The position numbers and the translations under genes are program-made. Positions 1 to 64,000 of a stretch of 64,000 nucleotides of DNA are shown one piece after another (position 1 is the stretch's first letter; every line of letters starts with the position of its first letter). The notes beneath the pieces were generated by a model, which worked only from the letters and a program-made list of their open reading frames with translations, searched no databases and was not told the DNA's origin. This DNA comes from Protoeuglena noctilucae (lineage: Eukaryota), in the NCBI GenBank assembly GCA_958009085.1, contig OY253670.1, forward strand, positions 868,001-932,000. Direction: 5' to 3'.

Positions 1-1100
1 ACTGGCCCTCAGCACGCATCTGGCAAGCCCCGAGGTTGGACTCCTGTGGGCACTTCAAGTCATCGCCGTGTCTGGCGCGGTGATCGCTGTCAAGGTCATG
101 GTGAGCGAGGTCTCACATGCGGTCTCACAATGTCGGTGTTGTGATTGCCAGGGCCGCCCACCACACGCGCCCGAGATTGTTCAATGTTCGCAGAGTGGTG
201 GTGGTGCTGGCACTCAGTCATCAAGCGGCCGCTCTACTAGACAACCGCTGCTGGCGCATGTGACATTCCTCGTCTGCAATGTCCTGTGCGCCTGTCTCGT
301 GGGGTTGTTCTTCCTTAACTGGGGGCTGGCATGGGCGGCGGGGGTATGCCTGGCAACCACCGCTGCGTGCGTGGCGCTGCCTCGGGAACCCAGTCCGTGG
401 TCCGACACTCGGGCGGCGCTGGCGGAGTTCCTGCCGAGAGCGAAGTCAGGGCGTGGGCTGCCAGGCTCAGTTGCACATCGTGCGGTGGCGTGGGTGAGGA
501 GTCGCCTGGGGGTGTTCAGTCACATCTCTGGAAGGGGCGACTCGCAGGGAGAGGGCGGTGGTAAGGAGGCGGACGGTAGTGCGGCAGAGCGCACGGAGAG
601 GGGCGGGGAAGGCGACACGGGTTGCAGCGACAGTGGACCTGGGGCCAGGGTCGGGGATGAGTCGACGGACGTGGGGTCAGAGGGCCCGGAGCAGCGACCG
701 GCATGCCACATGCAGCCGGGAGCGTCGTCTCAGCAAGTCGGGGAAGGGACAGACCGACGGCGGAGGACCTGGCGACGATTGCTTCGGGGGGTGGCGGCCG
801 TGGCTGTGCCGGCGCTGTGCTCTCCTGCGGTGAGGGGCAGAAGTCACTGGCACGCTCGCTCAAATGGGTGGCGTGGTATGAGGGAGATCGCCCCGACTGC
901 AAGTGATAACGCTCCTGCTCTGCCCGCAGAGCTTGCTGTGCGCCCTTACGGTCCTGTCGCCTGCTTCGTGCGGCCCAGCGGAGCTGATGCTGGGGTCCGC
1001 GGCTACCGGGGGCGCATTGGCGCCCGCGCTCCTGGGCGTCATGCTGCCAGGGTGGTCTTTGCTAGCTGCCTGCGCTTTCGTCGCTTCGGAGGTTGAATGA
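1..1100 (+). CDS. 3' part of a multi-pass membrane protein, probably GPI transamidase subunit GAA1 (5' end outside window)
   Basis: Spliced frame (GT-AG introns at ~101-193 and ~830-929) gives hydrophobic helices 'LFFLNWGLAWAAGVCL' and C-terminal 'LLGVMLPGWSLLAAC'. These resemble the plant GAA1 'SVINFATA..' and 'MVHLPCWLL' segments. TGA at 1098-1100. Confidence 0.45.
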
Positions 1101-1298
1101 CTGGCAGAGACTGGCAGGTCCTGCGCCAGCGAGTTCGTATGCCCCGCCGGCGCTCATTCTCAAGCCTCAATCTGAGCAGTATGTTGTGTACTCGTTGCTG
1201 CTGATCGGAAACTGTGCTCCAGCACATCCCGCAGCGTATCGATAAGGCAATACCGCGAGTCCCGCGGCATCACCTCTGTTTCACTTGGATGGGCTGAC

Positions 1299-4200
1299 AT
1301 GAGAGCGCTCCGCAGGCTTGTTTCAGCTGCCGCCTCGGCACTAGAATCCGAACGGCTGGCCTCATCGTCCTCATCGGCTGTGTCGACATCGGGATCGGGC
1401 GCGGGCGCAGGTGACGTTCTGCGCGGACTCGTCCCCGCCCTCTCGACTCTCGGGGGCCTCTTCGCGCCATCCTGAACGCATCGCCCGACTCCTTGCTTCG
1501 TGATGATTGCGCAGCGATATGGTACGTGTCAAGGAGGCTCGCGTCGACGACGTTCTGGCCAGCGTCCAGGCATCGCGACCCTCTGCGAGGAGCTGCAGCG
1601 GCCTCTGCCGCAATGTGCGTGCACCCCTCGTCTGTGAGATTCAAGTCTGGTGTGCCGGAAGCGGACGCAAGAGGCCAAACGCCGACGAGCGCTTCCCATC
1701 CCACGCCCGTGGCTGGAGGCAGTCCCAGGTGCCGCCGCTACGCGATGGGAAGCCGGCTGTATCCCCGCGCCTTCATGTTTACCTCTTAGAGCTACGTTAG
1801 CGCCCACTTGCAGACCCGGTCCATTGTCGAAGCCCAAGGACGGCATGGCAGAAGCGTATGCGCGTCTGGCCAACATGGATTGGGTCGAGGGCTCCTCGAT
1901 GGGAGGGCTGCACAGGGACGTGCCCGGAGGCGCTTTGCAGAGCGACAAGGAACGGGGCGCGTTCATCGACACTTACCTCCAGGTGCGTGGGCCTGCGAGC
2001 GGCAAGCCACCTTCCCAGCTGTGCAGGCGTCCCATGCTGGACCCGCTTGCAACCTTCTGCCCCGCAGAAGCAACCGTGGACGGCGGAGGAGCTGGCTGTC
2101 CCGACCACGAGTCACTTCCAGATCTCTGGCGAGTGGGGAGGTCCGTGCGTCATTGATGTGCGCCATCCCTGACTTGCCGCCCATGACATGCATCCGCGCC
2201 CCGTCTCCGCAGCGCACTACATCGGCAGCGTGCTTAAGCTCGTCGACAAAAAGGAGGTTCTGTTCACCATTTCAGAGGCGTTGCCGCGCATCGACGGTGA
2301 GCGCCGTGCTGACGCACACCCGGGTGCGGCTGCCCGGGGTTCGCGCTGAGCATCGCCTCCGCCGCCTTCGCAGTGCGGGAGAAAGTGAGCCGCAGGGGTG
2401 GCTCCGGGGGCAGCATCTTGCTCTATGCCAGCCACGACGACGGGACCCCTCACGACGCTCCGGCTGAGCCCGTGGCCCATGGATACCGGGGCTCGATTGA
2501 CGAAGCGTTCCAGAGTCCAGGCGTCATGCCCAGGTGAGGGCGCCGTCGACTGACCCACTTGTTTGTTGGGCGAAGGCTGCATGACCCACCTTGTTGCATC
2601 GTGGCCCATCGCGCTTGATGCCTGGGACCTTGGGGCGCGTGAGACGGTCTCTGCGTGACGCGCAGGGGTGTCGTCGTTTTCGACTTCGGGGCCGTCGTCA
2701 TGGTGGGGCTGAAGAAGGACACGGAGCACGAAATCGTCGACACGTTGACCAGGTAAGAGGTCGCGCCCGCCAACCTGGCATCAGTAGCCACGCCGGTGTT
2801 GGCATAGCCCTGGGAGACCGGAGATGGTCTTTCTGACTAATTATCCGTTCATTCTCAGGCTGGGGAACGAGGCCGCGGACGCCATCAAGATCCGGGAGGG
2901 CGAGCTGGCGCTGGGGCGCGTGCGAGGCGCACCCGGGCACCTCGCGGCAGAGACAGAGGACTTCGTCGGTGAGTGGTCACTGGGGATCGAGCAGTGACAG
3001 CCGCGAGGTGCCGAGCGTGACTTGATCCCTTCCCACGCCAGGCCAGGCGACGGGTCCTGTGGTTCAACCGGGCTCCCTCCGGCAAGCGGCCTTTCTCAAC
3101 CAACCAATTGCGCCGCACTTCCTCGCAGTGGACATCCGGCCGGCGCAGCACACTTTCTCCATGCTCAAGGGCAACACGCTGCGGCTGCAGACCATGGATG
3201 TGGACTCGGTCCGAGTGGTGGCCACCGCATTGGCACAGGTGCGCGCCAATGCCCATGACAGATGTCCATGACAGATGCCTTGGTGACTTGAAAGCGAGGC
3301 ACACGTCGCCTTCGTGCTTCTACAAAGCTTTGTAAGGTTCTCACACGCTCCTTTGGCTCAGCAGAGCGTGGCTATGGACCATTATGCGCGTCTGATCGAC
3401 AACATGATGGTGGAGTTCGAGCGGCTGTCCATACGGCTGCAGGCTGCGGGCGGCAAGTTCAACATTCCCAAGAAGAAGCTTTTCACATTGGTGAGCGGCT
3501 GCTGTGCACAAGGGCATTGAACTGGCGTGCACAGCGACCGAGCGCATGACTGCCGGCTGACCGTTCTAGATTCTCTGCAAGGACTTGGCCACCACAGGTC
3601 GCCGAGACGAATCTTGCTATGATTGACGTCGTGAGGAACATTGGCCTGATGGAGAGGTCCGAGGTGAGGGGCTGCGAGGGCATGTGCGCGGCCTGTGTGG
3701 CGCATGCAGTTGATTGTGCGGTACCGAGCGTCGCAAGCTCGGCTCGCTATCGTCTGACCGGCCCTCCCTCGCAGCCTGCTTGGAGGGAAGAGCGCTACGA
3801 CCACCTGTGGGAGGCAGTGCGCAAGGATCTGGAACTCATTGACCGGTGACCATTGACAGGCATAGACCCCGTGCGCCTTGTCTACGGCCCATCGAGGCAC
3901 TCCACTTTGCGTACCCGTGCATAAGCGAGCGTGGACAGCACCAGGCCCACAAGCGCACCGGGATGCGGCGCGGCCTGCACGCCCCGACACGTGCTGCCCT
4001 CGTGCTGTCTCCAGGTTTACCACGCTGAAGCTCAAGGTCCAGATGATCCAGGACTCGTCCAAGGTGTACCTGGACATTCTGAACAACAAGCGATCCGACA
4101 TGCTGGAGGTCATTATCGTGGTCCTCATCGCGCTCGAGACCGTCGTCATGCTCTTGCAGATCGGCGTCGACTCCGGGGCCATCGGTGAGCCGCGGGACCT

Positions 4201-4498
4201 CGTCTGCTCTCCGATGTCGGAGCCACGCGTCCCCAGTCGCGCTCAGCGACCGTCGCTGCCGTCGTGCACCGCCCTCCGCCGCAGCTTCAGAGTTCACTAT
4301 AAATACGGCGTTACACCCCCTTTGCGTTTGCTACCCGCCGCAGCTTCCGATTTCATCAAGCACCCCGGCCAGAGCCTCCTCCGCGGCATCCTCATCCCCG
4401 CATATGAGGCCATTCGCGGACGGCCCATCGAGCCGGGGTCTTTCCTCTGGGTCCTAAAGACCGACTGGGACGCGTTGGAAGGCGAAGAGGAAGACTAG
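1299..4498 (+). CDS. RMND1/Rmd1 (DUF155) family protein, probably mitochondrial, about 11 introns
   Basis: Arg/Ser/Ala-rich N-terminus MRALRRLVSAAAS. DUF155 motifs VVVFDFGAVV, ALAQSVAMDHY, LMERSEPAWREERYDHLWEAVRKDLEL and LNNKRSDMLEVIIVVLIALE. Exons join in frame. Confidence 0.85.
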
Positions 4499-4670
4499 AC
4501 TGGGGCCGCACCGGCGACCATGCTTGTGCCTGGTAGCCACTGCGCTCTTCACACGCCGTGCTGCGATGCACGCGGCTGTTCGTCCACAGCCCGCAGCTGG
4601 CCTCCTATGCCCTGATGCTCCGCCCGGTGCTTCTCAAGCACGCATTGCCCCGTGTTGTCAGCACGTTTCG

Positions 4671-6902
4671 TCACTGGAGGTGGTCGTCTAGCCACGCCGC
4701 CCGTCTGTGGAAGAAGTCCACCAGGGCGTCGATCTCGGCCTCCCAGGAGCCCAGGTACGGGCGCAGGGGGATCTGGAGGCCGACTGCGGGTGCTCAGGAC
4801 CCGATACGGTCAGATACACGGGAAGAGCGTTGACAGAGCGCAGGCGTCGGGATGTGCGCCATTCGTGGTAACATGCTGCACAGCCCAGAGGTCCCTGGCA
4901 GCTCGCCTGACTGGCTCGTGGATGTCGCCGGATTCCAACGTGCTGCGTTGCGGTCCACGGGCCCTCCGCTCAAGGGCTTCACCTCAGCCCGCACCGCAGC
5001 CTCCAGCGCTGGGAGGAGGAGGGAGACGACATGTGCTGTGAGCCGCACCAGTAGACAAACCAAGTTGCACTTAACGGTGTGCATCACGCTTCAGACCCTT
5101 CTGCCACACGTCAGGCCGCCAGTCTGACTCCCGCATCGCCCTGTGTCGCTGGCATCGGTGACACTCACCGGCGTTGGACCAGGCCCCACGACGGAGCGCG
5201 ATCCATCGGTCGCGGGTGCGGGCGCGGAAGTCGGGGACTTTCCAGAGCAACTGAAGCCACTGCGCGATCGTGCTGCGCCCGACGCAAGTGGGGTCGAGGA
5301 ACCGCAGCTTGGCGACCCCAGGGGACCCCGGCGTCCCCAGGTCCATCCCGCAGCAGATATTGAAGTCCCACACGGCGCCCATCACCAGCGGGCCACCTGA
5401 GACCAATGTTCAGATATCAATCTGTCATAGGCTGGCCGAGTCAACAGAGGTGTTTCTGAACCGGCCTCGGAGGATGTGACACGTGACGTCACCTCGCTCG
5501 CGGTGGGCGTAGACGCTGGTCATGTAGGCGTCTGGGTTGGAGACCAACTCCTCGACGAGGACGTAGTCGATCATGGTGTCGACGTCCAGGACGTGATGGA
5601 GGCTGTCCAGGCCCCGACAAGCTGCTGGGCCAGAGAAGGCGGTGACGTCAGGGGTGGCACTGGCGCCTGCATTTGGGGTGCTTGAAGAACCAGAAAACCC
5701 CGTTCCCGGGCACAGACTGCGGATGCTGCGGTCGAGGTCGAGCAGCCACCCATGGAGGTCAGCCAGGCTGGCGGAGGAGACGTCCTTCTTGCCGGGGTAC
5801 TTTACGATGAAGTTGCTGGGCCCCACCGAGACGGCCGGCCCGTCATCCTCATCACGCGAGTCCAGGAGACCCTGTCCTGCGTCCCATGACAGGTGCATGC
5901 GAAGACTCGCCATTTCAAGCACAGGTGCTGACAGACGCAAGAGATTGTCCAGGCCGCTGGAAATGCCCACCTGCCAGGTACTTTGCCCACGCCGCATCAC
6001 TCTCTGCCGCGCTGATCTCAAAAATCGTTCCCTGGGCGCCTGCAGGCGCACCCGACTTGGAGGAGTGGCACTAAGGCAGCAGCATGCGACTGGCAGGGCC
6101 GACATCCACATCTAAAGACACTCACCGACATTCACCCTGTCCTTTCCCCTCTCAATCTTCTCCATGAGCACGTACACGCCTTCGTACGCCGCGGCCCCCA
6201 GCAGGGCCGTGGTCAGGTCCCCAGACCCGACGTAGAGCTCGAGGAATGACGTGCGGGGCGCCCAGTGCCCGGTCTCGCGAGCGAGCCGGAAGGTGACGGC
6301 GTTGCGGACGAGGCTGGTGTCCAGGAATGGGCCATTGAGTGCCCACGAGGAGCCCGGGGGCTGCCCAAGGAGGCTGACCTCAGTGGCCGACGCCTGCGCC
6401 GACCGCAAATCGCAACGATAATGTCTTGCTGGGCGCAACAGACAGACAGGGATCGGGCAACGTCAGCGCCTCACCCAGTCATGGTCTTTCGTGTGCACGG
6501 ACCACTGGTGTTTCGGGAAGAGGCGGGAGGACCGCCCTCGGTAGTGGACCGTGACTGGCTGCTTGTCCTGCACGGCGCCGCCGCGTTGACACTGGGTGGA
6601 GACGAGAGTAATGACGGTTGACTATCGATGTGGTAGGGGCTCGGTGTCGGTGAGCTGGCTTGTGCGACGCAGCGGGGGCCAACAGTGTTTTCATTCAGCT
6701 CCCAGTGGTGCTGCTGTCCCCGAGGTCGCCGCCTTACCACTAGCCAGCCGTTCTCGTCCGTAGAGGGCTTCATTTTAGTCGTTGTGACGAGCGCCGCGAC
6801 CGTGATGGGGCTGGATAGCGCGAGGAAGGGCGTGGTGGGGGCTCCAGAGATGCAGCGCGCGAGCAGGGCAATTGCCCACAGAAGCGCCAGGAGAGTCATC
6901 AT
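4671..6902 (-). CDS. Secreted CotH-family (spore coat protein H-like) atypical kinase
   Basis: Signal peptide MMTLLALLWAIALLARCISG. CotH-like motifs FPKHQWSV, WALNGPFLDTSLVRNAVTFRL..GHWAPRTSF, YEGVYVLMEKIER, IDYVLVEELVSNPDAY, GAVWDFN and C-terminal EIDALVDFFHRRAAWLD. TGA at 4671-4673. Confidence 0.85.
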
Positions 6903-7306
6903 TTGCGGCGTCGGCGTGGAAATCAATGTGCGGTAGCGGGGCGCGTCCTCAAGTCTAAGCCCCTTAATTCGCTGGGGATGCCACGCAATGCCAAGGGGGT
7001 GGTCTCTCTCGTGCAGCAAGCGTATGGCCCCAGGAGTCCAGACACAAGATCAAAAGCCGTTTCAGCATGGACTCTAAGCTTCGAAGGAATGGTAGGAAGG
7101 TCCCGGGAAAACTCAAGATGTTTCCTACACCCGCAACGCACGATTTGCAGCCCTGCCGCTGATTTCAACATCATATCCTGTAGCACGCTGTGTACATTGT
7201 CCCTCTGGTTGCGTCTAGGTGCCTCCAGGTCAACGCGGGGAGGTTTGCGCCGTGAAATAACGGAGGGCAGCACAAGGAGGACTAGGGTGGACAGCCGACG
7301 TATCTG

Positions 7307-8837
7307 ATGGGCAAGCCCGCCAAGCCCAAGAACAAGGACAAAAAGGACAAGTCATCGGGGAGGAAGGCTGCGTCGTCAAAGACTGCGCAGGGGTCGAAGG
7401 GGACGGATGAGTGGCGGCCCAAGAATTTGGAAGACCAGCTGCACCTCCTGGGCCTCTGGGTGCGCGAGGTCGCAGCTGACGGCAATTGCTTCTTCCGGGC
7501 CGTGGTGAGAGCGTGGCTGCGTGCGACGGCGGGCTGCCAGACGCTGCCTGTTCATTCGAACACACGAACACGCATCGACGACGCTTCTGCTTTCAGGCGG
7601 ACCAGGTCTTTGGGCCGGGTTCTTCACACAAGGACGCTAGGGACAAGGTCTGCGATCAGATAGTCGCCAACCGAGAGTTTTACACAGCTTTTGTGGAGGA
7701 CGAGGAGGGCTTTGACAAGTACGTCAAGCGCATGCGCAAGGATGGGCAGGTGAGTCTGGCATCTGCGTGACGGCAAAGGTTGGATCGAGCACGCCCATGC
7801 CGCTCTCTGGCTCACTGCCTCTCTCTGGCTCCTGCGCAGTGGGCTGGCCACATGGAGGTGCAAGCGGCTTCGGAGGCCTTTGGGGTGAACATCACGATCC
7901 ATCAGCTTCATCAGCCGCCGTGGGTCGTGAAGAACTTCCCCGACTCCGCGCGCACCATCCACCTGTCCTTTCACGATGGCGAGCACTACAACAGCGTCCG
8001 GCAGGAGGGCGACGAGGGCACGGGGCCCGCCGAGTTTACGGGGCCCTTAGCGCAGCGCGCCGCCAAGGCCGACTTCACGGACGCGGACGTCGAGCGCGTG
8101 TGCATGTGCACGGGGTGCTGGGACCGGGACCGCGTCCGCAGCGCACTCGCTCGCGGTGAGGAGCAGCATATGAGCAGCTGCCTTGCTGTGGGTCGGGCGT
8201 GACTTGGCTGTGGGCCGGGGTGCTGTGGACCCTCCATGGCACCACCCTCGCCGTGCCGCAGCGGAGGGCGACGTGGACGCGGCGGTGGAGGCGTTGGTTG
8301 AAGAGATGTCTCGCGCAAGACAAGCGGACGCGGGGCAAGCGTTTTCGTCAAGAGAGCAAGGGTCCCCTGACACGCCTAACACGGCGCCCGTCGACAGGGC
8401 CGACGATGCAGCGGAACCTTCACGAGACGCCTGGCCGACCTCGGACTCGGGAAGGGTCGATGAGGCAGCCGCGGCCAATGGCGTGCCCAGTCAAGACGGG
8501 CAGCGCGGGCCAGAGGGGAATGGGGCCCCACAGCGGGCGAAGCGCGCGGGGCCAAGTGACCGGGGCCCCTTCCCAAATAGGCCGTGCCCCTGCGGCAGCA
8601 AGAAGAAGTACAAGCAGTGTTGTGGGGCAGCAGGTGCGAGCAGCTGGCCATTGACACACGACTGCCTCTAGCTTCGGTCCCTGCATTGTCACAGCGCTGT
8701 CGGATAGCACCTGCCATGTTTCACCCTCGTGCGCAGCCAAGGCAGCGGAGAGGAGGAGAAAGGGCGTTGTCGAATCGGCGCCGGATGAGGACGTGAAGAA
8801 GGCAGTGCTCGAAGCGCTAAAGGTGGGGCACATTTGA
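7307..8837 (+). CDS. OTU-domain deubiquitinase with C-terminal SEC-C motif (OTUD3 / plant OTU7-like)
   Basis: ADGNCFFRAV catalytic Cys loop, WAGHME, IHLSFHDGEHYNSVR His loop, SEC-C motif PNRPCPCGSKKKYKQCC. Confidence 0.9.
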
Positions 8838-8932
8838 CGAGGCCACCTTGCTTTGCCGTTTGGTCGGTACGTGCTGTGTGCCGTCAGAATGTTTGAATTG
8901 AGATAACGATGCGCTGCGTCGCGCGTCAGGAC

Positions 8933-11652
8933 ATGTTTGCGCAATTGCCTCCGCCAGCAGAGGTAGAGGACGTGTGTGCAGACCTCGCATGTCATGGAAA
9001 GGGAGAAACATTGTGCGCTTTCGTCAGCATCTCTCGCAATCAGGTGGGCGCCAGCACCTGGCGGTCATCTGGCGGTGGAATCATATCGGGTCTGAGGACG
9101 GTCAGTTGTCCCTGGAAGCCGGGGAGGCGACGCTGCGTGCGGCCTGGCGGGGCTCGCTGGACAGAGGCTCGGAATTCTGCGCGATGTGGACGGGAGAACC
9201 GATGCGCTGCCTCACATTGTCGCAGTTCTCTTCGCGACGCTATCAGAGCCTGCATCGGCCCCTTGGGCCTCGACGTGCTCGTGAAAGACGAGGTGGGAAC
9301 TTCCCTCATCACCAACTCTGGTACGAGCGTTCTGCGGGCGCTTCCGGTGCACCACGGAATCGCGCGACTTTGTCTCGACGCCACGCTGAGGCGAGTCGCT
9401 GCGCCGTCCTGGAGCCTCGGCGCAAGAACCGTCCACGTCATGGCCCTGCCACCACGCGACCTGCTGCACGCAGGCATGTGGCGCGCCACGGCGACGGCGG
9501 TTCTTCCCTGTTGATAGCCATCGCGGAGGGCGTGCGCCTGGTGGACCGCGGCACGAGCGGGCCCCATGAGCGACGCTGGACGGTGCAGGCCCTGCAGAGG
9601 GCCCTGCACGACGTCATTCCGAGCCTCCTGGACAGCTTCTTCCGTGACGCGTCCGTAACCATTTCCCTCAGCAAAGAGCGCCACACCGCGCCTTGCGGGG
9701 ACCCTGTCCTGCAGGTGCGTGGGCTGCTTGGCCGCTGGTGGCGCAGGTGCTGGCACAGATTTGTGACGACTGCCCGCGATCGCTGGGTCGCAGGCCCTCG
9801 TCCTCACGTCGCTCGCTGGCAAGTTCGGGCCCACGACGCCCATTCACCTCACCAATCTCCTCGTGGACATCGTGCAGCGGGCATGGACCGCCCGCCAAGC
9901 GACCCTTGAGGATGCCATCCGGGGTTTGCTGCAGCGCCCCCCCTGGACGATCCTCCCCGGGGGTTCAGGTGCGCCAGACTGACCGCAGAGCAACTGCAGT
10001 CCTTACCAACGAGACATAAGCAGGGACGCCCTCACTCCGACCACGCAGTCACGTCGTCGCGAGTGGTCGCGGGCGTTGTGCTGGAAGCCTCGCTGCCGGC
10101 GGCGCTCACGGCGCGCCTGCAGGCGGAGTCGCTGTGCAATGGGAAGGTACTGGCTTTGGACGCGGGTCTGGACGACAGCGACGTCGTGTTTGGGGCTGGG
10201 ACCCGCGCGTCCATCGCCGCCGCGACCCCGGAGGTTGCACGGGCGACGCTGGCGGAGGGACAGCGCAGCGTCGCGCGCCGCTTGACGCTGCTCCGCGCGA
10301 GGGGCGTCCGTGTCGTCGTTTCGACCGCCCCGGAGTCCGAGCTGGTGGCCGGCATGGGAGCGGAAGCAGGGGTGCTTGTGCTTCCCGGCGTGCAGCCGCA
10401 TGATCTGGAGAGGGTCGCCAGCGAGACGGGGGCCGGTGTGTGTGCGTCCAATCAGCTGACCGACCTCGCTGAGGCCACCCTTGGCACTGGCGGAACAGGC
10501 GAGCTGGCCGGGCTGGGTCTAAGTTCGTATGTGCACTTGCCGTCTTGAGGTCTGGCTGTGAGGCGAGGTATCCCGTCTCGCTCACTGGCGCAGTGCGTTT
10601 CTTGCGACTTGGTGGTCGCCTGGGCGTCCACCTGTCAGGGCCGGCGTCCTCCGAGTTCAGTGTGCTCTTGCAAGCGCCGACACAGGCGCTGGGGAGGCAG
10701 TGGGTGGCTGGCATGGTGAGCGCGTGGGCGGCGCTGACGACCCCTTTCCCGCTGACGGCAGCCACGCAGATACCTGTCCCTAACTGTCGCTGGCCTGCAG
10801 GTGCGCTCGCTGCGCGTGCTGTCCTCGGCGTGTGACGCGGGAACGGCCGACGCAGTGCGTGTGGTGCCCGGCGCAGCAGCGATGCATGCGCTGGCTGCGG
10901 ATGCGCTGGAGCAGGCGGCGACAGGGGGCGCCGTGGCCAGAGAGGGCGGCTTGCCGGCCAAGGCGTCTGGTTTCGATCACAACAGACCGACCTCTCCCTG
11001 CCACGAGCGGTCATCATCGCCCTTTGCCCATGATCCCACCATGTCACAGGCGCTGCGATGGGCGGCGAGGGCCCTCCGCGCCGTCCCCTCAGCCCTCCAT
11101 GCGTCCGCAGTCGCGAGTCTCCCAGCCAAGTCCCTTCCCGTGAGGCTGGTGGAGGGCAAGCTGGTGCATACTGGCGCTGACGTGGCGCCGCAGGGACCAG
11201 CCAGCCTCATCGGTCATCCCTCTTGCTGCGCGTGCCCGTACGTGCGCCCGCGGAGCATGGTCGTCCCGGCGTTGTCTCCCAATGCCTCATGCGCCTGTGC
11301 AGCACTGGAGATCGAGCGTTGCCGGCACGAACCGGGGTGCAGTGCGCAGCGGGATACCCGCGGAGGCTGTGAGGGGGCATCCACAGCCACTGATGCGCAT
11401 CGCGAGGGCAGGTTTGATTTCAAGGGCCTGCTCGCCGACCCAATGGCGTGGGGCGTGGTGGAGCCAGCGAGCGCCGTGCGAGCCCAGCTAGAGGCCGCCC
11501 TGTCCGTCGCGGTGCAAGCGTGCCGCGTGGACGCCGTCCTTCCGGCACGGGCCAGGCCGGGCATGCGCTTGGGCCCAGACTATGCACCACGTGTGCGCCG
11601 AGGCGGGGGGCATCGTGACCCAGAGGACAGGGATAGTTCCGAATCTGACTGA
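8933..11652 (+). CDS. BBS10: Chaperonin-like Bardet-Biedl syndrome protein, BBS10-like (divergent CCT/TCP-1 fold); first exon uncertain
   Basis: IRACIGPLGLDVL..LITNSGTSVLRALPVHHGIARLCLDATLRHVARHGDGG lines up with the recalled BBS10 N-terminus (SCCVGPEGRQVL..LLEALHLEHPIARMIV..TGDGA). Also SSRVVAGVVL, SVLLQAPTQAL, VVPGAA and C-terminal GVVEPAS..CRVDAVL. The canonical CCT GDGTT motif is absent. Confidence 0.7.
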
Positions 11653-11935
11653 CGTCTAGGGTTTGAAAGAGTATGCCGGCGACATTACTACGTACGTACT
11701 GCAGCGGCGCAGAGCTGCAGTACAGCGCTCGGCGTTCACGTGGGCGTCCGCAAACGGGGCCTGCGAGGTGCAAGGTGCCTTCGCCAGGCCAGGAACAGCA
11801 ACGGCATCAGCAGGCTGCATGCCGAAATGCGTTGGAAGCGGGACGCGCTGCTATCTGCGCACAGGGAAAAACCGCCAACGGCCACGACACGGAGCACGGG
11901 AATCAAAAGCTCCTCCTCCTCTCAAACGCTGGCCT

Positions 11936-14503
11936 TCAAGAGCTCGTCTTCTTCTTGAGGACGAAGTAGATCCACACGCGGAGGACGATGAGCATCCCAA
12001 GAAGGACCATCGAATCCCGGACGGGGTTGAGCGACTCGGGCCTCGGCATGCCCGAGGGGTAGTCAGGGAGGTCGCGTCCCTGCGGGAGGGGTGGATGGCC
12101 ATGAGAACGGCAGTGAGGGTGGCAGTGGGGGTGGCAGTTAGGGCGGTAGTGGGGTGGCAATGGGGGTGGCAGTGGGGTTTGCACCTGGTACTGGAAGTAG
12201 AGCAGGAGGTTCCAGCCGTAGTAGATGAACCCGATGTACCGGACCCAGGCGATCCAGACGGGGATGTGGCTGACGTAGAAGCCACCCGTCAGCATGAACG
12301 CCTGGGATCAAAAGGGGCGCGTCGCAAGGGTGGGTGCCTGAGCGGCTGAGGCTCCCAGACGCCTCTGCCGCACAGGCGGCTGGCTGCTCAAGAGGTGCGG
12401 GTGTCCAGGGTCAAAGCGAGGCGGACAGGTCAAACACAACAGGTCGCATGAAGTGGGATTCACAACTCACCAACATGAGGATGGTGGCGATGGTCTGGGC
12501 GGTCTTGGCGTTCATGACGGCGGCACCCAGGAGGAGGCCGTAGGACTGGGCCACCAGGAGGATGAGGATGACGGTGAAGTAGTTGGAGAAGAAGGCGGCC
12601 GGGGTGGCGCGCAGGCCGCCGAACCAGTAAACCACGAGGACGAAGAGCGTGGGGTAGAAGCAGTCAAGCGGGATGTCCGCCGCGACCCGCGCCGTGTAGA
12701 AGGCCGAGAGGCGGTACATGCCTGAGGCGCGCTCCTTGAGCATCATGCGGAACTCGGACGGGAAGGTGAAGAGCGCCGCGAAGAGGGTCGCGAAGGACAT
12801 GAAGAGCATCTCGAAGAAGAGCAGGCCGCCCGTGTCGGAGATGCCGGTGCTCGACGTCTTCCGCCCGCGCTGCCACCAGAAGAGGCCCGTGAGGATGCCG
12901 ACGACGAAGATCTGGAGGAAGCGCTGGATGCTGAGGGCGTCGAAGCGGCGGACCTTGACGAAGCGCTGGATGAGGATGGAGAACTGCGTGCGCCAGTTGG
13001 CACCCTCCCGGACGTGGATCTCGTCCTCCTGGGCGCCAGACTCCACGTCCGCGTCGGTCCCGGCGCGAGTCCCCTGCGACGAGTCCTGCGAAGAGTCCGC
13101 CACCAGCTCCTGCAGGCGCGCCGCCCTCTTGGCCGCTGACTCCGCGTAGCCCTTGCGCCTCCTCCGCTCCTTCTCCTTCGCGTCGCTGTTGGGCGCCTCG
13201 AGGAACTTGGCCCACTCGTCCGTGAAGTACGAGTTGCCCTTGGCCCCGCTCGAGATGTCACCGGACGCGAGGTCGAGCAGGAAATCAGCGATGTTGACGC
13301 CGAACGGCACCTTGTAGCCGACCGACTCGAAGTACTGCGCGGCCATGTGGGCGTCGCCGTGGTAGATGGCGTGCCCCTCGGAAAGGAGCAGGAGCTTGTC
13401 GAGCTCGTGGTACATGCGGCTCGAGGGCTGGTGGATGGTCGTGATGACTGACCGGCCGCCGATCGCCAGCGTCTTGAGCGTGTGCACGAGCTTGAGGGCC
13501 GTGGTGGCGTCCAGCCCGGACGTGGGCTCGTCGAGCAGGAGCACGGAGGGGTTGATCAGCAGCTCGTGGCCGATGGAAACGCGCTTGCGCTCGCCACCCG
13601 ACACGCCACGGCGCAGATAGCCGCCCACTGCAGGCAGAAGAGGCAGCAAACTGTCACGAGGTGCCCATGACCAGGACACCTTTGACACGTTTGCACCAGC
13701 GCAAACAGCTTCTCTCACCGATGGTGTTCCGACACTTGACCAGGCCCAGCGCCTTGAGGACCGTCTCCACGCGGTCGAGCTTCTGCTTCCTGGGCATCTT
13801 CTGCGGCAGCCTCAGCATTGCCGCGAAGTAGAGCGTCTCGTACACCGTTAGCGACTCGAACAGCAGGTCGTCCTGCAGCACGAATCCGATGCGTCGCTTC
13901 ACGTCCTTCGTCAGCGCGCTCCCGTTGAAGGTGACCGCGCCCTCCATCTTGCTGAACTTGGCACGGCCCGCCACGGCGCTGAGCAGCGACGTCTTGCCGC
14001 CACCGCTGGGTCCCATCAGCGCCAGCACCTCCCCCGGCACGACGACACCCGACAGGCTGTAAAGGATCTGCTTTTCTGCCGGAGGCCCGTTGTCAGACCC
14101 TTTCTTCTTCATGCCGACGGCGTTCTTGCGCATCTGTGGGCAATGGGGAGCGGGAGGCGCGGTCGGCAGGCAGCGGGGTAGACGCGTGGACGGAGCACGG
14201 CGGCTTGTGCCAAAGTGCCGCTGCGAACCTGCAGCGCAACAAAGTCAACGACCCACGCGGACAGGTTGGCGAACTCCACCGTGATCTGCTTGCTCGGAGG
14301 GATCTTCTCGAGCATGTTGACCTCGGCGTAGGTGCGCTTCAGCGTCGCCGTGAGCTCCCTGCGGGCCGGGGGAGGGTCCGCTCGTGACGCCGTGCCAAGG
14401 TGACGCAACTGCTCCTCACGCTACGTGCCAGACACCGCGCACACCTGTCGTAAATGTCCTGCCCGGCGGAGCCGCCGAAGAAACCGCCAAGGGTCTTGGC
14501 CAT
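11936..14503 (-). CDS. Half-size ABCG (White-family) transporter, copy 1
   Basis: Walker A GPSGGGKT, signature VSGGERKRVSIG, Walker B LLLDEPTSGLD, TTIHQPSS, ABC2 membrane domain (KERASGMYRLSAFY). Five GT-AG introns. Confidence 0.95.
12109..12180. repeat. Degenerate ~12-bp tandem repeat (GGCAGTGGGGGT-like, about 6 copies) in the last intron of ABCG copy 1
   Basis: Visible units: gcagtgagggt ggcagtgggggt ggcagttagggc ggtagtggggt ggcaatgggggt ggcagtggggt. Confidence 0.8.
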
Positions 14504-15314
14504 GGCGTCGCTGGTTCGCGCTGCGCCGGCGCCTTGCCGATGATCGCTTCGCCCCGACAGACCGGGGGCTACACCGCAGGCGTTGCTGCGGAGGAGGTCA
14601 AAAGCGGCCCAGCTTATGGGAGCCACCGATGGACAGGGACGCCCCGGGGACGGCTGCGGCCCCGAGAGAGCGCGCCTGTGCTTGGCCCCGGCAAATAAAA
14701 CGGAATTTATCGCGCGGCCCGTCCGCAGGGGCTCGCAAGCGGTGCAGCAACGAAGAGTGCGCGGTTAGAAATGTTCGGCTGCGGTGGGACGGCCGGGGAG
14801 GCCCAGGGCCAGCCCCAGATATCCACCTAAATCGCAAAGAGCAAAGTGATGCAGGTGAGCCAGTCGCTGGTCAGCGAAAAGCCTTTCGCCTTCCAGATGC
14901 CTCATCGATCTCAAATCTTTGCGGTGGGCCGGTGGAACCAACCCAGCTTTCGAAAGTGCCGAGAACGACACGGAGCGCGAGCGGGAGCGGCTCCTGGTGC
15001 GCGTGTGAGCGCGCCGGCGCTGCCGGCTACAAACTCCCTCCCGCGCTCACCTCTGCGCCCGTCAATGCAACGCTGCGACGAAACCCTCCAGTGCATGAGC
15101 AGCGCGCCGTCGCGGGCTGAAGAGCGGTGCGCGGGCCGCTGCGCCGGCTGTCAGAAACGGAGGCCGTGGGAGGGTAACGGGCTGGGCGCCAGCAGCCTCC
15201 ATTCAACATTGGCGTCGACAGACAGATCGGCCTGGCCTGTGGCTAGCTAGAGGGGGCGGGCTTTCCTGGCAACAACACAGCCTGCCCGAACCGGCCCCCC
15301 ACCCACCCCTGCCC

Positions 15315-16703
15315 TCACTGCGGCCTGGTGACCACCCGCAGCCCGGCCTCCTTGACGTAATCCGCCCCGGTCTTGACCGCGTCGATCAGATTGGCCTCGG
15401 ACTGCGACTGGACGATGCCGTCGATGATCCCGTACTCGAGGGCGTCAAGCGGCTGCATGTACAGGGGCCGCTGCATGTCGCGGTCCAGCTTCTCCGGCGG
15501 CTGCCCCGTCGTCCGGCTCATGATGGAGACGAAGTCCTTCTTCTCCGCCAGCACCTCCTTCCACTTGATCTGCACCTCGGTCGCCTGCGGGCACGCCGCG
15601 ACGCGGGGGCTGCGTCCGCCGCGCGCGCTCCGGGTCCGGCGCATCGGTCCCGACAAGAACAGTCGCGGAGCCGGTCGGCGGCACCGCGCCACCCGGCCCC
15701 TGCCCTCGCCTGCCGCGCGCCCGTCGGGGGTACCCTGGGCTGGTGAAGCATGGCTGTGGCGTGAGGGAGCATGAAGCGCTTGCCCTTGGTGCCCGCCGAG
15801 AGCAGCATGCAGGCCTGCCCGATGGCGACGCCCACCCCCACCGTGTGGATGTCATTCTTGACGTAAGACATGGTGTCGAAGATGGCCATGCCCTCTGTCT
15901 CGAAGCCCACCGTCTCCCCGTCCGCACGCGTGCACCCAGTCGAGTTGATGTACAGGAACATGGGCTTGCGCTGGTCCCTGCGTTTGTTACGAGCGGATGT
16001 GCCCCGTCAGAGATAATGGCGCGCGTCCAAAGCCCTCACCAGCCCTCTGCCCTGCGCGCGTCGGCCCCTACCTGTACTGCAAGTACAGCAGCTCCGCCAC
16101 GATGAGCTCCGTCACGGCCGAAACGAGCGGCATGCCGAGGTACACGATCCGGGACTCCAGGAGGAGGGAAGGGAGGTCTGGCGGGGGCGTCTGGGGACAA
16201 GGGCGGCGAAGGCGGCGGAGGATAGATACGCGGCCGGAAGCACGTCATCGCTTCCTCCCGCGGCGAGGCAGGGCCGACGCACCCGCGGCTTGTGCTGGTC
16301 GGACGACGACGCCACCGCTGCGCCCGGGGCCCCCGTGCCGGAAGCCACCACCTCCAGCCCGTGGGACAGGCGCTGGTCCCCAATCGACTGCATGGACGCC
16401 CTCACGCTCCTATCCGGGGTCCACAGATCCAGCCGGGGCAGGTCCTCTGCTCGGGTAGGGGGGGGGAGTCAGCATGTGGCGTTCCGCAGCAGCGATGGCA
16501 CCGCTCCACGGCTGAGCTCGCAACAATCGTCAGTACAGTCATCTTGGGGCCGCCCTCGCGGCTCCCCCGGGCCCCAACACGACACGGTCGGCACCTGCCG
16601 ATCCCCGGGCGCGCACGCTGCCCCTCCTCCCCGCCGCCGGCCGCTCCACCCGCGGCGCGGCCAGGCATTGCCCCCGGACCGTCGACGCGACGAGTCCAGA
16701 CAT
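15315..16703 (-). CDS. CLPR3: Plastid Clp protease non-catalytic subunit ClpR3-like
   Basis: Transit peptide [78 protein letters not shown] (ClpR insertion) and AIGQAC, which lacks the catalytic Ser. Confidence 0.88.
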
Positions 16704-16952
16704 CTCTCCGCGCGCAGTCGCAGCGCACGAGCCGAGACGGGTGGGATGGTCACCAGCAAGCCGCGCGTGAAGCCCACGCGACAGTCCAGCGATGCTACCT
16801 AACTCAAACTTACCGAGCGCCCGCGGAAGGGGTCGCCCCGTCTCCTGGGCCGGCGGACCGGGTTACCCGCTGCCCGAACGCATGGGCGCGAAACAAGGCC
16901 CGTGCCCGGGAACGCCCCCGCCGTTTCTTTTCGCACTACCGAGCGAGTGGGC
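16704..16952. promoter_or_regulatory. Probable bidirectional promoter/5'UTR region between ClpR3 and plastid rpl33
   Basis: Two start codons face away from each other about 250 bp apart. No specific motif identified. Confidence 0.4.
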
Positions 16953-17671
16953 ATGTCGAGCTTCGTGGGCTCCACGCTGGGCCTTCGGGCGTCCGTGCCG
17001 GCGAGCACATCCGACGGAGGTGCGGGACACGGACTCTGGCGACTCCACGGGCCGTCCGTGAACGGAGATGCTTACGTAGCGCGCGCGCGCCCCGCTGGCT
17101 TTCGGGCGGGCCGGCCCCAGTGGATAGACTGGCGTCTGGCTGCCGGCCATCTCGCCCTACGCCTCTCTCCCCCACCCATGGCCCCTTCCCCGCTTATTTG
17201 CGATTGTGCTTGATAACCTCGGCCGGGGGACGCGCCCCGCGGGACCGCGCTGGTTCCCCTGGGACGCCTTTCGCGTCGGCGCGCGCGCCCTGCCGGCAGC
17301 GGCCTCCTCGCCGGCGGTCAGCAGCGCTACGCCCCCTTCCCCCAGGTGCTCGCCGCATGGTGACGTGCATGGCCAAGAAGAAGGGTATCCGGAGGATTGT
17401 GACCATTGAGTGCACGGAGGCCAAGAACGAGAGCGCGACGCCCTCTCGCTACACCACCCAGGTCAGCGCAGGGCTACGGCTGGCGTTGGTCGGATCTCTG
17501 GCCGCGCCCGCTCCCCGCTGCGCCCGCGCCCCGCAGCCGGCCAGCGAGCAGCACGCCCCTCCGCCCCCTGGCCCGCAGAAGAACACCAAGAACACCCCCG
17601 AGCGCCTGGAGCTGATGAAGTACAACCCGTTCTTGCGGAGGCACACCCTGCACCGCGAGCTCAAGAAATAA
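16953..17671 (+). CDS. rpl33: Nucleus-encoded plastid 50S ribosomal protein L33 with transit peptide
   Basis: Exon 1 [22 protein letters not shown] splices to [30 protein letters not shown], then [30 protein letters not shown]. Ends at TAA. Confidence 0.93.
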
Positions 17672-18079
17672 AGCCGCGGATTGGATTGATGAGCGGAGAC
17701 GTGACAGATAGGGCCGCTCGAAGACTGCGCGTGCCGCACTGCATGGCGTGGCGTCCCACGAGCTGGGCACCACACGTTGAGTTGTTGTTGCTGTGTCCTT
17801 AAACTTTCGTCACGACTGGGGAGCCGTTTCCACTGGCTCGCGCGGCCTAGGTGGGAGCTGGGGTCAGCCTGTGTGTCGGAAAGCTGGCCGTCGCCAGCCG
17901 CGAAAGCGCGCAAGCTCGCGCACGGGGCGGCAATCCCAGCGAGCTCAGCCGCGCAGCTGGTCCTTCTGCTCCTCCTGTCAACCTCTGAGGGGCCCCCATA
18001 GCACGCGGGGGCCAGACGGCCTTGCTCGGGGCGCAAGATCGGCATTTCTGAGCAGCAGAGGCCAATTATCGTCGCCACG

Positions 18080-20872
<2,793 letters not shown>

Positions 20873-21675
20873 ACGCTCTCGGAACCCGTTGAAGGCGCGA
20901 ATGCAGGGGGCAAGTCGAGGGACCTCCCCGCTGACTCAGGAACCCTTGTCTGACCCATTACGACATGCTATTGTTTTGCAGCTTAAGAGCGCCGGGGGCG
21001 GCCGGCGACGGTCAGAACGCTCACCTCCGCTGCAACCTCCTTTCCCTCTGGTCGCCTGCGAGCCTCCGCACCCCGCCGACTGCCGCGACTGCCCCCTGCG
21101 CGTGCCAGCAGCGGCCCAGCGGTCAGCAGACCTCAGACATCCTCGAATTCGATCGAGAGAGACCCCACGGGTCGCCTGGTGAGGGCAGGGGAGGGCGGGG
21201 GACGGGGGTTTCCGGGTTATGTGGGCTTACGAGGGCGCGCGGGCCCCGACGCGAACAGCCCCTGGCGCCCTCGTAGCTTCCTCCTGTCGTGAAGAGCTCC
21301 ATTTCAGAGAGCGTGTCTGCATTTTGCGCCGCGTGTTCAATTTTAGAAGTTTTGACGGAGTCGTGGCTAGCAGTGTCCTCGGCCTCGCTCCCAACACCGT
21401 GCTCATCAGGGTGCTAGGAGGGGCTCAGATGGTTGCGATCATGATGTTGCGACGGCGACGGGGTCTCATGGTGCCGAAAGGCCCGCGCACACGCGGCGGC
21501 CACCGCCGTGACCCTCTGACTGCTTGACCAGCCCCCGCGCGGCGAGGCGGTTTCGCGATCTGCGCCTTGACCCATCCATTTTGCGCCCGCTGCTCATTCA
21601 TGGGGCCGGATGTCGCGACGTCAAACCGTCTCTTTGTGGCGTGCAGTCCCCCGACGCGGGAGAGCGTCTGGTACC

Positions 21676-24310
21676 ATGGCGGGCGCCATCCGCAACCTCT
21701 TAGGGGCGGCCACCGGGGACGATGTGTACGGCAGGTGCGACGATACGGCTCGAGGGTATGATGCGGGCCCAGTTCTGCCGAGACGCGCTGTGTGATGGGC
21801 GCCCTAGCCCTGGACCCGCAGGGAGCTCACGGCGACGCTGAAGCGCACCTACGCCGAGGTCAACATGCTCGAGAAGATCCCTCCGAGCAAGCAGATCACG
21901 GTGGAGTTCGCCAACCTGTCCGCGTGGGTCGTGGACTTTGTGGCGCTGCAGGTTCGCAGCGGCACTTTGGCACAAGCCGCCGTGCTCCGTCCACGCGTCT
22001 ACCCCGCTGCCTGCCGACCGCGCCTCCCGCTCCCCATTGCCCACAGATGCGCAAGAACGCCGTCGGCATGAAGAAGAAGGGGTCTGACAACGGGCCTCCG
22101 GCAGAAAAGCAGATCCTCCACAGCCTGTCGGGCGTCATCTCTCCCGGGGAGGTCCTGGCGCTGATGGGACCCAGCGGCAGCGGCAAGACGTCGCTGCTGA
22201 GCGCCGTGGCGGGCCGCGCCAAGTTCAGCAAGATGGAGGGCGCGGTCACCTTCAACGGGAGCGCGCTCACCAAGGGCGTCAAGCGGCGCATCGGATTCGT
22301 GCTGCAGGACGACCTTTTGTTCGAGTCACTGACGGTCTTTGAGACGCTCTACTTCGCGGCCATGCTGAGGCTGCCGCAGAAGATGCCCAAGAAGCAGAAG
22401 CTTGACCGCGTGGAGACGGTCCTCAAGGCGCTGGGCCTGGTCAAGTGTCGGAGTACGATTGGTGAGATGCCTGTGCTACTGGCGCGAGCTTGTCGAAGAC
22501 AGCCTTGTTTTGATCAGCTAGCGTCTGGCCTGCCTTGTTATTGCCGCCAGCAATGCGCGCAAGTCTCACCATCGCGCGGCTCGTCTGCCTGCAGTGGGCG
22601 GCTACCTGCGCCGTGGCGTGTCGGGTGGCGAGCGCAAGCGCGTTTCCATCGGCCACGAGCTGCTGATCAACCCCTCCGTGCTCCTGCTCGACGAGCCCAC
22701 GTCCGGGCTGGACGCCACCACGGCCCTCAAGCTCGTGCACACGCTCAAGGTCCTCGCGATGGGCGGCCGCTCGATCATCACGACCATCCACCAGCCCTCG
22801 AGCCGCATGTACCACGAGCTCGACAAGCTCCTCCTCCTGGCGGAGGGGCACGCCATCTACCACGGCGACGCCCACATGGCCGCGCAGTACTTCGAGTCGG
22901 TGGGGTACAAGGTGCCGTTCGGCGTCAACGTCGCCGACTTCATGCTCGACCTCGCGTCCGGAGACATCGCGAGTGACGCGCGCGGCCCGACCTACTTCGC
23001 CGACGAGTGGAGCAAGTTCCTCGAGGCGCCCAACAGCGACGCGAAGGAGAAGGAACGGAGGAGGCGGCAGGGCTTCGCCGAGTCGGCGGCCAAGAGGGCG
23101 GCGCGCCTGCAGGACATCGCCGACCACCACGGGGACTCCAAGTCGTCTCAGGGCACCCGCCCTGGCACTGAGGTCGACGTCGAGTCGGGCCACGACGAGG
23201 AGGAGGGCCACGGCACGGAGGTCCGCGAGGGCGCCAACTGGACGACGCAGTTCTCCATCCTCATCCAGCGCTTCATCAAGGTCCGGCGGTTCGAGGCGCT
23301 GAGCATCCAGCGCTTCATGCAGATCGCCATCGTTGGCATCCTCACGGGGCTCTTCTGGTGGCAGCGGGGGCACAACAAGGGCGCGGTCGGCATCTCCGAC
23401 ACGCTGGGTCTCCTTTTCTTCGAGATGCTCTTCATGTCGCTCTCTACCATGTTCACGGCGCTCTTCACCTTCCCGTCCGAGTTCCGCACGATGCTCAAGG
23501 AGCGTGCCTCGGGCATGTACCGCCTGTCGGCCTTCTACCTGGCCCGCATCTCGGCGGACATCCCGCTCGATTGCTTCTACCCGACCATCTTCGTGCTCAT
23601 CGTCTACTGGTTCGGCGGCCTCCGCGCCACCCCGACCGCCTTTTTCTCCAACTACTTCACCGTCATCCTTCTTCTCCTTGTGGCCCAGTCCTACGGCCTC
23701 CTCCTGGGCGCCGCCGTCATGAACGCCAAGACAGCCCAGACCATCGCCACCATCCTCATCCTGGTGAGGCGTGCACCCCCGCAAGCGCCAGCGCCAGCGC
23801 GCCTTCCTCGCAAGCCCGCTTCCTCGCAAGCCCGCTTCCTCGCAAGCCCGCTTCCTTGCGGGCCCTCTCATGCGCCGCTCCTTGAGCCGCTCTGATGCGA
23901 GTTCCACCCTCACGCCGCACCACCCCGCCCGACCCGTGCAGGCCTTCATGCTGACGGCCGGCTTCTACGTGAGCAACATCCCCGTTTGGATCTCCTGGGT
24001 CAAGTTCATCGGGTTCATTTACTACGGGTACAACCTGCTCATATACTACCAGTACCAGGTGGGCCTCCTCGCGGCCGTGCTTCTTGGCTGTCGTGTCGTC
24101 CTGCGTGACGAGGCGTGCATGTAGGCGTGCCTGCTCAAGGCCCTTCCCACATTGGCCTTGCAGGGGCTCGATTTACCTGATTGGCCGAGTGGTTACCCCA
24201 AGCCCAGTGAGCTCATCCCCATCCGCGACTCGATGGTCCTCCTGGGGATGCTCGTCGTCCTCCGCTTGATCATCTACTACGTGCTGAAGCAGAAGACGCA
24301 GATGAAGTAA
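21676..24310 (+). CDS. Half-size ABCG (White-family) transporter, copy 2 (inverted paralogue of copy 1)
   Basis: GPSGSGKT, VSGGERKRVSIG and LLLDEPTSGLD. Same five intron positions as copy 1 and a closely similar protein. TAA at 24308-24310. Confidence 0.95.
23803..23858. repeat. 16-bp tandem repeat (CTTCCTCGCAAGCCCG, about 3.5 copies) in an intron of ABCG copy 2
   Basis: Visible units: cttcctcgcaagcccg cttcctcgcaagcccg cttcctcgcaagcccg cttccttg. Confidence 0.85.
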
Positions 24311-24707
24311 GGTCCTCTGTCCGCGTCTGCGCGTTCCCTGCACCCCACGCTCTCCTCTCGCCGCCTATACCCACTAGCCCTTCCACGGCCGTTATCTGCG
24401 CCCTTTTTGGACCCTGGGCTCGGAGCCGTCTTAGTCGTTGAAGGGTAGGGCTGATTTAGAGTCCCTGGCAAAGTAGGCTGGCGGCGGCAGAGCACGATGA
24501 GCTTTTCTCGGCCAACGCCGGCCCTCGGGACTCACATCGCTCACTCGCGCAACCCCTCTGCGAAAGTCCACCACGCCACGCGCCTCGGGCAGACTTCTTC
24601 TCGACCCCTGGCAGCGTGCCGTGCACCCTTGCCGCAGTCCGCCCCTCTCCCGCGCTCCGGCGCCTGCGCCGGCCTACGCGGTCGCAGGGAAGCGATTGGG
24701 TACAAGG

Positions 24708-25740
24708 ATGAACCGGCTTTTCGGGCGTAAGAAGAAGGAGGAGGAGGCCCCGGTGTCCCTCGAGGACACGGCAAAGAACATGCAGGTGCGGCGCGCCCAA
24801 GTTGCCTCGCAAGGCTTCCAAGGAGTCGTTGGATTATATTTCTCGCTATCTTTCCACACGTCAAGTTTGGCGCGCCCTCGTCCCGCGACTGGACACCGCG
24901 GCTCGCTTGCCCTTCGCAGGACCGCGTCGACACCTACGACTCGAGAATCCGCGCGCTGGACCAGCAGCTGCTGAAGCAGAGGTGATGTAACTGACGGCAT
25001 GCCCACAGCCTGGCTTTATACCCTGAGCGCTTGATCCAGCGTGGCCTGCTCACCCTGGTACGTGCAGGGAGGCCATGAAGAAGCTAAAGCCGGGGTCGGG
25101 GGGCTACGAGACGTGCAAGCGGCGTGCGTTGCAAGTGATGAAGCAGAAGAAGATGTACGAGCAGCAGCGGGACCGGTTAATGGAGCAGCAGTTCGGCTTG
25201 GAGCAGACCAAATTCACAACGCAGCAGGTGCGCTCCCCTCCCAGGCGGCCTCCCACCTCGCGCGGAGCCGCGGTCCCTTCGAGCGTCGTTCGCGAATCCG
25301 CGCGCAGATCCAGGACTCGGTGGCGCAAGTGCGGGCGATGCGTGCCGCGCACGTGGAGCTCAAGAAGGCGACCCAGTCGAGCGGGCTCCACATCGACGAG
25401 ATCGACAAGCTCCAGGATGAGATGGCCGACATCATGGACCTGACGAACGAGATCCAGGAGGCGCTTGGGAGGAGCTACGAGGCCCCCGACGACATGGACG
25501 AGGCTGGTGCGGTGCAGGCCGTGCGGCGTGGTGCGCAGTTGGGCTTGGCGTTCAGCGCTGCCCGCGCCCAGCTCGCCCGCGTCTGGTGGCCGCAGAGCTC
25601 ATGGGAGAGCTCGAGGCTCTGGAGGCGGAGATGGGGGAGGTGGAGGCGAGCGAGGAGACACCCAGCTACCTGCAGGAGCCCGACTTGCCAGACCTGCCGG
25701 CCTCCGAGCAAGCGGAGAAGGCAGAGGCGACGCAGGCTAG
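24708..25740 (+). CDS. VPS60: ESCRT-III Snf7-family protein VPS60/CHMP5
   Basis: MNRLFGRKK..SLED, KRRALQVMKQKKMYEQQRDRL..QQFGLEQ, IDEIDKLQDEMADIMDLTNEIQEALGRSY and ELMGELEALE. Confidence 0.92.
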
Positions 25741-25921
25741 GGCGGCGGCGTGAGCGCCTCGATATTGTTTGCGGACCCAGGAGCATGACCGCTGCTGCAG
25801 TTTCAAGCCAGTGTGCGTGCGCGCTTGTTGCCAGAGCGCGGGTGAACAGAGCGTGCAGAGGTGGAACAGAAACAGGAGCGTGAACAGACTGGGCCAGGGT
25901 CAGTCGGGCGTTTGCAGTGTC

Positions 25922-28900
25922 TCACTCCGACGCAAGGTAGCCTCGCACGTTGGCCTGGGCCGACGCGAGCATGGCGATGGGGACGCGCAGGGGCGAGCAG
26001 GACACGTAGTCGAGGCCCGTGGCGTGGAAGAAGGCCACCGACTCGGGGTCTCCGCCGTGCTCGCCGCAAATGCCGAGCTTGATGGCCGGGTTGGCGCGCC
26101 GGGCCTGCTCGCATGCCATGCGCACGAGCGCCCCGACGCCCACGCGGTCGATCGTCTCGAAGGGGTCCCTCTGCAGCACGCCCAGGCGGATGTAGGGCTC
26201 GAGGAACTTGGCCTGGGCGTCGTCCCGAGAAAACCCCAGCGTCATCTGCGTGAGGTCGTTGGTGCCGAAAGAGAAGAAGTCCGACAGCGCCGCGAGCTTG
26301 TTGGCGACGAGGGCGGCGCGCGGGACCTCGATCATCGTGCCCCACTGGATGGGCACCCGGACGCCCTGCGACTCCATGACGTGGTCCGCCACCGCACGGC
26401 ACGAGCGCAGCTGGTGCTCCAACTCCTCCACGAGCGCCACCAGGGGCACCATGATGTACGGGCGAGGGTCGCAGCCCTGCTTCTTCATCTGGCAGGCGGC
26501 CTCCACGATGGCCTCGACTTGCATCTCCGTGATGTCTGCGGGGGCCGAGTGGGGCACCGAGCGTCGTTGGACATGCATAGTGATGCGTGGCAGCCACGAC
26601 AAGTTCAAACACCCTGCCCAGGCTCTCATTCGAGTGCACCCAACCCACTGCGTCTGGCGATCTGCCCCGGCTCTCACCCGGGTGCACGATGCCCAGTCGG
26701 CAGCCGCGGAGGCCCATCATGGGGTTGACCTCCTGCACTGCCTGCAGACGCTGGAGCAGGACGGCTCTCTCGATGCCCATCTCGCGCCCCAGCACCTGTG
26801 CCATCTCCTCGAGCTCGCCGCCCTCGCCGGGCAGGAACTCGTGCAGGGGAGGGTCCAGCAGGCGTACGGTCACGTCATGGCCATCCATGGCGTCGAACAA
26901 CCCCAGGAAGTCCTCCACCTGGTGGCGCTTGAGCTTGGCCAGCGCATCGGCACGGCCCTGGGGACGGTCACGCGTGTCGCTGGTTGCCGTATCGCCAGAG
27001 CAGACCAGGCTTGCTGGGGCGCAGCAGCGACCCGAATCGATGGCCTCTCGGGTGACCTGCTGGTCCCATGCAGCTCACCTGGGGGTGTAGCAGCTGCGTG
27101 ACAATCATGCGTCGCATGTCCATGATGCGCTCGTGGGTGGAGAAGAACATGTGCTCCGTGCGGCACAGCCCAAGCCCCGTGGCGCCCTCGGCCCTCGCCA
27201 CGCGCACGTCCTTGGCGGTGTCGGCGTTGGCGAAGACTTGGACCTTCATGTTCGCCTTGACCCACTCCATGAACGGACCCGACTCCTCAGACAGCTTCGG
27301 GGGCTGGAGCTCGTGCTTGCCGCGAATGACCTCGCCCGTCGAGCCGTTGATCGACAGCCAGTCTCCCTCTGCGGTTGCACGGCAGGGCCTCGTGGGGAGC
27401 ATCTCGCGCACAACGTCCCGACGTGTGAGCCTGACGTCGACGGTACGTGGGGCGTGCGCACGCCGCCTCCCGCACCTCGGATCGTGACGTCGCCGGCGGT
27501 GGCGTAGCGCTTGGCCACGTGGACCTCGAGCTGCTCGCACCCGCAGACGCAGGGCTTGCCCCAACCCCGGGCCACCACGGCCGCGTGGGAGGTCATGCCT
27601 CCTCGGGACGTGAGGATGCCCTGCGCGGCGTGCATGCCGCCCACGTCATCCGCGACCGTCTCGACTCGCAGCAGGATGACGTGCCGCCCCTCCTTGGCCG
27701 CTGCCTCCGCATCCTCTGCTGTGAACACCGCCTGCCCCACCGCCGCCCCCGGGGACGCCGAGAGGCCCCGAGCGATGACATCCTTGGCATACGCCTGGGG
27801 GTTTTGGAACTGCGGGAGAGCAAGGCCGGGGTTTGGTCATCATAACCATTGACTGCTGCTTGGCCCATGCAAGATTGTGCTGCCATGTGCCGACACGGGA
27901 AGACTGGCGCCGGGCGTGCCTGGGGGTGCAGGAGCTGGTCCATGTGCGCGGGCTCGACCATGCAGACGGCCTCGGCGGGGGTGACCACTCCCTCCGCCAC
28001 CATGTCCTTGGCGATGCGAAGGGCTGCCTTGCCCGTACGCTTGCCGTTGCGCGTCTGCAGCATGAACAGGCGGCCCTCCATGACGGTAAACTCGCAGTCC
28101 TGCATGTCCTTCATGTGGCGCTCCAGCCGCGACGTGCAGGTCCGCAGGTCCTCGTATGCCTCCGGGAAGTCCTCTGCCATGCGAGAGATGGGCTGCGGGG
28201 TCCGGATGCCAGCAACCACGTCCTCGCCCTGCGGCAAACGCAAAGCCAGGTCGCAGCGAGCGCAGCTGCATTCGTGCCCTCTCCAGGGCACCCGACTGCT
28301 CCGGCGCCACTCAGCCCAGGTGCGCAGCATGGCTGCCTAGTAGACTGGCCAGAACTGAGTCAACTGTTCCATCAGTGACTTGCCTGGGCGTTGCAGAGGT
28401 ACTCTCAGAACAGCTTGGGCCCTCCGTTTGAGGGCGAGCGCGTGAAGCAGACGCCTGTGCAGCTGCGATCGCTCATGTTGCCGTAGACCATCGCCACGAC
28501 GCTCACGGCAGTGCCCTGGAGCCCCGTGATCTTGTTGATGTGACGGTACTTGACGGCACTGCACGGGCCACACAGCGGGGTATTGCATGGTGAGGGGTGA
28601 GAGGCGGGGGGTGAGGCGCGCAGGTCAAGGCCTGGGACTCTGCTTACACACACATCACATACACGCACCGGGGGGTCATCCATAACTGGAAGACGGACCC
28701 GACGGCCGCGCGCAGCTGCTCCCAGGGGTCCTCTGGGAACCGCATCCCCACTTTGGCGTACACGGCCTTGTACCTGTCCACCAGCTCCCTCAAATCCGAC
28801 GCACTGCGAGCCGGGTAGGGTCCCAGAGGGTGGAACAGGCATGCAGGTGCCAGGGGCGAGGAAGACAGGCACAGGGGTGCGCGAGGCAGGCACGAGGGGC

Positions 28901-29797
28901 GATCGCCAGGAGTGGGCAGCGGACCACGCCCGCCCGTCTCCTCGCCTGAGATCGACATCATGCTCGGCTGGAATCTTGCGCGTCTCCTTGAGTGCCCGCA
29001 TCTCCTCCTCGAACAGGTCGTGCGATATGCCCAGCACGACGTCGCCATACATGTCCAGGAAGCGGCGGTAGGAGTCCCAGGCGAAGCGGTCGTTGGTGTG
29101 GGCCGCGAGAGCCTCCACGGTGCGGTCGTTGAGACCCAGGTTGAGGACGGTGTCCATCATGCCCGGCATGCTCATGGCCGCGCCGGAACGGACGGACACG
29201 AGGAGCGGCATGCCGTCGACGTCCAAGCCGCCGAAGCAATAGCCCATCTCAGCCTCGAGATCAGCCATCGCGTGCTCGACCAGGCACCAGACAGAGTCGG
29301 GCACGCGCATGTTCTCCTCGTAAAAGTCGGCGCAGACGTCGGTGGTGATCGTGAAGCCCGGAGGTACGTTGCAGCCGATGCGGCCCATCTCGCACAGGCC
29401 CGCGCCCTTCCCGCCCAGACGGCTCTTCATCGTGATGTTCCCCACCGAAAAGCCCTGCGCTGGCCGGGTGCCGCTGTTTGCGATCGCGTCTCGCGGCTTT
29501 TAGGACAACTCAAAGTGGGAGCGCACCTTGTTAAAGAAGAAGACGCGCCCAGCGGCCACCTCCTCGTCCGACGGATGGCCTTGCAGGTAATTGCAGGTCT
29601 CCGTCCCCTCATCGTCGCGCCGGGCCCGCACGGCACCTCTGCAGGAGCGAGCGGGCGAGTTGGTTAGGGTAGGGCAGCATCAACCGAGCGTGCGGCTCGT
29701 TACTCCCGCACCCAGCGCCCCCATAAAACAGATCGCTCAATTGTGCACCACGTGATGTCCATGTCATCCAATAATCTCGCCTTGGTGAGAAGTACAT
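25922..29797 (-). CDS. PPDK: Pyruvate orthophosphate dikinase, with one in-frame TGA at 28405-28407 (possible pseudogene or sequence error); start uncertain
   Basis: [72 protein letters not shown] (phospho-His), [32 protein letters not shown] and [10 protein letters not shown]. Confidence 0.93.
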
Positions 29798-30090
29798 GGC
29801 TGGGTCCCCTGTCAGCGAGAAGGAAGTAGATGCCGACGCTTTTGGAGCTGACGTATGAATGAACAATGCCCCCACAAGCTCCTAGACCTGATTCCATGAA
29901 GCGCGCGCAGCTCGAGTTGTTATTTCACAGCTGTCCGAAACGTCAGGGGGGCACTCCCTTAACAACCTGCGGGTGCCGGAAAGGGCGCAAGCGATGGTCC
30001 AGCGTGACATAACGATGTGCGTGAGTCGCTCCGTCGGCTGGACCCCACAATTCACGGCTTTGTGATGGCAGCGTCGGTGCTCACGCAGAG

Positions 30091-33000
30091 ATGCGGGGCA
30101 GGCGTCGAGCTGTGGTTGCTTCGGCAGCATTGATCTTCCCTATTGTACTTCAACTCGCGCCGCGCGTCGGATTCGCCTCAGCTGCGGGCAACATCGGTTT
30201 GTGGGATGCATGCTGGAGCAAGGTGGGAAGGGGTGCTGGGAATGAGTCTTCGCCGAGCCTTTCCCAGAAATTTTGTCGTCGTCGTCACCGAGTCCTCCTC
30301 TGCCAGCTGCAGGGCTCCCTGCTGTGCGATGCGGATGGCTACCTGCGGGCGGACGACCAGGCGCGCATCCGTGAGCATGCATGCACGCCGTGGGGCGAAA
30401 AGCACGTCCGAGTCGCGTCTTTGCCTGAACACTTGCATTGACTTGTTCGATAAGCAACGACGCCTACGCTTGCTTCCTCAGGAGCGGCCCTGGCGGAGCT
30501 GGGGCAGGGTGACGGTTGTCGAGACGTGGCTGTTGCCGTGGTCGGGACGACGTCGGTGGGCTCGCGCAAGGAACGCGTGTATCTGGTGAGTGTTTGTAAC
30601 AAATTGAAACTGCTGAGGGCCTCCGCGGCTGGCTTGGGCCCCCCAACGAGGCAGTATCGCCTTGTTAGCCAGCCCTTTGCCTCTCATCTTAAATCGCAGA
30701 CGCCGGAGGAGTACGCGGAGCGCGCTGTGGAAGAGTGGGCCAACCAAGCAACTTTCGCTTGCCCGGACATCGTCTTCATCCTCCTGGTCGTGCGTGACCG
30801 CTCTCACCACGTGGTGCACGTCGGCCATGGTTCTTTCGGAAGAGGCCCCGCGGAGCCTTTCCCGGACCTGATCGCTGCGATGAGGGAAGAGGTGCTGGCC
30901 GGGCACCCGGCCAAAGCCATGCTGCAGGCGCTGGAGGGCCTCGCAGGGACAGACGACCGGGTCGAAGTCACGGTGCCCGAGGTGCCAGCGAATGGCGGGG
31001 ACGACAACCACAGCGCCGCGGCTCATGGGACCGGCGGTGTGTCGGGTGCGCCTGGGGAGGGCGGGGAGGAGCCCGCCTCGTCCTCGGGCCGCGATCCGAG
31101 CGCTGTTGCTGACTCTCTGGTGACGGGGAACGATTGGGAGTCTGCGGGCGCAGCTCAGGGATCCACGGAGGGGGACGACGGTGCCGGCCCGGGTGAAGAG
31201 AGTGGTCCTGCCGTCGAGGAAGCGGTGGGGTTTGACGTCAAGGACGGCGTGGGGGCAGGCGAGGTGGCGGAGTCGCTGCTGGGGTTTGACGGCGGCGATG
31301 AGTCGGGTGGCGGCGGTGCGGATGCACACGCGTGTGACGAGTTAGGGGGCGAGGACCGCCAAAGGGCCGAAGGGCTGAGTCAAGAGGCGGGAGAGGCCCC
31401 TGCTGTGTCTGACAAAGTGACGGGGGACATCGATGTGCAGGCCGAGCACGTGGATGGCGGGGAGCCCGTCAGAGACGTGCAGGAAACAGGGGACGCATCC
31501 ATGGGCGTGGTGGACGAGGGGCCGGCTGAGGATTTAACCTCGGAAATCGAGGGGTTGCCAGCTGGCCTTCGAGGCGATGTGGAGGCGGGGGCGGGGGCGG
31601 ATGTGGACGGGCCAGGCGGCCAGGGCGAGGGCCCTTCGGGTCTGCCCATAGGAACGGTGGACGGGGGTCGCTCCGAGCTCGCTGTGGAGTTTGAACCCAC
31701 CAGGACGGGGCCCGAGAGGCCTTCGAGCATGGAGCTCGCCGGCCGCATCCGAGCGCTAATGGAGGCCTGGGAGAGGGCTTGCGATAGCGGCGAGGATGCG
31801 AAGGTGGCGGATTGCGGGGTGCGACTGTCAGACTGGCAGTTGGAGGGAGGAGGCGCGGGCGACCCTGGGCCCAAAGGCGGCGGTGCGAGTGAGGGTGATG
31901 GGGCCGTCATAGGTGGGGCCGAGGCGGGTGTGGCGCCCTTTGGGGTGGAGCAGGGCGGCCAGCAGGGACCCTGCACAACAGGCGCCTCTGAGGGGTGCCA
32001 GGCTCCCGATGTCAAGCCTGTAGAAAGGTCAGACGTGCGGGCAACAGGGGTGACGGAGGCACCGGGGGCTGGCCCCGCGCGGGTGGAAAGAGGAACGATC
32101 TCCCGGCCGTCGCTGCTGCGCTGGCTGGTCGTGGGACTGGGACGCGTGGTTGGCTGGGTGCTGCTCCTGCCCCTCATCGCAGTGTGGCGACTGGCGAGGT
32201 TTCTTTTGTTTTCCAGCGCCGGCCGCCTGACGGTCGCCTCGGTCCTCGCGGCCGCTGCCGGGGCCGTGGCGCTGCTGTTCCGTTCACCGCGCATCCGCGC
32301 TGGCGCCAGTCGAGACGACGACTACGACGCCTTGGATCGCGTGCTTGGGCAAGCGGAGCGCACCAAGCGGATGCTGCAGCATGGAGGTAGCTATGCGCCC
32401 GAGTCCTGCCCCTGCTGCCTCCGCAAGCTGGCAGGGGTGGCGGACGGGCGTGGCGACGAGGGTCCCGGCCCTTCTGCGGGGCAGCAGGGGTTGCATGCAA
32501 CCAGGGAGGGCCCGCGTGACGTCGACGGTGATGCCAGCAGAGACGGGGACTCGGAGTTGGGCGCCACACGCTCAGGGTTGGAAATGGCGGCTTGCGAGGA
32601 GGGAGCGGCGGTGGGGCAGTTGCGCTTCCAGTGGGGCGACGACGCAGGGAGGCACTCGGAGGCACCGGCGGGCCTGATGGACAGCCCTGACGTCAACCAA
32701 GGTCGACGCGGCGTGCCTCGGGGTGGCACAGGCCACGAGGGCGGGGCCATGGGCAGTGAGCGGGAGGGCAAGACGGGCAACGAGGGGCGAGAGATGGAAG
32801 CGGTTCCCGCCGATCGGCCCTTTGCGTGCGGTCACGTCTTTTGTGAGGACTGCGTCAGCGGCAGGCCACGCAAGTGGCTGCTGCGGCGGTGCCCTGCGTG
32901 CTGCGCCCTGCGGGCACTCGCGGCTGCTGGGAAGCTCGGGAGGCGTGAGTGGGACGCGGAGTGGCTGTTTCGGTGAGCGCTTCTGCTGCAACACACCAGA

Positions 33001-36000
33001 CCAGACACGAGTCACGTTGTGAGACCGTGTCTGCAATAGCAAGCACGGGCATGCATGAATTGAGACCCACCACCCTGCGATGTCCTGGCTGCGTGCAGGA
33101 ACAAGACTCTGGCCGTGGCGTTTCCGGATTTCTTCCCTGACGACGTATTGCAGAAGATGAGGAGCGCCGCGCAGGGCGCTCAGGGTGGGGAAGAGGCTCC
33201 GAGCCCTGGGGAGTTGCGGCAGTCAGCACGGGACCTGGAAATGCAGAGGTGCGTCATGGCGTGATGCATGGGGTGCAGCACGAAAGTTGACATGCTTTGG
33301 TGAGAGGTGGACTCGGCCCCGGCACGCGCAGGATCGTCGGGTTGATCCAAGAAGAGGCAGCTGCGGCCGAGGAGGCGAGCAGGGAGGCGGCACGGAGCGC
33401 AGAGCGGGCGCAGCAGGCGAGCGACGCTGACGTGACTGCGCTGGAGGAGGCGGAGATCGCAGCCGAGGAGGCGAGGGCAGCGGTGGACAAGGCGGCGGAG
33501 GACGGCGTGTCGGTGGGGGCGGACGGGGTGTCAGAGGAGGGGGACAGCGACAATGTAAGCGAGGGGTCCGCGGTGCGGGGCACGGCGGGCGGAGAGGGTG
33601 CAGCTGGGGCGCATGGCGATCCCGAGGCCTGGGCCGCTCGTGTCGTGGCAGGGGATGCCGACGCAGCGTTGCAGGCGCTGCAGAAAGACGCAGAGGGTAG
33701 TGCTCTGCACGCGGCGACGGCGGAAGCCGCCAGAGCAGCTGCGGAGGGAGATGGGGCAGCTGCAAGGGCGGCGGTGGCTGTGGCAGTCGAGGCGGCGGAG
33801 GTGCCGGTGGCACGCACGCAGCTGGCCGCCGCCCGAGCTCATCGCGCTGCTGCGGAGTCGCAGGCTGAGACAGCAGCGGCGGCAGCAGTGGCGGCCGAGG
33901 AAGGCGCAGAACGCCGAGCTGCGGCCGCCCGCGCTTGCTCGGCATCGGCGGCGGCGGCGGCCGAGGCGGCGGCGGCGGCCAAGACGAGCAGCGCGGAGGC
34001 GGCGACCGCAGCGGAGGCGGCGGTGGCTCTGGCAGAAGAGGAGGCCGCCGTCCTCACGCAGATGCGGCAAGATGCAGAGTCTGCGGGGCAGGCCGAGTCG
34101 CCGGACGTCGACGTGCTCCTTCAAGAGGACCTGACCAAGGCCGCATGCCAGCAGGTGCCGGGCACTCAACGCATCATCCGGCTGTCGCTTCGCTAAGGAG
34201 CGTCTGTGCTGAAAGAACGCGTTTCGCAGTGATAGTGTCTGTGAGCCCTTTGCCCACACCCGCAGGCGGAGGACGCTGCCACCCATGCCCGGCTGGCCGC
34301 GGAGCTCTCTGCCGACGCTGAGTCGGCAGCGCTGGCGTCTGCGGCTGCGTGGCTCCCGGCAACGGCAGCGCAGTGGGCCGAACGGGCGGCAGCCGCAGCG
34401 CGGCAGGCCACGCAGGCGGCGGCGGCGGCCCAGCAGGCCCGGGAGCGGGCAGGCGACGGTGCGAGGCGTCGTGCCGCGGACGCTGTGCGCCGGCGGGAGC
34501 TGGCGGAAGAGGCGGCGGAATGCGCCACGCGTGCGGCAGCCCATGCGCGCGCGGCGCGGCCGCATGGGGGCGCGGTGGTGCAGAGCGCCTGCGCTCGCGC
34601 CGCCAGCGAGGCTCACCTTGCCGCCGAGCGCGCCAAGAGCACACGGCGGGTGCACGTGGCCGAGGAGGCTTGCGCGGAGGCGCGGTAAGTCGAGGACACG
34701 CTTGCCGATGCGCCGCCGCGTTCTGCACCCTCGCGATAACTGGGGTGGCTCTGCAAGAACCACCCTCACCATGCTTGGTGCTGAGAAGCCCGCACTCTTC
34801 TGGCCTGTCGCAGTCAGGCGGAGGAGCGTGCGAGGATGGCAAAAGAGGAGTCGGAGATGGTGGAGACGCTTCTGAGCGAGATCCAAAACGCGGTCAGGGA
34901 GGCGCATCAGTGCGCCACGAGGGCCTCCGCAGCCGGCGACGCGTGGGTGGGCTACGGGGCAGCTGCCTCGGCTGGCACGCCGGACTACGCGGACAAGGGG
35001 CAAGAGGAGTCGAGCAGGTCACCAGCTGAGATGCCGGGGCCTGTCTGGCATGCGAGGAACGCGGAGCGGGCGGCGGGCGAGGCGGAGGCGCTGCTGGAGC
35101 GGCTGCGGTCGCGCTGCGACGCTGCGGAGGCCGAGAGGGGGGTCACGAAAATGTCTCAGCTGCTAGAGGCTGCCAAGGCATCCGCCAAGCACGCCGAGGT
35201 ACTGTCTCGTGTGTGTCGTGAAGGGGAGGAGTCCGTGGGGGCATGCGAGGCGCACCTGGGGCGCGCCAAGGACGCGGTGGCGTTGGCGCAGGCGCGTGCC
35301 TTCTCTCAGACAGGGACACGCAGAGTCACCAGGTCTGCGAGCGGCAGCTCGGGGGGCAGCGAGTCCGTCCCAACCGTGGAGCACGTCATCGAAGCGGCAG
35401 GCGCTGTGCAGTTGGCGCGTGACGCCTTCAAGCAAGTCCTGACGTCCCGGAAACCCGGGCACGCCCAGTCCATGGCGCAGGTTGCGAGGTGAGGGACCGT
35501 CGCTGCGCCTGTCACCGCTGTCGAGATAGGGTTCGTACCCGCACAGACTGTCCGAATGTGCGCACGTGGCCCTGCAGGGGTGCAACGCTGGCCGCGCGTG
35601 AGGCTGCCGACCTCTGTGAGTTCTTCCGGCAGCACGTGGAGGAGGCGTTGGAGGCGGACGCGCGGTCCCGGGAGCATTGTGCGCGTGTGCAGCACCTGGT
35701 GCCCGTGGAGGGCAGCGACGGGCCCGGGAGCGGGCCGAGGAGCCCCGGAGGCGGCGACAGCGCACGCAAGGTCCTGCGCATGGCAAACAACGCGGCGGCC
35801 GCCGCCTTCCGCGCCGGCCATGCGACGACGGCGAGCGACGCCGCGTCCGAGGCTCGCAAGGCGCGGTGAGTGGGCGCAGGGAGGCTGGAGACTCTTGTAG
35901 TGGCCTTGGGCTGGAGTCGCTCAGGGCGGTCCGAGCCTGTGTCGTGAGGGCGTTGGGCCTGGGCAGTCTCATGCCCCTGCATGCGAGAGGCTCTGCTCAT

Positions 36001-36447
36001 GCGCCGCAGGCTGGCGGAGGTGGCTGCCGGGAACGCAGCCGGGGTGGCGCTGCAGCACGGGGCCCTCGTTGAGTTGGCGGGGCAGCTGCTGGCGCGAGCA
36101 GAGGCGGACGCCACGAGGGCGAGGGAGCTCGCGAGTCGCATCGCACAGGGCCGAGGCGGCGCGGAAATGGCAGCGGCAGCGGCAAAGGAGGAGAAGGCGG
36201 CGGCAGACGCGGTGATGTCCTGCGCGGAGCATGCGGAGATGGTCGGGCTCGTCGGGCCCATCGACACGGCGCAGGCGGCGTTCCATGCGGTCACGTGAGA
36301 GCAGCGCATGGATTATGGATGTTTGGAATGCGTCGAGAAGCGCCGAGTGTGCAGGCTCGCAATGCCTGGGCCCTCGGCTGTGCTTGCAGGGTGGCCGCGC
36401 AGGAGGCAAGGGACGCGGTGGAGCGTTTGGAAGAGATGATCGAGTGA
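30091..36447 (+). CDS. Very large uncharacterised membrane protein: signal peptide, TPM/MOLO1-like domain, acidic linker, TM helices, split RING finger, long Ala/Glu-rich coiled coil
   Basis: LLCDADGYL..DVAVAVV..YAERAVEEW..IVFILLVVRDR (TPM-like), hydrophobic segments at ~32120-32280, and CPCC...CGHVFCEDC..CPAC. Exons 33099-33247 and 33331 onward join in frame (FRNKTLAVAFPDFF..EMQRIVGLIQEEAAAA). Last exon ends LEEMIE followed by TGA. Confidence 0.6.
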
Positions 36448-36587
36448 AGCGGCGCACGTGCCTTATGGGGTTCTAGTTATAGCATGTCAGCTAGTGAAGG
36501 TAGATGCTGGACGCCAGAAGCTGTATTGAACGCCTGTCAAGGCACCGGCACATCCCAAGTCAGCCCTGCCGTCCCCTGCAAGCGTGC

Positions 36588-38076
36588 TCATGCAGGCTTG
36601 CTCGACCCCTCCTTCTCCTCTTTCTCCCGCTCCTGCATCTCCATCTCTTCGATTTCCTCCTCCGTGGGCACCCACTTGCGAGGCTTCACGACCTCGTCCA
36701 CCAGGCCCCACTCCACGGCCCTCTCCGCATCGAAATACGTGTCCGTCACGAACGCCTTGTCTGCACCGGACGCATCGATCGCAGACGTGAGAAGGCGCCT
36801 GCCAGGCAGCGCGATTAGCTGGCGATGCCGGCTCCGTGCGCAAGCTCACCGACTGCCTCAGCGGACTGGCTGCAGTGCTTCATGAGTATCTGCTTAAGCT
36901 TGTTCCGATAATCCACCATGCTCTCGACGGCAGCCTCCATGTTGGTCGAGGAACCCTGCACGCCTCCCAAGGGCTGGTGCACCATCACCTGCGACACTCG
37001 CAAAGATGCAGACCACTTCACGTGCCAGCGGCAGCAAGCACACGCGCCTGCGAAACGCGCATCTCCAGCCGAAGCTGACGCAGGCGGGGGCAGGGGCCGG
37101 GGGTCCGAAGACCTACTGCACTTGGTCTCACCTTGGTGTGTGGAAGGATCAGGCGCTTGCCCGGCTGCCCCGCCGCCAACAGCACCGCGCCCATCGACAT
37201 GCATTTGCCAACTCCAACTGCGGGTAGTCCACGCCAAGTGCCATTGCAGATCCTGGGCAGCTCGGCCCAGCAGTTGGTGCCTGCTCGCCGCCACTGCATC
37301 AACTGCGTACCTGTGTAAATGTGCGGCTGCACGAACTGCATCGTGTCGTAGATGGCCAGTCCGTCCGCGACGTTCCCGCCATGACTGTTGATGTACATGT
37401 AAATCGGCTTGCGCGGGTGGGCTGCCTCCATGAGGAGCAACTGGGGCAAGGGACAGCCTGGTCGATGAACTGTGGCGGCTCACATGCGAGGCTGCCAGTC
37501 AGGAAAAAGCTCAAGCACACCTTGGTCGTCACGTCGTACGCCATCGCCTCGTTCACGTCCCCCACGACGAGAATGATGCGTTCTGCAAGCGCGGTCTTTC
37601 ATCGCGAGGTTCGCTGCCTGCCATGCACGTGTGTCACCGCAGTCGCGCATTTCCACGGCGTCATCACCAACTTGTGCCGCCAGTCACCTCGGAACAGCTT
37701 GTCCCACGTCGAACGAAACGGAAAGTCCCCGTCCCAGGTCATGCGCAGAAACCCCGGGCCCGATGGGCCTGCCGGAGACATCTGCAAGTCCCCTCGCACC
37801 GTCGCATCATGATGAAGGTACGGCTGCGGGGGGACGGGTTGGGAGGGGTACTCGAGACGCGTGCGCACTGCAACGACGAGTCCGCATGGGGATTGGAGGC
37901 CATGGGCCGCATACTGATGCTTTGGAAGGCAATAAAAGCTTTAAAATAGTTACAGTATGCTTCTGGTGAGATGATGCGATCGCAAGAGTCACCGAGGTCG
38001 TCGCTTCTGCTGCCCACGACCCCACTCCTCGGAGTTGCGCCCCATGGGAGGCCCGCCGCAGGGCCGCGCGCAACAT
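36588..38076 (-). CDS. clpP: ATP-dependent Clp protease proteolytic subunit, probably mitochondrial (ClpP2-like)
   Basis: Presequence-like MLRAALRRASHGAQLRG. ERIILVVGDVN, PIYMYINSHGG..GLAIYDTMQF, CMSMGAVLLAAG (catalytic Ser), VMVHQPLGG (His) and TDTYFDAERAVEWGLVDEV (Asp). Confidence 0.9.
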
Positions 38077-38474
38077 CGCGAGACCCACAGCGGTTGACTG
38101 TCCTCTGCAGCCCCCGGGTGCGGGAGTCACTCAAGGCGCTTGCGGCGTGGGGCACGAGCCGAGGACGCAGTGTCAAGGGCCACCAGATCGATCGGGGAAC
38201 GCAAATCAGCTGCGTTGTGCGCGACTCGTTAACGGCAGATAAGACATCGGAACCTACCAGAAGCTCGTGCGACGTGAAGAAAAGAAACGACTCAGCGCGG
38301 GCGCAAGAACGCGTACCCTTGCAACCCTGCGCATGTCTCGGGCTGGCCTCTGTCGCCTAGGGCTTCATCGTCTGACAGGGATTCCGTCTGCAGAGCGAGC
38401 CCGCGCGCGAGGGGAAACTTTCGCTGAAATCGCCTGCGTTTGTTCTGTGAGGTTAGGGCGGCATCGCCGTCGCC

Positions 38475-39516
38475 ATTGGCACATGGATAGGCACGATTCA
38501 GACAGCTCTGCATCTGGTAGGGCTGTCATGCTGCCTGGCGGCCGCCTCGGCCCTCAGCGGCCCAGTGCCATGGGTCGCGGCGGAGAGGGTCGCAGAGGCG
38601 ATTGTCACGAAGTGGCCAGCGCGCGCGGCCCTTGTCCTGTTCGCAGCGTTCGCCACGTGAGCCCGCGGTGCCGTGCCACGAGCCTCGTGAGGCCCCGAAT
38701 TAGTTAGGCACCGAACGAGCACGGCGTCAACACTCTTCCGCTCTCAAACACGCAGGTGGACTTTCACGGGCGCGGTGCTAACGATGAGCATAGGCTTGCT
38801 CAAGGGGTTATGGGCAACCGAGCAGTCCCGCAACATGGACATGGAATCGGCGATGTGGGCTGCCCTGCTCGGCGGAACGAGCACAGTCGTCAGCGTGACG
38901 CTGCGCAGTCTCGCCGCTTCCATCCACGCGGCTGCACAGAGCGAGCGGTAAGGGTTGACCGCGGCGCGTAGTGCGTTGCCACGCCGCACCCTTGGACTGC
39001 GGGTGCCCTTCTGCCATGGTGGTCTCACGACCCCAGCGCCTGCCGCACCATGCAGTGAGGCCCAGGCGTTGGCCGAGAAGCTTGGGAAGGCGGAGGCGGA
39101 GCTGGTGCAGGCGAGGGAGTAGCTGCATGAGCGTAAGGAGCGGCTGGACCAAGCACGCGCGGCAGAGGCTGCGCTGGTGGAGCTGGAAAAGCAGGTGGAG
39201 GCGGCACAGAAGGAGGCCAAGACGGCGAGGGCCACCGTGGAGGCCATGCAGAGGCGAGTTTGGGCGGGGCAGCACTCTTTGCGCCCGTTTGGGCCACTTT
39301 GGGCGTGGTGGGCTCTGCGCTTGGGGTGGCGATCGTGACCGCGAGGCAGCTTGGTGGATCCGCCGCAGGCAGTCGGCGGGACTGGCGCGGGAATACGACC
39401 GCGTGTGCACGGAGATGGACAAGCTGGAGAAGAAACTTGCGAGATATGAGGGCGCGGACGGGGCGAAGGGGCTTGGCAATGGGAGTGCTAAGGACGAGGC
39501 TCGCAAGGACAAGTGA
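38475..39516 (+). CDS. BAP29/BAP31-like ER membrane protein; contains an in-frame TAG and has no obvious ATG start
   Basis: Three hydrophobic segments in exons 1-2, then a coiled coil ending VEAMQRQSAGLAREYDRV (Bap31 C-terminal motif) and a basic tail RKDK followed by TGA. Confidence 0.65.
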
Positions 39517-39791
39517 GAGCCTTGTTGTTGTCTTTTTTGTGTTATTGGGTTCTCCGGGTTGCCGGGTCCGTTCCTTGCCCCTGACATCACGCGTCAGGCT
39601 GGCGCCTAGGGCCTTGCGCAGCGCACGCTGCTGCAACAGCCTGTCCTCCACGCAGCCAGCGAGCTCTCGCTGCGAGTTTTCTGCTCCCGCGTCTTTCATA
39701 GCGACAGCTTCTATGCGCACAGCGCCGCCCTCGCAAGCATCCCGCACGCCACGCGCCCCTCGTCTGTGGTGCGCTCCACTCCCTCTCAGGG

Positions 39792-42272
39792 TCACGCCGC
39801 CACATTCTTAAACGCCTTCCACGCGTCGTTGTCGATGCGCTTGACCATCGCCTTGATCTGCTGCCCGGGGCCCAGCTCGTACATCTCCTTCTGCGGGAGG
39901 CGACCGTGGCTAGTGTACTCGACTGGGGTGGCAGCTGGTGAGACTCGACTGGTGTCACCCGTGACCCTGCCAGTCATGCATGCATCAGCTTGCCGCTACA
40001 GCCACTCGCCTTCTTCTCCTCCTGCGTCAGCGCGACGAGCGTGCGCTCCCACTGCACCGGCTCCACCAGCTGCCGCGCCAGCATAGCACGAATCACGTCC
40101 TTGCTCTCAAAAGGCCGCGCAGTCACGTTCGAGAAGACGGGGATGCGCGGCTCCCGGAACTGCGCGCGTGACGCGGTTGTAACGAGCTCCGGCTCATCTC
40201 AGCCCGCCGAGCATTGGACGCAGCTGGGGCTCAGGAGACCCGGGCAGCCCTAACCTCGACTTGCTCCAGCACCGCCGCCAGCTTCTCGCGGGCAGGCTGC
40301 ATGAGCGGGGTGTGGAAGGCGCCCGAGACTGCGAGGGGCATCGTCTTGAGGGCCCCGCGCTCGGACGCCAGCTTCTGCACCTCGTCCAGAGCCTTCTGCG
40401 CGCAGCCGATGCGACGTGCGGTCGTCATGGCCGCATCTTTCGTCAGGGTTAGGGTTATCTCCACCGCCGCAAGTGTGGATGCCAGCAAACATTGCAGCTA
40501 AACGTGCACTTTCCAGTGCGACTGAGAACCAAGTGCATGACATCTGACACTGCCCTGCGCCACTTGCCTTGTGCCCCGACACGACACGGCCCTGGGGGAA
40601 GAGCTTGTTGGCAATCTGGCACACGGTGTCGCTGCCCAGGGCGGCGCGGACCTCGGCGCAGATGGCCTCCAGCTTGGCGTCGTCGAGGCCGATCACGGAG
40701 AGCATCCCGTGGGGCTGCAGGGGCGTGGGGACGCATGCGATGGCTCATGCTTTCCAGCTGCTGCATGGGTCGCATCAAGAGACCCGCTCGAATGTCGCAT
40801 GCACGGAGCCACTTGCACACACCTGGCCCATCTTGGCGGCCTCTGCCATCGCCTCGGCACGCACTTTGACGACACGCATCGCGTCCTCGAACGACTGCGG
40901 TGAGCCAAGAGGGAGTTTAGGCTGGTCCGAAGCAGACCATTGATTTCCAAATGTACCAGAACGCGTTCCCAGCTATCTCACCATGGCGCCAGCAAACACC
41001 AGGGCCGAGTACTCTCCCAGGGACAGCCCTGCGCAGGCCGCGCACTGGTCGACGCTCTTGGGGTCCGACTGCCGCGCGACCTCGACGGCCGCCATGCCCG
41101 CGAGGAGGAGGGCCGGCTGGGCGTGGACGGTGTCGTCCAGTCGCTCCTTGGGGCCATTCTGGCAGACGTCCAGCAGGTCATACCCCAGCACGCGGTTGGC
41201 CGTCTCCACCAGGGCCTTGACGGCGGGGAGGTCCTTGGACTGCGAGAGCATGCCCACGGCCTGCGAGCCCTGACCGGGGAACAAAAAGGCAATGGGGCCG
41301 GGGGGGACCGCCGGCCGCGCCGCCGCGGGGGCCGCAACAGGCGCCGCCGGCGTGTTGGTGGAGAGGGCCAGGCGGGCCGCCCTCTTCGCCAGGCGCTTGG
41401 CACGGTTCTCCTGCTCCTCCCTGGCCCGCCGGTCGACCTCGGGGTACAGCGGGGCGTAGTCCCGCGCCCACTGCGCCACGTGCTCCTGGCCGTAGTCGTA
41501 CAGCGCCCACCAGTCCCCGATGTCCGCGTGGGGCACTCGTTTCTTGGGCACGTCCTGCGCGGAGAGCGGGAAGGTCGCTTCTCAATCTAGCATAGCCGCG
41601 TTCCCGGCGTGTCATGGTGGCACCATCACACGCGGCTCGCCTTGTACTTCTCCTCCAGCGCAGCCAGCTTCTCCCGCATGTTCTCCTGGGCGATCTGGAT
41701 CGGGGTCTTGCGCCCCGGGTTCAGGTACGGCTCGTAGTCCTCGGTCTCGACGTTGGGGTCCGCGCCACGGCTGCGTGCGTGGGTCGGGGTGGCGCGTGTG
41801 ACCCCCGGCGCTGCCTGGTGGCGCGGGAAGGGCATGGTAGGGGCGCAGCGCACCTGAGCAGGTACTCGTAGATCTCCAGGTACCCGTTGAGGTGGGAGAG
41901 ATAGGCGGCGCGATGGAGGGGCGTCATCCCCTTCTGGTCCCGCTGGTTGATCTCCGCGCCCAGGTTGAGGAGGTGGTGGACCATGTCCAGCTGGCGGTTC
42001 GTCGTCGCGAAGTGCAGCGGCGCGCCCGCCCCGTTGTCTTGCGTGATGAAGTAGGGGTCGACAGCCATCACCTTGGCCAGCATCTCGGGGTCACCCAACC
42101 GGGCGCAGCTGCGGGGAGAGTTGGGATATGAAGGCGCAAAGTCAATCTACGACACGCATAGAAACATTTCGTTGCTTGGACTCGCCCCTGCGCGACGGCA
42201 CCTGTAAAAGATGAAGGGGTGGAAGCGCGGCGTGGGCGGGTACCGCCCCATCCCCGTCATGTCGCGAGGCAT
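39792..42272 (-). CDS. Ankyrin repeat + malonyl-CoA:ACP transacylase (FabD/AT) fusion protein
   Basis: Ankyrin repeats GAPLHFA..NLGAEINQRDQKGMTPLHRAA splice in frame (YK|DVPKKRVPH) to AFLFPGQGSQAVGM, AQPAL, AGLSLGEYSAL, AVSGAFHTPLM, QLVEPVQW and YELGPG. Confidence 0.88.
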
Positions 42273-43069
42273 CCCGTCCTGTGAGTCAGATCCTGCACAC
42301 AGATGCGAGGGCGTCGCTCGGTCACTGGTGGGGGCCGTCGAAGCGCGGTTGGCACGGGAGCTCGCGGAGAAGACCAAAAGACACAATCAAGCCTCCACGC
42401 TTCGGGACAGCCACAACGCGCGACGCGAGACGCTGCGCCTATGACACAGCGTTTAAATAACAGCAGCTGTGCGGGAGAAGGGGTCGCTGCGGCGCCCACG
42501 CGGCGCAAGGGCCGCACCTTCGCTGCCGTGGGCCGGGACTTGTGCCTGGTGCTTGGCTGCAGCAGCAGGGCAATGGCTTAATTCGACGAGCTCTGGCGAT
42601 CCGTCGGCGACGGCAGCGCGCGGTCGGTGGATGAGAAAAGCCGAGCCAGTGAAAGGTGACACCGCCCGTATCTGCGTGGCCAAAATCCTCGTCAGGGACA
42701 GGCATGTGGTTGCAAGAATTAGCATGTGCGCGTGCCGAAGGTCGGCTATTTCGCTCTGGTTCCCTTTCAGAGACACACATTGCCAGGTCTGTTGAGCCGA
42801 GCGAAGGATTAGGGGAGCTTCTTCTGTAGATGGGCGAAGGAGCAGACAACGGCCGCGCTCGCAACGTCATCGGGCGTAACCGTCCGGCGAAGTCCCGGCT
42901 ACTGCGCCCATCCCGCTGTAGGGGCGTGATGCGCCCCGGAGACACGCATCTGGCGGCCTGCTGTCGGTGCTGAGGGACGGTGTTTACTGACTTACTTCCT
43001 TGCCGTCGTCCGGGTCCCCCCGGCGGGTTGGATGGGCGCGTAGGCCTCGGGGAACTGCGCGCGGGCGCA

Positions 43070-46000
43070 ATGAGCCCGACGTCTCAAGGCCCGGTGCTCG
43101 CCGTGGCGCCCTCCGTCAAGAACATGTCGGCAGTGGACGGAGGATCGTCGTACGCGGCCGTCGCGGCCCAGCCACCAGGTGCGGACGCGGCTCGGGCCCA
43201 GAGTGTGACACCTCACGTCGCAGGGCCCGTGCGCCCTCTGGTGGTTGCCAACTCGCGGTCTATGCATCGCGTACCGTCGCATCATGCGTTCAGCTTTTCC
43301 CATCGCGTGGCCGACGCGCCTGGAGACGGCGTCGCCTGCCATCGGGCCCGTGGCAGAGGCGGCCCTGACTTTTGCTGCCCGTCCCACCCTCCGCAGCGAG
43401 GACGGTCGCGCAAAGGGAGGTGTTCTTCAACGTCTTTCAGCAGCTTGCATTAGCGTGGAACCAAGAGGCGAGGGCTGTCCGCAGGCCTGCGTTGCGACCG
43501 GTGTGCGTGGGTCCTGTCCCGCGTCCCGCGTTCTGGGCTCGCCGCGCGCTCGGTATCTCTGCCAGCAAACCGCGTATACCTTTTCCTTGCGTTGCAGGAG
43601 GGCACCATCCGGCGCGTGGGCCAGTTGAGGCTGGGCCAGGTGCTCTCAGCCGAGATGCGCGACCTCTCCAGCGACTACAAGCAGGCTCTCCTGCAGTCGC
43701 TCTTCTCCCGCATCTCCCAGTGCGTGCACTCAAATGAGAACCGCCTCGTGCTGGCCGGTATCCTCGCCGTCGACGATCTGATCGACTGCGATGCATTGGG
43801 CGACAAGGCCTCCGGTGCGCCCCCGACGCATCCGGCACGCGCGCAGCTGTCCACAGCTTGCCTTCCCTTACGTGTTCACTCGATCTACTCGCAGGCACTG
43901 CGCGGATGGCGCGCCTGCTGCGGGCAGCCTTGGAGGCCCCGGTTCCCAAAGCCATCATCAAGCAAGCGGCGGCCACCCTGGGGCGCCTCGTCCACGCTGG
44001 GGGCGCCACGACCGCGGACATCGGTAAGCGCGGCCCGCACGAGCGACCTGGCGCGGTGTCTGCTTTAGGGGGGCCACTGACACGTGCGGCTCGCCCTACC
44101 TCGCCCGCAGTCGAGCAGAGCGTGCAGAAGGCAATGGAGAACCTCCGTCCCGACAAACCCGAGATGCGGCGCTACGCTGCGGCGGTCATCCTCGGGGAGA
44201 TGGCCCAGAACGCTCCCGCGGTGTTCAACGTGCACGTTCGCGCCTTCATCGAGCACGTGTGGGCGGTGCTGCGGGACCCTAAGCTCGAGTTGCGGCGCGT
44301 CGGGATGCTCGCTCTCCGGTGCGCAGCTGCGGACGAGGGCCGAGTTGTTCGCGGCGGCGGTCGCGTTCCAAGGCGCGGCCCTACCCCGTGACCAGCACGC
44401 GTGCAACGCCATCCACGTCGCGCGCCCCCGCAGGGAGTGCCTGCGCCTGGTGGAGAAGCGCGAGACGCGGTATCGAGTGCAGTGGTACTATCGCCTGTTC
44501 GAGGAGACCCAGCGGGGCCTGCAGCCGGGCGCATCTGCGGCGGCCATCCACGGGTCGCTCCTGGCCATGGGCGAGATGCTGCGGCACACGGGGGAGTTCA
44601 TGCTCGCGCGGTACCGCGAAGTGGTCTCCACGGGTGAGCGGCGCTGTTCACGCCACGCGGATGGCGTGTTGAGGGTGACGGGCAGGCGCACGCGTGTCGC
44701 TCATGGTTTGCCCCGTCGCGATGCCTGACCGCAGTGATCCGCTTCAAAGATTCGGAGGACCGGGTGGTGCGCAACCAGGTGAACGTCCTGTTGCCCAAGC
44801 TCGCCACCTTCTCGCCGGAGCGCTTCTCCCTGTCCTACCTCCCCGTCTGGTGAGACCGCCCTTGCACGAGACTGCCCACGGGAGCTCCCAGCCCGCACTC
44901 CGCAGGAACCTGGCAGCGTGAACGGTACTTGCTTTTCGAACATCGCCCGCAGCGAGCAGCACTTGATCTCGGTCCTGGACAAGGCGGACGAGCGGGAGGC
45001 GGGGTTTCAGGCTCTGGCGGCCATCGCCCTGGCGGTGCCGGGGACCAAGCACGGGCCCCGGGCGCTGTCCAAGCACCTGCCGCAGATCGCCAGTCATGTC
45101 CTCGCGGCGCTGCAGGACAAGAACAACCCCAAGGTACCCTCACCTGAGCCCTGTGCTGAAGCATTTCTCGCTGCGCTGGACGGGCCACGCAGGGTGGGCG
45201 CAAGTGCAAGTGGCTGTGCCTTGACGAGTGTCGATGCCGCCGCGCTCGCAGACGGCGCAGGAGGCCATTAAGTGCGCGGGGGCGTTTGCCGAGGCGGTGG
45301 GGTCGGCGTGGAGCACGCACGTGTCGCCGCTCCTGCCACGCATGTTCGATCCCGGGCTGACGAGCACGCTGGTGCAGAGCCTATCGCGCATCATGAAGAA
45401 CATCCCGGCCCTGACTCCGGCGATCCAGGCCGAGATGAAGAACGCCATCAGCGCGTTGCTGGCGGGGGTGCCGTTCCGAGACGCGGTCGGCACGCCCGGC
45501 AAGCCGTCCCCGGTGCCCTGGCGCCCCAGCGAGTCGACCGCGCACCTGATGCTCGCCATCACCACGCTCGGGTCCTTCAACCTCGCCTCGGAGAACATCT
45601 TCAGGTCAGCCCTCAGCGCCTACGCGCCATGGCGCCTGCTGCCCCGGATATCCTCACGTGCTGGTCATGTCATGTGCACGCGTGGTGCCGCGGAGGGTGC
45701 AGTTCATTCCATGACATGGCTCATCGCGGCTGCTGAGCCGTGAATGCGTGCTCGTCGCTCCTCGCCCCCAGTGCTGAGTGGCATCAGCTGCTGGACTTCG
45801 CCCAGAGAGTCGTGTCGACCTTCCTGCACCACCGCGTCGCGGAGATCCGGTGAGAACGAAAGGACAGCGGCAGATTGTCAGGAATTGCATTTCTGACCGA
45901 GACAGGACAATTCCCTCAGTCCTGGTGCTCTTTGTCGTCTCCTTGCGAGTGGAACCTGTCTTGGCGACCCTTCTGCAAGCGCTGCCCGCCAGCCTCGCGC

Positions 46001-49000
46001 TGCTCTCCGCCCCCGCAGCAAGGCCGCGGCCGTATCTAGCACGCGTCTGATGGACGACCACGCCTCGCGGCAGGGCGAGGTGGCCCCGGACCTGGCGACC
46101 GACAGTGGCCCGTTGTCGGCCTCCCTCAACCACCTCTTCCAGACCCGCTCCGCCCTGATCGAGCACATCGTGGGGCAGCTGGTGCACGCGGCGGTGACGG
46201 ACGAGGACTCGGCGGTGCGCGTGGCCATCCTCCGGGAGCTCAACCGCGCCCCCGCCCTCACGCCCAGCCTGGCTCAGCCCGAGGCACTGCGCTGCCTCTT
46301 CATCGCGCTCAACGACGAGTGCATCGACGTCCGCTCCCTCGCCGTCTCCATGGCCGGGCGCCTCAGCCAAGTCAACCCCGCCTACTGCCTCCCGGTGCTG
46401 CGTCGGTACCTGATGGTCACGCTCTCCGACGTGCGCAACTCCCCCGACGTCGCCAGCCAGGCCCAGTCGGCCACGCTGCTCGGCGTCCTGGTCCGCAGCG
46501 CCCCCGCGCTCTCCGCTTCCTACATTCGCGCCGTGGCCACCACTTTGGCCACGCAGCTGGCGGCGGCACTGCGGGCGGTCCAGGAGCACGCCTCCCCACC
46601 CGAGGCTCACTTGCTGATGCAGCTCCTCGTCACCGTCGGGTGGCTCGCCGAGGTCGTCAACAAGGCACTGGCGCCGTTCGCGTGGGAGCTCATCAACGTG
46701 ACGATCGAGGCGAGTCGGTGGGCCGTACGGGGGCGGTGGCATGGGTCATGTGGTTTGGCAGCTCAGACCCGGTGGCAACCTAGATGTATCTATGCGTTGT
46801 TTCTATATGGCAATGCCGTACATGGGGCCTTGCGATGGGTTTCCTAAACACACACGGGTGCCCTGCTAGTTGCCGACCCGCCGACCAGTACCAGGCGATC
46901 GGCTGACTTGCATGATACGCCCCACCCTGCCCATGTCGTTTCCGCAGGCCATGGAGGAGTCGAGCGGCCTCGTCAAGAAGCACGTGCCAGTGTCCACGCT
47001 GAGTCAGCTGGCCAAGCACTGCACGTGCGCCATGAAGCCGTACCACCGACACCCCCGCCTCATGCCACTCCTCTTGAGGCTGCTGCACGGCGGAGACCAG
47101 AGGTGAGACATGTCGTCTGAAGTGGTTCCTGAGAGATTGCGACCCAGCCTGCAGCCGCGAACAGTCCCGCTGCATGCACGGCTTAGCCCGACTTCGCGTC
47201 CACGCCAGGGCTGCCCTGCGCAGTTGCACTTGTTGTTATTATACCCTCTCGCATCTTCTCATCATGCTCCCCGCTGCCACTTGGCGGGCAGCTCAGGCAA
47301 CCCTGCCCCGTGCCATCATGCATACTGCTTTCCGCCGCCGCAGGACGCGCCAGGCCGTGATCCGGGCCCTGGGGGTCCTGGGGGCCCTGGACCCGTACAT
47401 CCACAAGCTCAACCACGCGTCCCTGTCGGGAGAGGGCAGGCTGGAGCAGGAGGGCGTGCGGGCGTTGAAGAACCGGCAGGAGATGCCCAACCGTGCCGCA
47501 CGCAGCCGAGGCCCGCCCTCGCTCATCGAGATGGCGGCCCTCAGTCAGGCGGGGGAGGGCGAGGGCATGGAGCGGCCCTTGCAGGAGGAGGTGGAGCTGA
47601 TCCCCATCACAGGTGAGCACTGCCTTTGGGGTCTTTCACTCCATGGATACCCCGGCTGGTGCTGCTGGCTGCGTCACGCCGCTCGAGCGTCCTTTCTGCT
47701 ATCAAGGCACCGCTACGCGCCCGCAGGCCTCATGACGTCGTCCCCGGACTTCTTCCCGGCGGTGGCGATCAATGCTCTGGTCCGCATTCTCATCGACCCC
47801 AGCATGACGTCCCACCGCAAGGCGGCCGTGGTGAGTGCGTGACTTGAGAACATGGCGGGTCAGGATGCGATAACACGCAACATGTGCCATACTAATCTCA
47901 TCGTGCCATCGTCGAGAACGCAAAGCGCGTGATAAGCCAGCACGTATAAGCCAGCATCTGTCAAGCTCTGTCGTGTCCCGCTGCACTGCACTGCACCTCG
48001 CATCGCCATCTCCGCCCCGCCGTCGCCCCCGCAGTCCTCCCTCATGTACATCTTCAAGGCCATGAAGATGCAGTGCGTCTCCTTCCTCCCTCGCCTCCTG
48101 CCGCTGCTCCTGCAAATCGCGCGAGGGCCCGACGCCACGCTGCGCAGGGGCCTCCTGGAGCAGCTGGCGCTGATCGTGTCAGTGGTACGCCAGCACTCGC
48201 GCAAGTACGTCGGGGTCCTCATGGGCGCCGTCGAGGAGTTCTGGGCACCCGGGTCGCCTCTCATCCCGACGCTCCTGGAGTTGGTGCTGCAACTGAGCCT
48301 CTACGCAGCCGGTGAGTCAACGTTGCCATACGCTGGTGTAATAGTACAGGATCGCCCCACTCTCTTTGTCGATTGTATCCAGAGTTCCACTGTGTAACGA
48401 ACCCAACATGCAGATAGTATGGGCGCCGCTATGCACATCGCACCACACTCGCGCCCGCTCCCAGACGACATGCCCAAGTACATCCCGATGCTGCTGCCCA
48501 AGATCTCTGGCATCTTTTCCGAGGCCAACCGCACCTCCAACTACGCCTTTGTGCTGCCCACCCTCAACGTCGTCACCTGCCTCGGTGCCGCCCTCGAGGA
48601 CTTCCTCCACATCCTGCTGCCCGCCATCGGTGAGTGCATGGCGGCACAGCTTAGCTCGACATATCTCAGCTCGATCGTTGAGCTGTGCTCCATTGTGCAT
48701 GCGATGTGCGCTTGGGCATGCGATGTGCCCTGGGCATGTGAAGCGAGCCTTCAGTTCCGCGGCCTGCTCTCCGCCCGCAGTGGACTTCGTGACGCCGTCG
48801 TCCGGGGCTCCCCAGGAGGTCCACATGGCGGCCCTGCAGACCATGTGCCGCGTGCTGCCGAGCATACGCCTCACGGGCTACCTGTCTGCCGTCGTCCACC
48901 CCCTCATCCGCGCCCTTACGGACCCCAACACTACTCCAGGCGAGCGACACGCGACTCTCTTCCAATCCATGGACATTCCCGCAACATCGCTGGCAATGGG

Positions 49001-52000
49001 GTCCGAGCGTGCTAGCCCCAACTGCGCGGCAGGGTGGCCTTGCCCTGACACCCATTGCGTCCCTTCCCACCAAGTGACCCTCGACCCCTGCTCCCGCAGA
49101 GTACGGCGAGGAGATCATGCGCGCTCTGGCCGTGCTGCTGCCTGCCGTGGGTCCTGAGTCGGCGTTCTTCGGTCCGCTGATCCTCAAATCCATGGGCGAC
49201 GCGGCAGGGAAGACGAGGCAGGCGCAGAGGGTGATGAAGCTGCTGGCGGCGGCGCAGGCGGGGCCGCTGACAGAGGACGTAACCGTGGACGGCCTGGGTG
49301 ACGGTGCGGGCGACCCCGGTGCGGGACCGGGCCCGGGGGCATCGACGGCGCCGGAGGGGCCCATGGAGACGCTGGTGGTGAACGAGATCCACTTGCGCCG
49401 CGCCTGGGTGTCGTCGGATCGATCGACGAAGGAGGACTGGGTCGAGTGGCTGAGGAACTTCTCCGTCGAGCTGCTCAAGGAGTCGCCCAGCCCGGCCCTC
49501 CGCGCGTGCTACCAGCTGGCCCAGGCGCAGCCCCGCATGGCCCGGGAGCTCTTCGCCGCGGGGTTCGTGTCCTGCTGGCTGCAGCTGACGCAGTCGACGC
49601 AGGAGCAGCTCGTGCGGTCGCTGGAGGCAGCCCTGGCGTCGCCCAGCATCCCGCCCGAGATCGTGACGGCGCTGCTCAACCTGGCAGAGTTCATGGAGCA
49701 CGACGAGAAAGCCCTGCCGCTCGACTTCCGCACGCTGGGCGTGTTGGCCGAGAAGTGCCAGGCGTACGCCAAGGCGCTGCACTACAAGGAGTTGGAGTTC
49801 GAGTCCACGCCCGACGCGGCGGTCGAGCCGCTCATCTCCATCAACAACCAGCTGCACCAGCCGGAGGCGGCCATCGGGATGCTCGAGTACGCCCGCCGGG
49901 AGCTGCACATGAACCTGAAGGACTCGTGGTACGAGAAGCTGCAGCGGTGGGACGAGGCACTTGAGGCATATGCACGGCGCATGGCGGGGCTGGCGCCGGG
50001 GACCCCCGCGTACCTGGAGGCGCTGCTGGGGCGGCTGCGGTGCCTGGCGGCGTTAGGGGAGTGGGACGAGCTCGCGCGGCTGTGCCGGGACTCCTGGGCG
50101 ATGGTCGAGCCGTACGTGCGGAGGGACGTGGCGATCCTGGGAGCCTACGCCAGCTGGAACATCGCGAAGTGGGACGACATGGCGGACTATACCGACTCAA
50201 TTAAGGTCCGGAGCGGCCAGGACGCCCCCGCCACGGCCCTCTTCCTGAGCGCGGTGATCAGCGCCAAGCAGGGCAACTACGCGGCGTCGCTCAACCTGGT
50301 GGAGCGCGCCCGGGACACCCTCAGCACCGACCTGGCCGCGCTGGTCGGGGAGAGCTACGACCGGGCCTACACGGACGTCGTGCGCGTGCAGCAGCTGGCC
50401 GAGTTGGAGGAGGCAGTGGACTACCTCATGGCGCAGGTGAGGAGGGGTAGGGATGGGGAGCAGGGGTGGTAGCATGCATGGGTGGAAGTATGCTTGGGCC
50501 CCTGCAAGCCCCTCAGCAACGAGGCCTGGTTCTGACCTTAGCGCTAGGTGGGTGGCGTCACACGCGACGTGCGTTACGCTGTCACGAACACACCCAATGA
50601 TACCGCAACATATCGCTGACATATCGCTAATACTATCTGCTGCTCTGTCATTAGCAGGAGCGCGGCACCCCCGCGGACGCTGACCGTTGCCAGGCGATCC
50701 GCGAGCTGTGGCAGCAGCGGATGCACGGGGTGCAGAAGAACGTGGACGTGTGGCAGGCGGTGCTGTCGGTGCGGTCGCTGGTGCTGCCGCCCGAGGGCGA
50801 CTCGGAGACCTGGGTCAAATTCGCGTCGTTGTGTAGGAAGAGCGGCCGCGTGCGGCAGGCACAGCGCACCCTGTCGCGGCTCATGGAGGCGCCTCTGGGG
50901 GTCCTCGAGCGCCGCCGCGTGCAGTACTCCTGGCTCAAGCACCTTTGGTACACCGGGCAGAGGGACATGGCGTTCAAGGAGCTGGCGGAGCTCAGGCTCG
51001 ACCTGGTGCAGGCGAGGGATAAGGCATGGGGGTGTTGTGCACAGGCGAGGGATAAGGCATGGGGTGCCTGGTCACGCAGCAAGCACGGTGGTGGAGCGGC
51101 AGGAATTGAGCTAGAGGGTCTGTCTTTATTGAGGCAAATGTGCGGGGCATTGGCTGATGCACGGCCGAGAGCGGTGCGTGCAGGCAGCGAGCGCAGACAA
51201 GGGCGGGGCGGTCGACGGTGGGGCGCACGGCCAGCTGACACCCGCGCCGTCGTCGCGGGGCCTCAACGTCCCGACTTTCACCGACGACGCGGACCGCAAG
51301 GCGAGTCTTCAAGGCATTTATGCAGTGCCATGCATCGTTGGTTGGTTCCGAAGTGGGTGTAGTTAGTTCTCTGTGTAACCAACGCCGCCGTACCTGTCGT
51401 GACTGCTCCTTATCCGCCCGGCCCCCGTTGCCGCCACCACCACCACCTCTCTTCTACTCTCTCCGCAGCCGTCGGCCGGCACGCCGTCTCTCCTGTCCCG
51501 CATCGCTCTCCGGCTGGGCCTGTGGCGCTGGAGCCGCGCGCAGGGCCTCCTGGACGACCAGGTCGTGGGCGACGTGATCAAGCTGCTGCACCAGAGCACG
51601 GTGGACTCGCCGCAGTGGGGCAAGGCCTGGCACAACTGGGCGCTCTTCAATGTGGCGGCCCTGAACCACTTCACGCGCGGCCCTGAGGGGCAGCCCAGGG
51701 ACGTTTCCGAGGACGAGATGCACCATTTGAGCAGTACGTACGTCACGGCGGCCATCCGAGGGTTCTTCCAGTCCATCGCCCTGGCGCAGTCGGCTCCGGC
51801 GGACGCGAGGCCGCACGGCCCGGCCCGGGGCGCGGGGGCGCTGCAGGACATCCTGAGGCTGCTGACGCTGTGGTTCAACCACGGCTCGACGCCCGAGGTG
51901 CAGAGGGCGCTGCAGGAGGGGTTCCTGTCCGTGCGCGTCGAGACGTGGCTGGCGGTCATCCCGCAGATCATCGCGCGCATCCACACCAACATCCAGGCGA

Positions 52001-54962
52001 GATGGGTGGAACGATGTTGCAATTGGTGCGAGGGCGAGAAGTGCGGGAAGGCGATGAGCCAGGACGCGGGCTGTTGGTTTGCTTGGCTGAGACAGAGGCA
52101 GACGGTGGGCAACACGCATGGTGGCGTTGCAACAATGGCTTTGTCGTAAAACATCCCATGCCCGTCACCGCCTCCGCAGCCCGTGAAGGAGCTCATCCAC
52201 CAGCTGCTGGTCCGGATCGGCAGCAAGCACCCCCAGGCCGTCATGTACCCGCTGATCGTGGCCAAGAAGTCGTCATCGGTGTCGCGGAGAGGCGCCGCCA
52301 ACCACGTGATGGACTCGCTGCGGCAGCACTCGGGGAAGCTCATCAGCCAGGCGCAGATGGTCAGCAACGAGCTCATCCGCATGGCCATCCTGTGGCACGA
52401 GATGTGGCACGAGGCTTTGGAAGAGGCGTCTCGGCTCTACTTCGGGGAGGTGAGGGAGCGGGTTGGTGGCTGTGCGAGGTGCAAGATAGATCGCGGGTGT
52501 ACTAATGGAAGGGTCAGATGCTCTCACAGTCGGGCTGACCGTGACTTCCAAACTCGCCCTCTGTTTCGCAGAACAACATCGACGCGATGCTCGCCACGCT
52601 GCTGCCCCTCCACGAGATGATGCAGCCGCAGGGGCGCAGTGGCGGCGAGGCGCCTGTGACCGACCACGGGGCACTGCAGCCCACTCTCCGGTGCGTGACG
52701 TGCACAAGGGGTGCTATTCATTGCATCCACGTCGCGCAGTGTGCGTTGCGTCGTATGGATCTGGTCGACGCTCCTCGCCATGCCGCACTCGTCTATTACA
52801 TCGCCCTCCCCAGTCACCTCCGTCACCGCTTACCCCATCGCAACTAACCTTCTCATGCGCAGGGACGTTGTGAGCCACGGCCCGACCACCCCGATGGAGG
52901 TCTCCTTCGTGCAGCAGTACGGCCACGACTTGGGCGAGGCGCACTCGTGGTGCCTCAAGTTCATGCAGAGCCGGAAGGACTCGGACCTCCACCAGGCCTG
53001 GGACCTCTACTACCACGTCTTCAAGCGCATCTCCAAGCAGCTGCCGGGACTGACGTCACTGGAGCTGCAGGCCGTGTCGCCGGCGCTCCTGGCCGCCAAG
53101 GACCTGGAGCTGGCCGTGCCGGGGACGTACATCGCGGGGGAGGCGGTCGTGAACATCGCTTCATTCGGGACGCAGCTGCAGGTCATCACCTCCAAGCAGC
53201 GGCCGCGCAAGCTGACGGTCCGCGGGAGCGACGGTGCCGTGTATATGTTCCTGCTCAAGGGCCACGAGGACCTGCGTCAGGACGAGCGCGTGATGCAGCT
53301 GTTCAAGCTGGTCAACACGCTCCTTGCCACCGAGCGCTTCACGGCCGAGCACGGCCTCTCCATCGCGCGCTACGCCGTCATCCCCCTGTCACCGAACTCG
53401 GGCCTCATCGGGTGGGTGCCCAACTGCGACACCCTCCACGCCCTCATCCGGGAGTACCGGGACGCCAGGCGCATCTCGCTCAACATGGAGCACCGACTCA
53501 TGCTCAGCATGGCGCCTGGTGAGTGCTGCTAAGTTCGTTTAACTGAACCTGACCACCGCGTGTTGGGCCACCAACTGCTTTGGGGTTGCTTCTTCACTTG
53601 CCTGGTCTCAGAAACACACAGTCGCCCTCTCAGCGTTGCTGTGCGTCCGGCCCGCCAGCCTGACAGTCAGCCCCTGCGCCTTGACAGATCGCCCGACCGC
53701 CAGACTTACAACAGCTACCTTTCCACGCTTTTCCGCAGACTACGACCAGCTGACGATCATCCAGAAGGTGGAGGTGTTTGACCACGCGCTCGAGTCGACC
53801 AGCGGGGACGACCTCCGCAAGGTCCTGTGGCTCAAGTCGCGCACGTCCGAGGTGTGGCTGGAGCGCCGCACCAACTACACGCGCTCCCTGGCCGTCATGT
53901 CCATGGTCGGCTACCTCCTGGGCCTCGGCGACCGGCACCCGAGCAACCTCATGCTGGACCGGTACTCGGGGAAGCTCCTCCACATCGACTTCGGCGATTG
54001 CTTCGAGGCGTCGATGCACCGCGAGAAGTTCCCGGAGCGGGTGCCCTTCCGGTGAGGGGTGGGGAGGGCGCGGGGAGGAGCGCTCGCATCGCTGGGTCTA
54101 TCTGTGCTGTCGTCTGTACGGGACTGTCTATAGATTTCTGTGTCTATCTGCTTACCTGCGCAACTTCAATGCGTGAAGTGCTGGGAAGCAAGCTGGGCTG
54201 GCCTGGGTTTCTCAACTCTGGTGAGGCCGCCAACCGCTGCATTGGTGTCGGTCTTGCCTCGCAGACTCACGCGGATGATGACCAAGGCGATGGGCGTGAG
54301 CGGCATTGAGGGGATCTTCCGCATCACCTGCGAAAACATGATGAAGGTCCTGCGCCTCAACAAGGACTCGGGTGCGTGTTTGCATTGCAGCATCGGGCGC
54401 GGGCGTGGCCTTGCGAAGGCGGGTACTGTGGCAATGCGTCGACAACCACCTGACCCTTGCAGTCATGGCCATGTTGGAGGCCTTCGTTCACGACCCGCTC
54501 ATCAACTGGAGGCTCCTGCATGCCATGGAGCACCACGTGGGGGTGAGCCGAGGCCTAGCTGTCTTGTCGCGCATGGATGCAACCAAGTGGTGATGTGCGG
54601 GACCTCAGGTCGACCTCAGGTCTAACAAAGCCTGTCACATGCTCGATAATTCGGTCCCCGTTCCCACACCGCAGGGTCCGGGGGCGGCGCAAGGGCAGGG
54701 CAAGGACGGTCCGCCGGGGCCCAACGCGGACCCGGCGGCGGGCGTGACGGCGATGAACGCCGCGGAGGCGTTGAACGAGCGCGCCGTGGCGGTGATGGAG
54801 CGCATGTCGGACAAGCTGACGGGCCGCGACTTCGCCGTGGAGGGCCACGTTTCCGACAAGCACACGGACTCGGTGGCGTCCCAGGTCCAGAAGCTGATCG
54901 TGCAGGCCACGTGCCACGAGAACCTGTGCCAGGCGTACATCGGGTGGTGTGCTTTCTGGTGA
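43070..54962 (+). CDS. TOR: Target of rapamycin (TOR) kinase, about 27 introns
   Basis: HEAT repeats, [39 protein letters not shown] (FAT), [19 protein letters not shown] (FRB), [37 protein letters not shown] (kinase), and FATC end [13 protein letters not shown] followed by TGA. Confidence 0.98.
51009..51064. repeat. 23-bp direct duplication (CAGGCGAGGGATAAGGCATGGGG x2) at a TOR exon/intron boundary
   Basis: Copies start at 51009 and 51042. Confidence 0.8.
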
Positions 54963-55322
54963 ACACGCCCTGCGATTGCGGTGGAGGTCGCCTGATTGTT
55001 GCTCTGTGGCCCCTCCCTGTTCCTCCCCGCGTCTAGCTGAGCACGTTCCTGTATAGCAACCACCGCACACCGATCGCTAGCTACCGCGCCGCGAGTTGCA
55101 AGGCGCCCTTGAATGACCAGTGGGCTGCAGACCGGCGTTTGCGCGCCAGAGGGGTAACTGTGGGAAGGGGGATCGTAATAAATTGAAAGCGGGGACTGGA
55201 CACAATGCCAGTTGAAAATTCACGTTGCGGGCACCTGATCTCGGCCCCAAGCGACGCAACTCGAGCGCACAGTCATTTATGCAACAACTTGAAGCGCGAA
55301 CTTGGAAAGGCTCGTGGGGCTC

Positions 55323-56417
55323 ATGGCCGAGGAGGATCCCCAGTTGGAGGAGCTTGATGCGATCGAGGCTATATACGGCGATGACTGCGAATGCAGTCGG
55401 GAGTCTGGGGCGCGACTGGCCCGAGTTTGGCTCCCGAGCAGGGCCAGCGACAACCCGCTCGTTTTCGAGGTGCGCGTCGCGTGTTACAGCCTCGCTGTGG
55501 CGCATCAGCTTCTTCCAATCATCATCGTGCTCCTCGCGCAGGCGAACCTCCCCGGGGATTACCCATCCGCGTCCCCGCCCATCGTGAGCATCGAGCGCAG
55601 CGACTTGAGCGACGATGTGGTGGCTCTGATGTCTGCCGAGCTCCTTTCCATGTTCCGGCCCGGCGAGGTGGTCATCTACGCGTGGGCCGAATGGTTGCGG
55701 GAAAGCCTCGCGCCCGAATGCCCGATCGACGGCGCGAGGGAGGCCGAGGGTGAGCATGAAGCCGAGCGTCTCGCTGGTCTGAGCTTGGACGACCCACCGT
55801 CGACCTCCCACGACGACGCATCGGAAGCGAGGGGCGACGATGCGCTCATCGTCCAGGTGACACACGGTTGCGCGACCGAGCAATGTGTGGGGGACCACGG
55901 TCGCACTCAGTATGCCTGCCGTCCGCCCATGCAGGCCCCCTGGGGCGCGGTGCGGGTGACCTGCGAGGCTGACAAGCGGCGCCTGGAGGTGATGGTCGCG
56001 GTGTCCCGACGGACGCGACATGGGGACCCCTTCACTGAGAGGAAGAGCACGTTCCAGGCGCACTGCTGCCAGGTGGGGAGCGTCGAGGAGGTGCGGGCAG
56101 TGGTCGACTACCTCCTGACCAACAACAAGATAAGGAACGCGACGCACAACATCATGGCGTACCGCATCAGCGTGCCTGGCAAAGAGGGCGTGTTTCTCCA
56201 GGACTGCGACGACGACGGGGAGGACGCGGCGGGCGGGCGCCTGCTGCACCTGCTGCAGATCGCCGACGCCCGGGACGTCGTCGTCGTGGTTTCGCGATGG
56301 TTCGGCGGCGTGCTGCTGGGCCCGAGCCGGTTCAGCCTCATCAACAACGCGGCGCGCGCTCTGCTTGAGCGCGAGGGCTACATTTCCGGGGGATCGAGCA
56401 AGACGAAGAAGAAGTGA
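55323..56417 (+). CDS. IMPACT: IMPACT/Yih1 protein (RWD + UPF0029 domains)
   Basis: QLEELDAIEAIY and LPGDYPSASPP (RWD). FTERKSTFQAH, KIRNATHNIMAYRI, QDCDDDGEDAAGGRLLHLL and VSRWFGGVLLGPSRF. Confidence 0.95.
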   Translation: MAEEDPQLEELDAIEAIYGDDCECSRESGARLARVWLPSRASDNPLVFEVRVACYSLAVAHQLLPIIIVLLAQANLPGDYPSASPPIVSIERSDLSDDVVALMSAELLSMFRPGEVVIYAWAEWLRESLAPECPIDGAREAEGEHEAERLAGLSLDDPPSTSHDDASEARGDDALIVQVTHGCATEQCVGDHGRTQYACRPPMQAPWGAVRVTCEADKRRLEVMVAVSRRTRHGDPFTERKSTFQAHCCQVGSVEEVRAVVDYLLTNNKIRNATHNIMAYRISVPGKEGVFLQDCDDDGEDAAGGRLLHLLQIADARDVVVVVSRWFGGVLLGPSRFSLINNAARALLEREGYISGGSSKTKKK

Positions 56418-56428
56418 AATAGCCACGA

Positions 56429-58226
56429 CTAGTGAACGGAATTCCGCAGCGTTGCTGGGCGCTCAGCCGCGGAGTGGAGGGCTGCCCCCGCCTCGCATCC
56501 ACGGTGCAGCCTCGGCACCCGGACCGCCCGGCACCGCCCTCCCTGCGAAGAAGCAAAGCAAACACGAGAACTTGCGACCTCGCGTGGCGTGCCGGGCGCC
56601 GTGCTACGCCCCGTCCTTTTCTTGCCAAGCGCCTCACCCCTGGGCTGCCCTCGCGCTTCACGGAGCTTGTCAAGGCGCACGGCCCGCAGCGCCGAGTCGG
56701 CCTGGCGCCAGGCCACGGTGAGCGCGTAGTGTTGTAAAATCAAATGCCACTCCTCGTACTCGTCCATCAGCTCGATGCCCTCTACCCGCGACACCTGCTC
56801 CGGATCGAGCCGCGTCTCGTACACTGCGAGGGGCGCCACGCAGGTCCTTTCACGCAGTTCCAACGCGTTGATGTAAGCGCGTCTACAATGCGCATGCCAC
56901 GCGACGACGTCTTGGGCGTGACCGGCCCTCATGGTGTGCCCCACGCGCCCCTCGCCTGTGTCGAGATCCAGGGCCTCCGCGGCGCCCCATCCGTTCTGCA
57001 GGAACCGCTCCTCGTGCGACCGGAGCGTTGGCGTCGCGGCCACCCCCAGCAGCGGCGCCCCGCGCTGTGCTAGGTTCTTCACCATCATCTTCCTGAGAGC
57101 ACGAGAGGGGGCGCCCCTGACTCGACACTGCCAGAACAAAACCACACCAGTCGCGGGTTGGCTCCCCGCTGCCTGACCCGCACCCGAACGCGTCGCTTGG
57201 TCGAACCATCTCGTAGACCACCGCCACCGCGTCCTCCAAACGCCCTGCGAGCCACCCCACGAGTGAGGAGCTGCACGCGGGGTCCATGTAAACGAGGACG
57301 CACTCGGCAAGCACGAACGTCGGCGTGCTGGCGTCCAGTCTCGCTGCGTCCAGGGCTGCCTCCACGGCCGGCAGCACCCGCAGGTCCGCCGGCACTACGC
57401 TGCGGGTGCGACGCAAGCATCGCGCATTTCCACTGGCTGACCGGTGGAGTCAGAGATGCCTGAAACGATAATACGTGCTCAGTGATGCCGTTTCAGCGAC
57501 AATGGCCCTTGTGGAGTGCAGGCACGCTCACCAGTACTCGTCAGACGTGAGTCGCCCCGCCCGCACATCCACATCCGCGTTCGGCGGCAGCATCCCATTC
57601 AAGCGCTCATGCTTCTTGATCGCCGCGACCTTCTTGCTCGTCACTTCTGGAAAGTCCACCTCGACCCACCGCACGCGAGCGGCGGCCTCCCCATCCGTGC
57701 TCTGCGCCCGGGGCAACGGGGACCCGTCCACGCCGCACACCCTCGGCGCCGAGCGGTGGGTGCGTCTCCGCTCCGTCACCTTGAGTTGGAACCATGCTGT
57801 GTCGTAGCCAGCTCCCAAGGACAGCACCTGGGCGCGGGGCCCTGCTGCCGCCAAGAACTTCCGCAGCAACGCCTCGATGGCGGTGTGACGGGCAAAGTAT
57901 CCACGATTGATCAAAGGCGGGCGCTTCTGCTGGCACGGAGGGGGCTGCCGTTGGGACCGGTGCGGGGAGAGAGGCGTGCTGGGGGCGTGGCCCTGGTTGT
58001 TGGCCATGCCTCACCTCGGCGCGGCGGACGAACAGCTCAACGAAGGGGTCGGGGAAGTACCCAAGGCGGACACACGAACTGTGGGGGCAGTCGAGAAAAC
58101 GCGTGAAGCTTTGCCAAGGAAGCTTAGCAAGGGTCGCGACACAGGCGGGCGAGTTCCTTACAGCTTCGACGTCTGCGCGTCGTCGTTGGTATCCTGGACG
58201 GCTCGGTCTGCAGCTTCAGGATCCAT
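56429..58226 (-). CDS. LCMT1: Leucine carboxyl methyltransferase (PP2A methyltransferase, LCMT1/PPM1); 3' end uncertain
   Basis: AVQDTNDDAQTSKL, PPLINRGYFAR, QVLSLGAGYDT, EVDFPEVTSKK, PTFVLAECVLVYM and IELMDEYEEWHLILQHY. Confidence 0.9.
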
Positions 58227-58872
58227 AATTACCCCCTGTTGCTACCATCGGCCCAGGGGGCTGCCGCGCGCGGTGTGGGGTGGGTCTCGTGCTGCGAGAC
58301 GTGGCAGGCGAGCCCCAGGCGAGGGGAGCCTCAATCCGTCGGCGGCGGGTCGTGCCTTGCGAGCAACAGCATCGTAATCTCCCGCTGCGACCGGCGTTTG
58401 ACGCCCTCCACCCTTGCCCGCTGTTTCCTGCGCCAGACGGGCGGGGTGCCGCCTGTCAGCGGCCGCAGGGCGCCCGTGGTCGCGAAATTGACGTACGCAC
58501 AATCGCTCTGTGTCAGATCCCAACTGCGTCTGAGCCAACGGCGCGCGAGAGGTCCCAGACCCGGGAGAAGCCTGTGGGGGCGGCCAGGTGGGGCGGCGGG
58601 GGGCGCACTGGCCGCGAACGCAGCGGTATTGTCGTTTCCGGACGGAGGAGTGGCGCTGTGCGTCTGGCGCGCGCTGTCCTGGGCTCCCTCGCGGGTCTGA
58701 TACTTGAGCGGGGGAGAACTCCGCCCTGGGACCCGGGTCCAGGGTCCCGGCTCGTACCCATGTTTATTTGGCTGTATTTGAGCCCCAAGCATGGCTGCGG
58801 GGCCACAGAATGCCCCGGGTTGATTGCTGGCCCGAGTTGTCTCGACCCAGGCTGCCCGGCGCCGCTCGCAGG

Positions 58873-59846
58873 ATGTCGGACGACGACTGGGAGGGATGGG
58901 AGGACAAGGAGGTCGAGCTTCCGAACGTGAAGGCGCCGGTGGGGATGACGGCGACGGAGGCCCTGACCAAGGCGGGCGGCTACGACGCGAGCAAGTTCGA
59001 GGGGGAGGACGAGGAGGAGGACTCGCCCAAGTACGTGGTCCCGGAGTCGCAGCCGAAGAAGGAGCGCGTGAGCAAGTACGCGCACAAGGAGAACATGGGC
59101 GTGCAGAAGTACGTGGGGGACGTGACGGACAAGCTCGCGCAGCAGCGGTGAGCGGTCGCCACGGCGGCGTGGAATCCAGGTAGTTTGCTACGCAGCTGGT
59201 GCCATCAGCCACCGTGTCGCATCCGGCCTGGGCGCAGGCTACAGCAGGAGGCGGAGCTGGGGACGATCGCCGAGACGTTTGGCGCGGGGCGGGAGGTGAA
59301 TGAGCTGGACAGGTTCATCCCGGTGAAGAAGGAGGACTATAAGAAGTTCGGGAAGATGGTGGCGCAGCAGTACGTCGTGGTGCAGCACGGCAAGGTGGGG
59401 CCGCGCGTGCTGTCAACGAAAGCACGATTCGGCCTGCGGCTCAGGCGTGACCCCGCCCTCCCCGTTCGGCCCGCAGCCGGGAGCGCACTACAAGGTGCTC
59501 ATCAAGAGCCTGATGCGGGAGGTGGCCGAGCCTTGCACGGCGTCGGACCTGAGGGACTTGGAGACGGAGGTGGCGAAGCTGCGCAAGGAGAAGGCGAGCG
59601 GCAATGGGCTGGGGAGTTGCGTCAGCGAGAGCCGCGATCGAACCCCAGGTTGGTGAAATCATCGTTATGGCTTTGTTTGCGACGCAGGAGGAGAAGGAGC
59701 GGAAGGAGAAGGAGAAGATGGAGGCGAGCAAGAAGTCCACCAAGAAGAAGGGTGTGGGGCTGCGGGTGGAGCGGGATGACTTGACAGCGGGGCTCGAGGG
59801 CGACACGTATGCGCACTTGGACGACATTGACGACGACTTCATGTGA
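58873..59846 (+). CDS. eIF3j: Eukaryotic translation initiation factor 3 subunit J
   Basis: Acidic N-terminus MSDDDWEGWED, KFEGEDEEE, DKLAQQRLQQEAEL..ETFG, LDRFIP..EDYKKFG and C-terminal DDDFM followed by TGA. Confidence 0.85.
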
Positions 59847-59891
59847 GGGTTGAAGCAAGCAACGCCGATCAAGCGGCACGGGCTGCAGCTG

Positions 59892-61101
59892 CTAGGGAGT
59901 GGACAGCACAGCGAGCGCCTGCGCGTGCGCCGCGGCGTCTCCGGCTGCGAGGACCTCCCCTGTGCACGCCGCCTCCATGCCTGGCTTCCACCGAAGCGGC
60001 CGCCCCTGCCAGTCGGTGACCGCGCCTCCCGCACCCTGCGGCACGACACGCACGGCATGCCTCGCGCCCCGCACGCCGCGCCTGGCGCGAGAGTGCCCTT
60101 CTAGCTTTTGCGCTCCTCGCCTCGATGATGGGCACGAGGGCCATGTAGTCGTAAGGCTGCAGGTCCGCCTCGCAGACCAGGTCCAGGAGACCCATGGACA
60201 GCAGACCGTAGGCGTAGCAGTCGCACCCGAACATCGGAATCCGCACGGAACTCTGTCCGGGAGACGCGGGCGGACACGGGTGGGGGACCAACAGGCACGC
60301 GCAGGGCGCCGCGCACGTCATGTCGTCCGAGCGCCACTCACCGCCAAGGCCTCGTATCGCTCCTTCTGCTCCCCGCGGAACATGGCTGGGGTGGTGGACT
60401 GCATGTAAGCCAGGGAGAGCTCAGGGCAGGGCCGCGTGCGCACGGGGCGCCCGTTGTGCGTGCTGGGGCGTCCTGCTGCCCCGACCCAGCGCTCCTGCGA
60501 GATGCTCTGGTCGATGATGCCCAGCACGGGCATGCCGTCCACCGTCAGGGATATGAGCGTCCCGAAGAGCGGCTTGCCGATGATAAAGGACTTGGTCCCA
60601 TCAATGGGGTCGAGCACCCACACGTACCGCGCCCCGGCCCCGCGCCCCGCTTCCAGCCCCCGCTCCTCACTGTGGCAGGGCAGGACGGCCAGCGTCAGGG
60701 AGGCACGGGGTCACGACGCGACTGCCCCGGCCAGCCCCCCAGCGACCTGCAAGACCAGCCTCTCACCCGAACACGCCGTGGTCGGGAAACTGCTGCCTCA
60801 GGACCCTCCGCATGGCCTCCTCGGCCTCGCGGTCCGCCACAGTCACCGGCGAGTCGTCCTTCTTGTGGTCCACGGCCACGGGGGTGCGGAAGTAGCGCCG
60901 CGTGACCTCCGCGGCCGCGTCGGCCATCGCATGCGCCGCTGCCAGCAAGTCGTCGGTCACAGCATCGCCCATCGGAGCTGCCCGAACCGACAATTGTCGC
61001 AGCAGGTGTCGCTGTGCGCCGGCCTGCCGCGCAGTCCCCAGCGGGGCAATCCAGTTGGCTGCCCGGGACGCAGCGAGCCTCGCCGCGGGGACCAGCGGCA
61101 T
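59892..61101 (-). CDS. HISN7: Plastid histidinol-phosphate phosphatase (inositol monophosphatase family, HISN7/IMPL2)
   Basis: Transit-like N-terminus. KKDDSPVTVADREAE, FPDHGVFGEE, WVLDPIDGTKSFIIGKPLFGTLI, GCDCYAYGLL and LQPYDYMALVPIIEGAGG. Confidence 0.9.
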
Positions 61102-61408
61102 GGTCCCCAGCGCGGACGCGGCCTACGCGCCTTCCTACGGCGCAGGGGGAATCCGAGAACCGGGCGGCCGGAGCGATTGCTGAAATTCGCTGCTCGCCAG
61201 CGCAAGTGTGTTTCACGTGCCAGTTCCGTGCGTTCGAGGTCGCGGACGACATCATGGCGCTCTCCATAGTTGCGACGTGACTGACTCCTGCGTGGGATGC
61301 GGTGGACAGTTGTGGCACTCCTTGCGCGCGCGGATCCGCGGCAAACTTGCGTGAACTTTGGCGGCCACTTGTTCAGCGCGGATCTCGGGTCTAGGCTCGA
61401 ACGGTGAC

Positions 61409-63571
61409 ATGGGATTGAGCCAGGGTCTCCACCTCATTGCGGAGGAGCTGGCAAAGGACCTGCAGTGGGCGCTGGGCCCGCTCCAGACCGTGCAGGCAGC
61501 GGCTGCGAAACACGTGGTGAATCCGGCCAGCCAGTTGATACAGAAGCAGTATAATGGGACGGCGGTGCAGGGTGCTGTGGATGGTGAGGATTGCGCATGG
61601 GCTTCGGGCGAACGGGCTGCTTATGCGAAGGCGAGCGAGCACGCGTTGCCGCTCTCATGCCACGCAGGCTTCGTGGCTCGGATCGGTGCGGCCGCGGGGG
61701 CACTAGAGCCGTACGCGAACGCAGCGTGGCGCGCGGCGGAGCCGGCATGGCGCCCCGCGCAGTCATACGCATGGCGGTGGCAGGGCGTGTTGGACTCGGC
61801 GCTGGCGGACGTACCACCGCACGCCGTGGTGCTGGTCGGGGCCGCCGCGGGCGTGATGCTGGCCGCCGCTGCCTCGTGGACGTGGTCGGTTCTGAGCCGG
61901 CGCCGCGAGCGCACCGCCCTCCAGACGTTCTTCGACACGGTCAAGGCTGTGCCCGGGGTGTCGCACCTGGTGGCGCGGGAGCGTGGGCGACTCGTCAACA
62001 AGATCCGTGCGGGCGTCGCACGAGGGGACGCAAACGTCATCGAGGCGCTCCCTGCGGAGGTGAGCACGAAGGGGCGAGCGGCTGTGACGCCCTCTATTGT
62101 GGCTGCGACCTCACTGCCGCCGTCCTCTCCTTGCAGGGCATGGACAAGGAGTCGGTGCTGGCACGACTGGGAGCCCGCGAGCGAGCGGATGTTCGCGTGC
62201 CGTCCCACACCAGCACGGTCAGTGGGGCCGTGTACCCGGCTGGGGATGAGTGCCTGGACCTCATGATGCGCGCCTACGAGGCCATGGCTCTGACCAACCC
62301 GCTGCACCCGGACGTGTTCCCGTCGGCGCGGCAGATGGAGGCCGAGGTCGTGGCTATGACGGCCTCCTTCCTCGGGGGCGGTCGCGCCGGGCCCTGCCGC
62401 ACCGTCTGTGGTGCCATGACGAGCGGCGGCACGGAGTCCATCCTCAGCGCCGTCAAGGCCTCCCGCGACTTCATGTTCTCTCGACGACCTGCCACCCGTG
62501 ACGCCCCAGAGATGGTCCTGGCTGACTCGGCGCACCCAGCGTACCTGAAAGCAGCCAGCTACTTTAAGATCCGCGGTGAGCCTTTGCCCGGGTTGGGAAG
62601 CGCAACTCGGCGCATCAATGCGCGTCGGTGTGTGTTGGTGCCCGACGTCCACACCGTCGTGCTCGTGTGCAGTGGTGACAGTGCGCGTGGACCCAAAGAC
62701 CTTCCGCCTGCGCGCGTCTGACGTGGCCCGGGCCATCACACGCCGGACGGTGCTGGTGGTCGCGTCGGCGCCTGGCTTCCCCCACGGCCTCGTCGACGAC
62801 TTGGAGGGCATCGCGGCCGTGACGCACCGCCGTGGGGTTTGCCTCCACGTGGATGCATGCCTGGGGGGCTTCTTCCTGCCCTTTGCACGGCGCGCGGGGC
62901 GCGCCCCCAACCTGCGCCCCTTCGACTTCTCGCTCCGTGGCGTGACGAGCATGTCCGTCGACACGCACAAGTTCGGGATGGCACACAAGGGCACCTCCGT
63001 GGTCCTGTATCGCTCCCCCGAGATCCGCCGGCACCAGTTCACAGCCATCACCGACTGGTCCGGCGGGCTGTACATCTCGCCCGGCATGGCGGGGTCGCGC
63101 TCCGGCGCCCTCATCGCCACCGCCTGGGCCGCCATGCTCTACCACGGCTCCCGGGGCTACGAGGCGATCGCCAGCCAGCTCCTGGACGCCCGCGACGTCC
63201 TCGTCGCCGGCATCCGCGCCGTCCCGGGGGCCGAGGTCATCGGTGAGCCCGAGATGTCGGTGGTCGCCTTCCGGAGCGTGGATCGCGCTGTTGACATCTA
63301 CCGTGTCCACGAGATCCTCACCCGCAAGGGCTGGCACCTCAACGCCCTTCAGCGACCCCCCGCACTGCACATGTGCCTCACGGCGCGGTCCGCTGGCTCG
63401 GCCGCGGCGCTGGCGCATGACGTGAGCGAAGCATTCGCCACAGTCCGCGCCCAGCCAGGGGCGGGGTCGGGGGGCATGGCGCCCGTCTACGGCATGGCGG
63501 GGACGTTGCCGGACCGCGGCGCCGTCGCCGACGTGCTGGTGGCCTACCAGGAAGTCGTTTTGGAGGTTTGA
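61409..63571 (+). CDS. DPL1: Sphingosine-1-phosphate lyase (PLP-dependent)
   Basis: VSGAVY, TNPLHPDVFPSARQMEAEVVAM, TSGGTESIL, LHVDACLGGF, SMSVDTHKFG (PLP Lys), DWSGGLYISPGMAGSRSG and MAPVYGMA. Confidence 0.95.
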
Positions 63572-63582
63572 GCTGCGGGCCA

Positions 63583-64000
63583 TCAGCAGGCTGGCCGCTG
63601 CCAGTTGAAGCATGCTGGAAGAGATGGGCAACGAAAAGCGACTTCTGCCGCTAGAGATCGTTCTTGTGTGCGCATAGGGCTTGAGCATTCCCCGATTGCT
63701 GCCCAGCGACCACCGCGCAGGGTTGGTTGTGGAGCCCCCCTCACCTCTATGGGCGCCAGGCTGCGATAGTTGGAGCGCGGCGGCGCCCGTGAGCGTCCAT
63801 GGAGGTCATCGACTCTCTCGCAGCCGCAACGCTCCTCTCGGGGGTGAGATGGCGACGGACAGGCCCTGTGCGACATCTGCGACACGACCCGCGACCGCGT
63901 TGGCCCTGAGCACTGCTGTACCTCCTGGATTGCAGGACGAATCGAACGTAGCGATTTTCGATGCAAAGGCGATCAGCGAGCTGTCGCCGGAGCGCCAGGG
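63583..64000 (-). other. Possible 3' fragment of another gene entering from the window edge
   Basis: Open frame and a GTGAG donor-like site near 63744. No recognisable motif. Confidence 0.2.

Follow-up and report, generated by a model that had tools for sequence, protein, structure and literature searches.

Introns with GC donors across the window

The window, by which we mean the whole 64-kb stretch of Protoeuglena noctilucae DNA analysed here, has a G+C content of 66.1% and contains genes for TOR, PPDK and malonyl-CoA:ACP transacylase together with the further genes named in Table 1. It is intron-dense, with approximately 140-150 introns predicted per 64 kb by a self-trained gene model. Its TOR and PPDK proteins group with those of chlorophyte green algae (62-65% identity); no close relative emerged. 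In this GC-rich green-algal window, about one in four introns begins with GC rather than GT. A first-pass annotation, made from the sequence alone, had listed 18 such introns and estimated that they exceed 10% of the total. Direct inspection of the sequence returned the same 18 donor motifs (15 GCGAG, two GCAAG and one GCACG), and also the exonic AG upstream of 17 of them, the exception being 2129+, which is preceded by TG. One additional GC-AG site, 51012+, had been missed.

Within this single 64-kb window, GC-AG introns account for 12 of the 45 introns (27%) that have RNA, profile or Pfam-continuity evidence beyond the gene model, and for 39 of the 149 introns that the gene model predicts across the whole window under a neutral GT/GC prior; both shares lie above the 10% previously estimated. 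GC penalties of -1.5, -5 and -8 nats were among those tried in the gene model, and 21 of 138 predicted introns remained GC-AG when GC was penalised by 5 nats. The high frequency of GC donors is thus confirmed and had been understated.

Table 1. GC-AG introns and proposed GC-AG introns of the window. A slash marks the exon-intron border; bit scores are those of the GC donor versus the best GT alternative.
Gene	Positions	Strand	Donor	Assignment	Evidence
DUF155/RMND1-like	2129..2212	+	TG/GCGAGT	proposed	gene model
CotH-like	4784..4906	-	AG/GCGAGC	proposed	gene model
Chaperonin-like	9391..9473	+	AG/GCGAGT	proposed	upstream-exon profile match
Clp protease-like	15585..15709	-	AG/GCGAGG	GC-AG	Pfam continuity
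PPDK	27810..27919	-	AG/GCACGC	GC-AG	profile, 129.4 vs 124.9 bits
PPDK	28229..28383	-	AG/GCAAGT	GC-AG	profile, 76.7 vs 65.7 bits
PPDK	28804..28945	-	AG/GCGAGG	GC-AG	profile, 108.6 vs 97.3 bits
Small coiled-coil	39254..39368	+	AG/GCGAGT	proposed	gene model, every penalty
Malonyl-CoA:ACP transacylase	39891..40009	-	AG/GCGAGT	GC-AG	structure-chain alignment
Malonyl-CoA:ACP transacylase	40396..40567	-	AG/GCAAGT	GC-AG	RNA joint, run X1
Ankyrin-repeat gene tail	41555..41640	-	AG/GCGAGC	proposed	gene model to -5 nats
TOR	46710..46947	+	AG/GCGAGT	GC-AG	TOR profile, 56.0 vs 48.2 bits
TOR	48940..49099	+	AG/GCGAGC	GC-AG	TOR profile, 36.4 vs 13.8 bits
TOR (outside the first-pass list)	51012..51183	+	AG/GCGAGG	GC-AG	RNA joints, X1 and X2
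TOR	51301..51468	+	AG/GCGAGT	GC-AG	RNA joints, X1 and X2
TOR	51997..52179	+	AG/GCGAGA	GC-AG	RNA joints, X1 and X2
Leucine carboxyl methyltransferase-like	56824..56955	-	AG/GCGAGG	proposed	gene model to -5 nats
eIF3 subunit-like	59594..59687	+	AG/GCGAGC	GC-AG	RNA joints, X1 and X2
Inositol monophosphatase family	60036..60120	-	AG/GCGAGG	GC-AG	RNA joints, X1 and X2

Evidence for splicing at GC donors

Three runs of RNA contigs and one DNA-like run were aligned to positions 40300-60299, a region that includes 9 of the 18 claimed sites. The RNA contigs are assemblies from marine metatranscriptomes of one study, in which minor isoforms are hidden by assembly. Of 42 contig joints, 15 were listed, and all joint-based counts rest on those 15. 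Allowing for placement ambiguity, GC-AG is the only possible placement at six of the listed joints (40567-, 51012+, 51301+, 51997+, 59594+ and 60120-) and GT-AG the only one at the remaining nine. None of the 15 listed joints is present in the DNA-like run, which is colinear over 40300-60299. The six segments therefore begin with GC, end with AG and are missing from mature RNA, as expected of U2-type GC-AG introns, and five of the claimed sites are fixed as GC-AG with no possible GT placement. The 51012+ joint has nine possible placements, among which GC-AG is the sole splice pair. The claimed sites 41640-, 46710+, 48940+ and 56955- are not among the 15 listed joints. At 46710 and 48940, RNA contig pieces end or start within three bases of the proposed borders: one piece (46018-46707) stops at the 46710 donor within a 2-base ambiguity, and another begins at 49097, the acceptor of the 48940 intron, within a 3-base ambiguity. 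Three of the RNA-confirmed introns share a length of 172 nt, one of them with a GT start.

Splicing according to the RNA leaves the TOR frame open across 3802 nt. The split of the TOR motif HTNIQ/PVKEL by a GC-AG intron, read from the sequence in the first pass, coincides with the X1 and X2 joints at 51997, where the spliced frame is open and the profile score is 178.7 bits versus 171.0 for the alternative. Likewise, reading over the RNA joint at 60120- gives PIIE followed by GAGG, as had been proposed.

In addition, all frame-compatible GT and GC donors and AG acceptors within 60 nt were scored against protein profiles. Among the nine RNA-confirmed TOR introns used as a benchmark, the true junction scored best in five, was at most 2 bits off in three and fell 15.5 bits below a wrong alternative in one. 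The GC donor outscores the GT alternatives at five further sites in TOR and PPDK, including those proposed to split the PPDK motifs LLHPQ/FQNP (27919) and NAQ/GEDVV (28383). Reading through the 28383 intron meets a stop after 9 nt, and after splicing the alignment to the profile is gap-free at the junction; the gene model keeps the 27919 and 28945 introns at every GC penalty.

Homology gives weaker support to 15709-, 40009- and 9391+. The exons flanking 15709- match the Clp profile continuously (positions 44-115, then 122-181), and the gene model retains this intron to -5 nats. In the solved MCAT chain 2c2n_A, the exons around 40009- correspond to residues 255-301 and 309-335, which implies a loop three residues shorter than in that chain; translation into the intron reaches a stop after 33 nt, and no GT donor scores above -9.7. 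The exon upstream of 9391+ matches positions 4-50 of the Cpn60_TCP1 profile (E 1.2e-7). The gene model does not predict the 9391+ intron; reading through it leads to a stop after 121 nt, only three poor GT alternatives exist, and the frame is open over 9474-9714.

The evidence for the remaining 5 of the 18 claimed sites consists of the gene model and signal scores. The intron at 2129+ survives a penalty of -5 nats and is lost at -8, and a GT alternative 12 nt downstream has a signal sum of 4.0 versus 8.8; this is the least supported of the claimed sites. The gene model includes the 4906- intron only under the neutral prior and at -1.5 nats, with a best GT donor score of -7.7 versus 5.5; Pfam CotH matches other exons of this gene. 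For 41640-, an unspliced reading runs into a stop after 12 nt; a GT alternative 9 nt downstream scores -2.5 versus 5.0. The best GT donor for 56955- scores -2.3 versus 6.2, and no Pfam match was obtained for the exon on either side. The exon downstream of 39254+ matches positions 23-42 of the Bap31_Bap29_C profile. The gene model also produces false introns, for example at 54947-55441 and 28404-28454.

Donor flanks, composition and alternative explanations

The flanks of the GC donors are complementary to U1, and more strongly so than those of GT donors. In the supported set, a small sample of 12 GC and 23 GT donors, A occupies position -2 in 12 of 12 GC but 9 of 23 GT donors (Fisher p 0.0006), and matches to U1 over six positions average 5.25 versus 4.30 (Mann-Whitney p 0.0002). 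Part of this set was first proposed by the gene model with a consensus-favouring donor matrix, which could inflate flank strength in both classes but not the contrast between GC and GT. Among the donors fixed by RNA joints, the exon ends in AG at six of six GC and four of nine GT donors. Within the context AG/GYRAG, the ratio of GC to GT is 11:4 among supported donors (counted by hand) and 20:13 in the gene model. Outside this context GC is rare, at 1:19 and 19:97, respectively. Intronic C/(C+T) is 0.63, close to the GC share within AG/GYRAG, and thus position +2 within this motif behaves as almost unconstrained between C and T. Acceptors read GCAG in all 15 RNA-confirmed introns of both classes and in all 19 listed GC introns; in their acceptors the GC introns thus resemble the genome's GT-AG introns.

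We consider it likely that these are U2-type spliceosomal introns and that canonical U1/U6 recognition, a GC-biased composition and compensation by the donor flank together explain the GC donors. GC donors would be recognised first by a U1 with an unmodified 5' end and then by U6. C at +2 would lose one base pair with U1, and such a site could function only where positions -2, -1 and +3 to +5 all pair. Under a composition favouring C, T at +2 would drift to C at donors strong enough to tolerate it, and weaker donors would keep T. The tight consensus of the GC donors would then be a filter for donors able to turn GC, rather than the mark of a novel recognition machinery. GC 5' sites are reported to bind U1 and to have a stronger remaining consensus (PMC1557818). 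The first-pass annotation had offered two readings, altered recognition and GC pressure compensated by exonic AG; the flank and context counts favour the latter.

An altered 5' splice-site recognition, through a U1/U6 variant or a changed U1-C, Luc7 or Prp8, such that C at +2 is nearly equivalent to T, seems unlikely. It would fit the observation that GC equals or outnumbers GT in the full-consensus context, where C at +2 carries no apparent cost, and published GC-AG shares that G+C alone does not account for, as reported in PMC3033335. However, GC donors demand more flank pairing than GT donors, as seen at -2, and this stricter flank is indirect evidence against U1 pairing with a C at +2. Furthermore, GT donors at the RNA joints retain the usual variety of GTGAG, GTGCG and GTGGG, and the putative U1 5' ends described in PMC3033335 have the consensus sequence in Aureococcus and both Micromonas. 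An Rfam scan of the window returned no families, hence no U1 or U6 gene was seen in the 64 kb. We also regard as improbable that GC donors are selected as weak sites for regulated splicing or intron retention rather than being passive products of composition. Unspliced contigs of run X4 extend over two GC introns (46345-46717, spanning the 46710 donor, and 59703-60114), GC donors are reported to be enriched in alternatively spliced genes of human, nematode and Arabidopsis (PMC2490688), and those of Emiliania are described as accompanied by high intron retention (PMC4028052). Yet an X4 contig (54551-55258) is likewise unspliced over the GT intron 54543-54674, and X4 may thus simply hold pre-mRNA or DNA; the contigs give no splicing ratios, and selection is unnecessary where the strong-context GC share matches neutral C/(C+T).

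That the true donors are nearby GTs, and the GC sites chance matches to AGGCGAG, is very improbable. Approximately 17 such heptamers are expected by chance per window, the gene model makes false introns, and five claimed sites are model-only. In contrast, this reading is refuted at 11 sites, by the RNA joints without GT placement at six and by profile scores exceeding those of all GT alternatives at five. Moreover, at none of the 18 sites does a frame-compatible GT donor exceed 0.5 nats, versus 2.3-6.3 for the GC donor, and AGGCGAG occurs 33 times versus 17.0 +/- 3.9 expected (0 of 100 shuffles reach 33), with 18 of the 33 at claimed, RNA-confirmed or model-predicted donors by hand count. Hardly credible is an origin of the GC introns as copies of a mobile introner family carrying its own GC donor, and hence a uniform GCGAG. 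Introner families are known in Micromonas, where, as here, a marine green alga has short introns, some of them with GC donors (PMC4540971), and the shared 172-nt length noted above would suit such copies; however, one of these three introns starts with GT. Micromonas introners form repeated families, whereas a blastn comparison of the 15 RNA-confirmed introns with the window (word 9, E 1e-3) returned self-matches only. U12-type GC-AG introns have the same terminal dinucleotides as the introns described here and are reported to carry a GCATCC donor and a conserved branch motif (PMC1557818). None of the 19 GC introns has an ATCC(T) core at +3 to +7 or a TCCTTAAC-like branch site, and a U12 type is rejected.

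Comparison with other GC-AG introns and GC-AG-rich algae

U2-type GC-AG introns of animals and plants likewise combine a GC donor, an AG end and a closer U1-complementary flank, according to PMC1557818. Their reported share is 0.37-0.86% in five model species (PMC1557818), versus about 27% here, and the preferred base at +3 in the window is G (GCGAG), which matches the alga's own GTGAG and differs from animal and plant GC-AG introns. The baseline of about 1% assumed in the first pass agrees with these figures for plants and animals but overlooked the published exceptions among GC-rich algae. For Aureococcus anophagefferens and Micromonas pusilla, PMC3033335 gives GC-AG shares of 39.6% and 22.2%, in that listing order, and Emiliania huxleyi is reported at 56% (PMC4028052) or approximately 55% (PMC7779022). 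Pelagophytes, including the GC-AG-rich Pelagomonas calceolata, are given as 14-17% (bioRxiv 10.1101/2024.10.30.620910). As in the window, high nuclear G+C coincides with a large GC-AG share in these algae, and composition is the favoured explanation for them too.

With a G+C content above approximately 64% and a share far above 1%, the Protoeuglena window is a further case of this published pattern. It differs from Emiliania, Aureococcus and Pelagomonas in being neither haptophyte nor pelagophyte, and its intron density contrasts with the 0.86 introns per gene given for the Micromonas pusilla annotation in the supplement of PMC6310983. The intron-rich Chlorellaceae have lower shares, approximately 5.7% in Chlorella sorokiniana and 7.0% in Micractinium, as computed here from the 'major non-canonical' counts in that supplement, and 7.7% is reported for Chlorella sp. 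(PMC3033335). Micromonas RCC299, with 64% G+C, has a GC-AG share of just 2.7% according to PMC3033335, which speaks against composition alone; the published GC-AG shares are not predicted by G+C by itself, and thus something beyond composition matters.

Frequency and validation of GC-AG introns

GC-AG introns are abundant in the window and were understated by the first-pass annotation, which had listed 18 GC donors and put the GC-AG share of about 140 introns above 10%. Among introns with evidence independent of a gene model, 12 of 45 (27%) are GC-AG: six of the 15 introns at the listed RNA joints, two of 12 supported by the TOR profile (RNA-supported ones excluded), three of seven supported by the PPDK profile and one of 11 supported by Pfam continuity. 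This tally omits the ambiguous TOR introns at 44319, 45605 and 54543, the ambiguous PPDK introns at 27078 and 29780 and all introns in genes without profile support.

A Viterbi gene model covering both strands was self-trained and treated GT and GC alike; with a minimum exon length of 15 nt it predicted 39 GC introns among 149, a count that, owing to gene-model errors, serves as an upper guide and not as a census. Penalties of 3, 5 and 8 nats on GC donors gave 23 of 138, 21 of 138 and 12 of 137 GC introns, respectively. Without a minimum exon length, the model predicted 43 GC introns among 159, and 17 of the 18 listed donors were predicted (15 at −5 nats). Three predicted introns were rejected as false: intron 54947-55441, which fused TOR to the next gene and spans the TOR stop near 54960; a 51-nt GC 'intron' at 28404-28454, which skipped an in-frame TGA in PPDK; and GC intron 41261-41320, through which an RNA contig runs straight.

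RNA evidence came from marine metatranscriptomes. Of the words sampled from 46001-56000, four RNA runs of a single study contained 37-60% and four DNA-like runs contained the full set. Contigs of three RNA runs and one DNA-like run were placed on 40300-60299, a stretch including nine of the 18 listed sites. With every ambiguity-allowed placement tried, nine of the 15 joints listed (of 42) were compatible only with GT-AG and six only with GC-AG. Five of the latter coincide with sites named in the first-pass annotation and the sixth, 51012+, is new. The DNA-like run contained none of the 15 listed joints and aligned as one colinear piece across 40300-60299. After RNA splicing, TOR has an open frame of 3802 nt that includes HTNIQ|PVKEL (| marks the exon/intron border), a motif that had been proposed to be split by an intron. 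Likewise, reading across the junction in the inositol monophosphatase gene yields the proposed PIIE|GAGG.

Junctions were also scored against profiles built from 41 TOR and 45 PPDK homologues, using for each predicted intron all frame-compatible pairs of GT or GC donors and AG acceptors within 60 nt. At six listed sites the GC donor outscored the alternatives (see table). Among nine RNA-confirmed TOR introns, this test ranked the true junction best in five, placed it at most 2 bits off in three and scored it 15.5 bits below a wrong alternative in one; it was wrong at the RNA-confirmed GT intron 52691-52862 and uninformative where conservation is poor, namely at the TOR N-terminal introns, 51012 and 51301. 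Furthermore, Pfam profile coordinates were continuous over 11 further junctions, including one of the listed sites. Flank scores at the 18 listed sites were 2.3 to 6.3 nats for the GC donor, and no frame-compatible GT donor at any of them exceeded 0.5 nats.

Coordinates of GC donors and other features in the window (bits, profile score of the GC donor versus alternative)
Position	Strand	Feature	Evidence or description	Bits
2129	+	Candidate GC-AG intron	Gene model and flank scores
4906	-	Candidate GC-AG intron	Gene model and flank scores
9391	+	Candidate GC donor	Upstream exon encodes a chaperonin N-terminus, matching Cpn60_TCP1 positions 4-50; frame open 9474-9714
15709	-	GC donor	Pfam continuity (Clp 44-115, then 122-181)
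27919	-	GC donor, PPDK	PPDK profile	129.4 vs 124.9
28383	-	GC donor, PPDK	PPDK profile	76.7 vs 65.7
28945	-	GC donor, PPDK	PPDK profile	108.6 vs 97.3
39254	+	Candidate GC-AG intron	Gene model and flank scores
40009	-	GC donor	Consistent with solved transacylase chain; loop 3 residues shorter
40567	-	GC donor	RNA joint
41640	-	Candidate GC-AG intron	Gene model and flank scores
46710	+	GC donor, TOR	TOR profile; RNA contig piece ends at 46707, the proposed border within repeat ambiguity	56.0 vs 48.2
48940	+	GC donor, TOR	TOR profile; RNA contig piece starts at 49097, the proposed border within repeat ambiguity	36.4 vs 13.8
51012	+	GC donor	RNA joint
51301	+	GC donor	RNA joint
51997	+	GC donor, TOR	RNA joint; TOR profile	178.7 vs 171.0
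56955	-	Candidate GC-AG intron	Gene model and flank scores
59594	+	GC donor	RNA joint
60120	-	GC donor	RNA joint
11936-14503	-	ABC-2 type transporter gene
21676-24310	+	ABC-2 type transporter gene
28405-28407	-	In-frame TGA, PPDK exon	45-homologue profile
51009-51076	+	Repeated donor region	Second donor-like site at 51045
54675-56417	+	TOR 3' end and RWD plus UPF0029 gene

In one run (X4), unspliced contigs at 46345-46717 and 59703-60114 each cross a GC intron, and one at 54551-55258 crosses a GT intron. They could reflect retained introns, nascent transcripts or carried-over DNA. As both intron types are affected, these contigs are uninformative on splicing efficiency. The first 20 bases of the RNA-confirmed GC intron 51012-51183 recur, together with the CAG before them, 33 nt downstream and there form another GC donor-like site in frame; splicing in the RNA contigs is at the upstream copy. 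In RNA contigs of three runs, a link of 30 foreign letters connects position 47510 to 56445, and contigs with loose ends at 41146, 47493, 49085, 51639 and 56472 continue into sequence outside 40300-60299. These joins and loose ends may represent chimeric assemblies, overlapping transcripts or exons located elsewhere.

Donor context and origin of the GC-AG introns

Direct reading of the sequence bore out the donor motifs of all 18 listed sites (15 GCGAG, two GCAAG and one GCACG), as well as the exonic AG preceding 17 of them, with TG at 2129+ as the exception. The window has a G+C content of 66.1%. Counting both strands, there are 33 copies of the heptamer AGGCGAG, compared with 17.0 ± 3.9 expected from 100 dinucleotide-preserving shuffles, none of which reached 33, and AGGTGAG occurs 19 times versus 9.5 ± 3.2 expected. 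By hand count, 18 of the 33 AGGCGAG matches are listed, RNA-confirmed or model-predicted donors, so that the remainder is close to the chance expectation.

GC donors are set apart from GT donors by stricter flanks. Among supported donors, A at position -2 is present in 12 of 12 GC versus 9 of 23 GT donors (Fisher p 0.0006), and the mean number of matches at the six U1-pairing positions is 5.25 versus 4.30 (Mann-Whitney p 0.0002). Within the full AG|GYRAG context (Y, C or T at +2), GC and GT donors number 20 and 13 in the model set and 11 and 4 in the supported set, versus 19 and 97, and 1 and 19, respectively, outside of it (hand counts for the supported set). The GC share at full-consensus donors (61-73%) thus lies at or above the neutral expectation given by an intronic C/(C+T) of 0.63, which indicates that +2 behaves as an almost free pyrimidine in this context and is held at T elsewhere. 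No U12-type motifs were found in 19 GC introns, all of which end in GCAG, as do GT introns. In this alga the acceptor signal looks unusually sharp, since all 15 RNA-confirmed introns within 40300-60299 end in GCAG, mostly CGCAG, and most of the listed GC introns lack CTRAY branch-like motifs in their final 60 nt. Introner copies were ruled out, as the RNA-confirmed introns are unique sequences within the window.

Other algae are already known to show the phenomenon. GC-AG shares of 0.37-0.86% are reported for U2-type introns of five model species (PMC1557818), and published values are about 55-60% for Emiliania (PMC4028052; PMC7779022), 14-17% for pelagophytes (bioRxiv 10.1101/2024.10.30.620910) and, according to Iwata and Gotoh, 39.6% for Aureococcus, 22.2% for Micromonas pusilla, 7.7% for a Chlorella and only 2.7% for Micromonas RCC299 (PMC3033335). 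Annotated 'major non-canonical' introns, as computed from the PMC6310983 supplement, amount to approximately 5.7% in Chlorella sorokiniana, 7.0% in Micractinium, 5.6% in M. pusilla and 0.7% in C. variabilis. In the literature, we found no report of an intron-dense green alga with a comparable GC-AG share. The TOR and PPDK exons of the window match chlorophytes best (62-65% identity), which led us to discard an initial assignment to the haptophyte Emiliania that the marine RNA runs and the 66% G+C had suggested. A TOR tree places the window within a core-chlorophyte clade (support 96/95), on a long branch that did not resolve further. No close relative was found in the searched sequence collections; a metagenome scan with a query exon yielded 80 loci, all with at most 52% identity and most matching uninterrupted, and in a protein atlas the TOR exon retrieved generic PIKK-family clusters only.

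The first-pass annotation had offered GC pressure or a change in U1/U6 as explanations, and our data lean towards GC pressure with flank compensation. The stricter flanks of GC donors would correspond to the compensation for the +2 mismatch with U1 that is described for GC 5' sites (PMC1557818), which would act here in a genome with C-favouring composition. A U1 retuned to C at +2 would render such flanks needless, which argues against it. An Rfam scan of the window at gathering thresholds returned no matches. Iwata and Gotoh describe the putative U1 5' ends of Aureococcus and both Micromonas as canonical (PMC3033335). The same source calls the origin of GC-AG introns, and the differences in their share at similar G+C, 'an enigma'. 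The almost free pyrimidine at +2 might go beyond the composition effect seen in related GC-rich species, for example Micromonas RCC299, and involve a lineage-specific change in U1, U6, U1-C, Luc7 or Prp8, which we regard as improbable. We consider that the GC-AG introns of this GC-rich alga are probably of the ordinary U2 type, with flanks that compensate.

The findings are mainly useful in cautioning gene annotators and in adding a data point to the comparative question of GC-AG shares at similar G+C, for which this intron-dense chlorophyte joins the few GC-rich algae available. Gene finders restricted to GT would mis-call approximately one quarter of the introns and shift frames or truncate proteins in central genes, TOR and PPDK among them, and the annotation of Emiliania is reported to be likewise harmed by this assumption (PMC4028052). 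Annotation of this genome should thus permit GC donors in an AG|GCRAG context. Furthermore, the window provides a clean, small-scale view of how far GT donors drift under GC-biased composition.

Gene content and additional features

Pfam searches of the predicted exons of at least 60 nt, except for the 27 in TOR (121 of 148 searched), named genes for DUF155, CotH, a chaperonin-like protein, two ABC-2 transporters, two Clp proteases, ribosomal L33, an aspartyl protease, Snf7, PPDK, an ankyrin gene, an acyl transferase, RWD plus UPF0029, LCM, an eIF3 subunit, inositol monophosphatase and pyridoxal decarboxylase; TOR was identified from its homologues. The in-frame TGA of PPDK is located at the conserved Gly of 'GEYL' and may be due to faulty sequencing, to a nonsense allele or to recoding. 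The TOR stop is closely followed by the RWD plus UPF0029 (IMPACT-like) gene on the same strand. The two ABC-2 type transporter genes agree in exon layout and in Pfam coordinates. They face opposite ways on either side of the aspartyl protease gene, and all of their well-supported introns are GT-AG; judged from their arrangement, the pair looks like an inverted duplication.
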